In this document: positions 1 to 64,000 of the stretch, piece after piece
How the letters are laid out: each line of letters opens with the position of its first letter
How positions within the stretch are numbered: position 1 is the first letter of the stretch
From: Candidatus Saccharimonadales bacterium
GTDB taxonomy: Bacteria > Patescibacteriota > Saccharimonadia > Saccharimonadales > 2-12-FULL-41-12
Reading direction: 5' to 3'
DNA: 64,000 nucleotides
NCBI GenBank assembly: GCA_041600715.1
Contig: JBFIJM010000003.1
Location: 3,345 to 67,344 of the forward strand
Made by a program: the position numbers and the translations under genes
The notes under the pieces: generated by a model
Told to the model about the DNA's origin: nothing
The model's database searches: none
What the model saw: the letters and a program-made list of their open reading frames with translations, nothing else

Positions 1-8928: not shown

Positions 8929-9246
8929 TTAAAGTATTCCGCATTCAACAAGCAAGTCCATACAGATATATAACATACATAAAAACACCATCTGTATAGA
9001 TGTACCTTTTGTATTTGGACAAACGCCATCAGTAGTATCGCTGAATTTCTCAAGGACACTATTAATAAATAGGTCGCTGAATATTATCATACCTATTATA
9101 AATAACCAAAACGTTTTTTTAAAGGATATTTTACAAAATAGATCTGCAAACATGCCGGGGAAATCGTCTCGTTTTTTTACTCCTGCCGACTCTTCTTCAT
9201 TCTCTTCATCGTATGTCTCGTCTAATGTTTCCGAATCTTTAGGCAT
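8929..9246 (-). CDS. small membrane protein with an acidic N-terminus
   Basis: 105-aa ORF with hydrophobic segments FWLFIIGMIIFSDLFI and MVFLCMLYICMDLLV. Confidence 0.55.
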   Translation of the reverse strand: MPKDSETLDETYDEENEEESAGVKKRDDFPGMFADLFCKISFKKTFWLFIIGMIIFSDLFINSVLEKFSDTTDGVCPNTKGTSIQMVFLCMLYICMDLLVECGIL

Positions 9247-9272
9247 ACTTATATATTATAATATATAAGTAT
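9245..9272. promoter_or_regulatory. 28-nt perfect palindrome filling the divergent intergenic gap (TATATA-type in both directions)
   Basis: atacttatatattataatatataagtat equals its own reverse complement. It is flanked by cat (9244-9246) and atg (9273-9275). Confidence 0.7.
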
Positions 9273-9941
9273 ATGAAAAACATCATATGTATATTGGCAT
9301 TAATACTTATTATATGGTCGACGTGTGGTACGTCCAGAGCAGGCTCTTATAGAATCGATCCGTTTACAGGTGAACATCCTATCCGGTCAGAGATCGACAA
9401 TAGAATTTATAAAGTTATCGAATCATATGGTAAGGGTCCAAATGCGGTTGTCGGTGGTATGCCTAAAGACGCTGCGGACACATTGGCCAAGATGAATATT
9501 TTTCTACAAGGTGTCGTTGAATATATGAAGAACAAATATATCATACGCAAGGAAGGTTCTACAAATGATCAAGTTTTTGTAAAGCGGATGGTACGTAGGT
9601 ATAACCCCGATGTTGTTGTTGAAAACAATCCAGAAGGGGTAGAAAATACTAGTTTCGTTGTTAATAAAGGGGATACTATTGCATTTTGCCTGCGAGAGGC
9701 GACCTTTGGGACTGATCAAATCCATCAGATAAAAATATTAAAGTTCGTTGCCCTACACGAGCTTGCCCATATAGGGTCCAAACCATACGGACACGATGCG
9801 ACCTTTTGGTCTGATTTTAAGTTCATACTGCAAAATGCCGCAGAATCTGGTTTGTATAATCCGATCGACTACAATCAATTTCCTGATAGATACTGTGGAA
9901 TTGACATAACTTATAACCCTTTATTTGACGAGGCATTATAA
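9273..9941 (+). CDS. putative secreted or membrane zinc metallopeptidase (HExxH; WLM/DUF45-like context)
   Basis: N-terminal signal-like MKNIICILALILIIWSTCGTSRA; the active-site-like block is ALHELAHIGSKPYGHDATFW. Confidence 0.5.
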   Translation: MKNIICILALILIIWSTCGTSRAGSYRIDPFTGEHPIRSEIDNRIYKVIESYGKGPNAVVGGMPKDAADTLAKMNIFLQGVVEYMKNKYIIRKEGSTNDQVFVKRMVRRYNPDVVVENNPEGVENTSFVVNKGDTIAFCLREATFGTDQIHQIKILKFVALHELAHIGSKPYGHDATFWSDFKFILQNAAESGLYNPIDYNQFPDRYCGIDITYNPLFDEAL

Positions 9942-9956
9942 AAAAAATTGATTTTT
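9940..9956 (+). promoter_or_regulatory. extended early-type module A8-TTGA-T5
   Basis: aaaaaaaattgattttt overlaps the stop of the upstream gene; the TTGA core is 28 nt upstream of the ATG at 9980. Confidence 0.55.
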
Positions 9957-9979
9957 ACGGGACTAGTTAATGCCTTCTT

Positions 9980-10246
9980 ATGTCCAACGACACAAAGACT
10001 TTGGCTGCTTTGGCTGCTTTGACTGCTTTGGCAGAGTTTGCAAATGGAGATGATGTTAGCAACATACTTCTCAAATTTGCCGAGAAATGTGGAAAGCCTG
10101 GATTTGACCTTGTTTCATGTCGAACGTTTCTGCAAACAAGGCCTGGCGCGAATGTTCCTAACCACATAGTATTTATGCTGTTACAGATGTTGGACATCAC
10201 GTCGCAGACTATTCGCGAAACCAATGAGATGATCCAACGATATTAG
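9980..10246 (+). CDS. small hypothetical protein with an Ala/Leu/Thr-rich N-terminal leader
   Basis: 88 aa, MSNDTKTLAALAALTALAEFA... It is preferred over the antisense ORF 9967-10224 because of the sense-oriented TTGA module upstream and the T9 tract downstream. Confidence 0.5.
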   Translation: MSNDTKTLAALAALTALAEFANGDDVSNILLKFAEKCGKPGFDLVSCRTFLQTRPGANVPNHIVFMLLQMLDITSQTIRETNEMIQRY

Positions 10247-10254
10247 AAGTAGTA

Positions 10255-10263
10255 TTTTTTTTT
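10255..10263 (+). terminator. T9 tract
   Basis: It lies 8 nt after the stop at 10246 and 13 nt before the next ATG. Confidence 0.55.
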
Positions 10264-10276
10264 ATACAATTATATA

Positions 10277-13200
10277 ATGGATTTTTCTAACACTCCCATT
10301 AAACTGAATGTATATAATCGCCATGGAGATCTTGTAAAAATACATGTACTCCTAGGGCATGCCCCAGACGATGTAAGAAAAGCCATCATGCAATATAAAA
10401 AATCAAAATCTGGGACGAAGACGCTTGAGAAGTACTATGGGAAAGATTGGAAAGCTAAATTAGCATTCACAACCTCCGTCGATGGCGGAGGAAATAATGA
10501 TGACGATGACGATGACGGTGACGGTGACGATGACGTTGACGGTGATAGTGGTGAAGCCGCAATAACTGAACTAGAAAAGGTTGAAGAAGCTGAGAGCAAC
10601 TTTAATTTTGATTTCGAGGAGAGAATACCCAACTTAAAAGACGGTGTTGACATCGCCGATATTAGCCAAATAGAAACGGAACCTCATAACGTAACGCCTC
10701 CGTCGATCGTCGACCCCGATGAATATAATCATGTAACAAGAGCAACCGAACGAATACGTGACTCTAAACTCATTGGATCATCCGACTCCACATATAGTGA
10801 CCCTGAAGACGAAAGTCAAGAATCTACTTTATTAAGGGAAGTAGATGATATCTTGGATGGTAAAAAAATAAACCTGATCCAGGTTGGCAAAACTAAGACC
10901 CCTACCCCTACCCCTACCCTAATCGGTAAAGCCAGCATGCCCAGCAAATTCACGACCGTAGAATTCGTCGATATGTATGTTGACCCAAGTGATAATGTGT
11001 ATACATTTAAAAAGAAGATAAGCTTAATTCTTAACATGCCTATTTATAGGCAGCATATTTGGGTCTTACGTAATTCAATTACGCACCCTCTCAGTTACAA
11101 AATAGAAGTTGCATCTTCGTTAATCGATGTTGATATTCGGCAGATGATGAATTTTGAGGGTGAACAAGTTGAGAATATACCAATTATCCAAAAAAGTTAC
11201 CAAATGAAGGATGAAATCATAATAAAAGGATACGATTCATTCAAAATTATGGATTCTTATCTGCACCGTGGTGAGGTGTCGTTTAATGTAATTGATATAA
11301 ATGAATTTATGCCATCTAGAGATATCCTTAACACCTTTGCTAAGGATAAATATAAATTAGAGCTTGTATACTTTGGGTTTGTTATTCTATTCTGGCCGAT
11401 GATTACCTTATCAGTATTTTCAGAGTTTATTATTGGACCTATAGATAAATTCTACCCAGACCTCCATCCCGATGAAGAAACTTTGAAGAAGGGAATGCAG
11501 CTTAGTAACGATATTTTTGTCAATAGATCTGAAATATTATCTAATCCGGTCCGGCTAAACATGATTCAGTCAAAGTTAGAGAGTTCAATTACATACTCCA
11601 TGATAAGAGTGTCGTCGGAAATAGAGCAAATTGACATTTTATCGTTGAGGAATCTATTCGATTTACTCGAACTTTCCGCAATAATGCCATGGTGTAAATG
11701 TATTTTATCAAGAGATTACTATAGCAATTTTATCTTCGAAAAGACATTTCGAAATACCAAAGGTATCGGAGAAGTAATAACGACTCCGTCTGTGGTTATA
11801 AAATTGGTACCAGACGGAAAATCCGTCCAATACATGCAATTAAATATTTACTCCAACGGAAATTATACAATTAAATCTTTTTGGCGCGAAGAACAATATT
11901 ACGGATTTGATGACATACATAACGCTGTTGCTAAAATGGTAAATCCACTTCTTACCAAAATTAATAAATTACATGTGTTCTTCGATACACGCAGACTTAG
12001 ACTGATGGATAAAAATAATAGCAAATTTTCCGAGATTAATACCAGTATTTTTTATAGGCGAGCGATGACAGACAAAGAATTTATTAAATTAGAAAAACAG
12101 CTTCGAATATTCCAGGAAGCGGGGTTTATCGACGGGAAAGACTCGGACGGGAATACATTGGAGTATTATTTCACCAAAGGAATGTACCAACATGATATTA
12201 GTCGTATCGATAATAACATACAGACTAAGAATTACTACGAGTATTTGTCGGACGGAAATATTAAACAGAAATGGGATACCATTTTCCGCAAAACACGCTT
12301 AACCAAATTTATGCACAGATTTTCTGACGTTAGGATCGATATATCTGGAGTTAAAGAAAAAGAGTTCCCTATATTCTACGGATTAATAATTACCCTGTTA
12401 TATATGTACGAAAAAAATGCAGGCCCTTTAAAGAGTAAACCGGACCCTGGTGCGGATGATTCTGAAATAAAAGTAGCCAAAAAGAAACTAACCCATCTTA
12501 AAGACCAAGACCCGTTACTGTATGACTTTAAAAAAATATATAAATCTAATGTTATATATTCTAAGAAATGCCAAAAAGCTTACCAGCCATCGATTTTATC
12601 CAGGGACGAATTAGGTAAACTGACTGCTGGGCAGAAGAATAAAATGGTTAAGTATTGGAATTTTACAACGAATGAACCTGCTTATTATACTTGCCCGAAC
12701 CCAAAATACCCATATATAAAGTTCATGGTAAAGGAGCACCCTAAGGATTACTGTATTCCATGCTGTAAAAAAACCCCTGTCTCTACCGACTCCACGAATC
12801 CACGGACAATAATACACAATATATGCCTTAAAGACCATGTCTATGCTGCTGAGAAAAAAACTATAACAGTAGGGTCAAAATATATTATGTCATATGGTAA
12901 AGATGTAGAACAAGGGCGACTATCTAAGTTGCCAGAACATAGTATTGAACCATTGTTCTACGAGACATATTCTACAGAGGGGAAAGGTGGTGTTGATAAA
13001 GAATGTGACATATCAGATGGTTATTATATTTATGGTGTTAATCAAACTACACGAAGTATGAATAATGTTGGATATATTTATTGTATAAGTCATGGATTAG
13101 ATCGACCAGTGAGTGAGTTACTTCGGTTATTTTTGGATAAATTAGTGGAATCCCCGCATATATTCAAGATTTTGATCGGCGGAAAAACAACCTATTATTT

Positions 13201-14767
13201 TAAGGGATTTGAGCAATTTATAGATGTATATAGAGATATTTTTCTTAACGACACTGGCGACATCGAATTATTCCCCGATTGGTACTCAGAAGTTCCCTGG
13301 AACGATATTTTTATACATCTGACCAGGCTTTTTCTACAAATCAACACTGTACATTTTTATGATAATGGGAGGGACGTTATTTTACGAGTACCTGTTGGAA
13401 TCACAAGTAGTCAGAATTACCTAATAGGGTATAAAAATATTATAGTTATTCAGAAAAAGAAAAAGTTCTACCCCATATACTTGCTAAATGTGGAAGTATT
13501 TTTCAAAGCGTCGATTATCGATGTAAAATTATTTTCTGACACCAATAGTATTATAAAAAACATCCAGATCATTGTGAAAAAAAATATGAATAGTCTATCG
13601 AAAGGATTAGTAGTTAAAAAAAACTTGGACCTTCACGGTGTCATGAGCTTCGCCAAATCTTCCAAGTATAAAATTACTAAGCTTTATGTTAATAAAGCAG
13701 ATATGTGTTGGGGTGTGACTGTCAATGGTTGTATATTTGTACCGGTATATCCGTCGCATTATACACCCCATGATAATATAGAATACTCTCCGTTGAATAG
13801 AAAAAAAGACGTCTGCTCATTTAAACAGCTCAATGATTTTTTATGGACGTACAATAAATGGGTAAATACTGAGAGCGAGCAAAAAAATATTATACCAGAA
13901 CTCCCCCCGGTATATCCTAATATTCAAATACAGAAATGGATTCAATTAGGCAACCATATAATTGGATTTATCGATACACATAGACATATGTGGTATTTTC
14001 AACCAATCAATCCGGGCAAAGCTATGAAAATAAAGAAGACCGGCATTTATAAAATGTTGTTTGACCCATACGAGGTCAACTTAAAAATATACAAACAAAT
14101 GACTAATATTTCCACTACTTCCACTACTTCGAAAGATTCCACTAAGAGCAATACAAACACTTGTCTTTACAATTACTATCTTTATAAATTATTCTTGCTG
14201 AAATTTATGGAGTATTTAAGTACAAAGAAAAATACAAGTGTCCGCAGAAAAATTAAGAAAGCCATCTTAATGAGATCGAAGGAAAAATCTGACGAGACTT
14301 TGCGGGCAATACTTGATGACCAAGACTATCAAAAAATAAAAACGCAATGGGTAGAAAATAAAAAAGTAATGTTCGCAAACATAAACTTGACCAATTATAA
14401 TTTTGATAAGACTCGGTTCGATGAAAAAACACAAGACCAAACAGATGCATTTTTAAAAACTGCTGTTCGTTCGTTTACAAAAATAATAACTCCTTCTGAG
14501 GTTAAAAATATCGAATTTACAAATATCTACACTGATAAGTCGGCCAACTTTTACGACAAGTCGGGGTCTTTAAAACTTACTAAACATCGGCTTGATGATT
14601 TTATTGAGATACTTTCAAGTGATTTGCGGAATCCAACGAAGAGTAAGTGGATTTTTGAAGACGTTCTTGCTGATCCAACAGTCAAACAATTTCAATTTAT
14701 CAGGCGACTCGATGAAAAAATATTTATATCTATTGGGGAGAAATTTAAAAGATATTCATCTGTATAA
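10277..14767 (+). CDS. large transcription-factor-like protein, probably an A7-type early transcription factor large subunit (ASFV G1340L class), with beta-grasp-like N-terminal segments
   Basis: 1496 aa. KCQKAYQP and YYTCPNPKYPYIKFMVKEHPKDYCIPCCKK resemble the vaccinia A7 blocks RICQNTKNKNRKP and FTCMDP..KYCIPCCF as I recall them. aattatata abuts the ATG. Confidence 0.45.
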   Translation: MDFSNTPIKLNVYNRHGDLVKIHVLLGHAPDDVRKAIMQYKKSKSGTKTLEKYYGKDWKAKLAFTTSVDGGGNNDDDDDDGDGDDDVDGDSGEAAITELEKVEEAESNFNFDFEERIPNLKDGVDIADISQIETEPHNVTPPSIVDPDEYNHVTRATERIRDSKLIGSSDSTYSDPEDESQESTLLREVDDILDGKKINLIQVGKTKTPTPTPTLIGKASMPSKFTTVEFVDMYVDPSDNVYTFKKKISLILNMPIYRQHIWVLRNSITHPLSYKIEVASSLIDVDIRQMMNFEGEQVENIPIIQKSYQMKDEIIIKGYDSFKIMDSYLHRGEVSFNVIDINEFMPSRDILNTFAKDKYKLELVYFGFVILFWPMITLSVFSEFIIGPIDKFYPDLHPDEETLKKGMQLSNDIFVNRSEILSNPVRLNMIQSKLESSITYSMIRVSSEIEQIDILSLRNLFDLLELSAIMPWCKCILSRDYYSNFIFEKTFRNTKGIGEVITTPSVVIKLVPDGKSVQYMQLNIYSNGNYTIKSFWREEQYYGFDDIHNAVAKMVNPLLTKINKLHVFFDTRRLRLMDKNNSKFSEINTSIFYRRAMTDKEFIKLEKQLRIFQEAGFIDGKDSDGNTLEYYFTKGMYQHDISRIDNNIQTKNYYEYLSDGNIKQKWDTIFRKTRLTKFMHRFSDVRIDISGVKEKEFPIFYGLIITLLYMYEKNAGPLKSKPDPGADDSEIKVAKKKLTHLKDQDPLLYDFKKIYKSNVIYSKKCQKAYQPSILSRDELGKLTAGQKNKMVKYWNFTTNEPAYYTCPNPKYPYIKFMVKEHPKDYCIPCCKKTPVSTDSTNPRTIIHNICLKDHVYAAEKKTITVGSKYIMSYGKDVEQGRLSKLPEHSIEPLFYETYSTEGKGGVDKECDISDGYYIYGVNQTTRSMNNVGYIYCISHGLDRPVSELLRLFLDKLVESPHIFKILIGGKTTYYFKGFEQFIDVYRDIFLNDTGDIELFPDWYSEVPWNDIFIHLTRLFLQINTVHFYDNGRDVILRVPVGITSSQNYLIGYKNIIVIQKKKKFYPIYLLNVEVFFKASIIDVKLFSDTNSIIKNIQIIVKKNMNSLSKGLVVKKNLDLHGVMSFAKSSKYKITKLYVNKADMCWGVTVNGCIFVPVYPSHYTPHDNIEYSPLNRKKDVCSFKQLNDFLWTYNKWVNTESEQKNIIPELPPVYPNIQIQKWIQLGNHIIGFIDTHRHMWYFQPINPGKAMKIKKTGIYKMLFDPYEVNLKIYKQMTNISTTSTTSKDSTKSNTNTCLYNYYLYKLFLLKFMEYLSTKKNTSVRRKIKKAILMRSKEKSDETLRAILDDQDYQKIKTQWVENKKVMFANINLTNYNFDKTRFDEKTQDQTDAFLKTAVRSFTKIITPSEVKNIEFTNIYTDKSANFYDKSGSLKLTKHRLDDFIEILSSDLRNPTKSKWIFEDVLADPTVKQFQFIRRLDEKIFISIGEKFKRYSSV

Positions 14768-17218
14768 AAATTGCATATCAATATCAACAAATCCGTCCAT
14801 TATAGATATTACTCCACCACTCTGAAGTTCATACATAGTTTTATCAGCTGTCAGATTTAACATTGGTGACGATATTATTATGTTCGTCGGAATCATTGAT
14901 GGACTGGACGACGGGCCTCCCCGGACATCCTTGCCAGCAACAGGTACATAAGTTGTCAGGGGGCTCCTAACGAATATTTTTTGATTTCTATAAGATAAAT
15001 AGTAAGATCTACCTCTCTCATTCCAAGTAGCTAAGTTTAGCCGATAACCTGATAATATGGCTTTCTTAATTTTAATCACCTCATCAATGCCCTCTTTGAC
15101 GTTAGATTTATATATTTTACTAAAATTATAAGTACCTTTAGGCATACCTAGACCGTTATAGAAAGGGTTTAATCCACTTTCTAACATGCTATCGATTATT
15201 TCATCCCGAAAGGACACAGCAGACATAAGATTAACGTATTTTATGTCATTATTATCACACCATTGATGAACCTTTTCAACGGCTCCTTTACTATACGACA
15301 TGATTTCCATGAACTCATCCCAGGCAAATAAAATATCGATAAACTCGTCAGCTATAATTGTCCGATTGTAAAATGATGCTTCCGCGCCTTTTCCAATCAC
15401 CTCCCGAAGTTTATATTTCCGCCCAAAAACCATCCCTATAGACAAAACAGCTGAAATAGTTACTAAATCTAAAATATTACAACCGTGGGTGTACCCAGCC
15501 ATGATCATTCGTATATTTTCCATAGACAGTCTCCTAAAATACGTCGATAACACACCTAGAATAGTGGGGTTACAATATGAATCAATAAACCCAAGCACAT
15601 ATAATTTTTCTAACGAATATATGTAACTGCGTGCTGATGGCGATTCTATAAAGTCAAAATGTCTAATATTAATATCTTTCTCAATATTAAGCTTGTAATA
15701 GGTTTTATCAGAGAATATATGCTTCTGAAATAAATGTATATGAGTAAATTCTTTAGTCGAACTAAGTGTGTCCGCACCAAGAGCTGCTTTTGTCTCTGAA
15801 TCCAAAGCTCCGTCAAATGTAGCCCCAGAATCTTTAACTATAATATTCATTAGGAGATCTGTAATGTCATCTACAATAAGTTTGGCAAAGACATCTGTGT
15901 CAAATCCATCATACGCTTCTTTCGTGTAACATGGATACCAATAACCAACGGCTTTGCGGCCGACTCGACCCTTTCTTTGTAGTGCTGAGCTTTGTGATAC
16001 GTTTTTTTTAATGATCATTCCCACGCCAATATCAGCATTAAACTCGGCTTCCTTTACCCACCCGGTGTCGATGCAGTATTTCAACGTATTTATAGTAACC
16101 CCAGTCTCAGCTAGGTTAGTTGATATTACGACTCGTCTCGAAGGGACGACGAATTTTTCACCATATCCAACACTGATGGGGAGTCTAATAAATTTAACGT
16201 TGGAGTATAATTTATGATATTCTTTACCACCTTGTCGAAAACTTGCGCTTGTTAATATTATAGGTACAATATAATATTTTTCCTTGATCTCCGACGAGTA
16301 CACCTCTCGATTATACCTGTTCACCGAGTCATGAATAGCTTTAGCATCTCCAAGTCCACCGACAAACACAATAATATCTTTGATTTTGTCTTTTAAGTCA
16401 AAGATATTTTCCTTATGTATCTCGATGACTTTGTCTGAAGCATACTGAATATAATCGTCAGGTGTATACTTTGGAAAGAATTCCTTAATAACATGCGCCT
16501 CCCCTTTTACTTGAATAAAATTATCAATAGGTACTTCGAAATAGTCTATAAATGTTTTCTGAATAAATGTTGCACTCATAAAGATAAAAAGCGGACATCT
16601 CAGGTCTTCCCAATGGATTTTTAGAAATTCTCTTACAAGGAATAAAAGAGAATCCAGAGCCTTTTCTCGAATATGAATCTCGTCAATTAGTATAAATTGA
16701 TATCTCTTCATAATTTGCTCGGGTGTCAATTTACGGAAAATAACACTAAACGTATCGATATTAACAAATAAAACTCCAGGTTCTCGACTCCGTTTAGTAA
16801 TTACACCCGTTTGATACCCTAAATTCTTCCCGAATTCCATGAACGGACTAAACTCAGGAAGGCTCATGGCAATATCAATGGTATTAAGAATCCTTGGTTG
16901 AGTAACTATTATAGATTTTTTTTGCCGATGGAAGAACCTCTTATACAGTTCAGATGGTATTGTTGTACTTTTACCAGCGCCCGTCCCGGCCTTGATAAGT
17001 ATTATTTTATCACCATATCCTTTTGCCTTTAGTGTGGGAGATGTACCCGTTGTCTTTGGAGTTCTAACTGAAATAAAATCCATGATGTAATCTAACGCGA
17101 CAACATCTTGTAATTTTTTACTCTCTCGGCTTGTTATTTTTTTTGACGGTATAATTTGCCCCTTCCTCAAGAGAGTAATGCAACTTTCTTTTGATATGTC
17201 GGAACATTCGATAGACAT
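14756..17218 (-). CDS. DEAH-box RNA helicase (vaccinia I8/NPH-II, ASFV B962L class)
   Basis: Motifs AGTGAGKST, TQPRIL, DEIH, SAT, TNLAETGVTI and QRKGRVGR. The start is moved to Met15 (17218), which is preceded by tattatatacacta. Confidence 0.85.
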   Translation of the reverse strand: MSIECSDISKESCITLLRKGQIIPSKKITSRESKKLQDVVALDYIMDFISVRTPKTTGTSPTLKAKGYGDKIILIKAGTGAGKSTTIPSELYKRFFHRQKKSIIVTQPRILNTIDIAMSLPEFSPFMEFGKNLGYQTGVITKRSREPGVLFVNIDTFSVIFRKLTPEQIMKRYQFILIDEIHIREKALDSLLFLVREFLKIHWEDLRCPLFIFMSATFIQKTFIDYFEVPIDNFIQVKGEAHVIKEFFPKYTPDDYIQYASDKVIEIHKENIFDLKDKIKDIIVFVGGLGDAKAIHDSVNRYNREVYSSEIKEKYYIVPIILTSASFRQGGKEYHKLYSNVKFIRLPISVGYGEKFVVPSRRVVISTNLAETGVTINTLKYCIDTGWVKEAEFNADIGVGMIIKKNVSQSSALQRKGRVGRKAVGYWYPCYTKEAYDGFDTDVFAKLIVDDITDLLMNIIVKDSGATFDGALDSETKAALGADTLSSTKEFTHIHLFQKHIFSDKTYYKLNIEKDINIRHFDFIESPSARSYIYSLEKLYVLGFIDSYCNPTILGVLSTYFRRLSMENIRMIMAGYTHGCNILDLVTISAVLSIGMVFGRKYKLREVIGKGAEASFYNRTIIADEFIDILFAWDEFMEIMSYSKGAVEKVHQWCDNNDIKYVNLMSAVSFRDEIIDSMLESGLNPFYNGLGMPKGTYNFSKIYKSNVKEGIDEVIKIKKAILSGYRLNLATWNERGRSYYLSYRNQKIFVRSPLTTYVPVAGKDVRGGPSSSPSMIPTNIIISSPMLNLTADKTMYELQSGGVISIMDGFVDIDMQFLYR

Positions 17219-17254
17219 TAGTGTATATAATATAGATCTAATTTTTTGATCCAG

Positions 17255-17983
17255 ATGCAAGATTCCGAATCTGGAGATTTGGGCAAGCGACCGGATAAAA
17301 AAATTAAATACGAGTGTTGTATATGTTTTACTAACGAAATTGACTCACTGTCTCCATGTGACCATGTATTTTGTCAAGAGTGTATATTTAAATGGGTCAA
17401 AAAGCACGTTTCTTGTCCAATATGTCGTTTTATATTTCACGAGGAAGAGATAATAAATGTACAAATCAATGAATCGCTTCAACAAGACAATGAAGATGAC
17501 GAATCAGCGCGAATCTCCTATTTACCCCCCGGCAAAATTCAAATAACCCCAGACAAACCTGTTGATAAGCCTAAATGTAATCTGCCACCGCAAATGCCTT
17601 TGCCACCGCAAATACCTTTGCCACCGCAAATACCTTTGCCACCGCAAATGTCTTTGCCACCACAAATACCTTTGCCACCACAAATGCAGCTGCCACTTCT
17701 CCCTCGTCAGCTAACCATCCCACCACAGATGCCACCACCACTTCTCCCTCGTCAGCTAACCATCCCACCACAAATGCCACCACCACTTCTCCCTCGTCAG
17801 CTAACCATCCCACCGATATGGGCAAATATCCAGCCACCGTGGGTTGATAGCGAAAATATTTATCGATCGCCCTTCCCTCCGCATCTACCCTATCCCTATC
17901 CATATCCGCCGCAACATTCCGGGTATAGACCTGTACCATCAAACCGAGGTGGTCGCCGTTCGATAATATTTTCCCCGTATTAA
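17255..17983 (+). CDS. C3HC4 RING-finger protein with a long Pro/Gln-rich repeat tail
   Basis: CCICFTNEIDSLSPCDHVFCQECIFKWVKKHVSCPICR. The track start (17246) is a TTG; the first ATG is at 17255. Confidence 0.8.
   Translation: MQDSESGDLGKRPDKKIKYECCICFTNEIDSLSPCDHVFCQECIFKWVKKHVSCPICRFIFHEEEIINVQINESLQQDNEDDESARISYLPPGKIQITPDKPVDKPKCNLPPQMPLPPQIPLPPQIPLPPQMSLPPQIPLPPQMQLPLLPRQLTIPPQMPPPLLPRQLTIPPQMPPPLLPRQLTIPPIWANIQPPWVDSENIYRSPFPPHLPYPYPYPPQHSGYRPVPSNRGGRRSIIFSPY
17585..17815. repeat. in-frame 18-nt (x6) and 45-nt (x2.7) tandem repeats coding PPQ(M/I)PL and PPLLPRQLTIPPQM
   Basis: Direct reading. It generates the antisense shadow ORF 17571-18035. Confidence 0.9.
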
Positions 17984-19089
17984 ATATACATGTTAAATAT
18001 AGGGTTATCATCTTTATCTGGTCTTTGCACGACATCTATTTTTTTGTTTAGTTTCCATACACCGTCTCCACACATGCGAAAATCTTCATATAAATCTGCC
18101 TGAAAAAATCTAAAGGGGTCCGCAGAATTATTAAAATATAATAGTTTCTTAAAGTGCTTGCATTTAGTTGCGTCTTGTGGGTATACAACTTCAACACACA
18201 TTGCGGCACGTTTCTTAGTCGGTTTGCCGTACCCATTCGATGCTCTTGTAAAATTACTAATTGCCGATTGTTCGTCGGCGAAAATGCTATTATGAACATT
18301 TTTCCGAAATTCAGAGTCAATTTCCTTGTCGTTTTGCGCCAATATGACAGTTGTTCCGTTGTAATGGCGAAATTCGTAGAAAATCTCCTTAATTACGGTG
18401 GACTTTTTAACCCAAGTTTTGAATCGACTGGCACAATCATCCAATAATAGGAGACATTGAGGATTGATGTATAGAAATCGAATAATAAGATTTTGTTTTT
18501 TTGTTAATGAAGAGTCTCGAGCAAGAGAATCTTTATGTTTGCTTATGCATATTTTGTAAATCCTGCGAAGTATTGAATCTCTAGTTTCAATAATGGCTAT
18601 CTTTTTTGATTTTTTCTCAGCGATGTTCAATGTATGAGATCGCATCGTATCCTTTAAAGATTTGTCGGCGCCCCGAACAGCTAGGTTGGCAAGTGCTTTG
18701 GCTCGCGTGTCGACAATTTTATCGAAAATAGACTTGAGATTCAGCACATTGTTAACCATATTATAGATGTTAGTGACATTTTTTTGTCTTACCAGGAGCT
18801 TTTGTAGAAAATCGATAGTGTCGTCGACGCTCGTTCCTGGTTTAATACATCGGCTTGGTATTTTATCAGTATATATGCCATTGGCGAAGTTAGTCGGGGC
18901 AATTACGAAAACCAAAGGAATATGATGATTTAAAAGGTACATTATTTCATTAAGAATCGTTGTTTTGCCTGATCCGGTCGGTCCGTATAACACCGTCATT
19001 CTATTCAAATACGTTTTATAGGTGGTATCTAACCATTTAAGTTTGCTTCCATCGGATAACAACAAGTAGTCTTTACCCTGCGTTTCCAT
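17980..19089 (-). CDS. A32-like genome packaging ATPase (ASFV B354L class)
   Basis: Walker A VLYGPTGSGKTT and Walker B LLLLDDCAS. The track start at 19110 is a GTG; the ATG at 19089 is preceded by aataatatacgg. Confidence 0.8.
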   Translation of the reverse strand: METQGKDYLLLSDGSKLKWLDTTYKTYLNRMTVLYGPTGSGKTTILNEIMYLLNHHIPLVFVIAPTNFANGIYTDKIPSRCIKPGTSVDDTIDFLQKLLVRQKNVTNIYNMVNNVLNLKSIFDKIVDTRAKALANLAVRGADKSLKDTMRSHTLNIAEKKSKKIAIIETRDSILRRIYKICISKHKDSLARDSSLTKKQNLIIRFLYINPQCLLLLDDCASRFKTWVKKSTVIKEIFYEFRHYNGTTVILAQNDKEIDSEFRKNVHNSIFADEQSAISNFTRASNGYGKPTKKRAAMCVEVVYPQDATKCKHFKKLLYFNNSADPFRFFQADLYEDFRMCGDGVWKLNKKIDVVQRPDKDDNPIFNMYI

Positions 19090-19154
19090 CCGTATATTAT
19101 TGTATTGCACTTTTATTTATCAGCAATTAAACATATTCCTAACGATTTGGGTAA

Positions 19155-19613
19155 TTATACACCAAATTTATCAAATAAAGCATCTCCGTTGCTATCATCA
19201 TTGTCGCCATCACTATCGCCGCCATCACTATCGCCGCCATCATCGTCGGCTGATAATTTGGCTCTTATATTAACACCACCACTAACGAGGCTGTTACGCG
19301 TCGAATCCGTTACTTTATTAACTAGATCATCTGCTCCAGCGTTATCGCTTTGACTCTGATAATCCATGCTAATGACACCGTCATGTATAAATAATGTCAA
19401 TAGAGTAAAAACAAACACATAAAATGCAACTCTAAAAATACAGAAAATAGGAGTGTTCTTTTTAGGTGGATACATGTACATTACACATAGCATTAATATA
19501 GATGTTATTAGTATTGCTGTCCAAAAAGTACTGCGAAAAAAACCCCCCAAAAATTTCGTGCCAAACACCCATGTACATGTTTCGTTAATGGCTGAACCCA
19601 AAGTAGCAGGCAT
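19155..19613 (-). CDS. membrane protein with an acidic C-terminal tail
   Basis: Several hydrophobic helices and the tail DDDGGDSDGGDSDGDNDDSNGD; aatatatacgacttagta lies before the ATG. Confidence 0.6.
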   Translation of the reverse strand: MPATLGSAINETCTWVFGTKFLGGFFRSTFWTAILITSILMLCVMYMYPPKKNTPIFCIFRVAFYVFVFTLLTLFIHDGVISMDYQSQSDNAGADDLVNKVTDSTRNSLVSGGVNIRAKLSADDDGGDSDGGDSDGDNDDSNGDALFDKFGV

Positions 19614-19651
19614 TACTAAGTCGTATATATTATATTAAAGTAAAAACAGTT

Positions 19652-20938
19652 ATGAATAATAACATGTCGGGAGTTCACCAGATATATAACTGGGATGAAT
19701 ACCCCAAAGAGTCTATTGACAGAATCAAAATCATGACGGCGTATTTTATCGACATCATCTACAATCATTTGTATTCAGAGGCAAAACGTGACAAAAACGA
19801 TGGTAAAGTAAAGAGTGTAACCGAGGGGTATAAGCATGCGTTGGCAGCCTTCTCACATAGTTTTAAACAAAAAAAGTATTACGCCAGGTATATTCAAGGC
19901 ATCCACGATTATTTCAATATTAACAAATTCGGTGCACTATCTGTACAAGAACGAACGACTAGTTTAGTGAAAATTTTTATCCCAGAAGATTATTATTCTC
20001 AAATGGACAATGTAAAAAAATTCGCTATCCTAATCAATGTAATCAAAAATGCCATGAATAAACTCGTAATAGAAATTATAAAAAATCATATGAGTCGAAT
20101 CATCGACCATCATAAGGAACCTGAAAACGCTCGTATTCTTCAGGATACATTAATTAATATTTTTCTTATGGAGAAAGAAATTATTTACCTAAAGTTTGTT
20201 GAGAAAAAAACTAACATCCCAGATGATCATCGGATTGATCGAGCACTTGCGTTAAAAATGAGACAGGCATTAGGTGAAAACGTTAAGGTGATTTCCTCAT
20301 TGAAGGCAAAAATTAAATCTCTTAACACTATAATTGATTCAAATAAACAAGTATACATTGCGACTTTGCAGAAGGTTCAAACAGAAAACCAACAACTTAA
20401 GATTCAAATCCAATCAATGACTGATATACAGCGAAAAATGGAAGCCCGTTTAGTACCTGCAGAATTGTACTCAACGCCTTATCATCGATCGACCAGTTAT
20501 CGATCTTACGAACCACACGATGAACCGCACGATGAACCACACGATGAACCACACGATGAACCACACGATGAACCACTAACTAGAAATGATAATGTAGGTG
20601 TTCACACGTCTTATAATGAGGAATACGAAGATTTAGTGGATAACTCAGTCATCACTCAACAAGCTCAACAGGCTCAACAGGCTCAACAAGCTCAACAAGC
20701 TCAACAAGCTCAACAAGCTCAACAAGCTCAACAAGCTCAACAAGCTCAACAAGCTCAACAAGCTCAACATCGATCTACTCGGCAAGGGCGAACCGACACA
20801 TTCGGCTCCAGCTTGCGCAGCAAAGTGGATCCAAATGAACCAAAGGAACCAGCACCAAAAAGGAAATCTCCCCCCAAAAAAACCAAAATCTCCATCATGG
20901 ACGACACCGATTTCAACCTAAAAGATTTTATGACATAA
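19652..20938 (+). CDS. hypothetical coiled-coil protein with (EPHD)n and (QQA)n repeats
   Basis: 428-aa ORF; the repeats are at 20510-20575 and 20657-20764. Confidence 0.65.
   Translation: MNNNMSGVHQIYNWDEYPKESIDRIKIMTAYFIDIIYNHLYSEAKRDKNDGKVKSVTEGYKHALAAFSHSFKQKKYYARYIQGIHDYFNINKFGALSVQERTTSLVKIFIPEDYYSQMDNVKKFAILINVIKNAMNKLVIEIIKNHMSRIIDHHKEPENARILQDTLINIFLMEKEIIYLKFVEKKTNIPDDHRIDRALALKMRQALGENVKVISSLKAKIKSLNTIIDSNKQVYIATLQKVQTENQQLKIQIQSMTDIQRKMEARLVPAELYSTPYHRSTSYRSYEPHDEPHDEPHDEPHDEPHDEPLTRNDNVGVHTSYNEEYEDLVDNSVITQQAQQAQQAQQAQQAQQAQQAQQAQQAQQAQQAQQAQHRSTRQGRTDTFGSSLRSKVDPNEPKEPAPKRKSPPKKTKISIMDDTDFNLKDFMT
20657..20764. repeat. 12 perfect or near-perfect copies of caacaagct (QQA)n
   Basis: Direct reading; the repeat is in frame. 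Confidence 0.95.
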
Positions 20939-20961
20939 AATAATGGCAATTATATAGTATA

Positions 20962-23900
20962 ATGGACATCTTAATATTTAAACCCCCTGAGAAGAAGACA
21001 GAGGACACTACTAAGCCAGAAAGACAATTATATTATGAAAAATTGGCGGAATCTTCGAATATCGATTCGTACCATTTTGATTTTTTCTACAAAGAAGAGG
21101 TATGGGCCAGCGAAAATCGGATACCTGAAACAAACCTACCTCCGATTTTACTGAATTATATAGTGCAATTTTGCACACCAATCATTCAGAAAGATAAAAA
21201 TACCCCCTCAATTCCTGTACAGAATAAAATGCCTATAAGGGCTATCCACAATAATAGATCTATAATGATCCCATCGAATGAAGTATTTCATGTATCAGGA
21301 CTTTCACTACCATATAGAATTTATAAATACTCTGACCTATCAATTCCTATTTACTCCAGAGATTTAGGTAAACAAATCGCGGGGCTCGGGTACTCAGGCA
21401 TTTTAAGAAGCCATGATAGATATGTCAACGGGATACTTGGTAAATTTATACCGCAATACTTTAATGCTCCTAACATCATATTAAAACCCGACCAACCGGA
21501 AATATTACGTGATCTTATTGGAATTATAAGATACTCTCTGAATTATTTCGAGTCAACCATATCGTTAATGTCTACATATCTGTATCCAGGAGTATCGGCG
21601 GAGATATTTTTACCACCACCTGTGTATAATTATAATACAATCCTCGCCAAACAAACAACCAATCGAGATGATACTATTATTTTTAATAAATTAAATCTCC
21701 TAGGACCATCACATCCCAAAAGCAAGATATTACTATCTAGTATTAAAGCTATTGATGATATGAAAAAATATGATATTCAACAGAATAAACTAACCAGTAA
21801 GGATAGGAATGAACACTTGCTCAAACGTTCAATCGCTCTATCTAAATTCGGAAAAATTCAACTGGATGCCGGTCAGAAAAAAATCGTAGAAATTATCTTC
21901 AAAAGGATCAACTCATCAAAAAAAATAATGACTCCTCAAGTTGTTCTGGATCTAACTGCTGAGATTGAAGAAGGTGATATCAGATCCCTGGCAAAAATAG
22001 AAGGTATGGTTAAAGCCGGGCCTAATTCAAAACTTCTTGAAGCAAAAGACTTTCTTAAGATATCTTCACAAAATATAATATGCCCTCATGTAATTATTAA
22101 GGCAAGATTAATGCAAAATGCATCAAAAAATTCCAAGGTCAACGTCCATGGAGAAATTAGACAGCTGTTAATCGATCAATATTCATTGGTCAACGTGGAT
22201 GAAGGATATTTTTGCCGGATATGTGGGGAACTTCTAGCTGAGAACGAAAATGAAGAGTTAGTGATGTTTCTTGATGGTGATACAAGTGTCAATTTTGAAT
22301 TTGACCATTTAAAAACTGTTGTATGGAAAGAAGTAGCGCATATATTAACATCATTTGTTCGTTTTAAAGACTCTGTTAACCTTAAGATGATTGTTAAATC
22401 TATAACGGATTCTATACGAGAAGAGATAGGATTTATTGAAAGTACTCTACTAAAGATCAGAACGAATAGTAGCGATAATATCAATGATTTGATAGCCATA
22501 TATATAGCTATCTATACATATGCTATTGTGTGTCATATGATTTATAGTAATTATGGTAAAATCACGTTTTCCATCCGCAATTTTGCCCCGGTGAAGGGAG
22601 ATAGAGGCAAAGATAAAAATAAAGACAAGAATAAAGACAAGAATAAAGATAAAAATAAAGATGCCAAGGATGTACCATCCACTATAACAAAGCAAGTTGC
22701 CGACGCAGATGACGCAGATGACGAGGATGACGAGGATGACTCTCCACTCGTAAAGAAAACGGCTAAGAAAAAACTTGGTGGTAAAGAGATTTTACTAGGT
22801 AAAAAAGAAGATAGATTACGTCTTCAGAATATTTTTCAGAACGCCGTGTATCTTATTATTAAATCAAAGAATCCACTAATAAATCGCGTTAATAGTATTA
22901 GCTCTAATACAATACAACCATTATTAATCAAGGCATATAGGTGGGTTTTAACACTAAGAACATCAAAAATAGGTGAGGTTGTTAGAAAATCAGATATGTC
23001 ATACTGGTTGAGTATTGATCCAATTTATCATTACACATATTATATCCATCAGGTTGCCACCATAGCTGGCAAAGAATCGCCAAAGATAACAGATGTCGAT
23101 AAGCTCTTAGGAAAATCAGCCCAAGATATACAAGACCAAAAACTGGATTTATATGAAAATATTATCATACCTGGTCCAGAAACTATTAAAAATAAATACA
23201 TATATGATAGTTTTGTGTATGTAGCTAGGTATTGTAAAGAAAAATTATACAGTAAATCATTAGATTTCCAAGCTATTGATCTACAAAAAGAGTTTGAACA
23301 TATTTGGGCGCTGGAGAAAAATCTTGATGCTCGTAGAGAATTTAGCAAATTACGCTCCAGAGAGATTTATGAAAATAAATTACCTTGGACTCCACATGCG
23401 GTAGATCTCTCAAAAATATATTGCCCCGACGGGAAACTACATAAATTCGATATATACATATACCAACCCCTTGTTAAAGGGGTATTTAAAGGACCAAAAA
23501 AAGAATATACCATGCGACAAGTAGCTGCAAAATTAGAGGATGACGATACAAAATTTATGGAAGCCCTTGGTAAACTTGAAGTCATTGATAAACGATGCTC
23601 AATTTGTGATAGTATTTTATCGAAGACTCGCGAGGGTAATCTTCACCAAGTACTTGCCAAGATTGAGACCATTCAAAATTTCTACAGTTATTATTCGAAT
23701 AAATGCCCAGTAGAAGGTATACATAAATTTGATGTAGGTGATGCATGTGTAAAATGTAAATACACCTCAACTCTGGCTGAGACTAATGATAAAAAATACT
23801 ATGAAAAGTACTTTGGCAAATATAAAAAAAGTCTCGAAGTCGAACAAAAAATCACCTTATCGAAGGGTCAAAGTATTGTTCTAAAAAAACTCAACATGTC

Positions 23901-24711
23901 CCCCGGAAAAAAATATGGAAAATGGCTCCTGGATAATAAGAATATTATGTCCGTCGCTAAGATATTTAACGTCAAGCATAATATCTTATTTAACCTTGGG
24001 CTTAACGAAAACAGATCCTTTCGGGACGTGGAAAACGAGAAAACGAATAGATACATTGATACAACGAAAGGAGATGCTTTGTGGAGAAATCAACACTTAT
24101 ACAACTATTGTTTATTTATACTTCGCAAATATAATTTAATAAAAAATAGCGATAGGGTTATATTAAAGCATACGCTTAAGGATATTCGTACAAAACATAA
24201 ATTTGATCCTTCTAACCTCCCCGAGGTTAATGATGAATTTAATGAAAAGTATAGTTATTATAAAAAAACAGAGACATCAAAGACGTTGTCTAACTTTTTA
24301 TTGGACTTCATGTCAAGAGTATTACTTAAATTGTGGAAGTCGACTGCACCAAAAGCCTTTTCAAAAGATCTCGCTGAGTATTTAATCAACTCCATAATCA
24401 GTACGGAAAAACAAATAAGTAAGCCAGAATCTGATGAAATAGTTGTTTTCTCTAAGCAAGAGTCGTTTGTTGATATGGGATCGTCAAGCGAGGATGAATT
24501 TGAAGATGATGGTAACACAGAAATCCAAGACGCGCCCGATTTTGATGGTACTGAGACTGGATTGGATCGACTCGACGCTTCAAAAATCCAAAGCGCCACT
24601 GATGTTGAGGAAGATCAGGAGTATGAAGGAATAGACGAATTTCAGGCCGATATAGATCTTGACGACGATGATAAAGATAATATCGCTGCAGACGAAGTAT
24701 TTCGCGACTAA
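20962..24711 (+). CDS. large conserved-looking protein of unknown function with several CxxC pairs and an acidic tail. It could correspond to the ASFV M1249L minor capsid protein class, but this is untested.
   Basis: 1249 aa. Cys pairs include CRICGELL, CSICDSIL and CPVEGIHKFDVGDACVKCKY. (KDKN)n lies at 22609-22662. ttatatagtata abuts the ATG. I have no sequence memory of M1249L to compare. Confidence 0.3.
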   Translation: MDILIFKPPEKKTEDTTKPERQLYYEKLAESSNIDSYHFDFFYKEEVWASENRIPETNLPPILLNYIVQFCTPIIQKDKNTPSIPVQNKMPIRAIHNNRSIMIPSNEVFHVSGLSLPYRIYKYSDLSIPIYSRDLGKQIAGLGYSGILRSHDRYVNGILGKFIPQYFNAPNIILKPDQPEILRDLIGIIRYSLNYFESTISLMSTYLYPGVSAEIFLPPPVYNYNTILAKQTTNRDDTIIFNKLNLLGPSHPKSKILLSSIKAIDDMKKYDIQQNKLTSKDRNEHLLKRSIALSKFGKIQLDAGQKKIVEIIFKRINSSKKIMTPQVVLDLTAEIEEGDIRSLAKIEGMVKAGPNSKLLEAKDFLKISSQNIICPHVIIKARLMQNASKNSKVNVHGEIRQLLIDQYSLVNVDEGYFCRICGELLAENENEELVMFLDGDTSVNFEFDHLKTVVWKEVAHILTSFVRFKDSVNLKMIVKSITDSIREEIGFIESTLLKIRTNSSDNINDLIAIYIAIYTYAIVCHMIYSNYGKITFSIRNFAPVKGDRGKDKNKDKNKDKNKDKNKDAKDVPSTITKQVADADDADDEDDEDDSPLVKKTAKKKLGGKEILLGKKEDRLRLQNIFQNAVYLIIKSKNPLINRVNSISSNTIQPLLIKAYRWVLTLRTSKIGEVVRKSDMSYWLSIDPIYHYTYYIHQVATIAGKESPKITDVDKLLGKSAQDIQDQKLDLYENIIIPGPETIKNKYIYDSFVYVARYCKEKLYSKSLDFQAIDLQKEFEHIWALEKNLDARREFSKLRSREIYENKLPWTPHAVDLSKIYCPDGKLHKFDIYIYQPLVKGVFKGPKKEYTMRQVAAKLEDDDTKFMEALGKLEVIDKRCSICDSILSKTREGNLHQVLAKIETIQNFYSYYSNKCPVEGIHKFDVGDACVKCKYTSTLAETNDKKYYEKYFGKYKKSLEVEQKITLSKGQSIVLKKLNMSPGKKYGKWLLDNKNIMSVAKIFNVKHNILFNLGLNENRSFRDVENEKTNRYIDTTKGDALWRNQHLYNYCLFILRKYNLIKNSDRVILKHTLKDIRTKHKFDPSNLPEVNDEFNEKYSYYKKTETSKTLSNFLLDFMSRVLLKLWKSTAPKAFSKDLAEYLINSIISTEKQISKPESDEIVVFSKQESFVDMGSSSEDEFEDDGNTEIQDAPDFDGTETGLDRLDASKIQSATDVEEDQEYEGIDEFQADIDLDDDDKDNIAADEVFRD

Positions 24712-24720
24712 TTATGTGTA

Positions 24721-24728
24721 TTTTTTTT
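24721..24728 (+). terminator. T8 tract
   Basis: It lies 9 nt after the stop at 24711. Confidence 0.55.
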
Positions 24729-24738
24729 AATATACTCA

Positions 24739-25161
24739 ATGACATTGTATCAGGGTGAAGAAAAATATTCTATTGAAAAAATTGTAAATCATTCTGTGCC
24801 CTTTTTTAAATTTCTTCAAGATTCATCGCCAAAAGATCTTCGTAGAGAAATATCATGTTGTGGCATTGCTAACTCTACAGGTGATGCGTTTGACTTCTTT
24901 GTGTCCGTCAACGACGTTGATAAGCAAGAATTGCTCGATAATATGGGATTTTCTAGTCAAGTCATTCAAGTAATACATGTTTTTGAAGTATTCCGAGAGT
25001 CGTTTTTTCGCGAATGCGAAGATGTACTTGGAACAATGTCGATGCAGCGTAGAGATTTATTTGCTGAGTCGCCAAGTAAATATGTAGATTTATACATGGG
25101 ATTAACCAGACAAGAAAAAATAAAAGTTCTTACATGGGCGAGAGCTAAGTCAAGGACTTAA
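24739..25161 (+). CDS. hypothetical protein
   Basis: 140-aa ORF with taatatactca before the ATG. Its last codons are the seed of the downstream repeat array. Confidence 0.5.
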   Translation: MTLYQGEEKYSIEKIVNHSVPFFKFLQDSSPKDLRREISCCGIANSTGDAFDFFVSVNDVDKQELLDNMGFSSQVIQVIHVFEVFRESFFRECEDVLGTMSMQRRDLFAESPSKYVDLYMGLTRQEKIKVLTWARAKSRT

Positions 25162-25250
25162 GAATGCTAAGTCAAGAACTCAAGAATGCTAAGTCAAGAA
25201 CTTAAGAATGCTAAGTCAAGGACTTAAGAATGCTAAGTCAAGGACTTAAT
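25144..25250. repeat. 22-nt tandem array (gctaagtcaaggacttaagaat, 4.8 copies)
   Basis: Unit 1 is the last five codons plus stop (AKSRT*) of ORF 24739-25161. The array fills the gap to the convergent gene at 25252. Confidence 0.95.
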
Positions 25251-25251
25251 G

Positions 25252-26574
25252 CTAAAGCAAAAATTTAATGATGCTCGAAGCAGCGGCCCTACCTAATTTA
25301 GTCCTGACACGATCAATATTTGCTAACTTAGTCAATGTATCGTCATCACCAGGCATAGTCAGTAATTCTATCATACTATATTTAGTAAGTATAATTTCAG
25401 CGGTGTCTCTACTTATAAGAGGAATGCAGCTTATAATTCGCGCATATGTTCTTTGAGATGTACGTAGGTGTGGTTTTTGTATCTGTAATATTTTTTTAGC
25501 CCTCTCGCCGATGATTGCTCCGGTTGGGTAGCGTAAAGTTGATATATCTTCATATTGTAGCTCCCCCAATATCATCTGCTTTATTGTGTATTTTTTATCT
25601 ATGAACAAACTAGATGTCCTATCCGTTACATTGGTAATTGCATTCCACATTTTATAAGTAATCTCCAGGTCGGTTTTAATTATTCTTTCACGTAGTCTAT
25701 CCTCATTGGATCCACCTTCGACTGTGCTGACTTTTTGGTCACACTTCGATGTGCTGACTTTTTGGTCACACTTCGATGTGCTGACTAGCACCGACTGTAT
25801 CGGCTTGCCCTTATATTCATCACCTCCTTTAGCTCCACATTCATCATAGATGACATCCCCATCACCACCCTGATCCTCATCAAGAGCTTTATTAATCAAT
25901 ATAAATGGACTAGGGGCCAATGTTCCATAGTTCTTAGCTATCTCCATCACTCGCATAGCCGTATATTTCTTATCTTTAGAGTAAAAAACACTCATTTTGT
26001 CACGCAATACTACATGATCTAGATGAGATCTTAAGTCTTTATATCGTTTACCACCCACATATCTTAACGGGTCGGGACACGGATTACCCTCAATTAAATA
26101 TGCACAATCGCTACCAATTTCCTTACTAAACTCGACAAGACGTTTATTATTTCCTCTTCGACTATCCGTAAAGGTTTGCGATAGGTCTTTCCATGTTTTT
26201 CGCTCGATGATAAGAAGTATTCTTCCTCTATATGCGATAGCGTAATCTCCATCGCGTAGGGTTGCAATTTCATACGGTATGTTTTTGTCCTTAATTTCTT
26301 TATAGGCAAAGAATGGGATTACTTCAAACTCTCTGTAGTCGATGAGAATATATAATCCATCCTTAGATATTGGCAAACTTTTGGACTCTTCCGACGAAAC
26401 CAAGTCTTCGTCGCTACCATCATCGTTATCACTATCACTCACAAATGATGGTTTAGATTTTTGTTTATTATACTTGGGCTTGGGCTTGGGCTTGGGCTTG
26501 GGCTTGGGCTTGGGCTTGGGCTTGGGCTGAGCTCGAATGCCCTTAGACGCGAGTAGTCTTTTATTTTCAGACAT
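25252..26574 (-). CDS. ERCC4 (XPF/Mus81)-type structure-specific nuclease (ASFV EP364R class)
   Basis: YILIDYREFE ... LRDGDYAI ... LLIIERKTWKDLSQTFTDSRRGNNKRL is the GDx(n)ERKx3D signature. A C-terminal HhH-like segment reads IPLISRDTAEIILTKY. The N-terminus carries (PK)n. Confidence 0.8.
   Translation of the reverse strand: MSENKRLLASKGIRAQPKPKPKPKPKPKPKPKPKYNKQKSKPSFVSDSDNDDGSDEDLVSSEESKSLPISKDGLYILIDYREFEVIPFFAYKEIKDKNIPYEIATLRDGDYAIAYRGRILLIIERKTWKDLSQTFTDSRRGNNKRLVEFSKEIGSDCAYLIEGNPCPDPLRYVGGKRYKDLRSHLDHVVLRDKMSVFYSKDKKYTAMRVMEIAKNYGTLAPSPFILINKALDEDQGGDGDVIYDECGAKGGDEYKGKPIQSVLVSTSKCDQKVSTSKCDQKVSTVEGGSNEDRLRERIIKTDLEITYKMWNAITNVTDRTSSLFIDKKYTIKQMILGELQYEDISTLRYPTGAIIGERAKKILQIQKPHLRTSQRTYARIISCIPLISRDTAEIILTKYSMIELLTMPGDDDTLTKLANIDRVRTKLGRAAASSIIKFLL
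26473..26526. repeat. (cttggg)9 coding (PK)n in the nuclease N-terminus
   Basis: Direct reading. Confidence 0.95.
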
Positions 26575-26615
26575 TATATATTAGATAATTACGTCTTTAT
26601 ACTATACACTAACAT

Positions 26616-27155
26616 ATGCTTAGTAAACCCAAGAAATACATATTATATCTAGAATACGAAACTGATGCGAAGGTGTTTAGTAAAATAAAAAACGCATTAA
26701 TAAAGTATACTCCTGCGACGTCTATGATTTGTACAAACAAATACACAAAGATAATAACCGAGGACTCAACTACACCAGTCAACCCAATTAAAGTGATCCA
26801 AATGTTCACCAATATAAACGTGTACCCGACTGGCATCGGATATAGTCGGACGATATACAACTATATAGTTGTTAATGGAAATTTGATGGGATTCGACAAG
26901 TGGATTGAACGGACGACTAGCCAGCCAAATAAGCCGCCCGTAATTGTCGGTAGTTTGGGGTTTACTCTTATCAAAGATCAAATCTTAATAGGTGACGATT
27001 TTACTATAGGGTACACTGATATTTGTGACGAGTGGACAGTAGGATATGATTGCGATAATGAATTGGGGAGAAAAAAAGAGATAGCCCAAACATGCCCGAT
27101 AAAATGTTTAGAGATTTATTTACATAGGAAACGTGCGGCGAAAAAAATTGAATAA
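26616..27155 (+). CDS. hypothetical protein
   Basis: 179-aa ORF, longer than the antisense ORF 26609-26860. Confidence 0.5.
   Translation: MLSKPKKYILYLEYETDAKVFSKIKNALIKYTPATSMICTNKYTKIITEDSTTPVNPIKVIQMFTNINVYPTGIGYSRTIYNYIVVNGNLMGFDKWIERTTSQPNKPPVIVGSLGFTLIKDQILIGDDFTIGYTDICDEWTVGYDCDNELGRKKEIAQTCPIKCLEIYLHRKRAAKKIE
27141..27153 (+). promoter_or_regulatory. AAAAAAATTGAAT motif embedded in the last codons of the upstream gene
   Basis: aaaaaaattgaat is followed by taa; it lies 27 nt upstream of the ATG at 27181. Confidence 0.5.
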
Positions 27156-27180
27156 TAACAACAAATAAAGTTCTTGTTGG

Positions 27181-27699
27181 ATGAATACGGTAGCTGCAAA
27201 ATTTAAAGAGCAATTTAACCAGGTGCAAATAGCATATCTGGTTCAAAAATGCCGATGTGACTCAAGCACATGTACTAAATTAGGTCATTGGAGATATGAA
27301 CGTGAGGATGGCAAAATGGCTCCGATACCGTCTGGAAGATGTCTCACTTGTGGGTTACGACGCAGAAAGGTACTTGATGGAGATAATATAGATTGTTGTA
27401 TTACTTTCTACAAAAGTTTCCGCGACTGCGATGGATTCGAAGAAGGGTCAGAAAAAAATTACATATATTTTAACAATCAATTCCCTCCTCGGTGCTCATT
27501 AGACTGGTTTAAAACTCCGACATTTATTAGTATTGATGACGAAGTGCCGATAGTCGGATCGAGCTTTAGACCCGATCGTTCCATCGGATCGAGCTTTAGA
27601 CCCGATCGTTCCATCGGATCGAGCTTTAGACCCGATCGTTCCATCGGATCGAGCTTTAGACCCGATCGTTCATGTCATCCGGGTTACGTTCGTCAGTAG
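27181..27699 (+). CDS. Cys-rich hypothetical protein with a (GSSFRPDRSI)x4 tail
   Basis: 172-aa ORF. Its tail is encoded by the 30-nt array that overlaps the convergent gene. Confidence 0.5.
   Translation: MNTVAAKFKEQFNQVQIAYLVQKCRCDSSTCTKLGHWRYEREDGKMAPIPSGRCLTCGLRRRKVLDGDNIDCCITFYKSFRDCDGFEEGSEKNYIYFNNQFPPRCSLDWFKTPTFISIDDEVPIVGSSFRPDRSIGSSFRPDRSIGSSFRPDRSIGSSFRPDRSCHPGYVRQ
27555..27673. repeat. 30-nt tandem array (cggatcgagctttagacccgatcgttccat, 4 copies)
   Basis: The last copy contains the stop codon and final codons (..DRV*) of the minus gene 27656-29263. Confidence 0.95.
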
Positions 27700-29263
27700 T
27701 CATATGATTCCGCATGTATTTTGACCCAATCTTACCAGCATGTCGATTAGCTGTTGTATCCCTACCAAACTCTCCATCTAATCTAGTCGATTTAACGTTC
27801 ATATTTTCGCGGTCAAGTCGACCACCTCGCCGTTGATTACGTTGCTTCGAACTATTTCCATATGACTCGAATGCATGCCGGGGCATATTTGATTTATTAC
27901 TAGGTCGAGCGGCGTGACTAAAGTTAAAAGTCTTTTTTTCCTCGCCCTTAATATGAACAGTGTTCGACTTACGTTTATCATTAATAACGTCGCCAAATTT
28001 TGTATTACTTGTCCCAGGTGCTTGCTCTAAAAATAACTCATGCTTGCTCGAAGAATCGATTATATTTTCCCTTAAATCTTTTCGCTCCCTCTTCGTCATC
28101 TTCTTATTAACACCAACGAGAGTTTTAAAGATCTTTTGATTGATGATTGTTTTCCCCATTTTCTGGTCCAGCGTAGGCGCCCGTTGTTGAAGATTACCCT
28201 GCTCGCCGCCCAGTTCAGCATGTGCTGATTTACTTTGGGTTATGTCAGATTTTCGAGAGTTTTCGCCGACCATCATTTCTTGAATCATTTGTTTTTTTTG
28301 GTTCATCCTCTCCATTGACTTCGCGAAGTCAATGGTGTTTCTTTCCTTGGCTAATGTTCTTCGACGTTCGGCGGTTGTATCTATGATGGCAATGGCTGTG
28401 GCGAATTGGACCGGCTTATCCTCAATACTAATAAAAATATCGTGATCAAAATAAGCACCGCGCCTATTTTGATACCAATCTTTGTCAGCATCGACGTTGT
28501 GGGACTTCATAATGCCATACTTGGCAACCTTAAATCTCTGATCAGATGTCGACCTCCATCCAATCGGGATATCGTTCGACCCTGCTGTGGTATGACCAAT
28601 ACGAGTCCGGAGGGTCGGCCCTTCTTGGGCGAATTCAGTGTCTCCAACCGTGTCGAGCACCGATGATTTCTTGATCAAAGGTATTTGAACCGACGAACCA
28701 TTGTGCCAACCTACACGGGCGGTCTCAAAAATCTTCATTCTATCCTTAACCCAGTGCCGAGATTGGGCTAGCTGCCGTACGACATCTGCAGGATGCCACC
28801 CCTTTTCAGGAATAGAATGATCATGATCTGGATAAAATTTAATATATTTAGCCCTGGCATATTGTTGATCGACATGTTTCCGCATGTCAGGTTGATACAT
28901 TATACTTCGTGGCTCGACGTCTTTACCTGGCCCGACGAATTGATGATCTAGGAAGGTACCATCTGGTAGCCATGGCTCTGCTTCTGAGCGGCGACCACCA
29001 TGTCTTAATTCTAATACACCGTAACTTTGATATCCTCGAGTACGTGCAGGGGTACTTTTACCATTTTCATCGACTTCATATTCCATTCCACCACGAATTT
29101 GATCTGATTCTAACGTAGGTGCAACCGGTCGAAAATCACTTAATTCTTGTCGCATATGGTTTTCTATCTGATCAGGGTCTTCGAATAGACATGTTTTCTC
29201 ATGCTTACGGTATAACATATCTTCAGGCATAAGCCCATATTGTCCAACTATTGAATCTCCCAT
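27656..29263 (-). CDS. hypothetical basic protein (535 aa), GC-richer than its surroundings
   Basis: Long uninterrupted ORF with no motif I can name. Confidence 0.6.
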   Translation of the reverse strand: MGDSIVGQYGLMPEDMLYRKHEKTCLFEDPDQIENHMRQELSDFRPVAPTLESDQIRGGMEYEVDENGKSTPARTRGYQSYGVLELRHGGRRSEAEPWLPDGTFLDHQFVGPGKDVEPRSIMYQPDMRKHVDQQYARAKYIKFYPDHDHSIPEKGWHPADVVRQLAQSRHWVKDRMKIFETARVGWHNGSSVQIPLIKKSSVLDTVGDTEFAQEGPTLRTRIGHTTAGSNDIPIGWRSTSDQRFKVAKYGIMKSHNVDADKDWYQNRRGAYFDHDIFISIEDKPVQFATAIAIIDTTAERRRTLAKERNTIDFAKSMERMNQKKQMIQEMMVGENSRKSDITQSKSAHAELGGEQGNLQQRAPTLDQKMGKTIINQKIFKTLVGVNKKMTKRERKDLRENIIDSSSKHELFLEQAPGTSNTKFGDVINDKRKSNTVHIKGEEKKTFNFSHAARPSNKSNMPRHAFESYGNSSKQRNQRRGGRLDRENMNVKSTRLDGEFGRDTTANRHAGKIGSKYMRNHMTTDERNPDDMNDRV

Positions 29264-29314
29264 TTTTAAATTACACGTGCCTTTGCGTATATTGTATCAT
29301 TAATTTAATAGTGT

Positions 29315-29322
29315 AAAAAAAA
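29315..29322 (-). terminator. T8 (sense) tract downstream of gene 29441-30208
   Basis: A8 on the plus strand within the 177-nt non-coding gap 29264-29440. Confidence 0.4.
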
Positions 29323-29440
29323 TATATGTATAAATCACTTGGAGGAGAGAAGAGAGTGACTATATTATGCTGATATGTCCGGAAAGTTGGGGTCGTGACC
29401 GTTGCGATATGATTCGCCGTCAGAAAAGCGGCCGGCGCCG

Positions 29441-30208
29441 TTAGCAAAGACCAAATCCGTCGCCGCCGTCGCCGTCGTCGTCGTAGTCGTCGCCGTCGTC
29501 GTCGTCGTAGTCGTCGCCGTCGTCGTCGTCGTCGTCGTGGATGTAGATGCACCACTGGAAAAGTTCATCCTCAGTAAATAGCGCGTTTTCGTCGTTTGGA
29601 ACAGGAAAACTACCAAAATTGCAATATTGCCTTTCAGAGTCCAGTTCCCATTCAAAATGACCACTTTCAGAGGAAGTATCCATCAACTTGACAACTTCAT
29701 ATAATGCTTTACCAATTGACTTGTTATCTTCCATCGTAGTCTTACATGGTCCATTATTCCGATGAAAAAGTCTGATACAGAAAGGTACGAACAATCTATC
29801 GTATGTTTTTTGGAGATCTTCCCGATGCATGTTAACTATGACCAACGCTTCTGCATGCGTCATGTTGCAAGGATACATGTTGTCTTTGGGATCATTCGAT
29901 TTCCAACAGGCTAAAGTATGCCTTCCACTACGGCATCGTGGATCAACACAATATGAATGGTCATCTTGAATCCATATGGGGAAGACGGTAGAGGAGGTGG
30001 TAGAGGAGGTGGTAGAGGTGGTAGAGGTGGTGGTGGTGGTAGAGGTGGTGGTGGTGGTGGTGGTGGTAGAGTTGATGGTAGAGTAGTAGGTGGTGGCGGT
30101 GGTAACGGTGGTGGTGGTGGTGGTGGTGGCGGGGTCTTGAACCCCGGAAGCGGGCGCCGCGAGGGCGGGGGCTTGGGCCGTAGCCAGCGAAACGATAGTG
30201 GTAGCCAT
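29441..30208 (-). CDS. mucin-like Thr-rich protein with a Cys-containing domain and poly-Asp tail; member of the leader family
   Basis: MATTIVSLATAQAPALAAPA.. is followed by about 45 aa of Thr/Ser and ends DDDDDDGDDYDDDDGDDYDDDGDGG. The ORFs 29271-29664, 29957-30508 and 29961-30239 are shadows. Confidence 0.6.
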   Translation of the reverse strand: MATTIVSLATAQAPALAAPASGVQDPATTTTTTTVTTATTYYSTINSTTTTTTTTSTTTTTSTTSTTSSTTSSTVFPIWIQDDHSYCVDPRCRSGRHTLACWKSNDPKDNMYPCNMTHAEALVIVNMHREDLQKTYDRLFVPFCIRLFHRNNGPCKTTMEDNKSIGKALYEVVKLMDTSSESGHFEWELDSERQYCNFGSFPVPNDENALFTEDELFQWCIYIHDDDDDDGDDYDDDDGDDYDDDGDGGDGFGLC

Positions 30209-30227
30209 CGTCAGGCATTACTAACGC

Positions 30228-30248
30228 AAAAAAAATCATTTTTTTTTT
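30228..30248 (-). promoter_or_regulatory. A10-TGA-T8 (sense) combined terminator and promoter module
   Basis: The plus strand reads aaaaaaaatcatttttttttt, between the stop of 30267-30896 and the ATG at 30208 (core 27 nt upstream). Confidence 0.55.
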
Positions 30249-30266
30249 GCAATAGTAATAAGTCGT

Positions 30267-30896
30267 CTATACAACCGCATCGTTTGACAGCAACTGATAC
30301 CACGGATCAGCATTGCGTCTGCACTGAATCGCTCTGGCAGTCCCCTCGTGGCATATACATAAATCGACACCGGAACAACTACATCTACATGTTACGCTAT
30401 TACCATTGCATGTGCACGCCAGTATTTGCATCCTGCCGGGACATTTCCATTCGTTACATGCTTGACATATGGATAACGGGCATATGTCAAGCAGGGGCTG
30501 CGGATTGAATCCTGGGCGACGATCATCAAAATGACCCATAGCCATAGTCATTTGACACGGATATTGTGACCATCTGCTCAGTATGTAGATTGTCTTTCCC
30601 AACCCCAATCTCATATGTTTCCTATCTGCGTGTATCTGTTTATATCGGTCAGGTTTAGCATGTGAGTTGGAGAGAAACGTTCGTCGGTCCTGCATTGCTA
30701 CAGCTAAAGCAATACAGAATTCCGTAAATGTTTGACTCGTTTTGTCGACAGGTTTGACATAATCGGAGTCATAACCGGAGGCATGGTCTCCCCAAGAGGG
30801 TATAGCTGGCTTTCCCAAAAGGAATTCACTTTTGTCGCTATAGTCCGCGGAGGCGCTGGCTTGGGCCGTAGCCAGCGAAACGATAGTGGTAGCCAT
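30267..30896 (-). CDS. Cys-rich protein; paralogous leader family member
   Basis: It starts MATTIVSLATAQASASA (13 aa identical to the neighbour). The C-terminus has 17 Cys (CPLSICQACNEWKCPGRMQILACTCNGNSVTCRCSCSGVDLCICH). Confidence 0.6.
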   Translation of the reverse strand: MATTIVSLATAQASASADYSDKSEFLLGKPAIPSWGDHASGYDSDYVKPVDKTSQTFTEFCIALAVAMQDRRTFLSNSHAKPDRYKQIHADRKHMRLGLGKTIYILSRWSQYPCQMTMAMGHFDDRRPGFNPQPLLDICPLSICQACNEWKCPGRMQILACTCNGNSVTCRCSCSGVDLCICHEGTARAIQCRRNADPWYQLLSNDAVV

Positions 30897-30915
30897 CGTC
30901 AGGCATTACTATTGC

Positions 30916-30933
30916 AAAAAAAATCAATTTTTT
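30916..30933 (-). promoter_or_regulatory. A-rich-TTGA-T8 (sense) module
   Basis: The plus strand reads aaaaaaaatcaatttttt, 27 nt upstream of the ATG at 30896. It sits in the 46-nt divergent gap shared with the gene at 30943. Confidence 0.55.
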
Positions 30934-30942
30934 ATTTATATA

Positions 30943-31515
30943 ATGCGACGTAGACGGAGACTATTATTATTGGCACTTCCCCTGCCATTCATAGCATTAA
31001 TTCCGTTTAATGGCGTCGAATATGTTCGAGATTTCCGAGTTCATACTCCTTTAATAATGCTTGCAATTTATTCGGTGTTGCTTAATTTTCCTTCTATCGT
31101 AAAGTCTTACTACGGTAAACCAGTTTATTATGAAGACTTAGAAGACGATCGATATGTTAATGTTGCATATCGCAAAAAGTTTCAGGCAGTTTTTATAACG
31201 ATAGGTCAACTTTGTTTATCATTTATGTTCGCAAGTCTTATTTACTACTATATACACAAATATCACATAAATAGATTTAACGTACTCGAATTATGTGGAA
31301 TCATAGGTGGTTTTATGAGCTTCATATCGAGGATCTTTAGCGGGATTAAATTTGTGCTTAAAACGTGCTATTATATAAAAAAAAATACGTCAACTACTCT
31401 TAATAGTTCCAAGAAATACAAAATATTGTTCAAGATGAGTGACATTGATATTGGATCTACACATGACCAAAATCAAGACATTATAGATCTGGAAGGGGTC
31501 GAGGCAGTTAAATAG
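30943..31515 (+). CDS. multi-pass membrane protein
   Basis: The first ATG is at 30943 (MRRRRRLLLLALPLPF..) with atttatata before it; there are at least 3 hydrophobic helices. Confidence 0.55.
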   Translation: MRRRRRLLLLALPLPFIALIPFNGVEYVRDFRVHTPLIMLAIYSVLLNFPSIVKSYYGKPVYYEDLEDDRYVNVAYRKKFQAVFITIGQLCLSFMFASLIYYYIHKYHINRFNVLELCGIIGGFMSFISRIFSGIKFVLKTCYYIKKNTSTTLNSSKKYKILFKMSDIDIGSTHDQNQDIIDLEGVEAVK

Positions 31516-32401
31516 TTAGATTGACAACAAATAAGTGATGAGATTCAATTATATCGTCTTCTAACTCATCTCTACCCAACATTTCTTCGTCAAATATAAC
31601 GACGTCTCCAGTATGTTGGATGTATGACCGCACGCCATCTGACGGGGTAATATTAGACATTATCGCCCCATTAAATACGGTTTCATACAGGGATGACCTC
31701 GTGAAATCGACCGTTCGCATTTCCGATTTATCTAATCTGGCACCAGTAAGATCTGCATCTATGAAGGACGCACCCGAAAGATTTAGGTTAGATAAATCGG
31801 CCCCACGTAGGTTAGATCTATTAAATTTAGCGCCTTTAAACATATTTCTTTTAAACATATCGCCTACCCCCCATGAATTTGAATAGATAAAATCACTACT
31901 AAAATTCATACCCTCAAGGTTCATATCGCGAGAATCTTTCCATGAAAACTCGGATATTTTGTGTCGAAACATATCTAGTAATTCTTGCACCGAGATATAC
32001 TCGCACACTATCCCAGCTAGACATTTAGGAAGAGGAATAACGTGTATTTGAAGAACTCCATAGCAGTTAGTTATGTATTTTTTTATAGGTTGGCGGGATG
32101 TCTCAGGGGTAACTGAAGTCGATGGGGTAACTGAAGTCGATGGGGTAACTGAAGTCGATGGGGTAACTGAAGTCGATGGGGTAACTGAAGCGATGGTGGA
32201 GGGAACCGAGTCAATTAATCTTACTGTGCCACCGCAATAATCTCTCTGATATTCATTTGTAAATAAAGACCACGTGCCTTTAATTACCGGCCAAAAAATC
32301 TCAACCGTAAGAGCGTATAGGATTATACAGACGATTATTATAGCAAGGCTATATGCTATAAATCCCCCTATTTGTACAGGGCTAGGCATATAAATACCCA
32401 T
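31508..32401 (-). CDS. membrane-anchored pentapeptide-repeat protein with a (TSVTPS)n linker
   Basis: 13 consecutive pentapeptides: FKGAK FNRSN LRGAD LSNLN LSGAS FIDAD LTGAR LDKSE MRTVD FTRSS LYETV FNGAI MSNIT. There is an N-terminal hydrophobic helix. The track start is a GTG at 32458; the ATG is at 32401. Confidence 0.7.
   Translation of the reverse strand: MGIYMPSPVQIGGFIAYSLAIIIVCIILYALTVEIFWPVIKGTWSLFTNEYQRDYCGGTVRLIDSVPSTIASVTPSTSVTPSTSVTPSTSVTPSTSVTPETSRQPIKKYITNCYGVLQIHVIPLPKCLAGIVCEYISVQELLDMFRHKISEFSWKDSRDMNLEGMNFSSDFIYSNSWGVGDMFKRNMFKGAKFNRSNLRGADLSNLNLSGASFIDADLTGARLDKSEMRTVDFTRSSLYETVFNGAIMSNITPSDGVRSYIQHTGDVVIFDEEMLGRDELEDDIIESHHLFVVNLTI
32106..32194. repeat. 18-nt x5 in-frame repeat (ggggtaactgaagtcgat)
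   Basis: Direct reading. Confidence 0.95.
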
Positions 32402-32447
32402 TGTGTATATGAATAAATGTTCTTTTACTTTTATAATATAAGTATAA

Positions 32448-33314
32448 ATGTCATACACATCGACACACGAAGAGCCGTGGACCGATGAAATAGAGGAATA
32501 TTGTCGTAATCAAATATCAACATGTATATTGCATGTCGATCTTAATGATGAGGCTGGGTATCATTTTAAACGTAAAAGAGTACTCTGGGGATTGCCTGGC
32601 ATCCTTATCCCAATTATTATGGCGTCAGTTTCTTTGATGGTTGGATGGTCAAGAAAGGACACATGTGTTAAAATCACAGCTGCTGACTACGTTAATTCCA
32701 TAGGATATCTTATTGTTGGTGTTGTTAATGGGGTTTATGGATTTTTTAATTTCGGTACGAAATCGGCCAAGTGTTTTGCTACATCCCTCATGTATGCATC
32801 GATTAAATCTCAGATCGATCAAGAACTACATCGAGGTAAATTGTTTCGCATACCTGCCGATGTCTTCATGACTAAAATTGGTATGTTAATGGATAATGCC
32901 GCGGCTCAAGAAGAAGTGATACCTGAGAGTATAATTGTTAAATATGCTAAACCTTTCATTGGGAAGACCGACGCAAAATCTCGCAGAGCTCTCGCTGAGC
33001 TAAATAAAGTTTCGCGCTCCGGAAATAATTCAAGAGTTGAACCGGGAGAAATTGTATCTGTTCCGTATATAAAGTCGCGAGAAATTATATCTCCCCCTAG
33101 ATCACCTATAGAGTTTGTGTCCCAAGCAACCCCTTCGAGATCAACAACCCCGATCAAAGACCCCTCGGTGACCCCAAGCGATTTTCAAACAAAACCACAC
33201 GATACACGGCCACACGATACACGGCCACACGATACACGGCCACACGATACACGGCCACATAATACAACACCATATCCACCTACACGACATTTAATTGTTG
33301 ACTGTGAAAAATGA
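32448..33314 (+). CDS. membrane protein with a (RPHDT)n C-terminal repeat
   Basis: 288-aa ORF with hydrophobic helices around aa 45-110 and a 15-nt x5 repeat at 33195-33269. Confidence 0.55.
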   Translation: MSYTSTHEEPWTDEIEEYCRNQISTCILHVDLNDEAGYHFKRKRVLWGLPGILIPIIMASVSLMVGWSRKDTCVKITAADYVNSIGYLIVGVVNGVYGFFNFGTKSAKCFATSLMYASIKSQIDQELHRGKLFRIPADVFMTKIGMLMDNAAAQEEVIPESIIVKYAKPFIGKTDAKSRRALAELNKVSRSGNNSRVEPGEIVSVPYIKSREIISPPRSPIEFVSQATPSRSTTPIKDPSVTPSDFQTKPHDTRPHDTRPHDTRPHDTRPHNTTPYPPTRHLIVDCEK

Positions 33315-33353
33315 AAACGTTCTAAAGTAATATACACTTCTGTCTATACATTA

Positions 33354-34640
33354 ATGAACGTCATTAAATATCTCAATGACCTTAAATTTGTGGAAAATGA
33401 GGCTCATATTAGTTCTATAATAGCTAGTTTTTACGAGTACGGTATAAAAGTTAGCTATGATATGGAAACTAAACCTTCAAGATTTATATTTTCTGCTATG
33501 AAGAAATTCAGAACAGGTGGGATAATTGATACATATATATCCGAATGCAATGGACTAATCTTGTCACCACCTCTTGGTAAAAAAAATAAGTCTTGGAGTA
33601 TAATATCTTATCCACCGTGCACATATAGAAGCGTTGTATCTGTAGATGTTATGAATAAATATCTAGCTCAAGGCATGTATAGTGTTTATGAAATAATGGA
33701 GGGTACAATAATTACTTACTACTATTTTAATTCAGCGTGGCGAATGTCAACAACCAATGGAATTGATGTAAGTGATGTTAAATGGGATGGAAAATCATAC
33801 AAGGACGCATTTACCGAATGTCTAGTCCATATCGGTATAACTCGGGAAATCCTAGAAGCGTCTCTTGATAAATCTACATGTTATACATTTGGATTTAAGC
33901 ACCCCCATCGACACCCCTTTTATGAAGGTGGTCAACCCATATATAATGTTTGGTTTGTCCAGGGGCGTAATATAAAAACACTAAAACTAGAAGGTTTTAA
34001 GTTAATACCCGAGCAAAAAAAAGTTTTGGATTGCCCAACGAATATACGAGATTTATTCAAGAAATTAGCGTCGTCTATAGACGACTTTGATAAAGATAAA
34101 ACTGTTCTTTACGGGTACATTCTTAGGTCAAACAAATTAGGGGTGACTTATAAGTCGGTTATGTTAGAGAGCAGATTACTCACAACGATTCGGAAGTTAT
34201 ATTATCAGAGTTGTTTTAATAAGTTATCAAGACAAATGGAGATCGAGAGGGTTCGATTTATATGTTTATATTCTTATTTACAAATACAGATTAGACCAGT
34301 TTTCATCAAGTATTTTCCGCAGTTCACTGAGAAATTCGCAGAGTTCGATCGGATAACAAGTGACCTCGTTGATGCTGTCGTAAAAATCATCTCCACTTCA
34401 GAGACAGAGGCGAAAAGTATTCAGCCGACCGTAGAAGATCAAGGTCAAGGGCGATCTGACAAATTCGACAGTAGTCTGCGCAGCGAAGAAGAACCTAAAA
34501 AGGTATATGCCAGACAAATATTATCTTCTATGGGTAAAATTATGTCTTTAAAAGAGGATAAGATTACACGTAAAAAAATAAGAGAATATATATGCGATCC
34601 TATATATTTGGCAATTTATGACGCTTTATCTACAGAATAG
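33354..34640 (+). CDS. hypothetical protein with a weak ligase/capping-enzyme nucleotidyltransferase-like pattern but no obvious catalytic Lys. ASFV M448R class is possible but untested.
   Basis: ISECNGLIL sits where KxDG would be; MEGTIITYYYFNSAW resembles motifs III and IIIa. This is pattern only. Confidence 0.3.
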   Translation: MNVIKYLNDLKFVENEAHISSIIASFYEYGIKVSYDMETKPSRFIFSAMKKFRTGGIIDTYISECNGLILSPPLGKKNKSWSIISYPPCTYRSVVSVDVMNKYLAQGMYSVYEIMEGTIITYYYFNSAWRMSTTNGIDVSDVKWDGKSYKDAFTECLVHIGITREILEASLDKSTCYTFGFKHPHRHPFYEGGQPIYNVWFVQGRNIKTLKLEGFKLIPEQKKVLDCPTNIRDLFKKLASSIDDFDKDKTVLYGYILRSNKLGVTYKSVMLESRLLTTIRKLYYQSCFNKLSRQMEIERVRFICLYSYLQIQIRPVFIKYFPQFTEKFAEFDRITSDLVDAVVKIISTSETEAKSIQPTVEDQGQGRSDKFDSSLRSEEEPKKVYARQILSSMGKIMSLKEDKITRKKIREYICDPIYLAIYDALSTE

Positions 34641-37077
34641 TTGGAAGTTTTTCCCTATGTCGTTTAGCAATATAAGAAATAACCTTTATAGATTCAGCAA
34701 ATTTTTTTCTCTTTTTGTCGAAATCCGCCTTGGATTTTTTTACGAATTCTCCTATCGATAAAGGTTCGTGTTTAGATTTAAACACAGGATGTCCTGGTTT
34801 ATATGTTATTTCTTCCTTAAAATACTTGATCGCCGTTAAATATTCAGGAATGTCTTCAAATTTATCCGTATTATATTTAATTTCTCGATTAGCAATGAAA
34901 ACATCCACAATAGTTCCCGTCGAATTTTGATCGACTAACAAATGGGTAAAAACTTGTTTTATAATACTCAACATAGGCAATTCCATCTGATTTACATGTG
35001 ATTCATGTTCTCCATCTCTCATTAATTTATTCATACCAGTAACAAGATGAATCTCCGCCGACCTATTAATTTTTCGAACCAACTCAATCATCAAAGGGTT
35101 GATTTTCGGTAACTCTGTAGATGATTCTTTTGCATTAAATAAAATGATCAGACTTGATGTAAATTTATAGATATCCATAACGGTTAACAACTTAAATGAA
35201 GCATCGTATTTATTTTTTATACACATAAATACTTCGTCTCTATGCTTACTCATGTCAGGGATTAATTGGACGTATAAATAAGAAAGTTTATTTATTTGTT
35301 CAAGGTTAAAAGCGTCGATATTTTCGACTATTGGAAATAATATTTTGGGCAGTCTAGGGTCTTCAAATTCAGAAATTTGATCGATATGAACAATGCTTCT
35401 ACTAAAATCTATAACGCTGGTATTGTAAGATACTGTAGGTAGTAGATATTGATACTCATCTTCACCAACAACAAACAATTCCTTAGGGTTATCGATTATA
35501 CCAATATCTCGGTATGATTTAGAATATTTAGGCCGAAGTGTCACATTGTTCAAATGCAGATCGCCATGGATAACCCCATGCTTGTTCATACACAGTAAAT
35601 TATAACATAGTTCAAATATGTATTTTTCGAACAAGGGAAAGTTAGACTTCTTAAAAAAATCTCCTACCAATGAATTATAATATGGGGATTTTTTGCTAAG
35701 GAGTAATGCATCAAAAAAGGTTCTTCCAACATACTCACTAAACATACACAACGCGACATTTGACATAATAATTTCCTCTGAACTATAATCAATTGGAGCC
35801 TTGATTTTATGACCAAGAGTTTTAAATTTGTTTATAAGTGTCGATTTGATTAATTTGCGCTCATCCTTTATCTTTTTCTCTATTTCACTTTCCTCGATAA
35901 TTTTCGACGTTAAATTATTAGCTTTAACAAGCAAAGCTGCGACGTCCTTTACCATTTCGCTTTTTTCCATCTTGCCATATTGGGCATCGTTGTCAAATAG
36001 CCCCTTATGTGTATTCTTAATGTATATAAAATTCACAAGCAAAGGAAATCCGCAAGCAACGTTGTTTAATACTAAACTCGACATGCGTCGAGCTATTAGA
36101 TATTCCCTCCAAGGTTTATACCTTATATTGAATGGATTTTCAATCTCAGATAAATTTAAAGGGATAATTTTTTGCCCAAAGACACTCTGAAATTTAGTTT
36201 GAGTATTGTAATTAAATTGCATCAACGCACCATGCATGTACATAATTTTATCCATGGTGTGTTTCTTAATCAAACTAGTAAAAAATTTCATGTCATCCTT
36301 GATAATATCGAACATTACTACTTTATATTTTTCATTAATATGATTTTCTGTAAGATTTTCATGTGCATTGAACATGTCGTTAAACCAAGCGGCTGCGAAT
36401 AACCTTCCTTTAAGTCGAGTCGCTGATAAACTATGTTCGAGGGTTGCCTCATCGCCTTGCACTTCCTTAGTCGGATAAAAACTACTAGAAGTCAACACCA
36501 GATCTTCGTTTATTATTTTATCAGATATAAATTTATAAATATCCTCCCATAATTCAAAAACAGGTGAATCAAAATTTATACACTTTCTTAATGCTGCCAT
36601 TGTAACAAAATTATTTCTAAATTCGCCATCACTCGATACTAAACTTGGCCCTGTAGTAAATCTTTTATGGACGATCGATCCTACCGTCATTTCCGAAGGA
36701 TCGTCTGATCGATTCAGTTTTTTATTCTTTTTCTCGACTGCTTTTGTAATTTTTACTATTTCTGAAAATACGAACCCGTATATAACATCAACATGAGATT
36801 TCTTCTTTTTTATTTTGCACACTGTGCATATTGTACCTGTTGGATTTAGCCTATCACTGAATAGAATATTTTTATATAACGGAGTTCTTGATACACTAGA
36901 GAAATCTATAGCAGATTTTTGCAGAAGTTCTTTAGTCTTAGGGGATGCGTCAAATTTCCAAAAAATGTTGAACTGTTCAGATTCAATCCATGCCGCGTAT
37001 GATTGTTTTTTCTTATCCCAACCTTTAGGCAGTAACTGTGATATTATTTTCTCCCGAGCGGTCAGTTTTTTGTCCAT
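34630..37077 (-). CDS. protein-kinase-like fold protein (815 aa)
   Basis: Catalytic-loop-like GVIHGDLHLNNVTL and a DFG-equivalent VIDFSRS. HGDLHxxN is closer to RIO/APH/choline-kinase-type loops than to HRDLKxxN. Confidence 0.6.
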   Translation of the reverse strand: MDKKLTAREKIISQLLPKGWDKKKQSYAAWIESEQFNIFWKFDASPKTKELLQKSAIDFSSVSRTPLYKNILFSDRLNPTGTICTVCKIKKKKSHVDVIYGFVFSEIVKITKAVEKKNKKLNRSDDPSEMTVGSIVHKRFTTGPSLVSSDGEFRNNFVTMAALRKCINFDSPVFELWEDIYKFISDKIINEDLVLTSSSFYPTKEVQGDEATLEHSLSATRLKGRLFAAAWFNDMFNAHENLTENHINEKYKVVMFDIIKDDMKFFTSLIKKHTMDKIMYMHGALMQFNYNTQTKFQSVFGQKIIPLNLSEIENPFNIRYKPWREYLIARRMSSLVLNNVACGFPLLVNFIYIKNTHKGLFDNDAQYGKMEKSEMVKDVAALLVKANNLTSKIIEESEIEKKIKDERKLIKSTLINKFKTLGHKIKAPIDYSSEEIIMSNVALCMFSEYVGRTFFDALLLSKKSPYYNSLVGDFFKKSNFPLFEKYIFELCYNLLCMNKHGVIHGDLHLNNVTLRPKYSKSYRDIGIIDNPKELFVVGEDEYQYLLPTVSYNTSVIDFSRSIVHIDQISEFEDPRLPKILFPIVENIDAFNLEQINKLSYLYVQLIPDMSKHRDEVFMCIKNKYDASFKLLTVMDIYKFTSSLIILFNAKESSTELPKINPLMIELVRKINRSAEIHLVTGMNKLMRDGEHESHVNQMELPMLSIIKQVFTHLLVDQNSTGTIVDVFIANREIKYNTDKFEDIPEYLTAIKYFKEEITYKPGHPVFKSKHEPLSIGEFVKKSKADFDKKRKKFAESIKVISYIAKRHREKLPTIL

Positions 37078-37079
37078 AT

Positions 37080-37090
37080 AAAAATTGAAT
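37080..37090 (+). promoter_or_regulatory. AAAAATTGAAT motif
   Basis: It lies 3 nt from the minus-gene ATG at 37077 and 23 nt upstream of the ATG at 37114. Confidence 0.5.
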
Positions 37091-37113
37091 CACTATATAT
37101 AATAATATAACGT

Positions 37114-37203
37114 ATGGTTCCTAATGTAAAGAATGCTCTTGTAAATAATATTGATGACGAAGAGTTTGTCATAGATACAAGCAACTTTGTCGCATATGAA
37201 TAA
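37114..37203 (+). CDS. 29-aa acidic micro-ORF (MVPNVKNALVNNIDDEEFVIDTSNFVAYE)
   Basis: It is below the ORF-track cut-off. It has its own TTGAAT motif and tatatataataatataacgt before the ATG, in an otherwise unexplained 147-nt gap. Confidence 0.35.
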   Translation: MVPNVKNALVNNIDDEEFVIDTSNFVAYE

Positions 37204-37224
37204 ATTAATAATGATAGATATATA

Positions 37225-38145
37225 ATGAATATCTTTGATCTATCGGATACGTCACAATTGCCTCAAGGTCAAGTGCCTAAGCATCAAACGAGACAAGTTT
37301 CAGGAGTCTCGGTAAATAATCCAACGCCCGAGATAAAATACGAACCTACTCCTGGATCAATAAAAACGTCTGGTAAAGAATTTATAAAGGACGCAGACTG
37401 GCAAAAAATGCTCGAAGGATATGAATTAGTGTCAAATAATCAGTTCGACCAAATCCCCCTCGGGACTCACGTTCGATATTTAAAGATGGATGGGTTTAGA
37501 GCTAAAGGAGGATATGTATATAAACACATAGTCGGAAAAGAGGGTGCCAGACTCGGAAAAAAATATATAAAGTTAGTACAGAATTATAACAGGCCACCGA
37601 ATAAGGTTAATAATATATCGTGGATTGTAGGCCACTCAAGTATAAGATTTTTATGGATAAATCCAAATACGGGAGACCATGCAGCTCAGTTGCAACCCCC
37701 GCCGATACCGCCACCGATGGGAGTGACAGCCCTTCCTCCGCAAACGCAAGATCAATCACAAGGATACCAGGCGCAAGGATACCAGGCGCAAGGATACCAG
37801 GCGCAAGGATACCCAGCCCAAAGATATCCCACTGTTCCTCAGCAAGTTAACGTACAGTTTCAGCCATCGCCGTATTACGTAGATCATACCACGCCGCCGT
37901 TGCCTGAACAACAAAATAATATGCCACTAATTCAGTTCCCACCATCGTTTCCCGCGACTATGTCGACATACCCACCAAGAGAGACGCAGCAGGATTTGCT
38001 TTCGAGGGATGATATGGGGTCGAATTCTAAACAATTCCTAAATGACAGAATTGATTCTCTTGAGAAAAACGTTGAAAAATTGCAGGGTAAGCTAAATAAA
38101 GTAATGAGTGTAATGATGATAATGAGCAAAAAAATGAACCTATAA
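37225..38145 (+). CDS. hypothetical Pro/Gln-rich protein with a (QGYQA)n repeat and a C-terminal coiled coil
   Basis: 306-aa ORF with gatatata abutting the ATG; the repeat is at 37759-37818. Confidence 0.6.
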   Translation: MNIFDLSDTSQLPQGQVPKHQTRQVSGVSVNNPTPEIKYEPTPGSIKTSGKEFIKDADWQKMLEGYELVSNNQFDQIPLGTHVRYLKMDGFRAKGGYVYKHIVGKEGARLGKKYIKLVQNYNRPPNKVNNISWIVGHSSIRFLWINPNTGDHAAQLQPPPIPPPMGVTALPPQTQDQSQGYQAQGYQAQGYQAQGYPAQRYPTVPQQVNVQFQPSPYYVDHTTPPLPEQQNNMPLIQFPPSFPATMSTYPPRETQQDLLSRDDMGSNSKQFLNDRIDSLEKNVEKLQGKLNKVMSVMMIMSKKMNL

Positions 38146-38147
38146 TA

Positions 38148-38828
38148 TTAAAATGGATGATCAATAACATAGACTGGTGTAAGATATCTATTTTTTTCCA
38201 TCTCACTAAGTCCACAGATCCACGACAAGGCAAGAAATGGTGGATCATCGAGCAGAGATATTGGCAAAACCCCTAGTTTTATCAAACTTAGTATGGATAT
38301 CTCCGCGCAGTTTGTCCCCATGTCAAACTGTTTTATACCACATTTATTCTGCAAACAACTACTGAATACATTGTAATTATACGACATATTTTTATGCGCG
38401 TAATTGATGAAATGCCTGAAGTTATCGCAAATCGACTCCGGAATAGGTCGCTCTAATTCCTTATAAAATACATAACCCTTGTATTTGCGTATGCGGTTTT
38501 CTAGGGGTGTGAGAAAAATACCATTTGCGTTATGATGTTGTAATATTGGCATGTCGGTTGTACCTGCAGCCTCAAATAAATAAGGAGTATAAGTGTCAGC
38601 GCAAGGGTCGACCCATACAATTCCTAAATGTCCATAGTATGAACCAAAAAACATAGCATTAACATTATTTAATGCATGGAATAAGATCATGTCGCCTGTC
38701 TTAAATTTTCTTAACTCCCGTAGCTGTTCGTAATGCACTTCGCCGAATGACGGGTGGTATAATAAAAAATACCACATCCATGTTAGAATTATTGTAATTG
38801 TTATGATGATCCCCCATGACCACGACAT
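38148..38828 (-). CDS. membrane-anchored NlpC/P60-superfamily (YiiX / peptidase C92-like) papain-fold protein
   Basis: FKTGDMILF..SYYGHLGIVWV..FEAAG and a later TNCAEISILSLI fit the permuted His ... Cys pattern. The track start is a TTG; the ATG is at 38828. Confidence 0.45.
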   Translation of the reverse strand: MSWSWGIIITITIILTWMWYFLLYHPSFGEVHYEQLRELRKFKTGDMILFHALNNVNAMFFGSYYGHLGIVWVDPCADTYTPYLFEAAGTTDMPILQHHNANGIFLTPLENRIRKYKGYVFYKELERPIPESICDNFRHFINYAHKNMSYNYNVFSSCLQNKCGIKQFDMGTNCAEISILSLIKLGVLPISLLDDPPFLALSWICGLSEMEKNRYLTPVYVIDHPF

Positions 38829-38978
38829 AGAGTGTAAGATTATACACAATATGTGTCAAATCTTTAACATGTCAAATATTTTTTATTCTATCCCGCTCTG
38901 AATCACCTCACCTACGCCAGCTCTCTTCAAAAAACATAAATATCCCAACATTCCTAATAAGGACCATATCTGGTCAGC

Positions 38979-38992
38979 TAAATTTGAAATTC
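38979..38992 (+). promoter_or_regulatory. TAAATTTGAAATTC motif upstream of the primase-helicase gene
   Basis: The TTGA core is 41 nt upstream of the ATG at 39029; tatattatatac is also present closer to the ATG. Confidence 0.45.
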
Positions 38993-39028
38993 AATTATAA
39001 ACTATAGCACTTATATTATATACGGACT

Positions 39029-42000
39029 ATGCCAAGATCTAAAGGCAATGTTTCTAAATCCCTTAAATCCATACCCAAGGATGACGACGAAACTCGCGAA
39101 GATGTTCATCATATAGTATTTTCCGAGTCTGACACGGATGACGAAATTGATAAACCCGTAAGGAACGAAGTAAAGTCCAGAATTCAAGAGGCTACAAGTA
39201 CGATTTTGAGGATTTTTAGAACATTCTTGAATAAACCTGATTACATTAATCCACCAAAAGACCCATCAACAAACATAGTCGACCGATCAGTGGGAAAATG
39301 TTACAATATACCATCTAGAAAAATACATAAATTCTTCAAATGTCTCGACGAATGTAGACGGACGAATCTATCAATGATGATGTATGAAAAACAATTAGAG
39401 TATTCAGGTATTATGGATGATTTTGATATAGGTCAAGACTGTAGAGTTAGTCAAATTACACATATCCATTTCCACAGATACGCCGTGAGGAAAATCAAAA
39501 ATCTCATCAAGTATGTCGAATTTCCTCTTAACGTCAAATCATTGGAAATATACATTGGGTTTATCCAGAAACCCCGTCCAGTTTTTAAGGATGATAGAAG
39601 CGCGTATTACGATGGGTTCCATGCACTAATCCCAGGTATTCAGCTAACCCGCGCGGCTAAACGATTTATTAACCAAAAATTTATTGAAGACGGCGATGTT
39701 CGAAGTATATTTCATGATTTTACACTCGCTGACGGAATTACTAAAGACGATTTGTTCGATATTAATAGTGCTCATGTTGGTGTACATTTTGTCGGATGTA
39801 GCAGTAAACCAGGCAAACCTGCGTATAAATTAAAATGGGTGTATCGGTGTAAAGTCACTATCGATCCAGATGATGTTGTACCTGTTCAATGTAATGACGT
39901 GTTTTTAGAGTCGAATTCTGTAAACATATGTCATGAATTTTCCCTAAACTGGGAGCGAAGCGAAGAGAAGGGTGGTATTATTCGTAAAAAGCAGTATAAC
40001 TTAAAAGAGGAATACATGAAGTATATCTCTAACGATGGGAAGACAAGAGTTGACGATGTTGAAAACGAATTCTACGACGAGGGGTTGTCTCCTATAGATA
40101 ACGAACTGTCATTACTAAAATCTCGAGACCCTGAGGCTGGCTTTATTAAGAGTATGTTAGACATTCTCAATCCAGAAAGAGCTATTGAGTATAATGAATG
40201 GTGGGAGATTATGCGAATCTTAGCCAAGCTATCTCCATCGTATAAACCTTTGGCTAATTACTTCAGTCAAAAAAGTAAAAAACATGCCGAAGCTCCTTCA
40301 TATGAATCAATGTTTGACAAAAAATGGGAGGAAGCGCTTGCATGTAAAAGTAAAGTTACAATTGGCACACTACATTTCATAGCTGAGCGGGATAACCCAG
40401 ATGCTTACAAGGAAGTACGCAGCAGAAGTATATATAGCATATTGCATCGACAAATATACACACAACGATCCGAAGGTATCCTTGAGCATAATGTAATAGC
40501 CAAACTATTGTTTAATATGATTGGGCATAAATTTGTACATGATAAACCAGACGGGATGGCGCGGGGGAATTGGTATGAATTTATAATTGAAGGAGACCGT
40601 ATGAAAAAGGGGGAAATCTATAAATACAGACCATATGATGGTAGTAAACCTAAATCTATGCTGCGATACATCTCTGACCAGCTCCCACCGTTCTTTGAGA
40701 AGACTTTGATGAAAATTAAAGACTCTTATGAGGCAGCCGATGGGAACTTAGCGAAATACTATTCGCAAGTATACAAAAATTTTCAAAGATCATGCAGAAA
40801 CTTGGAGAATCGAACATATAAAAAAGCCGTCGTTGAAGAGTGTGAGAGTGAATTTGAGATGGTTGGATTCTCTGATTCCCTAGACACAGACCCATTAATT
40901 CGAGGTGTTGGTAATGGTATTTTATCTCTAAAAGATAAGCCCAAGCTCATCACTGGATTCCACAGCTACAAAGTTTCAAACTACACATCTACTGAGTTTA
41001 AACCATATAACCCATATGACCCGATTCAGAAAAAAGTATTAATAGCGCTTCGCAATTTATTCCCTGATGACGAGCCCGATTCGCATAATTTTACAATGTG
41101 TTACTTTGCAAGTACTTTGGATGGTCGCCCAAAAGATAGTGTATTTTTGATGATGGTGGGTGGTGGTAGTAATGGTAAATCCTTTCTTATTGAATTACAT
41201 AAAGGTGCCATTGGTATGCATTATGGTATGACTATGGACCCTTCATTCATCTTGGCGTCAAAGGGTAGAGACTCTGAAGCCGCAGCCCCATTACTTTTGG
41301 CGTTACAAAAAGTCAATTGGGTGGCTTTCTCAGAGACGGACCGACTTGCTGTATTGAATATTAGTAAGATTAAAAGGCTGACTGGTGGAGATACACTTTC
41401 TGGAAGGTATAACTATGGGAATAAAAACATTAATTTTAAACCTAAATGCCATTATACTTGCTGCTCTAATCATGATTTTGAGATTGATGGAACTGATCAT
41501 GGTACTTGGAGAAGAATGCTTTATGTAATTTTCAAGATGAAGTTCTGTCAACTGTGGAAGGGAGAGACTTATGATCCACAAAATATATATGAAAGGGTCG
41601 CTGACCCCGATATGGGAAAGGGTTGGACAGAAGATCCAGACATACTCGCTGGTTATTTTAGCATTATGTCACATTACTATCATAAACTTCGCACAAAATA
41701 CGGAGGGAGTGTAATAAATGTTCCGCACCCACATATTAAGGCAGATACTGAGAATTTTCGCAATCGTCAGGATAAAATTAACAACTTCTTATGTACTTAT
41801 TTAGTTAAATTACCTGAGGTAGAAACTGAAGAGACGATGGATAAAATGGCCAAAGCCAAAGCAGAGGTCAAGGCAGAGGCCAAAGCAGAGGCCAAAGCAG
41901 AGGCCAAAACAGAGGCCAAAGCAAAAGCAAAAGAAGAGCCAAAGAAAAAAATCTTTAGGATGCAATCAATGTCGGAGATTGCAGAAAAATACATCAAATG

Positions 42001-42721
42001 GCATGAAAGTCAATATCCAGGGGCTAACAAAAACTACTTGAAAGGATTGATTAGCCAATTGGAAAATTCACAAATCTCCAAGTATCTCAAGCGTACACGT
42101 CGAGGCAAATTTCTGATCGGCTACCGTATATTGAATATTAATGAGGCAAAGGAGGACGATGAAGAATATTTTTCGAAGACAGCATTTAGCGATAAAAAAT
42201 ACGAACATGGTGTTGTTTCAGAGAATGCTGAACAATATTACAAAAGACTCTGTAAGGAATATGATGAAAACTGCGCCAGAGAGAAAGCCGCTAAGTCTAA
42301 GGATAGTAAAAGTAAAAAAAATAGTACTTTTACCCCTGCGAGCTCAAATACCTTTGGACCAGATTTTAGAGTTGTACGTAGGAAGGATAATATTGACGCT
42401 GATGAGGATTCTGGTTCAGATATTGATCTTACGTTAGCGGCTAAAAAAAATCCGAGTCTTGCTGAACAAAGACAAAGAAGACGTCAGTTAAACCTTAGCA
42501 GTTTAAATAAATCAGTATTAAAAACCGATCCTAAATCAGGAAGGTCGATGCTTACATTCGACCCTATTGACGCAGCTAAAAAAGCAAACGTTCACGGTCG
42601 TAAGATTGTACAGTCAATGATGTTTAACGATGACGATGACGACGATGAGGATGAGGATGACGACGATGACGATGACGATGAGGATGAGCTTGTGATTGAT
42701 CTTGATACAATAATTGTATAA
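39029..42721 (+). CDS. D5-type primase-helicase (ASFV C962R class)
   Basis: AEP primase motifs MDDFDIGQD and DGFHALIPG. SF3 helicase Walker A VGGGSNGKS and Walker B VAFSETD. It carries an (AEAK)n insert at 41849-41932 and a poly-D/E tail. Confidence 0.85.
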   Translation: MPRSKGNVSKSLKSIPKDDDETREDVHHIVFSESDTDDEIDKPVRNEVKSRIQEATSTILRIFRTFLNKPDYINPPKDPSTNIVDRSVGKCYNIPSRKIHKFFKCLDECRRTNLSMMMYEKQLEYSGIMDDFDIGQDCRVSQITHIHFHRYAVRKIKNLIKYVEFPLNVKSLEIYIGFIQKPRPVFKDDRSAYYDGFHALIPGIQLTRAAKRFINQKFIEDGDVRSIFHDFTLADGITKDDLFDINSAHVGVHFVGCSSKPGKPAYKLKWVYRCKVTIDPDDVVPVQCNDVFLESNSVNICHEFSLNWERSEEKGGIIRKKQYNLKEEYMKYISNDGKTRVDDVENEFYDEGLSPIDNELSLLKSRDPEAGFIKSMLDILNPERAIEYNEWWEIMRILAKLSPSYKPLANYFSQKSKKHAEAPSYESMFDKKWEEALACKSKVTIGTLHFIAERDNPDAYKEVRSRSIYSILHRQIYTQRSEGILEHNVIAKLLFNMIGHKFVHDKPDGMARGNWYEFIIEGDRMKKGEIYKYRPYDGSKPKSMLRYISDQLPPFFEKTLMKIKDSYEAADGNLAKYYSQVYKNFQRSCRNLENRTYKKAVVEECESEFEMVGFSDSLDTDPLIRGVGNGILSLKDKPKLITGFHSYKVSNYTSTEFKPYNPYDPIQKKVLIALRNLFPDDEPDSHNFTMCYFASTLDGRPKDSVFLMMVGGGSNGKSFLIELHKGAIGMHYGMTMDPSFILASKGRDSEAAAPLLLALQKVNWVAFSETDRLAVLNISKIKRLTGGDTLSGRYNYGNKNINFKPKCHYTCCSNHDFEIDGTDHGTWRRMLYVIFKMKFCQLWKGETYDPQNIYERVADPDMGKGWTEDPDILAGYFSIMSHYYHKLRTKYGGSVINVPHPHIKADTENFRNRQDKINNFLCTYLVKLPEVETEETMDKMAKAKAEVKAEAKAEAKAEAKTEAKAKAKEEPKKKIFRMQSMSEIAEKYIKWHESQYPGANKNYLKGLISQLENSQISKYLKRTRRGKFLIGYRILNINEAKEDDEEYFSKTAFSDKKYEHGVVSENAEQYYKRLCKEYDENCAREKAAKSKDSKSKKNSTFTPASSNTFGPDFRVVRRKDNIDADEDSGSDIDLTLAAKKNPSLAEQRQRRRQLNLSSLNKSVLKTDPKSGRSMLTFDPIDAAKKANVHGRKIVQSMMFNDDDDDDEDEDDDDDDDDEDELVIDLDTIIV

Positions 42722-42731
42722 TTGTTATACA

Positions 42732-42747
42732 TTTTTTTATAAAAAAA
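42732..42747. terminator. T7-AT-A7 bidirectional module
   Basis: tttttttataaaaaaa lies 10 nt after the D5 stop. The A7 serves the convergent gene ending at 42826. Confidence 0.5.
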
Positions 42748-42755
42748 TATATTAT

Positions 42756-42812
42756 GTAGGAGTATATGTAGGAGTATATGTAGGAGTATATATAGGAGTA
42801 TATATAGGAGTA
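42756..42812. repeat. 12-nt tandem repeat (gtaggagtatat, about 4.7 copies)
   Basis: Direct reading. It is intergenic between convergent genes and produces the shadow ORF 42624-42854. Confidence 0.95.
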
Positions 42813-42825
42813 AACAGTCGAAAAC

Positions 42826-43887
42826 TTACTGAGGAAGGGACGCAACGAGATCATTCTTGCGCTTTTTCAAATCATTAAGTTGCTGCGGAATAGCTGCGAA
42901 TTTTGATTGGAGTAATGTGAAACCAGACTGAGTCAAGTTATATTGAGCGGTAACACTTTCGAGTTTTCGTTCAGACACCGCAAGAATACCAATGTGGTAT
43001 TGTCTTCTCGCAGTCACCACCAACTCGGCCTGAGTAACGGCTGCCTGAGCGTTAACATATGCTTGACTGCTCCAAAAGGTGTTCTTCAGCGTATTCAACT
43101 CATCGACAGACTGTTTGAGCAAATACATAGCCTGATCAGACTTACCAAACAGAGCAATGCCGTGTGCGAGCAATGAGCTCGCATTGGCCATATTTTGGAT
43201 ACACTTGACGTACTCATCGCTCGTTTGAAACTGAACCAACATGTTATGCAAGACAAGCTGAGCCTCATCGACGTCGCCGATACACTCGCGCATAACCTGA
43301 TCGCACGTCAAGAGAAGACGATTGTGTTTGCGTTCAGCAGACTTCCTATCATGTGCATGTCGGTTCAAGGCATCGCGGATTTCTTCCGATACAGCTTGCT
43401 GAATATACACGTTCTTTATGTCGGTTTCCAGGCTGGTTAACTGGCGCCAGACGACACAAGACTGAATGGGCAAAGTTGGTGGTGCATTTGGAACAGGGGA
43501 GCGAGGAAGAGGAGGAGGTGATTGAGAGCGAGGAAGAGGAGGTGATTGAGAGCGAGGAAGAGGAGGTGGTAGACGGTGGGAGGTCCGGAGTAAGTCAAGA
43601 AAGTGCTTAACATCGCTAGCAACACTCGCATGGATAGGATATTTCCTATCGATTGTGTTAATGTCCTGAGTATGTGCGATCGAAGAGGAGATCGGAGAGG
43701 AGATCGGAGAGGGTATGGAAGGAGAATATGTCGCTACACGAGACAAATCCAAAATAGATTTGGCGAGTTCCGCGCGTTTTTCCTCGGAACTTCGGGAATC
43801 TTCGCCATCCGGTACCTTACCGACCGGAGGCGTGGCGGCATGGCCAGAAATAAATTTCTGGTCACCGAAAGCAGCTTGAGCAGACAT
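42826..43887 (-). CDS. hypothetical helical protein with a Pro/Ser repeat (PPLPRSQS); leader family; GC-rich
   Basis: The track start is a TTG at 43923; the ATG at 43887 gives MSAQAAFGDQKF... The extended TTGA module lies upstream. Confidence 0.6.
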   Translation of the reverse strand: MSAQAAFGDQKFISGHAATPPVGKVPDGEDSRSSEEKRAELAKSILDLSRVATYSPSIPSPISSPISSSIAHTQDINTIDRKYPIHASVASDVKHFLDLLRTSHRLPPPLPRSQSPPLPRSQSPPPLPRSPVPNAPPTLPIQSCVVWRQLTSLETDIKNVYIQQAVSEEIRDALNRHAHDRKSAERKHNRLLLTCDQVMRECIGDVDEAQLVLHNMLVQFQTSDEYVKCIQNMANASSLLAHGIALFGKSDQAMYLLKQSVDELNTLKNTFWSSQAYVNAQAAVTQAELVVTARRQYHIGILAVSERKLESVTAQYNLTQSGFTLLQSKFAAIPQQLNDLKKRKNDLVASLPQ

Positions 43888-43921
43888 CACTAATAAAGTG
43901 GTCCGGTAAGCGTTAATTAGC

Positions 43922-43951
43922 AAAAAAAAATCAATTTTTTTTTAAAAAAAA
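43922..43951 (-). promoter_or_regulatory. T8 + A9-TTGA-T9 (sense) terminator and promoter module
   Basis: The plus strand reads aaaaaaaaatcaatttttttttaaaaaaaa, between the stop at 43981 and the ATG at 43887. Confidence 0.55.
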
Positions 43952-43980
43952 CGGAGTATAATATGTGGTGAATACCAAAC

Positions 43981-44832
43981 CTAAGAACGATGTATCGCAA
44001 GGAACGGAGTTTTTAGCAGCTCATTATAAAGCTTTTGTTTTTCTGCGAGACGTTGCTGGGCTTCCGATTGCCTAACTTGAGCGTCCTCCGAACAACTGTT
44101 GCATCTTCGAAATGCAGCCAGGTCACGGCCTACCTCTGCATTGAGCTCGGTTATGCGTTTTTGGTGACGATCATTGGCATCGGTCAAAAATCCCTTCGCT
44201 AACACCACAGCATCATGGGCAGTCACAACACGCGGGTCAGTGTCATTGCCGCAGCATTGCTGGGCACGTTCTAAGAATCGAATATCGCCATCTAGCTTTG
44301 CTTGAAGTTTTTTTAACTCTTCGGAACAAACAGCTGGGTAATTAGTTAGCTTAGTTTGAGAACTATTGAGAACATGCGCGGCTGCAACCAGTTCCTTCTG
44401 ACGGGCCATAAAATGTTCAGTACAATTGCACTCATCTAAATGGGCATACCGCATGGCTCGCAATGCATTCGCAACTTGCACCCCGAACCCTTTGATTTCC
44501 TGGAGGGTTGGGATATCAGGAGTTGCGGCGATGGACGACGTGGTGGGGGACGACGTGGGGGAGGACGACGTGGTGGGGGACGACGTGGGGGAGGACGACG
44601 TGGGGGAGGACGACGTGGTGGAGGACGACGTGGGGGGAGAATTGGAGTGTTTGCGATCTAATCCAGAGTCTTGGTCAGTTCGCACGATATTTCGTGCGAT
44701 ATTCAAATCTTTCTGAAGATCTGCTCCCCGGGTAGTGATAGGAGGACGAGTGCTTGGGTCAGCACCCGTGGAAGCAGGTCGCGCGGAGGCGCTACCGAGG
44801 GTCGAAGGCTGAACAATGGTGAGACTTGCCAT
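43981..44832 (-). CDS. hypothetical helical, Cys-containing protein with an (SSPT) repeat; leader family; GC-rich
   Basis: MASLTIVQPSTLGSASARPASTGADPSTRPPITTRG.. The ORFs 44426-44735 are shadows of the repeat. Confidence 0.6.
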   Translation of the reverse strand: MASLTIVQPSTLGSASARPASTGADPSTRPPITTRGADLQKDLNIARNIVRTDQDSGLDRKHSNSPPTSSSTTSSSPTSSSPTSSPTTSSSPTSSPTTSSIAATPDIPTLQEIKGFGVQVANALRAMRYAHLDECNCTEHFMARQKELVAAAHVLNSSQTKLTNYPAVCSEELKKLQAKLDGDIRFLERAQQCCGNDTDPRVVTAHDAVVLAKGFLTDANDRHQKRITELNAEVGRDLAAFRRCNSCSEDAQVRQSEAQQRLAEKQKLYNELLKTPFLAIHRS

Positions 44833-44847
44833 CGAACTTTATTGATT

Positions 44848-44868
44848 AAAAAAAATCAATTTTTTTTT
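44848..44868 (-). promoter_or_regulatory. A9-TTGA-T8 (sense) module
   Basis: The plus strand reads aaaaaaaatcaattttttttt; the core is 23 nt upstream of the ATG at 44832 and downstream of the stop at 44906. Confidence 0.55.
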
Positions 44869-44905
44869 AAAGAATTTTTCGGTCTTTTGTATTTGTACAA
44901 TCATA

Positions 44906-45361
44906 TTATAAACATTCATCAGCGAATTTGACACCGCCAGTATGATCAGATAATACATGAAATCGCGATTTCTGAGTATCAACATGACTATGATAATTAA
45001 ATGCCGGAGCATTCCCAAGAAATTTCTCCTGTCCGGATAGCCCATCACCGAAGTCTTTGCTTCTAGTTGGATCTGACAACCAGAGGCTTTTTGAGGCCTC
45101 AAATTCATTTTGCTTCCCTCGAGTTCGAACAGGTGTCATCATGTCATATAATCCGGTATTATCAGGGTCTCCAAGGTCGTTAATAGCTTCGAAATGTTCT
45201 CGTTTCAATCCAGGTGGGTCAACTGGTGCCAATAGGTATCCCTCTCTAGACGACCCAGCATAGGGACTTGGGCAGTAATAATACAACATCAATAATACAA
45301 ATACAATGATTATTGCCCACAACCATTGGTTTACATTTCTACAGTCTTCAAGATCTCCCAT
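44906..45361 (-). CDS. type II-like membrane protein
   Basis: 151 aa with an N-terminal helix WLWAIIIVFVLLMLYYY. Confidence 0.55.
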   Translation of the reverse strand: MGDLEDCRNVNQWLWAIIIVFVLLMLYYYCPSPYAGSSREGYLLAPVDPPGLKREHFEAINDLGDPDNTGLYDMMTPVRTRGKQNEFEASKSLWLSDPTRSKDFGDGLSGQEKFLGNAPAFNYHSHVDTQKSRFHVLSDHTGGVKFADECL

Positions 45362-45394
45362 TTTATAGGCTACTATATAGGAAAAAATAAATTA

Positions 45395-45604
45395 ATGTCG
45401 TTGAAATTATACGAAGAACTTACTTCGATAAAAATGCCCTATGATAAAGTAAGGTATCCATTCACCAATTTGGCCCTTGTAAGTGTAAAGAGCACACATA
45501 AAACGCTCGACTTATACTATGATGAATATAAGAAGATGTTTGTTACTGAGAATAATCGCAAGAAGGGTGGATTTGGTGGTAGTAAAAAAATATATGTTGT
45601 ATAA
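45395..45604 (+). CDS. small hypothetical protein (69 aa)
   Basis: The first ATG of track ORF 45326-45604; ctactatatag lies upstream. Confidence 0.35.
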   Translation: MSLKLYEELTSIKMPYDKVRYPFTNLALVSVKSTHKTLDLYYDEYKKMFVTENNRKKGGFGGSKKIYVV

Positions 45605-45613
45605 ATTTGAAAT
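45603..45613 (+). promoter_or_regulatory. AAATTTGAAAT motif overlapping the upstream stop codon
   Basis: gtataaatttgaaat lies 19 nt upstream of the ATG at 45630. Confidence 0.4.
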
Positions 45614-45629
45614 ATATGTGTATTTCTTG

Positions 45630-45767
45630 ATGGAGTCAAAAAAGTCTAGTAAGTTCTTGTATCTTATCAAATGTGAAGAATTAAATGATGTTGTAAAAAT
45701 CAGCATAACTGAACGAATCTTGGGCTATCGTAAAGATGAATATGATACATTTTTAAAAAATAACTAA
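45630..45767 (+). CDS. 45-aa ORF resembling the N-terminal half of a T5orf172/GIY-YIG-like domain
   Basis: MESKKSSKFLYLIKCEELNDVVKISITERILGYRKDEY..; it appears truncated relative to full domains. Confidence 0.3.
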   Translation: MESKKSSKFLYLIKCEELNDVVKISITERILGYRKDEYDTFLKNN

Positions 45768-45776
45768 AACAAACCC

Positions 45777-46016
45777 TTAACGTTTCATTGTTGGGCATCC
45801 CTTTACATGTAAAGGGGTGATACTCCTAATATGCATGGGGAAAAGTCGGCAGTAACAGTATTTACATTTGACTACCGCAGGACATCCATGATTATGACCA
45901 AAATCACTCATATAACAAGTACATGGCCGAGGGGATTCGACAGATTTAAATGAATCCGTCGAAGCTGATTTATCCATCAATATATCCATCAATATACCAT
46001 TAAAAAATACAATCAT
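45777..46016 (-). CDS. small Cys/His-rich protein
   Basis: CTCYMSDFGHNHGCPAVVKCKYCYCRLFPMH..HVKGCP. The start could be Met1, Met10 or Met14. Confidence 0.4.
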   Translation of the reverse strand: MIVFFNGILMDILMDKSASTDSFKSVESPRPCTCYMSDFGHNHGCPAVVKCKYCYCRLFPMHIRSITPLHVKGCPTMKR

Positions 46017-46021
46017 CTAAA

Positions 46022-46639
46022 CTACATAAATTTTTTACTCCCAATGTACCGAGACATGATGCGATAATTCATGTAGCTACATACTAATATTTTTGCCAGG
46101 GCAAAGTCGATCTGTATGATCGCTATCCAGATAGCTATCATGTAGTACATTGCATCGGATATAAAATTACCATTCGCAATAATAAATACACCAGTGCGAG
46201 TGTAGTCAGATATTATTTTTTGCTTGTGGTCGTATAGGTTATTGGTCATCCAAGGATAAATTGTTTCTTCCCTGTATGTTTCGAACGCTGAGAAAATCGC
46301 CAAAAATATATGCGTTGCTATGTATATGGGCCATGTATCAACCTTTAACCATAAAATGTGGAGATCGGGTCCCGGACCAAATCGGACATATGTCGAATTT
46401 AGATCCGACCGCATCATGAATGGGATAAATATAAGTACAATAAGTAGTAGGTTGAATATTGTAATATTGACATATTTGGTTTCTTTTTTTATAGAGGAAT
46501 GATCATTGAACTGACCTGATTGAGTATTAATTTGAATAGCTACGTCGTCTGATCCATCAGAATATTCCCCACTTGAGTGTCTAGACCCCTGGTTACTTGA
46601 GCTAGGGATTGGTGACCATTCTCTTTCAATATCAGACAT
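46022..46639 (-). CDS. multi-pass membrane protein
   Basis: 205 aa with four hydrophobic segments. Confidence 0.6.
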   Translation of the reverse strand: MSDIEREWSPIPSSSNQGSRHSSGEYSDGSDDVAIQINTQSGQFNDHSSIKKETKYVNITIFNLLLIVLIFIPFMMRSDLNSTYVRFGPGPDLHILWLKVDTWPIYIATHIFLAIFSAFETYREETIYPWMTNNLYDHKQKIISDYTRTGVFIIANGNFISDAMYYMIAIWIAIIQIDFALAKILVCSYMNYRIMSRYIGSKKFM

Positions 46640-46650
46640 TATTATGGTGA

Positions 46651-46720
46651 GTTGAATGTTTAATGTTGAATGTTGAATGTTGAATGTTGAATGTTGAATG
46701 TTGAATGTTTAATGTTGAAT
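46651..46720. repeat. heptamer array (gttgaat / gtttaat, 10 units) in the 5-prime leader region of gene 46022-46639
   Basis: Direct reading. It lies between the AAAAATTGA motif (46726-46734, minus sense) and the ATG at 46639. Confidence 0.95.
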
Positions 46721-46725
46721 GTCTT

Positions 46726-46734
46726 TCAATTTTT
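46726..46734 (-). promoter_or_regulatory. AAAAATTGA motif
   Basis: The plus strand reads tcaattttt, 4 nt after the stop of the upstream gene (46739) and 86 nt upstream of the ATG at 46639. Confidence 0.4.
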
Positions 46735-46738
46735 AAAT

Positions 46739-47395
46739 CTAAATAATAAGAATATAAATAAGCACATTCTTATAAACAATACTAATGGGTAAGTCAATAT
46801 CTAGTACCTGTCGTTTTTCCATTTGCCGCATGGGGCAGTAATCAACATTGTCCAATTGGATTTGGGCTTCTTCAAAGGTTTCGCGGATAGAACATTGCAT
46901 AAGGCTCTCAAATTTTTCTATCTTACCATTACTTGTCGTACCAATATCGATGTTTTTGTATTTTTTTATATGTCGAACTGGAGTCTCGACCTGGCAGAGT
47001 AATCGGTAATTATCTGGGATCTTGTTCAATTGTGGATACAATTTATCATGAAGATACTTCATAACAAACCCAAGTGACACCTTTGAAGTGGTGTTGATTT
47101 GTTTAGCTTGCCTAATCTTGTGGTCCGGGATAAGGGACGAAATACGTTTCGAGTCGCCTAAATCCTCCAGTCTCACAGATAAAAGGCTGTCGATCTCTTT
47201 GGATTTCTGAAAATGGTCAACGGCCATCTCTGAGAATTCTCTGGGTGCAATAACAAGTGTAGATACTGCTTTAAACCTTAGCCTCTTCTCTTCAGAGAAT
47301 GTGTTTGGCTTTTTCGAATTCTCGTAGTTCATGTCAATAAACAGACTTTTTAGTCGGTAGTTATAGTACGAACTATATATACGATAGGTATTCAT
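46739..47395 (-). CDS. Nudix hydrolase, likely an mRNA-decapping type (ASFV D250R/g5R, vaccinia D9/D10 class)
   Basis: Nudix box GKIEKFESLMQCSIRETFEEAQI fits Gx5Ex7REUxEExGU except that G is replaced by Q. Confidence 0.65.
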   Translation of the reverse strand: MNTYRIYSSYYNYRLKSLFIDMNYENSKKPNTFSEEKRLRFKAVSTLVIAPREFSEMAVDHFQKSKEIDSLLSVRLEDLGDSKRISSLIPDHKIRQAKQINTTSKVSLGFVMKYLHDKLYPQLNKIPDNYRLLCQVETPVRHIKKYKNIDIGTTSNGKIEKFESLMQCSIRETFEEAQIQLDNVDYCPMRQMEKRQVLDIDLPISIVYKNVLIYILII

Positions 47396-47425
47396 TTTTA
47401 ATACAAATTAAATGCATCATCGTTT

Positions 47426-47437
47426 AAAAAATGAAAA
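47426..47437 (+). promoter_or_regulatory. AAAAAATGAAAA variant motif
   Basis: It lies 25 nt upstream of the ATG at 47463; this is a weaker variant (TGA instead of TTGA). Confidence 0.3.
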
Positions 47438-47462
47438 GCCTCCTCTTATATACACTTGAATA

Positions 47463-48239
47463 ATGCCAGACGTTAAAATTTATACTAAAACCGGCGATAC
47501 AGGTAAAACTACTCTATTCGGTAATGATAACAAATATTCTAAATCCGACAGTGTATTCGATTTAATGGGAGGCATTGACGAAGTTAATGCAGGACTAGGC
47601 CTACTTACATATCAAGTTCGGGCATTAAAACAATACTGGAATAAACATACAATATACTTGTTAGGCCTAATCATATTCTGCGGATTCGCTTCTTGCTGTA
47701 TATCACATATATATACTGGCAAAATCGACCCTTCATATTTAACACCTATTGTATTGATGTGGTTTGCAAGTATTTTTGTCTTTGAGTACAGTAGCTGTCA
47801 GTCAAAGAAATTTACAAAAATAGAAGATGTACTATTAATGATTCAAGAGAAAAATGTTAATCTTCTAAGTCATATTAGTAATCCTGACCGTGTTCGGTTC
47901 ATAGGTGGTGCTGAAATCGTCAAGATAATGGAAGAAGAAATTGACACGATAACTGCGATACTTCCAAAATTAACTAATTTTATCCTGGTGTATAAATCGA
48001 AAGAGTCTGCTTGGTGCAACGTTACACGTACAATTGTTCGTCGAGTAGAACGAGAACTTTCTAGATATTGTCTTGAGCACAAATCGTTGAACACTGAATG
48101 TCTGCCATATATGAACCGCATGTCTGATTATCTATTCACTGTTGCCAGATGTATTGATAATGATCAGTGGTCGCCGCCGACTAACTATTATCATGCTGTG
48201 TCTGGACGCAATGGAAAGAGTGTTAAAAAAAATAAGTAA
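47463..48239 (+). CDS. PduO-type ATP:cob(I)alamin adenosyltransferase (MMAB-like) with a hydrophobic insertion of about 50 aa
   Basis: KIYTKTGDTGKTTLFG, GGIDEVNAGLG, LPKLTNFIL, TRTIVRRVERE and YMNRMSDYLFTVAR match the family blocks. The insert is IYLLGLIIFCGFASCCISHIY...IVLMWFASIFVF. Confidence 0.75.
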   Translation: MPDVKIYTKTGDTGKTTLFGNDNKYSKSDSVFDLMGGIDEVNAGLGLLTYQVRALKQYWNKHTIYLLGLIIFCGFASCCISHIYTGKIDPSYLTPIVLMWFASIFVFEYSSCQSKKFTKIEDVLLMIQEKNVNLLSHISNPDRVRFIGGAEIVKIMEEEIDTITAILPKLTNFILVYKSKESAWCNVTRTIVRRVERELSRYCLEHKSLNTECLPYMNRMSDYLFTVARCIDNDQWSPPTNYYHAVSGRNGKSVKKNK

Positions 48240-48259
48240 TTTAACTGATTTATTTTTTT
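48225..48259. terminator. A8 ... T7 bidirectional module at a convergent junction
   Basis: A8 at 48225-48232 serves the minus gene and T7 at 48253-48259 serves the plus gene. Confidence 0.5.
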
Positions 48260-48260
48260 C

Positions 48261-49799
48261 TTAGCTGGGTTCCGGTGCTTGTTTGGGAACACGACCCGAC
48301 GGACGAGAGCTCTTTTTCTTCGATGCCGCGACTGATTCAGCCGACGCAATCGATCGGGGTTGTTCGATGCCATCCTCAAACCACTCTGGAGCTTCGGATT
48401 GACTAAAGAAATGGTCAGTCGAAAAGTCCCCAGTGCGTGCGTTGTGTACGTGATAGTCCACCTGAATTCCGTCTTCAGGACATTCATCAGATGCATATGA
48501 ACTTTGGTTGATGGACTCAGCTCCCATAGTACTGAGTGTTTTATTACCTTTCTTCCACTTAGTAAATGCATCGTCGTCAGGCCCAACTTCCTTAATATTT
48601 TCCTTTTTCTTCCGCGCGATACGCTTTTGCATGAGATCCTTACCCAATCGGACGTCCCGTTCTTGCTGTTTGAAGATTTCTTCAAGCACTTGCGTCTTTT
48701 CGTTAAAGAATCGCATGTTCTTCCTAACTTTTTTGAAGGGGGCAATAATGTTCCATTTACCAGAATGCGCCTTGAAAATTTCTGCCGAAACCTCTGATTT
48801 ATGTTTAGCAATAAATTTATCAGCAGCATCATCATCGTCATGCCAGTCATATGGATTAACTGCTGTTTCAAAGTCAGGTTTATCGTTATAAATATCAGTA
48901 ACAACCCCCCGGATCTCCTCAAAATTTACCTCTTGGTAGTATCGCCACCTGTGAAAAATATCATGTGGAGGAATCATATTCGTAGTAGTCTCACGAACTC
49001 TATCATCTTTCTCGGTCGACCCGGCAACGATGGCAGTTGATGTTGTAGGTGATGAAACCTGCTTTTTCTTGGGCGGCGATCGTACCTTGACTGATTTATC
49101 GGGCGTGGTTGAGGAGGCTGAGGAGGCTGAGGAGGCTGAGGCGGCTGAGGCGGCTGAGGCGGACTTCCTAATTTTTTCTTTAGCTTCATGTCTACGCATG
49201 GTCTCCTTGAACTTCGGATCACGCCTTTTCTCCTTAGCAATAGCCAGTTTCGCAGCTGGAGTATCCAGTAGAGTGCGTTCCGCGTCAGATGGATTGGGTA
49301 GATAGGATGATCGAACATGTTTTTCCGGATCATATTGAAACAAACTCCCGAGAAATTCCTTAACGATACACCGCTTTTGCATCTGCTTCCAATTTTGTTT
49401 ATATTCCTCAAGAACCTTTCCTTTTACCTTAATCTTTCCTTCTTTATCTTTTGGAGGGTCGATTAGTGTCGGATCCTTATTATATTGTTCGACCGGTACC
49501 ACAGTTAAACCGTCAGGTACTCCCCACTCGTCGTTCATTCTGTTGATAAATGCAATGAGAGATGTCATAAGAAACTTCTCTTTGTATTTCTTATCCATGT
49601 CAACAAAAGAAAAGGTAAGTACTTTATCACTACCCTGAATCGTCCTACCATAAGGATTAATTTTTTTCCTCAACGATCGAACAACGTCATCTGGCATTTT
49701 AGCCAAGTTCTCCGGAGTAATCTCATTAAGTAAAGTCGACAACTCTTCCTCATCTTGTTTGGGGGTCCGAGCGACTTTTGTCTTCTTTACTTCGCTCAT
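48261..49799 (-). CDS. hypothetical protein (512 aa) with an (SA)n tract
   Basis: Long ORF. The same-strand alternative-frame ORFs 48191-48922 and 48974-49411 are judged spurious. Confidence 0.65.
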   Translation of the reverse strand: MSEVKKTKVARTPKQDEEELSTLLNEITPENLAKMPDDVVRSLRKKINPYGRTIQGSDKVLTFSFVDMDKKYKEKFLMTSLIAFINRMNDEWGVPDGLTVVPVEQYNKDPTLIDPPKDKEGKIKVKGKVLEEYKQNWKQMQKRCIVKEFLGSLFQYDPEKHVRSSYLPNPSDAERTLLDTPAAKLAIAKEKRRDPKFKETMRRHEAKEKIRKSASAASAASASSASSASSTTPDKSVKVRSPPKKKQVSSPTTSTAIVAGSTEKDDRVRETTTNMIPPHDIFHRWRYYQEVNFEEIRGVVTDIYNDKPDFETAVNPYDWHDDDDAADKFIAKHKSEVSAEIFKAHSGKWNIIAPFKKVRKNMRFFNEKTQVLEEIFKQQERDVRLGKDLMQKRIARKKKENIKEVGPDDDAFTKWKKGNKTLSTMGAESINQSSYASDECPEDGIQVDYHVHNARTGDFSTDHFFSQSEAPEWFEDGIEQPRSIASAESVAASKKKSSRPSGRVPKQAPEPS

Positions 49800-49867
49800 A
49801 TTATATGGGTTTTATAATGTGTGTTTAGATTAAATCGAGTTAAAGACTTTATAAATTTTAGATATAC

Positions 49868-51100
49868 ATGAGTACCATCGAGAATCTCCATCATAATATT
49901 ACATCAAGGTTCGTTGTGCTCCAATCCATTGTCGACCTCTTTGAAACACATGGTCTTGAAAATAAAAGGGTAAAAAAGAAATTGGAAAAATTAATCGACG
50001 TATATAACAAAGGTTCTATCGTTATTTTGTCAAAATATCATGTTGATCAAGACGTTAATAGTCTAGAAAACTATCAAATATTTGTAAACGAGGAAAACTT
50101 CCACAATAAGTTGGAGCAAATTTACAAACATCTCAATGATGAAAATCTACATGACAACCAAGATTTGAGAAAACTAAGGGCCCAATATGAATCATATGTT
50201 ACATATAAAAATAACGAATATAAGAATAAATATTCAACATGTACATGCGGAACAAAGATGGTTATCAAGTCAAATACAAGTGAATTATTATGTATTGCAT
50301 GTGGAGAAACAAAAAATCTAAAGGGTACTGTGTTTGAGGATGATCAATTTTACATGCAGGATGGACGTCCTAAAAATAATTCATACGACGTCACTGGACA
50401 TTGCGAAAAATGGTTGGAAAAAATACAAGCCCGAGAACCTGCACAAATTCCCGAGTCCGTTATTATTACTGTGAAAAAATGTATTCGGGGAGATAAAATC
50501 AAAGATCTAGGGAGTATCAAATGTGAAAATATCAGGGAGTACCTGCAAGAAAAAAAGCTAGCGAACTACTACAATCACGCACCGTTAATTCGTAAAAAAA
50601 TCACTGACATCTCGCCACCCCAATTAACCGACGAAGAATTTCAATTAACTATCTTATATTTTGCTATATTTATCAAAATCTTTGAACGGATCAAACCTAA
50701 AGGCATGACTAACTGCTCGTATCATCCGTATTTTATCTATAAAATTCTTGAGCAAATTATCGACCGATCCGATAAAATGATGTTAGAGGAATCCGATGAT
50801 GACTCTGATTATGAGTCAGACCTCGAAGGTAACCATGGTGATACAATCGGCAATAGTCTTGATGACCTCGAATGGGAACGGTCATTGACCGTCCCTGTCA
50901 TCAAAAAGCTTACTCCCAGGAAGAAACGCGTCCCATTTCCCCTCAAGTATTCGAAGAGAAAAAAAGAAATCTTAAGCTGTATACATCTGCAATCAAAATC
51001 GACTCTTATCGAGAAAGATCAAATTTTTCGGGAGGTATGTGATGATATTCCTAAGTTTACCTATGTGGCGACCAATAAAAATAAACATAACCAATTTTAA
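49868..51100 (+). CDS. VLTF3-like late transcription factor (vaccinia A2L / ASFV B385R class)
   Basis: Zn ribbon CTCGTKMVIKSNTSELLCIACGE followed by the conserved helical core (..NCSYHPYFIYKILEQI); tagatatac abuts the ATG. Confidence 0.7.
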   Translation: MSTIENLHHNITSRFVVLQSIVDLFETHGLENKRVKKKLEKLIDVYNKGSIVILSKYHVDQDVNSLENYQIFVNEENFHNKLEQIYKHLNDENLHDNQDLRKLRAQYESYVTYKNNEYKNKYSTCTCGTKMVIKSNTSELLCIACGETKNLKGTVFEDDQFYMQDGRPKNNSYDVTGHCEKWLEKIQAREPAQIPESVIITVKKCIRGDKIKDLGSIKCENIREYLQEKKLANYYNHAPLIRKKITDISPPQLTDEEFQLTILYFAIFIKIFERIKPKGMTNCSYHPYFIYKILEQIIDRSDKMMLEESDDDSDYESDLEGNHGDTIGNSLDDLEWERSLTVPVIKKLTPRKKRVPFPLKYSKRKKEILSCIHLQSKSTLIEKDQIFREVCDDIPKFTYVATNKNKHNQF

Positions 51101-51101
51101 C

Positions 51102-51178
51102 AATCCAGATATTCTTCTAATTAATCCAGATATTCTTCTAATTAATCCAGATATTCTTCTAATTAATCCAGATATTCC
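51102..51178. repeat. 21-nt tandem array (aatccagatattcttctaatt, 3.7 copies)
   Basis: The distal copy is the last codons plus stop (..NIWIN*) of the minus gene 51159-51488. Confidence 0.95.
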
Positions 51179-51488
51179 CGCATTTTTTAGTAATACACGC
51201 GTTGATTAATTTTTTACCCTTACCAAGCCTCGCTTGTTTAACAATCTTACCCCCACATGCGCATGTGATATATTTTTTAGGGTTGGCTGGGTCATCCGTT
51301 ATTTTTTTGATAATTTTATTAAATACCATAAGGTTTGTTCCTTTAATTTCCTCATACCTAAGTGTATCGTTGGCGGTTGTTTTGTATTCTTCGCCACATG
51401 AAGGACATGAAAAAACTAGGTTTTCACCTGCCGTGTCGACATTCAGAAGATTTTTACAGTTACGACAGAATTGATTCTTATCCGACAT
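51159..51488 (-). CDS. RPB9-like RNA polymerase subunit / TFIIS-family double zinc-ribbon protein (ASFV C105R class)
   Basis: N-ribbon FCRNCKNLL..FSCPSCGEEY and C-ribbon CACGG..CITKKCGNIW; 109 aa. It has no TFIIS acidic hairpin (DE). Confidence 0.6.
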   Translation of the reverse strand: MSDKNQFCRNCKNLLNVDTAGENLVFSCPSCGEEYKTTANDTLRYEEIKGTNLMVFNKIIKKITDDPANPKKYITCACGGKIVKQARLGKGKKLINACITKKCGNIWIN

Positions 51489-51503
51489 TATATCATATTA
51501 TGC

Positions 51504-51514
51504 ATTCAATTTTA
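51504..51514 (-). promoter_or_regulatory. TAAAATTGAAT motif
   Basis: It lies 17 nt upstream of the ATG at 51488 and is part of an 18-nt block identical to 52072-52089. Confidence 0.55.
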
Positions 51515-51538
51515 ATACATATGTAAATCAGTCACTCC

Positions 51539-52054
51539 TTAGATTTGATCAGGCATATCCATCTCATTAACATCCCATACTTCGGCTAACGCGCTATTCA
51601 ACATTCTCATTATCGACAACGGACACTTCCGGTCTTTTACCTCTTTCTCGGCCTTTTGGATAGGGTTTAATGACGGGTCAACATCTGTAAAGACAACCCC
51701 CGTTGGGTTTGATTGTATATGTTTAGCTCTGATAGATATAATTTCAGTGTACTCATATCTAGACATTATATCAGATGTTTTCCTCTTGTCGCGAGTTACA
51801 ACTACAACCTCTCGGATTGCCTCAGGTACATACTTAATGGGATTATATACATGGAACGGAATTCCATGGTATGGTTCTTGACCGTGTTCGGTAGAATCGG
51901 ATAGTGGGGGGGAAGTTACTATTGAAGCCTTCAACTGGCGCGTTGCTGATTTACCTTTACTTTCTTGCCTTGGTTTACTTGGACTCTTTGCCGTAGGACT
52001 CTTTACCTTAGAACTCTTCGCCGTAGGGGCAGCTGATGTTTTCTTGACAGGCAT
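51539..52054 (-). CDS. RNA polymerase subunit RPB6 (ASFV C147L class)
   Basis: MSRYEYTEIISIRAKHIQ...NPIQKAEKEVKDRKCPLSIMRML..EVWDVNEM parallels MTKYERARVLGTRALQI...IAMKELKARKIPIIIRRYL..EDWGVDEL. Confidence 0.8.
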   Translation of the reverse strand: MPVKKTSAAPTAKSSKVKSPTAKSPSKPRQESKGKSATRQLKASIVTSPPLSDSTEHGQEPYHGIPFHVYNPIKYVPEAIREVVVVTRDKRKTSDIMSRYEYTEIISIRAKHIQSNPTGVVFTDVDPSLNPIQKAEKEVKDRKCPLSIMRMLNSALAEVWDVNEMDMPDQI

Positions 52055-52069
52055 TATATATTAAAGCGG

Positions 52070-52081
52070 ATTTCAATTTTA
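52070..52081 (-). promoter_or_regulatory. TAAAATTGAAAT motif
   Basis: It lies 18 nt upstream of the ATG at 52054, within the 39-nt divergent gap. Confidence 0.55.
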
Positions 52082-52093
52082 ATACATATAAGC

Positions 52094-52540
52094 ATGCAAT
52101 TTAACCAAATTCTTATTGGATGGGCGATGTGGACGATAAATTGTATGTTATTATGCGCTTGGATTCTAGAAAGAATGCGTGGACATATTTACAACACATA
52201 TTTAAAGTATGTGTCAGACGGACACATTGCTTCAGTAATATCATACCCCGTAATAATACACGCTGTTGGAGATAGTAATGTGGTATTGACCAATAAATTA
52301 CGAGAGTATACCAATGCATTTTCCGACAGTTTCTTCGATTCTGATCTTATTATGGATTATTCGGGGCTCGCCCAAACACTTGGGGTCAAACGGGTATTTA
52401 TAACATATTACACGGACGTACTTCGTCATCTAGACATTAATTTTGATACAAATATACAAATCCAATATGTATATACTTCATCAAGCGTTCGCAGGACGAA
52501 GAAAAAAATACTTTTTAACCAAGTAAAATTTGAAACATAA
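52094..52540 (+). CDS. hypothetical protein with an N-terminal hydrophobic segment
   Basis: 148-aa ORF with catataagc before the ATG. Confidence 0.5.
   Translation: MQFNQILIGWAMWTINCMLLCAWILERMRGHIYNTYLKYVSDGHIASVISYPVIIHAVGDSNVVLTNKLREYTNAFSDSFFDSDLIMDYSGLAQTLGVKRVFITYYTDVLRHLDINFDTNIQIQYVYTSSSVRRTKKKILFNQVKFET
52525..52535 (+). promoter_or_regulatory. AAAATTTGAAA motif in the last codons of the upstream gene
   Basis: It lies 28 nt upstream of the ATG at 52562. Confidence 0.4.
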
Positions 52541-52561
52541 AAATCAATATATGTCTGAATC

Positions 52562-53203
52562 ATGAGCAAATCTACAAAAACAACAGAAGCTAAAAAACTG
52601 AACATCCCTAATGGGGCAGTTCGGCAAATTATTCTTAGGTATAAAGAGACTAAAAAGGGTCTTAAAAAAATTAGTGACGAAAAAAAAGAGTTCCACATCG
52701 CCTTCAAAGAATCCGGTGATATTCGAGAGTTCATAATTCTTCTTACCCCGCAAGGTGGTATTTATAAAAACCAAAAACACATACTGTCATTTAAAGCAGT
52801 TTATGGGCCAAATTGTGAACATGTTTTCCCGAAAAATCCCCCACACTTAGTATTTATTACATCTATGTACCATCCAAACGTATATAATACCGGTGCAATA
52901 TGTTTGGATATTCTGAGTGACCCCAGTAAATGGATGCCAGCATATGGGTTTGACGCAGTTATTACGAGTTTAATGCAGTTATTAGAAGACCCTAACGACA
53001 GTAGTCCAGCTAATGGAGACGCAGGTAGTGTACATGCTGCATGTATGAGACGATATACATCAGCAACTAAAGAACAACAAACTCTTGAATTCAAAGATGA
53101 ATGTTTAAAGGATTTCGTCCGTAACGCTGACGCACTGAACGCTACGAACGAACATACACTTGCAAAATATGTAGAAATGTTCCCGATACTCGGCAAAAAA
53201 TAA
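52562..53203 (+). CDS. ubiquitin-conjugating enzyme E2 (ASFV I215L class)
   Basis: UBC core with YHPNVYNTGAICLDILSD..W.PAY and SPANGDA; 213 aa. Confidence 0.85.
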   Translation: MSKSTKTTEAKKLNIPNGAVRQIILRYKETKKGLKKISDEKKEFHIAFKESGDIREFIILLTPQGGIYKNQKHILSFKAVYGPNCEHVFPKNPPHLVFITSMYHPNVYNTGAICLDILSDPSKWMPAYGFDAVITSLMQLLEDPNDSSPANGDAGSVHAACMRRYTSATKEQQTLEFKDECLKDFVRNADALNATNEHTLAKYVEMFPILGKK

Positions 53204-53216
53204 ACATTTATTCTTA

Positions 53217-53223
53217 TTTTTTT
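53217..53223 (+). terminator. T7 tract
   Basis: It lies 13 nt after the stop at 53203. Confidence 0.5.
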
Positions 53224-53241
53224 CCACCAGTCGACTATTAT

Positions 53242-54525
53242 TTATGCAGTTGGTCGCCATTCTTTCGGCATAGGAATCTTATGTTTAATGAATATCTTGC
53301 GTAATTTATTATGGTGTAAATAGAGCATTCGATAATACCTTTTAAAGGTAGTCTTTGAAATAGAACATTCATCAGCTATTTGATCTTGGGTGATATTCAA
53401 CTTTAACCTCACGGTTAGCATAAATATTGCACCTGCACATTTAGTCGTCGGCCGTGAGTCATTCATGATGTGTAATTTTTTATCTTCGGCTCGTTGAATC
53501 AGATCGCTAACGAAACATTTATACTTTTCATCAATCTCTAATGCGCAGAAATATTGTTTTATGTGATCTTCAATAGGCCGTGTCTTAGTTATGATATTTA
53601 ACACTCCATTTTCGTGCATTTCTCTAACTATGCGGTCTCCCTGTGATAGAAACTTCTCCTCGATATCCATAATGGCAGCAATGTCCCTTGGTGGTTTAGT
53701 AATACCTAGTTCTATACATGCATATGTTAAACATGCACCCATTACGCCTCGTTTGCCGAAGTTTCGAAAGATCTTACCAGATTTTTTAATAGTAGTGAAT
53801 TTTTCTATAGCCAGATTAAGTGCTGACTTAGGTACTTTGCGACCATTAAACTGATTATTATACCTGTAAAATTCCTTTGTATTAATGTTTTTTCTGTAAA
53901 CAGTGTAGTCTGATGATGTTTTTAACAGAGATTTCTGGTATTTACCAGCACCTGTACCGACGAATCTAAATGGCATGAATGCACTTGACGAAGTATTATG
54001 ATTTAAATTGGTCGATCGACAAAATCCATTAGACTCTTCAGTAAATTCAGTGGAGTCCTTTTGTTTTCCACATCCCTGACACCCATTATCATCTCCAGCG
54101 TCTTGCTTTACACCACAACAAACGCACTTATACAAGTCCTTGGAAAATCCATCTAAATTAAAGCTTTCTTTTTGAGTCATTTTAAGAATTGCTAAAGCTT
54201 CCCGATCACCTAGATCAGATTTTTTAAACCGTTTATTGAGTCCGGGAGGGGAAGAAATTCCCTCACTCACCTTAATTTGGTGAGTTAAATTAAACATATT
54301 TCCCCATTCATCATTGCTAGTCGGTGTTTTAAATTCGAGCTCTGACCACTCTCTATCATCAATTAAACGTATGCTCCTGGGTGCGTCGCCTAGCGGATTT
54401 TCTAGCGGATCCTGTACATCGTTGATGATTTCTATGTTAAGGCCTGTCCAGTCTTCATCTAGAGTAATTGTGTCACTTTCTATGACGTTAGAAATAGTGA
54501 TCGGCTCTGCAGAATTCATAGACAT
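53242..54525 (-). CDS. TFIIB-like transcription initiation factor (ASFV C315R class)
   Basis: Zn ribbon CVCCGVKQDAGDDNGCQGCGKQ and cyclin-fold blocks GKRGVMGACLTYACIELGITKPPRDIAAIM and TKCAGAIFMLTVRL. Confidence 0.7.
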   Translation of the reverse strand: MSMNSAEPITISNVIESDTITLDEDWTGLNIEIINDVQDPLENPLGDAPRSIRLIDDREWSELEFKTPTSNDEWGNMFNLTHQIKVSEGISSPPGLNKRFKKSDLGDREALAILKMTQKESFNLDGFSKDLYKCVCCGVKQDAGDDNGCQGCGKQKDSTEFTEESNGFCRSTNLNHNTSSSAFMPFRFVGTGAGKYQKSLLKTSSDYTVYRKNINTKEFYRYNNQFNGRKVPKSALNLAIEKFTTIKKSGKIFRNFGKRGVMGACLTYACIELGITKPPRDIAAIMDIEEKFLSQGDRIVREMHENGVLNIITKTRPIEDHIKQYFCALEIDEKYKCFVSDLIQRAEDKKLHIMNDSRPTTKCAGAIFMLTVRLKLNITQDQIADECSISKTTFKRYYRMLYLHHNKLRKIFIKHKIPMPKEWRPTA

Positions 54526-54581
54526 TATATTATATATAATTATTTGTTTAGATAGGAATCACGAGTTATACTCTTGACGTT

Positions 54582-54593
54582 TTCAAATTTGAA
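54582..54593. promoter_or_regulatory. palindromic TTCAAATTTGAA element in a divergent gap
   Basis: It reads identically on both strands, 46 nt from the ATG at 54639(+) and 57 nt from the ATG at 54525(-). Confidence 0.4.
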
Positions 54594-54638
54594 TATATAT
54601 ATTGTATAATGCTTAGTTGATTAAATCAATCTATCTGA

Positions 54639-56921
54639 ATGAAGACTTTTGAACACATCACGAAATATGCAAACAAAAGACGTACTGAAGCTCTTGATAA
54701 AAAAAATCCTACGTTTGGTGAGGAACATAAAGGGCTTATCAAACTAAAGGACTTGTGTAAATTTATGAAAAATAGACCATTTCTTATGGATTTAGGGAAA
54801 ATCACGCAGAGACAATCTCCATATTTATTTATAGATGGAGTTTCTAAACACATGGATACATTTGAAAGATATAATTCGGATAATTACGTCTTTAACGAGA
54901 ATGGATGTAAAGCTGTGGAGAATATATTAGACTATATCTTATATCAATGGATGGGTAACGTCTCTCCAAAAACATATTTACACGATAAAGGAGCAGTTGT
55001 CGCAGGTGGTCTAATCTTAAACGTTCTAAAGGCTTTTAGTAATTGGTGCCGCGATACTAGCTCCGCTATGGAAATATACACATATGATAGAATGCCATGT
55101 GAAGAAGTAGATGTACCACGAAAAACGTTTCCCCATATTCGAGGAAAGAAGCATATAAAAAGAAAAGGTACTAAACAAGTATTAGATTGCAACTATTTCT
55201 ACGAAATAGATAATATATTGGGTCAAATTCCTAGTAATGTTGATATTGACATATTTATGAAAGATCTCAACGTGCTTACCGACCCTTCACTTGACAACCC
55301 TCTTAATCTATCCCAACTCGGCCGACCACCCGTAACAAAAACCTCGGGGAAATCTACTGGTGATTCAGTTAGCTCGACTAAAACCCGTCCATGCAAAAAA
55401 ACGAGACAACCCCCGATATCTGATGATGAATATGCCAGTGACGACGAATATGCCAGTGACGACGAATATGCCAGTGACGACGAATATGCCAGTGATAATA
55501 TATCTGATAATGTCAGTAATTGGCGATCAAAAAATGTTGACCTGTATCAACGTGTAGAATTCGTAACTATAAGGGGGGAAAGATCTATAACAGCGGTCTC
55601 TAATAAAGAACTAACAATGCCCTTACAATATGTACTTGGTACGTATAAAACTGTCAGCTCCCTTCTTTACCTCTTTGATATTCCGATGAGTGCTATGGCA
55701 TATGACGGTGTCGATTTATGGATGACTTACGAGGCTGCTATAGAATATTTTCATAATATAGTTTTTGCAAACGTAGAAAGGATGTCGATCAACTATGATA
55801 ACCGCCTGTTAAAGTATTGTATGTTTAAAAAATGCAACATATTCATAGGTCAATATATACCTACTGATCGGGCTAAGCACTTAAAATTGGTGTCGACCCT
55901 TTGCGTTAATACCGCGTCTGCGCCTTCGAAACATCTACGCAAATCGCTGAAAATTGCAGCATCAATAGATAAGGAACTCCCAACTAAACCAAAAGATTTC
56001 GGAGAAGGTGTTGAGTTTTTATTAAACAGTTTACTTGCACATTTAGCGAACCCCGAGTGCCCCCATGTTTTTAACAGCTTCTATACTGATAATACTAGTG
56101 GTGATTTTTACGGTAATAGAAGTATGTTGCTAAAAAATTCTATCAGACTTTTTAAAACGACCAGAATTTTTAATATAAATAGTATGTCCTTTAGCGGCAA
56201 ATATGGCGGGAACACTCTCGCAGAAATATTTAACTACGTGTCTAATATAGATACTAGTTATGACAAAAGATGGTTGTTAAATAAATGGGCAAGTATCTCT
56301 GAAAGTTCAAAGGAAACTCTATCATATGGTGAATTTATCTTCAATATTTCGAAAGATATTCTGAAAAAATTTAGAGCTGTGAACTTAGGACCGATAGACA
56401 CATCAGCAACTATATACGACATGCGTGCAGGGTCGATAGATATGGTCACCGGTCGAAAAATAAAATGGGATGGGTATGACGTTAGTGATTTTGCAAGATT
56501 TCCCAAGCCTGTGGCGCTTGATATATTTCGGTATATGCAAAGTAACACTATTATTAATCTCCACGATGTGCTCAAGACATATAACCTCAATATTTATGAT
56601 TTTAACAAGAAAAGACAAATTAACATTGAAGCTGCTCAAAACCACTTAAATAGAATAGATCGCGAAAAAAGAGAAATACGCAGCATGTTAATCAATAATA
56701 TGGATGGCGATGGGAAGTGGAACCCTGCGCCTGTTGAAGACTTATATTCCGACGACGACCATCTGGATACTGATAGTAAAACCAAATCTTTCGAGGATAA
56801 GTTCCTTCGGATGATAAGTCCCCTTTCGACTATTCATCTGGAAGACAACCCTAGTGAAGGTAAAAATATTGTTGTATCTGACAACGATGACGGCGACAAG
56901 ATGTGTGAGTTAGTCGATTAA
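54639..56921 (+). CDS. hypothetical 760-aa protein with a nucleotidyltransferase-like GG...D(I)D signature and a (DDEYAS)n repeat. ASFV C717R position is possible but untested.
   Basis: GAVVAGGLILNVL ... SNVDIDIFM; the repeat is at 55422-55493. Confidence 0.35.
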   Translation: MKTFEHITKYANKRRTEALDKKNPTFGEEHKGLIKLKDLCKFMKNRPFLMDLGKITQRQSPYLFIDGVSKHMDTFERYNSDNYVFNENGCKAVENILDYILYQWMGNVSPKTYLHDKGAVVAGGLILNVLKAFSNWCRDTSSAMEIYTYDRMPCEEVDVPRKTFPHIRGKKHIKRKGTKQVLDCNYFYEIDNILGQIPSNVDIDIFMKDLNVLTDPSLDNPLNLSQLGRPPVTKTSGKSTGDSVSSTKTRPCKKTRQPPISDDEYASDDEYASDDEYASDDEYASDNISDNVSNWRSKNVDLYQRVEFVTIRGERSITAVSNKELTMPLQYVLGTYKTVSSLLYLFDIPMSAMAYDGVDLWMTYEAAIEYFHNIVFANVERMSINYDNRLLKYCMFKKCNIFIGQYIPTDRAKHLKLVSTLCVNTASAPSKHLRKSLKIAASIDKELPTKPKDFGEGVEFLLNSLLAHLANPECPHVFNSFYTDNTSGDFYGNRSMLLKNSIRLFKTTRIFNINSMSFSGKYGGNTLAEIFNYVSNIDTSYDKRWLLNKWASISESSKETLSYGEFIFNISKDILKKFRAVNLGPIDTSATIYDMRAGSIDMVTGRKIKWDGYDVSDFARFPKPVALDIFRYMQSNTIINLHDVLKTYNLNIYDFNKKRQINIEAAQNHLNRIDREKREIRSMLINNMDGDGKWNPAPVEDLYSDDDHLDTDSKTKSFEDKFLRMISPLSTIHLEDNPSEGKNIVVSDNDDGDKMCELVD

Positions 56922-56934
56922 CACTCAAGATTTA

Positions 56935-56941
56935 TTTTTTT
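56935..56941 (+). terminator. T7 tract
   Basis: It lies 13 nt after the stop at 56921. Confidence 0.5.
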
Positions 56942-56970
56942 AACCCATTAGACTTTTTACATCTATATAT

Positions 56971-58353
56971 ATGCAGTTTTACAAGGAAGAATTCTTTGAA
57001 GACCTGGTTCTTAAGAATAATGTCTACAAGGATATTATTAACGACGCCTTGGAAGTCGTTAAGAGATTTATTATCGAGCGTAAGTTGATATTGGTCGGCG
57101 GAATGGCCATCGACATGGCAATGAGAGCTCGTGGATCAAGGTTATATGAAAACGATGATATGTTGCCCGATTATGATTTCCTATCTCCCGACTTTCATAA
57201 TGATGCATACGACCTGGCTCTTATCCTTGATAAAAAGAAATTTCCACAAGTACAAGTCATAAATGCAAGACATATGTCAACTATGCGGGTACGAGTAAAT
57301 TTTGAAGTAGTCGCTGACATAACATACATACCAAAAAGCATGTTTGACAAACTTCCATTCATCAAATATCGAGGGTTTAAGGTTGTACATCCACATTACC
57401 AGATTATTGACCAACACGTATCGTTATCTAGACCATATGAAGGCGCGCCTCAAGAAAATATAACAGGGGGTCGTTGGAAAAAAGATATGACCAGGCATAA
57501 TATTATAGTTTCTGTTTATCCCATTGATAATAGTGCTAATAATTCACCCGATGGATCAAAAATACTATTTAAATTTCCCTCCGCTTTATTAAAAGACCAG
57601 TGTGTCGGTGGATTCGCCGCATTAGAATACTGGAACCGAAAAGCTACCCTTATGGGGGCTACCGGATTTCCTAACACGATTAAACTAGGCAAAATGTTTG
57701 AATGTCTAGCTTATGAGTTTATACTATACAGCGACGATCCTGAACAGATCGCAAACACTTTTTTAAAATTATTAAATGTCGGACCAAAGATTAAAGAGTC
57801 AAAGATAAAGCTTGTTCGGTATAAAAGTCTTCTAGAAAAAGTACCACGTAGTATACATGTTGAAGGTAAAGGCATAATAATATTCGATACATACGCGAGC
57901 AAACTCGCTGCACATAAGAGTAAGCTTCATAATATGTATTTTGCTAACCCACAAACTATCATGGTACATATGCTAACTGAATGGGTCGTTAATAAAAGTG
58001 TACAACATCTACAGGGGTACTTACTGGCAAAAAAATTAGTATCCTGGGCAAGCGTTGAATTTGGCAAGGGAAAAAATACGAACTTATACATGCCATTTTT
58101 ACCAACTCATGAAACATATGGAGAAGTTAACTGGTCACATAATTATATCCTTTACAGGAAGCAATTTGTTGATATGATTGATGGAAAAAAAACCCCCCGA
58201 CCAACACCGCCACCATTATATAATGAAAATCTAAAAAAATCAATCGCTGAGATGCGTAAATTTAAACCAAGCGAGTCCGAATTATATCAATTTGACGGTG
58301 GTCCTGTCGAAGGAAACAAGATATTTGAAAGGGTCAAACTTGCAGGGGAATAA
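56971..58353 (+). CDS. Pol-beta-superfamily nucleotidyltransferase, probable poly(A) polymerase catalytic subunit (ASFV C475L class)
   Basis: LILVGGMAIDMAMRARGS...LPDYDFLSP gives GG ... DxD. The size is 460 aa and the gene neighbours the TFIIB and RPB6 genes, as in ASFV. Confidence 0.5.
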   Translation: MQFYKEEFFEDLVLKNNVYKDIINDALEVVKRFIIERKLILVGGMAIDMAMRARGSRLYENDDMLPDYDFLSPDFHNDAYDLALILDKKKFPQVQVINARHMSTMRVRVNFEVVADITYIPKSMFDKLPFIKYRGFKVVHPHYQIIDQHVSLSRPYEGAPQENITGGRWKKDMTRHNIIVSVYPIDNSANNSPDGSKILFKFPSALLKDQCVGGFAALEYWNRKATLMGATGFPNTIKLGKMFECLAYEFILYSDDPEQIANTFLKLLNVGPKIKESKIKLVRYKSLLEKVPRSIHVEGKGIIIFDTYASKLAAHKSKLHNMYFANPQTIMVHMLTEWVVNKSVQHLQGYLLAKKLVSWASVEFGKGKNTNLYMPFLPTHETYGEVNWSHNYILYRKQFVDMIDGKKTPRPTPPPLYNENLKKSIAEMRKFKPSESELYQFDGGPVEGNKIFERVKLAGE

Positions 58354-59290
58354 TAACATATTTGCTGGTTTTAGGATTTAGCAAAATCTGAATCTGCCCT
58401 GGACCGTTAAAATGTTTATTAAGAGCTAGTAAATGCATGTTTAATAAATGTTGATGGTGTAATATAAACTCGCAAGAAATCTTTTGAAAACTGCTTACAG
58501 CATCCATATCAAGCCAATGTGTATTATTGGATATAAAGTCTTCACTCAATGAATTATACTTAGGCACAATTACCTCCATAGATTCATGTGGTGATTCAGT
58601 TGCATCACCAATAATACCACATCCACCTCGTATACTTTGACCTTTCCAATAATTGCGGTAGCGACTAATAAAATATTCGGGTAGCGTACAATATTTTACA
58701 AGCAAATCCCAATATACTTGGTGGGTGTTTTCCTCTATAAATTGAAGAGTCAATGTATTAATCTGATATTTGCATATTAATTTCCAATTCATACATTGAC
58801 CATATGCTTTGATTAAATGTAAAGGAACAGTTTGAAATTGTAATAATGTATTGCAGTTGAATTTACCCCAGTACTTTTCGATATTCGTACTTGATATTTT
58901 TTTATTTCTCGCGTACCAATTCCAGTCGATAACTGAAGTATCTGAGAAAATATCAATAAAATCATCGGTATAATTTATCATTTTAACCCCGCAGTATTTT
59001 AGAACATGGCTGGAAGCTATCTCATTCTTAAATGTGTACAGAATAAAAGAATCTTTCACATAATTCGCCATCAAATATGCATCCCAATCCATCAAATGGG
59101 CGCACTTAATAATAACATCAAAACTCAGTGGTTGGCCTGAAGTAGTCTTCCAATCTAATTTATCCATGTATTGTAATATCGCCCCGCCAGAGAGGGGGTA
59201 TTTTGATATATATTCCCACCCGTAATACGCAAGAATGTCATTTTCAATATCTTTACATAGGAGTGTATTTCTTAGAGTAACTGGGTACAT
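58334..59290 (-). CDS. repeat protein with about 30-aa Trp-containing units (..FI....h(D/N)W...)
   Basis: Recurrent units MDKLDWKTTSGQPLSFDVII, LMDWDAYL, VIDWNWYARNKKISSTNI, CMNWKLICKYQINTLTLQFI, VYWDLLVKYCTLPEYFI and HWLDMDAVSSFQKISCEFI. Confidence 0.6.
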   Translation of the reverse strand: MYPVTLRNTLLCKDIENDILAYYGWEYISKYPLSGGAILQYMDKLDWKTTSGQPLSFDVIIKCAHLMDWDAYLMANYVKDSFILYTFKNEIASSHVLKYCGVKMINYTDDFIDIFSDTSVIDWNWYARNKKISSTNIEKYWGKFNCNTLLQFQTVPLHLIKAYGQCMNWKLICKYQINTLTLQFIEENTHQVYWDLLVKYCTLPEYFISRYRNYWKGQSIRGGCGIIGDATESPHESMEVIVPKYNSLSEDFISNNTHWLDMDAVSSFQKISCEFILHHQHLLNMHLLALNKHFNGPGQIQILLNPKTSKYVIIPLQV

Positions 59291-59420
59291 ACTATATATC
59301 AGCCGATTATACTATATATCAGCCGATTATACTATATATCAGCCGATTATACTATATATCAGCCGATTATACTATATATCAGCCGATTATACTATATATC
59401 AGCCAATTATACTACATCAG
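59291..59420. repeat. 20-nt tandem array (actatatatcagccgattat, 6.5 copies) abutting the ATG at 59290
   Basis: Direct reading. In gene sense each unit ends ..gatatatagt, and the proximal unit supplies the TATA-like box before the ATG. Confidence 0.95.
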
Positions 59421-59567
59421 AGAACAATTACTCCGCGTTAGTAACCTCACCCAGGCCTTTCTTGATTTTTAATAAAACCTCATCTTACTCATCTTATTAT
59501 ATATGAAAGATGTCAGTTAATTGATATGGGTGTGACTATTTGAATTCCCGTAAATTCTGTAAATATA

Positions 59568-59828
59568 TTATACCACATCAAGGTTTTGATCCGTTGGCTC
59601 AGTGCTTGTGAATGGTTGGTCACTTAGTGATTGACTACTAGGGTTAGATTTGTCTCCCCATAATTCTGTCAAACCCCAAACTATTAAGGCGATAACCCCA
59701 ACGATGATCAGAACTATTGCAATTTTTCCTGTTATCGTCGCCTCATTAAATTTATCTAGATTACCTCCTTTTTTTGTCTTAATGCATGGTTGGCATTTTT
59801 TTGAGTGGCGCTTTGCTCTAGAAGGCAT
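59568..59828 (-). CDS. small type II membrane protein with a basic N-terminus
   Basis: MPSRAKRHSKKCQPCIKTKKGG.. followed by IAIVLIIVGVIALIVWGL. Confidence 0.55.
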   Translation of the reverse strand: MPSRAKRHSKKCQPCIKTKKGGNLDKFNEATITGKIAIVLIIVGVIALIVWGLTELWGDKSNPSSQSLSDQPFTSTEPTDQNLDVV

Positions 59829-59868
59829 GGTTTATATTTTAAAAAGAATCATTAATGTAAATATTTAT

Positions 59869-61068
59869 TCATCCCCGTCGGCCGTCTTTGAGACGAGCAA
59901 CAAATCCCTCGATAGCAGTGGTTAGAGGATTTGTGTCGGGCTGAACAGTCTGTTGCGAACCTTCTTCCACAATTGCATCGTAGAAAATAGTAGTCACGGC
60001 ATTACCAGTTTTTTCAAACATCTTGTATTGTAATTGTCCATTATCAGCCCATGAAATTTCAACAGCTCCCCCCTGAGATCCGATATAAGAAACTGGGTAT
60101 TTGGTAGAAGATGCTTGCTCGGATAGAAAATTATCCTTCAACACCGTAGTGATGTTAAGTCGAGTGTTGTTAACAAATATGTTTAATGTCGGGTAGTAGT
60201 CGTCCATGTCTGGATAATTAGCGAAAAGTTCGCCGTTTACAAAGGTCGCGGACCCCCTGAACTTCCCCCTCATTTTGACAACTTCAGGATGAGGTTTATC
60301 AGAACTGCTTACGTGTGTTGGCGCATCTTCTCCTGGCACGGTATCGCCACCAACAATACCTCGTCGTCCACGCGCAGCAACCGTGTCATCGGGTAAAAGT
60401 TCCAATTGTTTTCGAATACCATATGGCAAATCGTTCATATGTTTTGGGTTATTAAGCAGACCTGTAGGGGGAACTTTGTTTACCTTCCATGATTTAGAAG
60501 CGTCTTCCTTACTACTTACCTGCAGAGTTCCAACGTCACTAAGAGTTAATTCTAGGGGAGTGGCCGTTTCATCAGAGACTAGCGCAACGATAGGATAGTT
60601 TTTTGCCGGCGAAACAGTGTCTACTCCGTCAACAGTTACCAATACTTGACGAGGCTGTCCCTCGACCTCATCCAATAATACAATATCAACTAGATGTTGC
60701 TCAGAGGAGGATTCGACTATACCAGTATTAACGGTGTTTGGACCATCGCCAGCAACCCCTTCTAGAGTTTCGGCGTTCTTCTGCCTGACAGTAAATCCTG
60801 CCAACAGAGATCCTGATGATCCAATAACGTAAGTCCCCTCTAAGTCTGCGACTCTAGGGTCAACATCTGTTTTAGCTGTTTTAAATAATATGATGATAAC
60901 AACGACTATGCATACCGCAATAATAAGATATGCCCAAAATTTGCTATCTTTCTGTTCGGTATCAAATGGTGCCGACGGTGCCGACGGTGCCGACGGTGCT
61001 GATGCGTATGGGTTGGTCGGCGGTGGTGCCGATACTAAGGGTGAGTATGTCGGGTAAGAATCTTCCAT
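59869..61068 (-). CDS. single-pass membrane protein with a Pro-rich N-terminus and a large C-terminal domain
   Basis: PPPTNPYASAPSAPSAPSAP, then FWAYLIIAVCIVVVIIILF, then a domain of about 330 aa; tatctatatagtt lies before the ATG. Confidence 0.6.
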   Translation of the reverse strand: MEDSYPTYSPLVSAPPPTNPYASAPSAPSAPSAPFDTEQKDSKFWAYLIIAVCIVVVIIILFKTAKTDVDPRVADLEGTYVIGSSGSLLAGFTVRQKNAETLEGVAGDGPNTVNTGIVESSSEQHLVDIVLLDEVEGQPRQVLVTVDGVDTVSPAKNYPIVALVSDETATPLELTLSDVGTLQVSSKEDASKSWKVNKVPPTGLLNNPKHMNDLPYGIRKQLELLPDDTVAARGRRGIVGGDTVPGEDAPTHVSSSDKPHPEVVKMRGKFRGSATFVNGELFANYPDMDDYYPTLNIFVNNTRLNITTVLKDNFLSEQASSTKYPVSYIGSQGGAVEISWADNGQLQYKMFEKTGNAVTTIFYDAIVEEGSQQTVQPDTNPLTTAIEGFVARLKDGRRG

Positions 61069-61148
61069 AACTATATAGATAAAAAAATAATAAGCCTAAT
61101 AAACATATTCATTTATGATTTGACAAAGCACGTCAGGCATATAAATTT

Positions 61149-61486
61149 CTAGAGGCGTCTGAAAAATCTGGAACAAATATTTATAACGCGGTTGATTTTT
61201 TTATTTTGGTCAATCTCTATCTTAGCTGTAAGAGCTATAATTGTTTCAAAATTATCAGTATTGATCTCTAACATCCTCATTAAGTACGATATTTGATCAT
61301 CTACGTGTTTATATTTATCAACGATTTTCTTTCGTATAATCGTTCAACATACGCATCCTCGTACTGTGTAATTTTATCAAACAACAGAGTAGTCTGCAAA
61401 AATGTTAACGCCTCCATAACAAACCTTTCCACGCCAATATACGGAGCAACGGACTTAAAGTGATCACATGTTCGAAGTCATAACAC
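61149..61486 (-). pseudogene. frameshifted remnant of a small helical-protein gene
   Basis: My translation gives frame A, 61477-61301 (..MEALTFLQTTLLFDKITQYEDAYVERLYERKSLININT*), and frame B, 61343-61149 (..IVDKYKHVDDQISYLMRMLEINTDNFETIIALTAKIEIDQNKKINRVINICSRFFRRL*). They overlap around an AAAGAAAA run, in an otherwise ORF-free gap of 484 nt. Confidence 0.4.
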
Positions 61487-61552
61487 GGTCATCTTTTAAT
61501 TTTTATATAGTTAAAACATAGAATCAATAATCGATCCATTATATTGTAAAAA

Positions 61553-62809
61553 ATGAATACATGGTGTATATATACAATGCTATCGTTTGAGATACCACCC
61601 CAGACGTCGGCGATTGAATCGTTAAATATCAATGGATACACTGGCGTGTCTGGTAAAGCAAATATGAGTAAAAAATATGCTAAATTACAAATTGATCTTG
61701 CCAATGCAAAAACTCTCCTTGATGAACCATATAAAAATCCCATCGCAGGTAAACTAATGGGATTTTTCGAACCCTTTAAACATGCAAAAAGACAATTTGC
61801 CAAAGAGTATAAAACCTTTAATATCAATAATGCCTGGTTGAAAATTATTGAAATATACAACTACTACCCGGAAATATGGAATGTGACAGGGGTCGAATCG
61901 AAGGCAAAAACGAAAGAGGCAAGATATTTTGATAATGCGGCGTTCCCAGGTAGTTTTATCATAGCAACTCATCATTATGTCAGCGGATTGCGACCACCAA
62001 GAAAACTAATATGGAATGCATCGAGTCTCGTTGATCCTATTGACATTAACAAAAAACCCCTGGCTGATATGTATGGATTATATGAGGCATATCCTAAAAA
62101 ATGGACAATGACCAAAGATAATAATGGTGACGTAACGGATGTTAAAAATATCAAACATACACTTAAATATATTAAAAAACCCGTGCAAGTGTATACATCA
62201 GACCTTGGGTTTGGTGTATCTGAGGATTATAATAAACAAGAAGAACTGCATATGCTTGCGAACTTTGGACAAATAATCTCCGGATTATACCTCTTGCAGG
62301 ATGGTGGAAATTTAATCACTAAACAATATACTTATTTTCATCCATCAACAATAGCCATGATCGCGCTATTATCCGGATTGTTTAAGAAATTCTATATCTG
62401 CAAGCCACACACTAGCAAAGAAGATAATTCAGAAATCTACCTTGTAGGTTTGGGACTGGACAAAAAAACATACGGAGCAATAAAAGACAAGTTATTTGAC
62501 CTGCTAGAATCCAGAGACGTCACCAAACCAATACTTAAAAGTAAAAAATACACACCTGCATTCAAAGCAATGATCGAAGAATCCGCAAACCAAATATACA
62601 CGAGGCAAATAAAAAAAATAGAATACAACGTCTTTCTCTTCAACAAAATTATAGAAAAGACAGGAAATAATATATCACAAGCGTCAAAACTTGCCCTTAA
62701 AATATTAGATAGATATATTCGGAGCGAAGTCGAGAAGTGGAAGCAAGCAAATCCTATTAGGCCTTTAACAGTGCCTCATCTGAAGATGCGTAATACATAT
62801 TATCAATAG
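61553..62809 (+). CDS. FtsJ/RrmJ-like 2-prime-O-methyltransferase (ASFV EP424R class)
   Basis: FDNAAFPGSFIIATHHY (SAM-binding motif I-like), YTSDLGFG and LITKQY; 418 aa. Confidence 0.65.
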   Translation: MNTWCIYTMLSFEIPPQTSAIESLNINGYTGVSGKANMSKKYAKLQIDLANAKTLLDEPYKNPIAGKLMGFFEPFKHAKRQFAKEYKTFNINNAWLKIIEIYNYYPEIWNVTGVESKAKTKEARYFDNAAFPGSFIIATHHYVSGLRPPRKLIWNASSLVDPIDINKKPLADMYGLYEAYPKKWTMTKDNNGDVTDVKNIKHTLKYIKKPVQVYTSDLGFGVSEDYNKQEELHMLANFGQIISGLYLLQDGGNLITKQYTYFHPSTIAMIALLSGLFKKFYICKPHTSKEDNSEIYLVGLGLDKKTYGAIKDKLFDLLESRDVTKPILKSKKYTPAFKAMIEESANQIYTRQIKKIEYNVFLFNKIIEKTGNNISQASKLALKILDRYIRSEVEKWKQANPIRPLTVPHLKMRNTYYQ

Positions 62810-62846
62810 TCCACAGAAGTACCCATAATTTTAATTCCATATAAAT

Positions 62847-62857
62847 AAAAATTGAAT
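62847..62857 (+). promoter_or_regulatory. AAAAATTGAAT motif
   Basis: The TTGA core is 31 nt upstream of the ATG at 62887. Confidence 0.5.
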
Positions 62858-62886
62858 CAATAATATCTATTATTACAAGTATCAAG

Positions 62887-63885
62887 ATGCGCCAAGGTTC
62901 CTCGCAATATTCTCAACAATACCGTCAAAATTATAATAACGGTAGTGGTGGAGGTCCTTTACGCAGCGGAAATACCGCTCTAGCTTACGAGCCAGCACAT
63001 ATCCCAGCACATAACTATCATCGTCACTATGATCCCCGACGCAATGGTGGAAGGGCTGAAGCTAATGGTATGGGTTCATGGGTTTCTACATCGACTAGTC
63101 AGGTCAGTCGAGACAGTCGAGACAGTCGAGACAGTCGAAGTGGTCCTCCTCGTAATAACCGAGGACCGCCGAGAAATAACGGACGTAAGTTTAGACACAG
63201 CGTACCTCCTTTGATCCCTCAAAGGCTAAGTGATATATTTGAATTCATACAATCTTGTAAGTTTGTCACTGATCAGACTCCGACAGATGAGGCATTTCAA
63301 TCATTTCTAGCAGCATTAAACGATGCCCAAGCCGCTAGCGCTGAGGAAGAGTTCTCCAGAAGAACAGTCTTCGAGTTGGTTCATGTTCCAGGAAACGGTG
63401 AAGAATTAACGTTTATGCACCTCATTCGATCTAATCCCCGGTTTAATAAGTTTATTCTTTGGACTATCGCACCGACAATCGTAACGTGGTTTAAGTTAGA
63501 AGATAAAGTCAAGCTTCAATGGGATGGCAAGCGTAATCGATATTATGGTCGGCTTGTGAATAATAGTAGCGAAACCCCGCAGGTAGACTCTAGTAAGTCT
63601 AAATCTCCATCTAGCAAACTTCCTGATCATACAGGACTCCCGTCATTCGAAGAGATTCAAATGATGATCAAAGTAAAAGAACAAGTTGACGAGGTTAAAG
63701 ACGCTGAGCAAGAGCAAGAAACATCTACTGAACAAGAAACATCTACTGAGCAAGAAACGAATTCTAAAATTAAGGTAGTCGGGAAGAAAAAGACTCATCC
63801 GATCAAAAAGGTGATGAAAAAAGATGATGATGATGATGATGATGATGAAGATGAAGATGAAGATGAAGAAGAAGATGAAGAATAA
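62887..63885 (+). CDS. hypothetical protein with an RG/SRD-repeat N-terminus and a poly-acidic tail
   Basis: 332-aa ORF with (SRD)n at 63106-63135, a (TSTEQE) repeat, and a tail DDDDDDDDEDEDEDEEEDEE. Confidence 0.6.
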   Translation: MRQGSSQYSQQYRQNYNNGSGGGPLRSGNTALAYEPAHIPAHNYHRHYDPRRNGGRAEANGMGSWVSTSTSQVSRDSRDSRDSRSGPPRNNRGPPRNNGRKFRHSVPPLIPQRLSDIFEFIQSCKFVTDQTPTDEAFQSFLAALNDAQAASAEEEFSRRTVFELVHVPGNGEELTFMHLIRSNPRFNKFILWTIAPTIVTWFKLEDKVKLQWDGKRNRYYGRLVNNSSETPQVDSSKSKSPSSKLPDHTGLPSFEEIQMMIKVKEQVDEVKDAEQEQETSTEQETSTEQETNSKIKVVGKKKTHPIKKVMKKDDDDDDDDEDEDEDEEEDEE

Positions 63886-63908
63886 GAATAGTAATAAATA
63901 TGTGTTAA

Positions 63909-63916
63909 TTTTTTTT
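63909..63916 (+). terminator. T8 tract
   Basis: It lies 23 nt after the stop at 63885. Confidence 0.5.
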
Positions 63917-63923
63917 CTTATCT

Positions 63924-63934
63924 AAAAATTGAAT
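63924..63934 (+). promoter_or_regulatory. AAAAATTGAAT motif
   Basis: The TTGA core is 25 nt upstream of the ATG at 63958. Confidence 0.5.
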
Positions 63935-63957
63935 ACCACATATCCTATATAGCTTTG

Positions 63958-64000
63958 ATGGGTGATTCTAAAAAATCTGCAAGCGATTCTCTGGCATCGG
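63958..64000 (+). CDS. hypothetical protein; only the first 14 codons are visible (MGDSKKSASDSLAS..)
   Basis: The ATG is preceded by the promoter motif, and the ORF is open to the window end. Confidence 0.35.
   Translation, partial: MGDSKKSASDSLAS

Follow-up and report, generated by a model that had tools for sequence, protein, structure and literature searches.

The module and its distribution in the window

Five genes in the 64,000-nt stretch of DNA analysed here (the window) are each preceded by a closely similar A-run/TTGA/T-run module, and their products begin with Ala/Ser/Thr-rich sequences, which raises the question of what the module does and whether these N-termini are targeting signals. 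The preliminary description regarded the genes as a co-regulated effector or surface-protein family with cleavable leaders, and missed the identity of the element with the known early promoter of nucleocytoplasmic large DNA viruses (NCLDVs). In our view the module is probably the early-gene promoter of NCLDVs in strong-consensus form, carried by a virus related to Asfarviridae.

All five modules described previously were found, with the general form A(6-10)-(T)TGA-T(5-9): at 9940..9956 (+; A8-TTGA-T5, overlapping the TAA stop of the upstream gene 9273-9941), 30228..30248 (-; A10-TGA-T8), 30916..30937 (-; AAATA6-TTGA-T8, with an interrupted A-run), 43922..43943 (-; A9-TTGA-T9, with a separate T8 just upstream at 43944-43951) and 44848..44868 (-; A9-TTGA-T8). 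The core octamer was AAAATTGA in four copies and AAAAATGA in the copy at 30228, whose core reads AATGA rather than ATTGA. The modules are therefore real and point at the adjacent gene in five of five cases, while the uniform “A8” and constant TTGA attributed to them were slightly idealized. Matching the pattern AAAAAATTGATTTT with at most one mismatch returned exactly these five sites in the window, against 0.35 expected (0 of 100 shuffles reached five); allowing two mismatches added two matches only, neither of them promoter-like. All five modules were intergenic, intergenic DNA making up 6.6% of the window, and each faced an ATG located 23-43 nt past the TGA. A sixth module was found on L002, just outside the window. 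The upstream neighbor of the module at 30916 is a divergent gene (30943-31515, +), ahead of which the A-run of this module, read on the + strand as TTTTTTATTTATATAATG, forms a T-run plus TATATA.

A second element follows the core at a constant distance, 12-13 nt after TTGA: the initiator-like TAGTTAATGCCT at 9964..9975 (+; 12 nt past TTGA), TAGTAATGCCT at both 30213..30223 (-) and 30901..30911 (-), TAATTAACGCTT at 43908..43919 (-) and ATAAAGTTC at 44834..44842 (-), with TAGTCAATGCTTACC in the same role in the sixth module on L002. The same ATAAAGTTC 9-mer, at the same 13-nt spacing after TTGA, precedes the gene at 27181-27699, which has an ordinary early promoter. This fixed spacing hints at a transcription start site. 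In three copies, including that at 9964..9975, an out-of-frame ATG lies within the second element, 10 nt ahead of the main ATG, an arrangement that would be awkward unless transcription starts at or after the out-of-frame ATG. The ASFV early initiator TA*NA is a poor match to the second element.

Viral lineage and the early-promoter interpretation

By its gene content, the window is that of an uncultivated NCLDV related to Asfarviridae. Its capsid protein matches that of faustovirus at 1e-85 and ASFV p72 at 1e-69, and a 1249-aa ORF matches ASFV M1249L (6e-20), a protein found associated with RNA polymerase in PDB 8xy6. The window further encodes a D5-type primase and a poly(A) polymerase, and small ORFs with early promoters resemble RNA polymerase subunits. 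Together, these genes are what would be expected of an NCLDV genome with its own transcription apparatus; a gene for the early transcription factor (VETF) was not identified within the window. As in pacmanvirus, three signals coexist in this virus, namely the early core, a TATATA-type motif adjoining most other ATGs and a T-rich 3′ motif. TATATAC, common in this virus, is absent from the module genes.

The features of the module, an A-rich run followed by (T)TGA in intergenic DNA, facing a gene a few tens of nucleotides before its start codon, are those of an early promoter. The A-run and (T)TGA would together be the upstream element that mimivirus and pacmanvirus have as AAAATTGA, ASFV as its early promoter motif and vaccinia as its upstream control element, and binding of this element by a virion-packaged early transcription factor would recruit the viral RNA polymerase. 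The T-run would be a T-rich spacer behind the core, and transcription most likely starts within the second element (TAGTAATGCCT, TAATTAACGCTT or ATAAAGTTC), giving predicted 5′ UTRs of ∼10-30 nt. The five genes, with the sixth outside the window, would then constitute an early class of lineage-specific, repeat-rich proteins that probably act in host interaction. Poly(T) runs would serve as terminators, as in ASFV, and the T8-T9 of the module may also stop read-through from upstream, in a secondary and unproven role. Co-regulation of the five genes, as had been proposed, is very likely because one cis element is common to all of them and faces each gene; a surface-protein family is not supported, paralogy being confined to one 17-codon cassette.

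Directional use of the module extends to other viruses. The exact 18-mer A7TTGAT7 occurred in >120 IMG/VR stretches, many of them named GVMAG. In the TTGA direction, an ORF of at least 60 aa came next in 78% of cases, versus 28% in the reverse direction and 25% at random positions, and the ATG of that ORF lay 25-60 nt away in 61% versus 10% and 7%, respectively. Contigs related to the window (capsid proteins 52-54% identical) carried AAAA(T)TGA followed by ATATAC ∼15 nt later, and no T-run form was found in the ∼55 kb of them that was sampled; the extended module is therefore not clade-wide.

Module genes and the duplicated cassette

The five products differ in length and composition. The gene at 9980..10246 (+; g9980, 88 aa, GC3 0.45) encodes an N-terminal LAALAALTALA stretch by way of a 9-nt tandem repeat at 9999-10032, and a T9 run lies 8 nt past its stop. 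That at 29441..30208 (-; g30208, 255 aa) encodes a Thr tract, a globular part and an Asp-rich tail, with a GC3 of 0.56 for the whole gene and 0.39 for the globular part alone; public annotation has only a 140-aa short form of it. The remaining three are 30267..30896 (-; g30896, 209 aa, GC3 0.46), with a Cys-rich C-terminus; 42826..43887 (-; g43887, 353 aa, GC3 0.46), with Pro/Ser repeats and then a non-repetitive Ala/Gln/Leu-rich C-terminal part that we would guess to be coiled-coil; and 43981..44832 (-; g44832, 283 aa, GC3 0.49), with Ser/Thr/Pro repeats. Three of the module genes were tested for homologues and yielded none: the globular part of g30208, g43887 (among 1.84 billion representative proteins) and g44832 (among 5.8 billion proteins). 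Four of the products had been singled out as low-complexity; the repeats are present but not distinctive, as by our own reading of the 53 tandem-repeat arrays in the window such coding repeats occur in ∼26 of the 58 ORFs.

The modules at 30228 and 30916 are not independent because both lie within a 92-nt direct repeat (copy A, 30157..30248, -; copy B, 30845..30936, -; 91% identical) that comprises promoter, 5′ UTR and first 17 codons. Accordingly, g30208 and g30896 have their first 17 residues alone in common. No other pair of module proteins showed significant similarity after composition correction, and the homology along the full length that characterizes a paralogous early multigene family, such as the ASFV MGFs, was not found among them.

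Alternative explanations

The five N-termini read exactly as first quoted, and their Ala+Ser+Thr fraction is indeed high (0.40-0.65 versus 0.20 ± 0.10 in the other 53 ORFs; Mann-Whitney p = 1.3e-4), topping the window. That they are cleavable signal or organelle-transit peptides of a secreted, surface or organelle-targeted effector family is nonetheless improbable, being contradicted by hydropathy, charge, cassette origin and the existence of leaderless module genes. AxA-like motifs (AQA, ASA and ALA) do occur at positions 11-18, the g9980 stretch is moderately hydrophobic, and the pattern MA..TIV...SASA and a 12-nt run, AGCGCCTCCGCG, are common to g44832 and the duplicated cassette. However, the best 10-residue Kyte-Doolittle means were 0.40, 0.88, 1.51 and 1.51, only g9980 reaching 2.35, whereas those N-termini in the window that are genuine signal or transmembrane segments score 2.5-3.9; the hydrophobic core of ∼7-15 residues behind a neutral or positive N-terminal region that typifies a Sec signal peptide was not seen. 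Net charge over the first 25 residues was -3, -1, -2, +1 and 0, positive in only one of the five, and Lys and Arg are absent from the first ∼85 residues of g30208, which does not fit the net positive, acid-poor, hydroxylated stretch of ∼20-60 residues of an organelle transit peptide. Moreover, two of the leaders are one duplicated 92-nt cassette and a third is encoded by a 9-nt tandem repeat, the product of the sixth module gene begins MSDKKHLASD, without a leader of this kind, an Ala/Ser/Thr-rich N-terminus was found in 0 of 89 module-driven genes of other viruses, and the proteins are otherwise unrelated. For the most part, the supposed signal-like leaders result from one local duplication and from genes that are repeat-rich and GC-richer. 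Could duplication, then, explain the modules as well, as shared ancestry from recent local events alone and free of any selected function? The 92-nt repeat, the 27 nt that the modules at 43922 and 44848 have in common (96% identity) and the arrangement of module genes in tandem pairs would favor this. Yet coding similarity is undetectable outside the cassette while the module is almost letter-perfect, g9980 and the L002 gene lie several to tens of kilobases away, and >100 unrelated giant-virus contigs show directional use of the same 18-mer ahead of genes, making this explanation extremely improbable.

Two further readings concern the T-run. It had been proposed that one element may both terminate and re-initiate; the T-run would end the upstream co-directional gene as an ASFV-type poly(T) signal and the A-run/TTGA would restart transcription for the next. 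T-runs do look like terminators in this virus and are avoided on the sense strand within genes: coding sequences contained two sense-strand runs of T≥7 versus 78 of A≥7 (runs of ≥8: 0 versus 21), and T≥7 occurred within 80 nt past the stop in 19 of 58 genes. A co-directional gene precedes four of the five window modules (five of six counting L002), the module T8 is the earliest run of T≥6 to be met past the stops of 30267-30896 (module at 30228), 44906-45361 (module at 44848) and L002 3181-3819, and mRNA 3′ ends in ASFV map to poly(T) tracts that are longer at early genes. In three window copies the T8-T9 stands 29-50 nt past the upstream stop. Of the other two, the module at 9940 has only T5, and that at 30916 has a T8 yet no co-directional upstream gene, although it is a duplicate copy; the module at 43922 has its own separate T8 before it, and the gene at 27181, with an ordinary early promoter, has a co-directional gene ahead of it and no T-run of any kind. 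Nor was there enrichment in IMG/VR, where co-directional upstream genes were no more frequent with the T-run form (54:25) than with the ordinary form (64:25; p = 0.74) on giant-virus contigs that come mostly from other lineages. A dual role is plausible but unproven, and we judge it somewhat less likely than not. In mimivirus, a “hairpin rule” applies, in which a hairpin serves as polyadenylation signal, and the near-palindromic A-run/T-run pair might likewise form an RNA or DNA hairpin marking mRNA 3′ ends instead of a promoter. The element comes close to being its own reverse complement, two mismatches being enough for a match on the opposite strand, a fold of -10.6 kcal/mol (z = -4.0) was obtained for the copy at 30228, and an A8-TA-T7 arrangement stands between convergent genes at 4581-4597. 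A stable palindromic hairpin is not a general property of the sites, however, as the other four copies gave a non-significant 0 to -4.5 kcal/mol (z +0.8 to -1.5). In addition, the asymmetric TTGA faces the gene every time, and the way in which orientation predicts a downstream ORF in other viruses (78% versus 28%) is not expected from a symmetric hairpin, so that we judge this reading very improbable.

Significance of the probable early-promoter module

Reading the module as an early promoter is chiefly of use in annotation. It flags five or six lineage-specific genes as likely early and as candidates for host interaction, and by it the long form of the gene at 29441-30208 is favored over the 140-aa public form. 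The element also marks the window as that of an Asfarviridae-related giant virus with a conserved NCLDV early promoter, a TATATAC-type element at most other starts and, probably, poly(T) terminators. Neither a new regulatory mechanism nor a new protein-targeting signal is revealed. What is new here is minor: the module genes go without TATATAC, share a second element and are GC3-richer, and the three that were tested are homologue-less.

A more ambitious reading, which we regard as unlikely, is that the five genes and the sixth on L002 represent a separate “immediate-early” promoter subclass, in which a long A-run, (T)TGA and a T8-T9 that also terminates the upstream gene are combined with a TAGTNAATGCYT-type initiator replacing ATATAC. 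Such a subclass would mark young, GC3-richer, homologue-less genes and be copyable onto new genes as a promoter/5′ UTR/17-codon cassette, as the 92-nt repeat suggests. If true, an immediate-early cassette would let a giant virus place newly arisen or acquired coding sequence under strong early control.

Comparison with known promoter systems

Suhre et al. reportedly described AAAATTGA as the early promoter of mimivirus in 2005. This mimivirus early promoter stands upstream of 44% of pacmanvirus genes, alongside a late TATATA motif and a T-rich 3′ motif in that virus (pacmanvirus lostcity, PMC11788076; PMC5294985). The module matches this promoter in its core octamer, identical in four of five copies, and in its intergenic, gene-facing position a few tens of nucleotides before the ATG. 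It differs in the unusually long A6-10 and T5-9 that flank the core, and in the distinct second element that replaces the ATATAC found after ordinary AAAA(T)TGA sites of this virus and its relatives. Among published promoters, the T-run half is matched most closely by that of the DNA polymerase of Invertebrate iridescent virus 6 (IIV-6), AAAATTGATTATTTGTTTT, at -19 to -2 (cited in PMC5294985), where AAAATTGA is followed directly by a T-rich stretch reaching the start site; there, however, the T-rich stretch is interrupted and not a homopolymer, and it belongs to a single characterized promoter in another virus family.

In ASFV, the early promoter motif precedes the start site by 9-10 bp, has been proposed to bind D1133L/G1340L and is strongly conserved ahead of the early multigene families (PMC7163114; PMC7458399). 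Transcription in ASFV ends at poly(T), and early genes have such tracts more often and in longer form (Cackett et al. 2020, PMC7163114). The lineages are related by capsid protein and M1249L, and common to both are a bipartite layout, with an A-rich/TGA motif upstream and an element at a fixed distance downstream, and poly(T) tracts after genes that are avoided in the coding sense strand. The best-conserved ASFV promoter copies drive fast-evolving early multigene families, whereas the module genes are not paralogous families save for one 17-codon cassette. The second element here is likewise not the TA*NA initiator.

The early upstream control element of vaccinia is AAAAAATGAAAAAAA, thought to be bound by the virion-packaged D6/A7 heterodimer (the counterpart of ASFV D1133L/G1340L), and its early terminator is T5NT. 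Here too an A-run and then TGA form the core, the AATGA variant at 30228 being closest, and T-runs, probable terminators in this virus, are avoided within genes; the vaccinia element, in contrast, is A-rich after TGA where the module is T-rich, and vaccinia termination is factor-dependent and occurs some 40 nt past its own signal. Set beside these systems, the virus in the window adds one more lineage in support of the AAAATTGA-type early promoter as ancient and widespread.

A probable directional promoter element upstream of five genes

Five copies of an extended module, in which an A-run is joined through (T)TGA to a T-run, were located in the window at 9940-9956 (+; A8-TTGA-T5), 30228-30248 (-; A10-TGA-T8), 30916-30937 (-; AAATA6-TTGA-T8), 43922-43943 (-; A9-TTGA-T9) and 44848-44868 (-; A9-TTGA-T8), upstream of genes 9980-10246 (+), 29441-30208 (-), 30267-30896 (-), 42826-43887 (-) and 43981-44832 (-), respectively (g9980, g30208, g30896, g43887 and g44832). 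A preliminary description had listed the module at these five positions; all are present, although one copy has an AATGA core, another a broken A-run, and two are not independent of each other. When the window was scanned with AAAAAATTGATTTT at up to one mismatch, the matches were exactly the five modules (0.35 expected), and allowing two mismatches added only two sites, both unrelated. Intergenic DNA, which makes up 6.6% of the window, holds all five, and in each copy the TTGA faces an ATG 23-43 nt past the TGA, confirming the proposed orientation toward the adjacent gene. Co-regulation of the five genes, as suggested in that description, is well supported by this shared directional promoter element. 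A reading of the module as an AT-hairpin was rejected on folding energies (0 to -4.5 kcal/mol in four of the five copies).

The long form is not peculiar to this contig. The exact 18-mer A7TTGAT7 was present in >120 stretches of IMG/VR, and giant-virus MAGs were the source of many of these. In the TTGA direction, an ORF (≥60 aa) came next in 78% and an ATG lay 25-60 nt away in 61%, compared to 28% and 10% in the reverse orientation and 25% and 7% at random positions, which marks the module as a directional and widely used promoter form. None of the four related contigs compared carried the extended module in the ~55 kb sampled; their promoters were of the ordinary AAAA(T)TGA...ATATAC type. Within the window, A4+(T)TGA was found at most 75 nt from the ATG of 12 ORFs, including small Zn-ribbon ORFs that by eye resemble RNA polymerase subunits. 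A sixth extended module (AAAAAAAAATGATTTTTTTT then TAGTCAATGCTTACC) lies at 3124-3151 (-) of L002, a short contig overlapping the left side of the window (L002 position 3877 equals window position 651), just left of the window, with the capsid gene ~3.3 kb to the right of the module. Downstream of it is a 182-aa Cys-rich ORF (L002 2527-3075; GC3 0.47), RING-like by eye, with the N-terminus MSDKKHLASD, which is not rich in Ala/Ser/Thr.

Second element and probable start-site region

Module copies were without a TATATAC-type element and had in its place a second, conserved element 12-13 nt after the TTGA, reading TAGTAATGCCT in two copies and TAGTTAATGCCT, TAATTAACGCTT and ATAAAGTTC in the others. 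Gene 27181-27699, whose early promoter is of the ordinary type, has the last of these at equal spacing. By analogy with spacing in vaccinia, IIV-6 and ASFV, the second element should be the expected transcription start. TAGTNAATGCYT alone was not enriched in the window (4 matches vs 2.9 expected) and is meaningful only at a fixed distance from the module core. At three module genes the element contains an ATG (ATGCCT; 9970-9972, 30216-30218 (-) and 30904-30906 (-)) exactly 10 nt before the main ATG, in a different reading frame. The frame of this upstream ATG stays open for 85 codons in g30208 and crosses the Thr tract, which becomes poly-His there.

Elsewhere, TATAYA/ATATAC was found no more than 30 nt from the start of 37 of the 58 window ORFs, 5-15 nt 5′ of most ATGs (e.g., 640-650, 10263-10276 and 24725-24738) and often with a T7-T9 run before it. 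Since ATATAC follows AAAA(T)TGA by ~15 nt in two related contigs (L003 and L005), it may not be purely a late motif but a start-site element that promoter classes have in common. Tandem arrays lying in, or mostly in, intergenic DNA were observed at 3090-3155 (period 11 nt), 25144-25249 (22 nt), 42753-42812 (12 nt), 46651-46722 (7 nt) and 59289-59414 (20 nt). Several are directly 5′ of genes; the 20-nt unit, repeated 6.3 times and with TATATA inside, is upstream of gene 58334-59290.

T-runs and possible transcription termination

In coding sequence across the whole window, sense-strand runs of at least seven T numbered 2 vs 78 for A, and those of at least eight T numbered 0 vs 21, an asymmetry far above the difference in base composition (A 0.34, T 0.28). 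Past the stop codon, a run of at least seven T was found within 80 nt in 19 of 58 genes. ASFV mRNAs have their 3′ ends at poly(T) tracts, which are longer at early genes (PMC7163114), and this is matched here by the avoidance of sense T-runs and their occurrence after stops. T-runs thus look like terminators in this genome, and the plentiful sense A-runs could be a block to antisense transcription. Between convergent genes 3814-4578 (+) and 4625-4918 (-), an A8-TA-T7 stretch at 4581-4597 has the look of two poly(T) terminators placed back to back; in shape it resembles the promoter module.

Given terminator-like T-runs, and given that the module T8 is the first such run past the stop of 30267-30896, 44906-45361 and one L002 gene, it is plausible that the module T-run doubles as terminator of the upstream gene, followed by a restart. 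As the reason for the T-run, however, this double role fits poorly with the copy at 30916, which has no co-directional upstream gene, with that at 9940, which has only T5, and with that at 43922, which has an extra T8 of its own upstream. In IMG/VR, moreover, a co-directional gene preceded the T-run form (54:25) about as often as the ordinary form (64:25; p = 0.74), in a set drawn mostly from other lineages.

Genes downstream of the module

As a promoter, the module is predicted to drive a few lineage-specific, repeat-rich genes. Searches with g44832 against 5.8 billion proteins and with g43887 against 1.84 billion representatives returned only the queries themselves, as did a homologue search with the g30208 globular part; g44832 and g43887 were also without a match in IMG/VR, and no module protein had a significant match in Pfam. 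Comparison of orthologous promoters was therefore impossible. A paralogous family was ruled out by all-against-all BLASTP. The six module genes (L002 gene included) had the highest GC3 (0.45-0.56 vs 0.34 ± 0.04, maximum 0.43, for the rest). The excess was rejected as evidence of foreign origin: much of it is due to codon-homogeneous repeats (ACC, GAC, TCC), and the globular parts, with GC3 of 0.39-0.51, exceed the window mean (0.34) genuinely but modestly. The adjacent g30208 and g30896 share a 92-nt direct repeat (30157-30248 and 30845-30936; 91% identity) spanning the A-run and 5′ UTR up to codon 17, past which the genes are unrelated. Public annotation of g30208 has only a 140-aa product with an internal Met start (P0130); where the promoter lies speaks for the 255-aa form.

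The N-termini quoted in the preliminary description were correct, and their Ala/Ser/Thr content was high (0.40-0.65 vs 0.20 ± 0.10 in the other 53 ORFs; p = 1.3e-4), but several observations argue against their being cleavable signal or transit peptides. Hydropathy over the best 10 residues was 0.4-1.5 (2.35 in g9980), compared to 2.5-3.9 for genuine signal or transmembrane N-termini in the window (e.g., MKNIICILALILIIW of gene 9273), and four of the five had no net positive charge. The leaders of g30208 and g30896 are one duplicated cassette; that of g44832 has MA..TIV...SASA and 12 nt of AGCGCCTCCGCG in common with it and looks like a diverged copy, and that of g9980 is a 9-nt tandem repeat. 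Neither g43887 nor the sixth gene has such a leader, and none of 89 module-driven genes of other viruses has an Ala/Ser/Thr-rich N-terminus. The idea of a surface-protein family lost support together with that of the leaders. Low complexity, also put forward as a mark of four of these genes, is a trait of the whole genome: Tandem Repeats Finder returned 53 arrays in the window and, from reading its rows, ~26 of 58 ORFs hold in-frame tandem repeats of 6-54 nt (PK, DG, SFRPDRSIG and others).

Source of the window and comparison with known early promoters

Genes are densely packed on both strands of the window. The major capsid protein resembled, above all, its counterparts in faustovirus (1e-85) and ASFV (p72; 1e-69); its nearest relative was only 56% identical. 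The 1249-aa product of 20962-24711 (+) is a homologue of ASFV M1249L, of equal length (PDB 8xy6 chain I, 6e-20), and a useful lineage marker. A D5-type primase-helicase and a mimivirus-type poly(A) polymerase are also encoded; no tRNA genes were found in the window. An early transcription factor was sought among the large window ORFs, which instead yielded a DEAH helicase, the M1249L homologue and a 1496-aa protein. Judged by its genes, the window, which lies on a public contig of 69.5 kb, comes from an uncultivated relative of Asfarviridae among the giant viruses.

The module is very probably of a known kind, namely, the long-consensus form of an NCLDV early promoter, here from a new Asfarviridae-like virus. 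Three points are mildly new: a different element downstream of the core, the association with genes that have higher GC3 and no homologues, and the duplication of a cassette made up of promoter and 17 codons. Around half of mimivirus genes and 44% of pacmanvirus genes are preceded by AAAATTGA; in pacmanvirus, TATATA additionally serves as a late motif, and gene 3′ ends carry a T-rich motif (PMC11788076, PMC5294985). The related ASFV early promoter motif lies 9-10 bp 5′ of the start site, is the proposed target of the packaged D1133L/G1340L factor and is most conserved at early multigene families (PMC7163114, PMC7458399). The IIV-6 DNA polymerase promoter, AAAATTGATTATTTGTTTT (PMC5294985), has a T-rich continuation like that of the module here. 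Overall, the promoter grammar of the window matches the pattern of mimivirus-, pacmanvirus- and ASFV-type viruses.

Follow-up and report, generated by a model that had tools for sequence, protein, structure and literature searches.

We describe here a perfect 30-nt tandem array lying where two convergent genes meet in a giant-virus genome. It is likely a young minisatellite (VNTR), carried by a Mimiviridae-like virus that is prone to tandem duplication, and it is most likely neutral, that is, a tolerated by-product of this genome-wide tendency. The array adds one more example to a class of features already known and does not represent a new kind of system.

The window and its tandem repeats

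The window, by which we mean the whole stretch of 64,000 nucleotides that was analysed, is part of a giant virus (NCLDV) genome. Its genes include the following:

651..2135: major capsid protein gene
39029..42721: D5-type primase-helicase gene
56971..58353: poly(A) polymerase gene (Pfam Poly_A_pol_cat, E=1e-42; PDB 4wse and 4p37, both at E of about 1e-15)

A VLTF3-like factor and TFIIB-like and RPB9-like proteins are also encoded. Homologues of the poly(A) polymerase with solved structures are Mimivirus R341 and Megavirus Mg561 (PDB 4wse and 4p37). The window has a G+C content of 33-45% and is about 88% coding. There are 16 sites with the Mimiviridae early-promoter octamer, AAAATTGA, and seven of these are located 26-94 nt 5′ of a gene start on the correct strand, compared to about 0.6 expected (the zone makes up 3.5% of the sequence space). 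This enrichment in front of genes indicates that the virus is Mimiviridae-like and uses that promoter. Sites are found, among other positions, at 27144, 30924, 43931, 44856, 46726, 52073 and 62848, often in the form AAAAAAATTGATTTTTTTT. Many other genes carry a TATATA-like sequence directly 5′ of the ATG, which may be a late promoter.

About 47 distinct tandem arrays are present in the window, covering 4.9% of its bases. Roughly 34 of them lie within ORFs, and there the period is divisible by 3 in every case; the periods that are not (7, 11, 20 and 22) are confined to intergenic arrays. This pattern is what would be expected if tandem duplication is frequent and selection acts on reading frames. 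The richness in repeats is lineage-specific, since it is shared by one distant relative (L008), whereas two others (L007 and L002) are not rich in them.

Four of the 47 arrays touch a stop codon, while random placement would give 2.2 (P=0.19). Stop-codon-seeded arrays, as the first-pass annotation calls the one at 27554..27671, are therefore not a specially enriched category. Two other arrays are located at gene termini. The one at 51102..51177 (21 nt × 3.6, perfect), copies the NIWIN-stop end of an RPB9-like zinc-ribbon gene (51159..51488, minus strand) and runs leftwards to the stop of the VLTF3-like gene (49868..51100, plus strand), thereby exactly filling the convergent gap. The array at 25144..25249 (22 nt × 4.8) starts 3 nt past the stop of an ERCC4-domain nuclease gene (25252..26574, minus strand), and a convergent 140-aa ORF (24739..25161, plus strand) ends 18 nt within it. 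Overlaps of convergent 3′ ends are likewise found elsewhere. Four other pairs share 4-20 nt (14756..14767, 17980..17983, 34630..34640 and 58334..58353), which makes such tail-to-tail overlap a usual feature of the genome; the 44 nt at 27656..27699 constitute the largest case among these.

Some further observations concern the same stretch of DNA. The array at 59289..59414 (20 nt × 6.3, unit ATACTATATATCAGCCGATT) reaches 2 nt into the start codon of the minus-strand gene 58334..59290, whose upstream region therefore consists of repeated TATATA-containing units. The upstream regions of two other minus-strand genes, 29441..30208 and 30267..30896, located at 30209..30260 and 30897..30950, respectively, end almost identically in ...AAAAAAT(T)GATTTTTTTTGC(G/A)(T/A)TAGTAATGCCTGACG, which suggests a duplicated promoter/5′ cassette. 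The first of these regions, which is also just 3′ of the 30267..30896 stop, contains a strong palindrome (z=-4.3). The segment 29441..30508 is extremely low-complexity coding sequence, with a 255-aa minus-strand ORF containing long poly-Thr/Ser and poly-Asp runs and, opposite to it, a Gly/Arg-rich 183-aa shadow ORF (29957..30508). Finally, the minus strand of 4600..4919 has a small ORF, not included in the ORF list, whose start at about 4919 is preceded by a TATATA motif and whose KKPAA repeats are encoded by a 15-nt array (4787..4853). This is likely a gene for a small basic protein that was not listed because it falls below the 150-aa ORF cutoff.

The array, the conserved gene and their history

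The features at the junction are:

27144..27151, plus strand: AAAATTGA, an early-promoter motif of Mimiviridae; the octamer begins 37 nt 5′ of the ATG at 27181
27181..27699, plus strand: orphan 172-aa ORF (ORF172)
27554..27671: tandem array with the 30-nt unit TCGGATCGAGCTTTAGACCCGATCGTTCCA (plus strand), located by Tandem Repeats Finder and blastn-short
27643..27666, minus strand: imperfect palindrome in the unit, folding in minus-sense RNA as AUCGGGUC / UAAAGCUC / GAUCCGAU
27656..27658, minus strand: TAA stop of the 535-aa gene, within the gene-proximal repeat copy
27656..27699: 44-nt overlap of the convergent ORFs 27181..27699 (plus) and 27656..29263 (minus)
27656..29263, minus strand: 535-aa giant-virus (NCLDV) gene ending in ...DDMNDRV-stop, with 87 homologues and a conserved C-terminal NDR

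Tandem Repeats Finder assigns to the array a period of 30 and 3.9 copies, with 100% matches and no indels. There are three full copies (27554-27583, 27584-27613 and 27614-27643) and one of 28 nt (27644-27671), all identical, and blastn-short detects no second site for the unit elsewhere in the window. Four perfect 30-mers of a unit that is unique in the window cannot be ascribed to chance. In minus-strand orientation, the copy closest to the 535-aa gene is GAAC GAT CGG GTC TAA AGC TCG ATC CGA TG, in which AAC GAT CGG GTC TAA is the NDRV-stop end of ORF 27656..29263. The same NDRV-stop recurs in the frame of the 535-aa gene in each further copy, with TAA at 27626-27628, 27596-27598 and 27566-27568. 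The unit is open in four of the six frames; on the plus strand these are two of the three, including the frame of ORF172. Residues 1-125 of ORF172 are unique and Cys-rich, residues 126-164 are the array-encoded GSSFRPDRSI repeats, and the last 8 residues are antisense to the end of the 535-aa gene. The C-terminus thus reads ...PIV(GSSFRPDRSI)x3 GSSFRPDRS CHPGYVRQ, with the stop at 27697..27699. A search of 27000..28000 for known RNA families gave no match.

These results confirm two claims of the first-pass annotation, namely that the unit carries the neighbour's last codons together with the TAA, and that the convergent genes overlap by 44 nt. The array itself, placed there at 27555-27673, is real, but its limits are 27554..27671. 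The fourfold GSSFRPDRSI was correctly read as being in frame, except that the fourth peptide copy lacks the final Ile. The further claim, that one gene's tail is built from duplicates of the other's terminus, is literally correct provided that ORF172 is translated.

The 535-aa protein has 87 full-length homologues of 505-555 aa in giant-virus metagenomic contigs, and their alignment shows C-termini that have in common ...(M/I/L)NDR followed by zero to few residues. This conservation implies that the terminus of the 535-aa gene is ancestral and that the other three copies are derived from it. Judged from the alignment, the gene is genuine and its terminus is older than the array. The protein has no Pfam match at E<0.1, and a family-profile search returned no matching PDB chain. 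Membership of the ASFV p49 minor capsid protein family is not supported. Three of the homologues score 23.8-25.6 bits against the p49 (B438L) family PF25668, which is below the gathering threshold of 27, and these matches are confined to their N-terminal 40-100 residues.

In the closest relative (L002, 50% identity) the locus is a plain spacer of about 200 nt with no array, and the convergent gene is a different one, encoding a methyltransferase-like protein of 177 aa. In more distant relatives the 535-aa homologue is followed by other genes, a 986-aa gene in one and an ankyrin gene in another. In a comparison of synteny, both the 177-aa gene in L002 and a 184-aa gene in L008 proved unrelated to ORF172.

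As to the origin of the array, replication slippage or unequal recombination would have expanded a 30-nt segment to about four copies, this segment being made up of the final four codons and TAA of the 535-aa gene plus some 13 nt of the flank 3′ to it. Two chance properties of the sequence would then have allowed the expansion to persist. In the frame of the 535-aa gene every copy contains a stop. Translation would hence end at the first copy, such that the protein is unaffected by any number of copies and only the 3′ UTR becomes longer. In the frame of ORF172, the unit corresponds to 10 codons and is open, so ORF172 would remain intact, keeping its frame and its stop while gaining 10 residues (GSSFRPDRSI) near the C-terminus per copy. 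The single-copy version of ORF172 is 142 aa long and already has the 44-nt overlap.

The duplication cannot have been a single simple event. The junction between units is ...CCGA/TG/GAAC..., while the present flanks are ...CAT/GAAC on the gene side and ...CCGA/CT on the far side. One simple duplication of these flanks does not yield that junction, and the history must therefore contain at least one extra step. We have also considered a one-step duplication via the flanking ATCGG microhomology, but this predicts a period of 25 nt instead of the actual 30 nt. The 100% identity of the copies argues that the array is very young, and this identity is the sole basis for both its youth and its putative polymorphism. 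Exact scans of viral, metagenome and genome collections for the array/gene junction returned no sister strain or second allele, and ORF172 is absent from the contig index.

Alternative readings of the junction

It is important to consider whether ORF172 is a gene at all. On the indirect grounds of promoter motif, codon bias and ORF length this is likely, and ORF172 is probably a real gene that is transcribed early, in which case the repeat would probably be translated as a low-complexity tail. The octamer is at a typical distance, -37 from the ATG. The part preceding the array has a codon LLR of 0.122 per codon, which is the highest of its six frames and is attained by just 3% of 125-codon windows taken off-frame from real genes; real in-frame windows have a mean of 0.203, and 12% of them are at or below 0.122. 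When the 500-nt gap was shuffled 2000 times, an ORF of at least 125 codons arose just three times (0.15%), and the gap contains no other sizeable ORF, in a genome that is 88% coding. Orphan genes are, moreover, common in giant viruses. All of this speaks against a scenario in which ORF172 is untranslated, or in which its mRNA stops short of the array or within it, the repeats then being non-coding 3′ flank of the 535-aa gene with a coincidental open frame on the plus strand. We regard that scenario as distinctly improbable, although a number of observations are in its favour. ORF172 has no homologue, since a word-indexed search of 5.8 billion clustered proteins returned only its own sequence, and an exhaustive HMMER search of residues 1-125 against 1.84 billion representative proteins gave nothing beyond a chance match. 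That match (P0089), a repeat-containing animal lipase-like protein with 28% identity over 47 residues, counted five times, was rejected as a homologue. Pfam, PHROGs and tblastn within the window gave no match either. The array and the tail have a codon LLR of -0.024 per codon in the ORF172 frame, i.e. no coding signature. The single-sequence AlphaFold2 model is uninformative (mean pLDDT 40, and 25-34 in the tail). The unit is open in two of its three plus-strand frames, and a period divisible by 3 is likewise seen in 7 of the 11 intergenic arrays, which makes the intact frame weak evidence of coding.

The same data bear on the proposal of the first-pass annotation that the array was co-opted as coding sequence, which we could not substantiate. 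The codon LLR drops from 0.122 before the array to -0.024 within it, two of the three plus-strand frames would be open anyway, the copies are of very recent origin, and L002, the closest relative, lacks an array. ORF172 also has no homologues against which selection could be measured. Co-option is literally true of the sequence, which as such contains no indication of a function of the tail or of selection on it.

Another concern is that the copy number rests on a short-read metagenome assembly and may be wrong. That the array, or its number of copies, is simply an artefact of such assembly is nevertheless extremely unlikely. In favour of an artefact, the source is a metagenome-type contig of 69.5 kb, an NCBI record that contains the exact 535-aa and 172-aa proteins, the perfect array of 118 nt is near the resolving limit of short-read k-mers, and the longest arrays in the window are all at most 140 nt. 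In addition, a Logan k-mer assembly breaks exactly within the array. Against an artefact, the independent Logan contig (L001, from SRR29257383) carries an identical 535-aa gene and ends 14 nt past the TAA, at ...CTCGATCCGATG. Its last letters are those of the unit-to-unit junction, ...CCGATG, which is absent from any single-copy version, where the flank is ...CCGACT. The reads must therefore contain at least two copies. Dozens of arrays of varied period on the same contig, furthermore, fit the frames of conserved genes, unlike what assembler artefacts would do.

We now consider the folding of the array in RNA, and with it the option that the array is a multiplied 3′-end processing signal, providing stronger or redundant termination and polyadenylation for the mRNA of the 535-aa gene and perhaps for the convergent one. 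The polyadenylation signals of Mimiviridae follow a "hairpin rule", reportedly described by Byrne et al. in 2009, with cleavage and polyadenylation at palindromes just past the stop codon. In this family, mRNA 3′ ends are formed at palindromic hairpins, where RNase III cleaves and an R341-type polymerase extends (Priet et al. 2015, PMC4402537). The palindrome at 27643..27666 consists of 8 bp including one G·U pair, has the stop codon in its loop, and is present in every copy. The folding energy of the array as minus-sense RNA is -67.5 kcal/mol compared to -48.2 for shuffles (z=-5.2), with none of 200 shuffles being as good, a result that is compatible with a selected structural role. The G·U pair favours this fold in the sense of the 535-aa mRNA over the plus sense, for which z is only -1.8. 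A single copy with its flanks, on the other hand, gives z=-0.9, with 20% of shuffles being as stable, and the unit alone is not significant as a terminator hairpin. The value for the whole array is then largely what the repetition of any weakly self-complementary unit would produce.

The genomic context of this option is divided in a similar way. The window encodes the R341/Mg561-type poly(A) polymerase, i.e. the hairpin-pathway enzyme (PMC4402537), but no RNase III (R343-like) domain was identified among the subset of window ORFs that was scanned, the window being a part of the genome. Several other genes have clear palindromes over or just past the stop codon (e.g. 3201..3776, 3814..4578, 30267..30896 and 47463..48239), and the 22-nt array beside the ERCC4 stop also contains a hairpin, TAAGTC-aag-GACTTA. 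In a test over 47 genes, however, 3′ flanks did not significantly exceed mid-gene controls in structure (one-sided P=0.086). The G+C-containing stem of 8 bp also looks smaller than the palindromes described for Mimivirus, and a plus-strand transcript cut inside the array would cost ORF172 its stop codon. On balance, a multiplied 3′-end signal appears unlikely. That the array is a selected dual-purpose element, serving as a shared 3′-end site for both convergent mRNAs and at the same time as a translated repeat tail for a lineage-specific early gene, is more doubtful still and can be given very little weight. If true, it would amount to new coding sequence caught in the act of arising from antisense duplicates of a neighbour's terminator. 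The reading as a young, most likely neutral minisatellite is thus the one that we retain.

Known systems and significance

Large DNA viruses are known to carry VNTRs, and in African swine fever virus both intergenic and coding repeat loci are used in strain typing. The present array resembles them in having near-identical units in the 10-50-nt range, arranged head-to-tail, between or inside genes. Its units have the same orientation, a head-to-tail arrangement and high identity, which is what defines a tandem repeat or minisatellite. Common to both are also the tolerance of coding periods divisible by 3 and a presumed origin in replication slippage or unequal recombination. What differs is that the unit here straddles the stop of one gene while lying inside an overlapping convergent ORF, so that a single event would lengthen a 3′ UTR and a protein tail together.

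The junction also has features in common with the hairpin-rule signals of Mimiviridae. There is a palindrome at or just past the stop, it is located at a tail-to-tail junction where it could serve both strands, and the virus has a poly(A) polymerase of the R341/Mg561 type as well as the early promoter AAAATTGA. Unlike those signals, the single-copy stem has only 8 bp with a G·U pair, is not more stable than shuffles, and is tandemly repeated. As in overprinting, antisense overlapping genes and de novo C-terminal extension, a part of ORF172 is antisense to another coding sequence and the newer ORF is restricted to its lineage. The true overlap is, however, only 44 nt, and most of the borrowed sequence consists of duplicates outside the older gene, where no dual-coding constraint acts on the copies. 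No specific equivalent case was found in the literature searched.

In practical terms, arrays of this kind break short-read assemblies, could be useful as strain-typing markers, and call for caution in the annotation of C-terminal repeat tails. If ORF172 is expressed, the junction would be a clean and datable case of a tandem duplication at a tail-to-tail junction lengthening a protein, the added residues stemming from the antisense of the neighbour's terminus at no cost to that conserved neighbour. It would then represent one small route by which the orphan genes of giant viruses grow.

Follow-up and report, generated by a model that had tools for sequence, protein, structure and literature searches.

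The early transcription units of ASFV are among the closest described counterparts of the gene pair analysed here. In ASFV, the cEPM lies 15–16 nt upstream of the TSS, which carries a TA initiator (PMC8906413), early 5′ UTRs have a median length of 14 nt, and the RNA polymerase terminates at runs of at least 7 T (both PMC7163114). The AAAATTGA motif is also found in pacmanvirus and Mimiviridae (PMC8906413, PMC7163114, PMC11788076); in pacmanvirus it is the early motif of 44% of genes and stands beside a TATATA late motif (PMC11788076).

We analysed a 64-kb stretch of DNA (the window, meaning the whole of this stretch) in which two adjacent minus-strand genes, gene 1 and gene 2, begin with nearly the same segment. 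Conserved leaders on unrelated or hypervariable mature parts are known from conotoxin precursors and from oomycete RXLR/CRN effectors. In mimivirus, mRNA 3′ ends reportedly follow a ‘hairpin rule’, which Byrne et al. are said to have described in 2009.

Compared with the ASFV early promoter (EPM), the locus has the same core, a core-to-TA(A) spacing of ~15–18 nt and a very short predicted 5′ UTR; as in ASFV and pacmanvirus, runs of at least 7 T past stop codons and TATATA late promoters are found alongside the early motif. A difference from the ASFV EPM is that the promoter itself includes the T8 run, which is placed between core and initiator and takes part in an A-run/T-run palindrome. As in the conotoxin, RXLR and CRN proteins, a conserved N-terminal module gives way abruptly, close to where the leader ends, to divergent bodies, but those are large families of proven secretion, whereas here there is one pair and secretion is putative. 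The pair also recalls ASFV MGF110, whose tandem genes are early and encode Cys-rich proteins that are secreted or reside in the ER: here too are tandem early-promoter genes, one Cys-rich member and a shared N-terminal leader that is possibly secretory (PMC8906413). MGF110 members, however, are homologous over their full length, whereas genes 1 and 2 share their first 17 codons only, and no Pfam model, that of family 110 included, matched either protein at E ≤ 0.01.

Genes 1 and 2 in an asfarvirus-like contig

By its gene content, the window (GC ~37%) is identified as a contig of an uncultured asfarvirus-like (Asfuvirales) giant virus. This lineage is assigned because the window encodes an NCLDV major capsid protein (651–2135; best solved relatives Faustovirus MCP, 1e-85, and ASFV p72, 1e-69), a C962R-type primase-helicase (AEP_C962R) and a 1249-aa homologue of ASFV M1249L (ORF 20962–24711, plus strand; PDB 8xy6_I, 6e-20). 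An A32 ATPase is encoded as well. The window further contains four tandem repeats, mostly intergenic: 20 nt ×8 with TATATA in each unit (59269–59428), 22 nt ×5 (25144–25253), GTTGAAT ×~13 between a AAAATTGA motif and the ATG of ORF 46022–46639 (46637–46727), and 30 nt ×~5 where two convergent ORFs overlap at their 3′ ends (27554–27701).

The two genes of interest are as follows.

29441–30208, minus strand: gene 1, a 255-aa orphan with the shared leader, a Thr-rich stretch, a 9-Cys central domain and a poly-Asp tail
30267–30896, minus strand: gene 2, a 209-aa orphan with the shared leader and a C-terminal 14-Cys region

Both ORFs begin with MATTIVSLATAQA. The cysteines of the second protein number 14, not the 17 first counted. 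Neither body has a recognizable relative: a PDB sequence search of both found none, a search among 5.8 billion clustered proteins returned self matches only, and no paralogue or cross-frame source of either body was found elsewhere in the window. A full HMMER scan of 1.84 billion representatives with gene 2 likewise yielded the self match and no accepted homologue; the one further hit, a 1960-aa protein (P0004), was judged spurious, being internally repetitive and carried by summed weak scores. AlphaFold single-sequence models of the two proteins are of low confidence (pLDDT 39 and 43).

Public annotation gives gene 2 as read here, and for gene 1 just a 140-aa product from an internal Met (MTHAEAL...). 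We prefer 255 aa for gene 1 in view of its promoter at −35 and its shared leader; the central domain of gene 1 has a codon score of 0.22 per codon, in the normal coding range (training mean 0.29). The frame of an upstream ATG was rejected as the coding frame of gene 1 (codon score −0.53). Also set aside was a plus-strand shadow ORF (29957–30508), which is Gly-rich, lacks a promoter motif and crosses the promoter palindrome described below.

The neighbourhood of the pair differs among relatives. Next to gene 1 lies a 535-aa ORF (27656–29263, minus strand) of a conserved family of unknown function with ~87 environmental homologues. A 117-kb relative keeps the order ERCC4 nuclease ... 535-aa gene ... 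832-aa gene ... D5 primase; the gap there is filled by different genes (ankyrin, phosphatase), and the 535-aa gene is inverted relative to the D5 primase when the two contigs are compared. The genes between the 535-aa gene and the 815-aa gene vary among relatives, and genes 1 and 2 are absent from the 50%- and 46%-identical relatives too. Because this place is occupied by other genes in relatives that conserve the flanking ones, we regard it as a variable island and the pair as lineage-specific.

The shared 5′ segment and its early-type promoter

The 53-nt identity reported in the earlier note occurs at exactly two sites in the window, 30171–30223 and 30859–30911, where shuffles expect 0, and the true perfect run is 54 nt long. 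This run lies inside an ungapped 92-nt block, 91% identical between the two genes, and every one of the 8 mismatches flanks the 54-nt core. The unit therefore measures ~92 nt rather than the 80 nt first given, weaker identity reaching codon 17–18 on one side and the 5′ edge of the A-run on the other. Random placement of 8 mismatches over 92 positions gives an uninterrupted match of at least 53 with a probability of 0.006, so the core is significantly better preserved than its flanks. The limits of the block are the 5′ edge of the promoter and a second AxA motif of the leader peptide (codons 15–17). The block and its elements are listed below.

30845–30936, minus strand: copy B of the cassette, at the 5′ end of gene 2; candidate early promoter, T8, initiator, predicted ~11-nt UTR and codons 1–17
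30157–30248, minus strand: copy A of the cassette, at the 5′ end of gene 1; 92-nt block
30858–30911, minus strand: perfect 54-nt core of copy B; TAGTAATGCCTGACG, then codons 1–13
30170–30223, minus strand: perfect 54-nt core of copy A; identical to that of copy B
30924–30931, minus strand: early-promoter core AAAATTGA of gene 2; exact, matching the ASFV cEPM AAAATTGAAT (PMC8906413)
30236–30243, minus strand: variant core AAAAATGA of gene 1; differs by one base
30906–30908, minus strand: putative TAA initiator of gene 2 with predicted transcription start at A30907 or A30906; ASFV spacing
30218–30220, minus strand: putative TAA initiator of gene 1 with predicted transcription start at A30219 or A30218; ASFV spacing

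A promoter, a 5′ UTR and the first 13 codons had been read in the repeat, and this reading is supported, with weaker identity running on past codon 13 to codon 17–18. In the minus-strand sense, the sequence upstream of gene 2 is AATAAAAAATTGA-TTTTTTTT-GCAATAG-TAATGCCTGACG-ATG and that upstream of gene 1 is A10-TGA-TTTTTTTT-GCGTTAG-TAATGCCTGACG-ATG. The core of the cassette promoter is of a known type, the AAAATTGA early motif that also occurs in ASFV, pacmanvirus and mimivirus (PMC8906413, PMC11788076).

Use of this motif is widespread in the window. Either AAAATTGA or AAAAATGA stands 25–51 nt before the ATG in 13 of 56 ORFs, 12 of the 16 exact AAAATTGA copies are at promoter positions, and AAAAATGA is found at promoter distance also before ORFs 6093–7286, 33354–34640 and 47463–48239; TATATA occurs near the ATG of ~25 other ORFs. 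In nearly all promoter-located copies, a TAA follows AAAATTGA by 15–19 nt, and it forms an invariant column in an alignment of the five most similar promoters. The transcription starts listed above are predicted because this TAA spacing fits the ASFV cEPM–TSS rule; a 5′ UTR of ~11 nt is predicted in both genes, and both are presumably transcribed early. Genes for D6/A7-like early transcription factors were not identified in the window. The shared 5′ leader has no significant RNA structure (z = −0.03 to −2.35) and no Rfam family.

An out-of-frame ATG lies inside TAATGCCT, exactly 10 nt before the main ATG, at 30904–30906 (gene 2), 30216–30218 (gene 1) and 9970–9972, and would be at +2 of the mRNA if the start site is as predicted. 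In ORFs 19155–19613 and 51539–52054, the ATG within TAATGCCT is the real start codon, so the main ATG of genes 1 and 2 is treated as a putative start. One possibility is that the upstream ATG, conserved in three genes, is a translational control device.

On its other side, gene 2 is separated by a 46-nt divergent intergenic region (30897–30942) from a plus-strand membrane-protein ORF (30943–31515). This region holds the early-type promoter of gene 2 on the minus strand and, on the plus strand, a TATATA-ATG late-type promoter serving the membrane-protein ORF; the duplicated block ends just before that TATATA.

At least five genes have in common a promoter and initiator architecture of an A-run, TTGA, T5–9, a spacer of 4–7 nt and TA(G)T(T)AAnGC; besides genes 1 and 2, these are the ORFs that begin at 9980, 43887 and 44832. 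The three further promoters are as follows.

9941–9982, plus strand: related promoter/initiator block; A8TTGAT5, 7 nt, TAGTTAATGCCT, 4 nt, then the ATG of an 88-aa ORF
43888–43953, minus strand: same subclass before ORF 42826–43887; A-run, TTGA, T9, GCTAATTAACGC
44833–44875, minus strand: same subclass before ORF 43981–44832; A-run, TTGA, T8

A UTR block related to that of the pair had been noted before the ATG at 9980. The block, TAGTTAATGCCT (9964–9975), is present, and given an architecture common to at least five genes, it belongs to a promoter subclass; its likeness to the cassette is one of promoter and initiator, not of the coding leader, which is common to genes 1 and 2 only. The subclass core, AAAAAATTGATTTTTTTT, is also found in the contig of the closest relative.

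One of these ORFs, 43981–44832 (minus strand, 283 aa), has a Ser/Thr/Pro-rich stretch behind its A-run/TTGA/T8 promoter, and its N-terminus (MASLTIVQPSTLGSASARPAS...) is weakly like that of gene 1, 38 of 2000 shuffles scoring as well. The likeness is no more than suggestive, and the ORF is possibly a third, remote member of this group.

Leader peptide and gene junction

At the N-terminus, 15 of 17 residues are identical between the two proteins, with MATTIVSLATAQA exact. Both proteins have AxA motifs at residues 11–13 and 15–17, the homology block ends exactly past the second of these, and bodies that are Thr-rich and mucin-like in one protein and Cys-rich in the other would suit the secretory pathway. 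Cleavable signal peptides of eukaryotes have a hydrophobic core of about 7–15 residues and, after it, small residues at −3 and −1. The leader has no charged n-region, and its best 9-residue hydropathy is 1.47, against 2.4–3.9 for the clear signal or anchor sequences in the window. The targeting role proposed for the cassette is thus no more than putative: despite the AxA motifs, hydropathy is moderate, and the leader is weakly hydrophobic. That the shared peptide is a cleavable signal peptide is a tentative reading, to which we give slightly less than an even chance.

Between the two genes, the 3′ end of gene 2 meets the promoter of gene 1, and the following elements fall at or near this junction or in the matching part of the gene 2 promoter.

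30916–30923, minus strand: T8 between promoter core and initiator, gene 2 copy
30228–30235, minus strand: T8, gene 1 copy, 32 nt past the gene 2 stop; putative poly-T terminator of gene 2
30217–30259, no strand assigned: palindrome with an 18-bp stem spanning the gene 2 3′ end and the gene 1 promoter; −23 kcal/mol, z = −5.5

The 3′ end of gene 2 has what characterizes ASFV poly-T terminators, namely at least 7 T soon after the stop. Such runs are ~3-fold enriched in the intergenic DNA of the window, and 21 of them lie on the sense strand at most 80 nt downstream of a stop codon. Because the T8 of copy A sits 32 nt past the stop in an ASFV-like manner, the gene 2 transcript probably ends there, and the T8 of the gene 1 promoter probably doubles as the gene 2 terminator.

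The palindrome, strong and just past a stop codon at a tandem-gene junction, resembles what the mimivirus hairpin rule describes. It differs in that this is an asfarvirus-like virus, for which poly-T termination is documented, and in that hairpins occur at few junctions of the window. Weaker A-run/T-run hairpins are found at two more tandem-gene junctions with the same promoter subclass (43911–43953 and 44841–44875). One arm of the palindrome (30241–30259) is the exact reverse complement of 30905–30923, a segment of the gene 2 leader, and this exact inverted copy hints at template switching in an A/T-run quasi-palindrome as the copying mechanism.

Origin of the shared 5′ end

Several lines of evidence bear on how two genes came to share their 5′ ends. 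First, a core without mismatches between flanks that have decayed (P about 0.006) indicates recent duplication or a gene-conversion tract. Second, 13 codons are identical at every synonymous site and adjoin bodies without detectable similarity, so the identity of the 5′ ends must have arisen long after any ancestor that the bodies may have in common. Two histories are suggested by the decay of the flanks: a young conversion tract within a 5′ region shared for longer, or a young duplication of which a selected core has been kept.

The explanation that we favour, and hold to be rather probable, is recent copying of the ~92-bp 5′ segment between adjacent genes whose bodies are otherwise unrelated. 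Either a local duplication or a short tract of gene conversion would have copied the segment, which would comprise an ASFV-type early promoter in full (A-run, AAAATTGA core and T8) along with a TAA initiator, the ~11-nt UTR and 17 codons. Two unrelated lineage-specific orphans would thereby be transcribed early, from equivalent promoters, and an identical Ala/Thr-rich peptide, MATTIVSLATAQA-x-A-x-A, would head both proteins, possibly as a cleavable signal peptide of the weak kind. The T8 and palindrome of the downstream copy, just past the stop of the upstream gene, would probably also serve as the terminator of that gene. In this scheme, the sequence itself shows the repeat and where it stops, the promoter motif and its positions across the window, and two bodies that are unrelated orphans; we infer the direction and mechanism of copying, secretion, the transcription start, early timing and termination at the T8.

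An older relationship is the alternative that survives best, although we consider it unlikely. Genes 1 and 2 could be old tandem paralogues in the style of ASFV multigene families, their bodies diverged and their 5′ ends kept identical by repeated gene conversion or by strong selection on promoter and leader. They are same-strand neighbours, cysteines occur in both, the decayed homology around a perfect core suggests a long-shared 5′ region with more recent conversion inside it, and ASFV MGF genes are likewise tandem, early and equipped with their own EPM promoters (PMC7163114). Yet the bodies differ in length, composition and Cys pattern, and neither has a homologue from which a profile could be built. 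Past residue 17, BLASTP, a three-frame comparison and DNA alignment (sensitive BLASTN) found no similarity, as the earlier note had held in calling the downstream proteins unrelated. It had also named identity through the whole genes as the sign of a plain tandem pair; identity is confined to the 5′ ends, and because it stops short of the gene bodies, the genes are not a plain paralogue pair.

Less probable again is a reading in which one ORF, with gene 2 the likelier, is no established protein-coding gene but a proto-gene or decaying ORF that arose when the cassette was copied beside other DNA; the shared peptide would then lack a function of its own. The codon score of gene 2 falls from 0.36 in the first third, where it supports coding, to 0.02 and −0.22 in the Cys-rich remainder, below all training windows, and this drop, together with the empty search among 1.84 billion representatives and the low-confidence structure model, would fit such an origin. 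A Cys-rich composition alone, however, skews codon scores; an open frame of 209 codons would arise by chance at a rate of ~2e-5 per frame at the base composition of the window (a rough estimate), and gene 2 has a canonical promoter and a T8 past its stop.

At a similarly low level of credence we place a broader reading, in which the cassette would be a portable unit for early expression plus a secretion leader, repeatedly recombined onto new ORFs in this lineage, its ends being the A/T-run quasi-palindrome and the cleavage site. If true, this would provide a concrete route for the birth of giant-virus orphans with immediate expression and routing. A dispersed repeat or mobile promoter element would come in many copies; there are 2 in 64 kb and 0 in three public collections. 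No third copy of the 53-mer exists within the window, and a window-wide repeat search found no other dispersed repeat of this kind, the rest being tandem or codon-repeat low complexity. Queries with the leader, exact and codon-degenerate, had no match in viral, metagenome and prokaryote contig collections, the promoter-plus-UTR block was not found among viral and metagenome contigs, BLAST of the locus against a phage database gave no match, and no analogous 5′ duplications were seen at the loci of relatives. Because there is a single pair, the general modular shuffling proposed in the earlier note is not supported.

Finally, an assembly artefact, in which two strain variants of one locus were joined in tandem via the 54-mer, is very improbable. 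In its favour, the assembly is of metagenome type, a single record contains the contig, and the only independent contig (Logan, SRR29257383; 100% identical to the window) ends at 29502, short of the repeat, but a mis-joined or collapsed repeat is disfavoured by flanks that have diverged on both sides of both copies and by a gene 2 3′ end that enters its own distinct palindromic junction, not the downstream flank of gene 1, unlike in a variant collapse.

Recent local copying of the 5′ segment thus remains the preferred reading, and its elements are known ones: an ASFV-type early promoter/terminator unit combined with partial 5′ gene duplication or conversion is no novel system. Giant-virus genomes consist in large part of orphan genes, whose origin is under debate. 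The weight of the present case is modest, as it is a single local event. The pair is nonetheless a clean, datable case in which a promoter, start codon and N-terminal peptide would have been copied onto an unrelated frame in a variable island. It extends the early-promoter grammar of ASFV and pacmanvirus (AAAATTGA, TAA initiator, poly-T) to an uncultured distant relative, and it illustrates a route to early expression for an ORF that is new or foreign.

Follow-up and report, generated by a model that had tools for sequence, protein, structure and literature searches.

A giant-virus PduO/MMAB-type adenosyltransferase homologue with a two-helix hydrophobic insertion between helices 1 and 2

The window (the whole 64-kb stretch of DNA that was analysed) belongs to a giant virus and contains a complete gene for a PduO/MMAB-type ATP:corrinoid adenosyltransferase homologue, in which the first two helices of the catalytic bundle are separated by a hydrophobic two-helix insertion present in this protein only. 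We put the probability at roughly 0.5 that the product is an active, membrane-anchored, cytosol-facing trimeric ATP:cob(I)alamin adenosyltransferase that a giant virus gained at this position.

47463..48239, + strand: complete gene (ATG start, 258 aa) for the PduO/MMAB-type ATP:corrinoid adenosyltransferase homologue, recognised by PF01923, PDB matches, AF2 and Foldseek, and just under the cut-off of TIGR00636.

The open reading frame is real and its product is a PduO/MMAB-type homologue by both family and fold. An earlier note made from the sequence had claimed this identity and asked for a PF01923 search, and the search bears it out: the protein scores 128.9 bits against the Pfam profile (E=2.7e-37; gathering score 24) in an alignment of two stretches split by the insertion. 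The NCBIfam model TIGR00636 (PduO_Nterm equivalog domain) gives 106.7 bits (E=1e-30; the cut-off of 108.45 is 1.7 bits higher), its alignment likewise broken in two at the insertion, and the activity of the PF01923 family is EC 2.5.1.17. The family blocks quoted in the note, KIYTKTGDTGKTTLFG (residues 5–20), IDEVNAGLG (38–46), LPKLTNFIL (167–175), RRVERE (193–198) and NRMSDYLFTVAR (218–229), all lie where it had placed them. Sequence searches of the PDB match Lactobacillus reuteri PduO (LrPduO; 3ci1) and human MMAB (2idx), and an AF2 monomer model (pLDDT 88.9, pTM 0.83) has the five-helix-bundle fold, with helices at residues 30–85, 90–139, 149–166, 180–205 and 213–234. The best Foldseek matches in the PDB are again LrPduO and human MMAB, with TM-scores (normalised to the target) of 0.75–0.9, and matches 1–50 are all PduO/MMAB-family chains. 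PHROGs yields no match to the protein, which is at most ~40% identical to any other sequence and sits on a long branch.

Residue conservation was read from column counts in a 188-sequence PduO alignment (the window protein and 187 others), and every column that is 100% invariant is retained in the window protein.

47475..47513, + strand: N-terminal ATP-binding motif KIYTKTGDTGKTT (residues 5–17), with invariant columns; LrPduO and further chains of known structure align to it.
47979..47999, + strand: FILVYKS (residues 173–179), located by column counts; F173 corresponds to the corrin-displacing Phe F112 of LrPduO and is followed by V-Y-K.
48027..48053, + strand: helix-4 catalytic cluster R189..R193 R194 .. 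E196 R197; R189, R193 and E196 are invariant in the 188 sequences.
48114..48131, + strand: NRMSDY motif (residues 218–223); N218, R219, S221 and D222 are invariant and S221 corresponds to human Ser217.

Within the ATP-binding motif (family pattern I-Y-T-K/R-x-G-D-x-G-x-T), I6, Y7, T8, G11 and D12 are invariant in the 188 sequences. LrPduO (PDB 3ci1, 2nt8, 3gai), which is of the same Pfam family and shares the five-helix bundle (TM-score normalised to target ~0.8), has this motif in common with the window protein, which also retains its D35, F112, R128 and R132, as D39, F173, R189 and R193; the roles of F112, R132 and D35 were taken from the PDB entry titles of variants. Human MMAB, the cblB protein (PDB 2idx, 6d5k, 6d5x), is a homologous trimeric adenosyltransferase whose R186, R190, R191, E193, R194 and S217 have identical counterparts in R189, R193, R194, E196, R197 and S221; of these, R194 matches human R191, which belongs to the trimer core. 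In MMAB the five residues R186, R190, R191, E193 and R194 coordinate ATP and AdoCbl, and Ser217 has an active-site role (PMC9262797). These retained residues suggest that the window protein has adenosyltransferase activity.

The residues that follow the conserved Phe (F in 187 of 188 sequences) are changed. Position 176 is P in 180 of the 188 but V in the window protein; position 177, the equivalent of human Ser174, is G in 111 and S in 54 (165 of 188) but Y here; position 178 is G in 171 but K here; and position 186 is H in 183 but N here. The window protein thus lacks both the near-invariant P-(G/S)-G that comes behind the Phe, which is P-G-G in LrPduO, and the His nine residues on, although a minority of the family also differs at positions 176–178. 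Because P176V, G/S177Y, G178K and H186N lie beside the corrin-binding Phe, activity could be altered or lost; in the human enzyme S174L is pathogenic and causes cblB disease (PMC9262797).

The insertion occupies the connector between helices 1 and 2, where the stretch from G46 to Q128 spans 83 residues as against a median of 20 in the 188 sequences.

47610..47807, + strand: lineage-specific insertion of roughly 60 residues (residues 50–115), defined by alignments to homologues and by phmmer.
47649..47717, + strand: hydrophobic segment 1, TIYLLGLIIFCGFASCCISHIYT (residues 63–85), a predicted transmembrane helix (KD, dG, AF2).
47718..47732, + strand: hairpin turn GKIDP (residues 86–90), from the AF2 model; net charge 0.
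47733..47783, + strand: hydrophobic segment 2, SYLTPIVLMWFASIFVF (residues 91–107), a predicted second, marginal transmembrane helix (KD, dG).

The earlier note had described two hydrophobic stretches between helix 1 and the IQ..L block, and both are there (IYLLGLIIFCGFASCCISHIY, residues 64–84, and IVLMWFASIFVF, residues 96–107) within extra sequence covering residues ~50–115; its further remark that soluble PduO-type enzymes normally lack such stretches agrees with the alignment, in which none of the 187 other sequences has a hydrophobic connector. Segment 1 has a Kyte-Doolittle (KD) 19-residue mean peaking at 2.1 (residues 63–81), a summed Hessa-type dG of -0.6 to -2.0 kcal/mol, and an Eisenberg <H> of 0.63 with a hydrophobic moment (muH) of 0.09; residues 63–85 include no charged residue. 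On the same scales the 17-residue segment 2 is marginal when taken alone (KD peak 1.45 at residues 88–106; dG ~0 to +1.5 kcal/mol for 15–17 residues; <H> 0.66, muH 0.12). The amphipathic helices of the bundle have moments of 0.3–0.46, against 0.09 and 0.12 in the hairpin segments. AF2 renders the insertion as a long helical hairpin prolonging helices 1 and 2, with pLDDT 84–89 throughout, segment 1 included, and with GKIDP as the sole non-helical residues between the helices at 30–85 and 90–139. The flanks at residues 50–62 and 109–122 carry three Lys/Arg each. When phmmer was given just the insertion (75 aa) as query, it found only that same sequence among 1.84 billion representative proteins; since the insertion is carried by a single sequence, its function draws no support from conservation or covariation.

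Neither LrPduO nor human MMAB has a counterpart of this hairpin. LrPduO is soluble and 188 residues long with a short alpha1-alpha2 connector, where the window protein has its ~60-residue hydrophobic hairpin. Human MMAB is likewise soluble and reaches the mitochondrial matrix through its N-terminal leader (PMC9262797), whereas the window protein has no N-terminal extension but an internal hydrophobic hairpin instead, in addition to Tyr177 in place of human Ser174.

The window encodes a major capsid protein (MCP), A32 packaging ATPase, D5 primase-helicase, VLTF3 and poly(A) polymerase, which places the gene in Nucleocytoviricota, probably in an Imitervirales-like virus. The surroundings of the gene are as follows.

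46739..47395, - strand: left syntenic flank, a NUDIX-like gene (weak NUDIX match; 44% identity to L090 gene 7535-8149).
47426..47439, + strand: promoter-like 14-mer AAAAAATGAAAAGC, 23 nt ahead of the ATG and a variant form of the AAAATTGA motif; its putative promoter role is suggested by motif counts.
48226..48259, no strand: AT-rich palindrome I2, which covers the stop codon where two genes converge; its 17-nt arms abut directly and are 82% complementary.
48261..49799, - strand: right syntenic flank, a conserved 512-aa gene (48–49% identity to L090 gene 8437-9816).
49868-51100: VLTF3 (PF04947), beyond the right flank.

Among 44 window genes, 7 are preceded by AAAATTG/AAATTGA where ~0.7 would be expected, and the identical 14-mer also precedes a TBP-like gene (6093-7286, - strand). 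The gene has a GC content of 35.6%, similar to that of the surrounding DNA, and the core-gene flanks, matching GC and shared promoter-like 14-mer together indicate a bona fide viral gene. The palindrome could possibly form a transcript-end hairpin. In L090 the orthologues of the left and right flanks are directly adjacent, and since the flanking genes adjoin with no PduO between them in two relatives, the gene appears to have been gained at this position.

The composition of the hairpin, the topology it would impose and the AF2 model suggest how such a protein may work. The catalytic five-helix bundle would remain intact, with helices 1 and 2 each ~35 residues longer so that the hairpin juts out at one end; in both arms the ~13 residues nearest the bundle are polar and basic and the outermost ~17–23 are uniformly hydrophobic, and the five-residue turn connects the arms. 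The hairpin is predicted to cross the membrane twice and, as two is an even number of spans, both halves of the catalytic domain would stay on one side, the cytosol. Two spans, basic flanks and a net-neutral turn are a topology that fits a soluble domain. Six helices would thereby fix a PduO trimer to a host or virus-factory membrane, and the anchored enzyme would use ATP to adenosylate reduced cobalamin, yielding adenosylcobalamin (AdoCbl) in the cytoplasm of a host that would make none there itself, its own MMAB being mitochondrial. By analogy with other giant-virus loci, the probable client would be a virus-encoded class II (AdoCbl-dependent) ribonucleotide reductase (RNR) outside the window; neither tblastn nor Pfam scans of ORFs found a class II RNR in the 64-kb window, and no other AdoCbl-dependent enzyme was found among its ORFs. 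If the enzyme is active and the hairpin does hold it in the membrane, it would to our knowledge be the first membrane-integral PduO/MMAB-type adenosyltransferase, and a natural case of a soluble helical-bundle enzyme becoming membrane-bound through the prolongation of two of its own helices.

There are other explanations. One is that the true protein is an ordinary soluble PduO and that the extra 198 nt come from an intron, an expanded repeat, a faulty assembly or two frameshifts that compensate each other; one genome only carries the insertion, and short tandem repeats are abundant in the window (58 TRF rows). The earlier note had itself named a frameshift or assembly artefact as what would undo its claim, and the evidence goes against one, making this very improbable. 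Over the 66 codons of the insertion the gene's own frame is open, whereas several stops interrupt every one of the remaining five, ~180 nt cannot arise by frameshift, and the GC content of the insertion (34%) is close to that of the remainder of the gene (36%). All 58 TRF rows lie outside the gene, which disposes of tandem-repeat expansion, and an internal duplication is no better an origin (the best diagonal has 23 matches in 45, as against a median of 24 after codon shuffling). Rfam gives no significant match to an intron or any other kind of RNA, and blastn, tblastn and repeat searches of the window reveal no mobile element, direct or inverted border repeats or further copies of the insertion above chance. 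The same sequence is present on a separately assembled Logan contig (L001, SRR29257383; 100% over 4452 nt), albeit from reads that may not be independent, and the composition and flanking charges resemble those of a designed hairpin. A genuine insertion might nevertheless be only a soluble decoration of a permissive connector, its hairpins forming a stalk, a six-helix bundle in the trimer, that makes no contact with a membrane and has little functional consequence. Several viral PduO proteins (L010–L015, L017 and L039) do have insertions in the very same helix 1–helix 2 connector, whose length varies between 13 and 59 aa, and the site therefore tolerates insertions; the regular helical hairpin of the AF2 model also suits a stalk. 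Those inserts (52–59 aa), however, are Gly/Pro/Tyr-rich and polar, unrelated in sequence to that of the window protein and never hydrophobic, with a maximum KD of <=1.05 in the long-connector homologues. Here the segments are hydrophobic on all faces and the first is uncharged, yet about half of each helix would still be exposed to water in a six-helix bundle, and we regard a soluble stalk as distinctly unlikely.

A repurposed fold, which the earlier note had raised as an alternative, leaves the anchor in place and denies the chemistry: the protein would bind ATP and/or cobalamin at the membrane but no longer be an adenosyltransferase, serving to sequester or hand off cobalamin or in some unrelated role. 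The four substitutions near F173 speak for this, one of them at the equivalent of the human position where Leu leads to cblB disease, as do the long branch, with ~40% identity to anything else, and the lack of an AdoCbl client in the window. Against it, all of the strictly invariant residues are kept (the ATP motif, the D39–R189 pair, F173, R193, E196, N218, R219, S221 and D222), contrary to expectation after loss of catalysis, and positions 176–178 are variable in some family members; loss of the activity is accordingly judged unlikely.

PduO is already common in giant viruses, and the hydrophobic insertion is what is new. The earlier note was right in assigning the gene to a large DNA virus, but its description as an unusual auxiliary gene does not hold, as IMG/VR contains 333 stretches encoding PduO relatives (18 of the best 80 bear giant-virus MAG names) and BFVD and UniProt list viral members of the fold already annotated as 'cobalamin adenosyltransferase'. 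These include A0A481Z1S5 of Mimivirus LCMiAC02 (263 aa), A0A7S9SUL2 of Virus NIOZ-UU159 and A0A482MHX5 of a Nodularia phage, all of low identity to the window protein (16–19%). The extra length of A0A481Z1S5, compared by structure only, does not superpose on the window hairpin, as its TM-score of only 0.55 indicates. IMG/VR scans with the window PduO protein alone and with VLTF3 gave no close relatives. Among the closest proteins are giant-virus PduO of 170–178 aa (P0005, P0016, P0039; GVMAG loci such as L018, L029 and L034), with ~40% identity in the core, which have a minimal 13-aa connector and share a module with genes for a half-aquaporin and a class II RNR, whereas the window gene has neither neighbour.

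This module, defined in this analysis and not a named family, consists of PduO with a class II RNR within ~10 kb and a half-aquaporin directly upstream of PduO. A class II RNR lies <=10 kb from PduO in 22 of 80 IMG/VR loci, and within 10 kb in L002, L086, L088 and L089 likewise; in 14 of the RNR-linked IMG/VR loci the small membrane protein (half-aquaporin) is directly upstream of PduO, so that a membrane link recurs for giant-virus PduO. The only half-aquaporin match in the window (E=0.046) is spurious, lying on the strand opposite a real Zn-ribbon gene, and the insertion has no similarity to the half-aquaporin. A tentative and rather doubtful generalisation is that giant viruses run their own cytoplasmic, membrane-associated B12 activation, one clade with a half-aquaporin-like protein, PduO and class II RNR, and the window virus with a transmembrane hairpin fused into the enzyme; AdoCbl synthesis would then be sited at the membrane of cobalamin entry or of virus-factory assembly. 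The recurrence of giant-virus PduO beside class II RNR and half-aquaporin suggests that the dNTP supply of some giant viruses is B12-dependent and that they bring their own cofactor-activation step. With such a dependence, viral replication would be tied to the B12 that aquatic protists have available. Literature searches found no relevant paper on giant-virus or phage PduO and none describing a B12-dependent giant-virus dNTP supply. The phylogeny that had been proposed for finding the donor (neighbour-joining, 100 bootstraps, 50 taxa) did not point to one, with no sister group above 21%; the sisters in this tree are mostly viral-contig sequences, and Bacteroidota appear in <=3%.

The ORF at 47463-48239 (+) has an ATG start and encodes a 258-residue PduO-fold protein with all of the invariant ATP- and corrinoid-site residues, carried by a giant virus. 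All of the peptides quoted in an earlier note are present in the translation, and its assignment to the PduO/MMAB family is borne out by profile, PDB sequence and structure searches. Pfam PF01923 (Cob_adeno_trans) matches with E=2.7e-37 (128.9 bits; gathering score 24) in two stretches divided by an insertion, and NCBIfam TIGR00636 (PduO_Nterm) scores 106.7 bits, 1.7 bits under its cut-off. Among PDB sequences phmmer matches 37 chains, including Lactobacillus reuteri PduO (LrPduO; 3ci1), human MMAB (2idx), and homologues from B. cereus, B. subtilis, M. tuberculosis and archaea. Given a 67-sequence alignment, AlphaFold2 produced a model with a mean pLDDT of 88.9 and pTM of 0.83, whose best 50 Foldseek hits among PDB chains all belong to the PduO/MMAB family (TM-score normalised to target 0.7-0.9). 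Every strictly invariant column of a 188-sequence family alignment is retained as well, and membership of the family is therefore secure.

The window covers a core part of a giant-virus (Nucleocytoviricota) genome, in keeping with the large DNA virus proposed earlier, and contains:

651-2135, major capsid protein (MCP)
17980-19110, A32 packaging ATPase
39029-42721, D5-type primase-helicase
49868-51100 (+), VLTF3
56971-58353, poly(A) polymerase catalytic subunit

TFIIB-, TBP-, Rpb6- and Rpb9-like genes are present too, as are those for an ERCC4 nuclease, a resolvase, an E2 ubiquitin-conjugating enzyme and an FtsJ methyltransferase. Close relatives of the virus are missing from the databases, the best identities being 56% for MCP and 38-44% for VLTF3. 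The VLTF3 search gave no 100% self-match (best 38%), although the PduO and MCP searches did; even so, this 410-aa VLTF3 gene is also called on Logan contig L001.

Alignment with LrPduO, together with PDB variant entries F112/R132/D35, places LrPduO D35, F112, R128 and R132 at D39, F173, R189 and R193 of the window protein. Human R186, R190, R191, E193, R194 and S217, which coordinate ATP and AdoCbl or lie in the trimer core (PMC9262797), correspond to R189, R193, R194, E196, R197 and S221. Immediately following the corrin-displacing Phe, four columns that hardly vary across the 188-sequence alignment differ in the window protein:

176, V; P in 180/188
177, Y; G in 111/188 and S in 54/188 (human Ser174)
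178, K; G in 171/188
186, N; H in 183/188

Human S174L, at the equivalent of position 177, is pathogenic (PMC9262797). Judged from sequence, full catalytic competence is likely, although not assured.

The two-helix hydrophobic insertion described in the earlier note is real. Alignment with homologues places it at residues ~50-115 (nt 47610-47807), in the connector that links the last part of helix 1 (residues 44-49, …GLGLLT) to the conserved …L..IQ block at Q128; the distance from G46 to Q128 is 83 residues, compared with a median of 20 and a next longest of 59 among 188 family members. Kyte-Doolittle 19-residue means peak at 2.1 (residues 63-81) and 1.45 (residues 88-106). Segment 1 (residues 63-85) has no charged residues, and Hessa-type insertion free energies, calculated as simple sums, are -0.6 to -2.0 kcal/mol for this segment and ~0 to +1.5 kcal/mol for the shorter, marginal segment 2 (residues 91-107). 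The two segments have mean hydrophobicities of 0.63 and 0.66 with very low helical hydrophobic moments (0.09 and 0.12); the bundle helices are amphipathic, with moments of 0.30-0.46 and mean hydrophobicities of -0.36 to 0.19. The polar flanks, YQVRALKQYWNKH and YSSCQSKKFTKIED, contain three Lys/Arg each, and the intervening turn, GKIDP, is neutral in net charge.

In the model, helix 1 runs unbroken over residues 30-85, as does helix 2 over residues 90-139 (insertion pLDDT 84-89), and the insertion therefore lengthens both into a hairpin projecting from one end of the bundle. Reading the DSSP string with 1.5 Å for each residue, each arm of this predicted hairpin would comprise a basic stalk (~13 residues) topped by a hydrophobic tip (17-23 residues). 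When the insertion, with short flanks included, was searched by phmmer among 1.84 billion representative proteins, the window protein itself was the sole match. The result is a unique, uniformly hydrophobic helical hairpin located where the family tolerates insertions. The connector is an insertion hot spot among viral PduO members; some other viral PduO genes have a different insertion there, Gly/Pro/Tyr-rich and non-hydrophobic (…YSAPGAGAGVYRDKACIMPPEYTGPPLYYEWF…), with connector lengths of 59 aa (L010-L012, L014, L015), 54 aa (L039) and 52 aa (L017).

An assembly or frameshift artefact, raised in the earlier note, is very improbable. The 66 inserted codons are open in the coding frame, while the other five frames each have several stops; GC content is 34% in the insertion and 36% in the remainder of the gene; and a Logan contig built from SRR29257383 contains an identical 4452-nt stretch. 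Neither a second copy of the insertion within the window nor repeats at its borders were found, and no tandem repeat overlaps the gene, despite 58 TRF rows across the window. Internal duplication as the origin of the insertion gave nothing above a codon-shuffled null, and an Rfam scan for RNA elements in the gene had no significant match.

Virus-encoded PduO is not unusual, contrary to what had been supposed for large DNA viruses. A pattern scan of IMG/VR gives 333 stretches encoding relatives, 18 of the best 80 of which bear giant-virus MAG (GVMAG) names, and the BFVD structure library has 'cobalamin adenosyltransferase' entries from Mimivirus LCMiAC02, Virus NIOZ-UU159 and a Nodularia phage; we found no paper discussing such proteins. 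The closest homologues (P0005, P0016 and P0039; ~40% identity) are on giant-virus-like contigs within a recurring module. This contains a half-aquaporin of 95-97 aa (Pfam MIP, GGH(Y/F)NPAVS motif, ~3 TM helices) directly upstream of PduO, the PduO gene itself (170-178 aa), and a class II, AdoCbl-dependent ribonucleotide reductase (RNR) that lies at a distance of 3-8 kb and has both an ATP-cone and an intein. It is present at L002:2439-10519, L086:9675-18649, L088:9684-18405 and L089:9684-18112, and at L007, L009, L013, L018, L020, L022, L023, L025, L027, L029, L034-L036 and L043. A class II RNR lies in the retrieved flanks of 22 of the best 80 IMG/VR loci and a half-aquaporin in 14. We found no literature description of the module, which may be the more consequential lead.

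In a second IMG/VR group (L040, L044, L055, L063, L065-L068 and L077), PduO is 187-195 aa, at about 9986-10580 in most, and a more distant class II RNR, ~33% identical to the L002 enzyme, ends ~600 nt or less upstream. At least two viral lineages have therefore acquired, or kept, the linkage of PduO with a class II RNR. The 185-kb module contig L086 also encodes a Cas12f1-like TnpB/OrfB_IS605 protein (1079-2449(-)) beside a MerR-resolvase gene.

A membrane hairpin on a PduO enzyme is the best available reading, drawn from a single sequence. The hairpin would enter the membrane with both ends cytosolic; two spans being an even number, the two parts of the divided catalytic domain could remain on the same side, and six helices would tether the trimer. 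Cytoplasmic AdoCbl would then be the product. The host's own MMAB is a mitochondrial protein that carries a leader peptide, as for the human one (PMC9262797), and AdoCbl would therefore be missing from a virus factory in the cytoplasm that lacked such an enzyme. By analogy with the module, the client may be a class II RNR from another part of the genome, and the half-aquaporin linkage in a sister clade would lend independent, indirect support to giant-virus PduO working at a membrane.

A soluble stalk is an unlikely alternative because the segments are hydrophobic on every face. There is a small but appreciable chance that the protein is membrane-anchored and catalytically repurposed, which would suit both the changes at four positions beside F173 and the missing client: neither a class II RNR nor a half-aquaporin was found in the 64-kb window, and Pfam scans of its ORFs gave no RNR or AdoCbl-dependent enzyme.

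No sister group of the window protein exceeds 21% bootstrap; its sisters in bootstraps come mostly from viral contigs and seldom from Bacteroidota. A relative, the 101-kb ENA contig L090, has counterparts of the window's D5 (47% identity), NUDIX-like (44%) and VLTF3 (37%) genes and a 459-aa gene (48-49% identity to its window counterpart); there the NUDIX-like and 459-aa genes, whose window counterparts flank PduO, are directly adjacent, with no PduO between them. PduO is likewise absent near VLTF3 in a second relative (the contig with VLTF3 homologue P0241). The window lineage therefore either gained the gene at this position or kept it while both relatives lost it. Contig L003 (JGI Ga0114971_10000035) has no sequence in common with the window. 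Two genes upstream of PduO, a 205-aa ORF (46022-46639 (-)) without a Pfam match is probably a multi-pass membrane protein, because it has several long hydrophobic stretches.

The octamer AAAATTGA, which we take to be the mimivirus early promoter element, is upstream of 7 of 44 window genes (~0.7 expected; ~8-fold enriched in the 70 nt upstream), for example those at:

27181(+)
30896(-)
42826-43923(-)
43981-44832(-)
51488(-)
52054(-)
62887(+)

A variant, AAAAAATGAAAAGC, is 23 nt ahead of the PduO ATG, and the same 14-mer is upstream of the TBP-like gene (6093-7286(-)). TATATA(G)T-like motifs are likewise enriched upstream of window genes. A near-identical block, …AAAA(A/T)TGATTTTTTTTGC(G/A)(T/A)TAGTAATGCCTGACG, precedes the adjacent genes 29441-30208(-) and 30267-30896(-); GCCTGAC is upstream of both and of 59869-61068(-) (three genes; 0.15 expected), and the block with GCCTGAC may represent a promoter or leader that was duplicated. 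Short tandem repeats are unusually dense in the window, with arrays at 46651-46722, 59289-59414, 51102-51177, 25144-25249 and 3090-3155. Many more are in-frame within coding regions and have periods divisible by three (e.g. 8567-8666, 20655-20769 and 27554-27671). Some are perfect, intergenic and directly upstream of genes, with a 7-mer x10 array before 46022-46639(-) and a 20-mer x6.3 array before 58334-59290(-).
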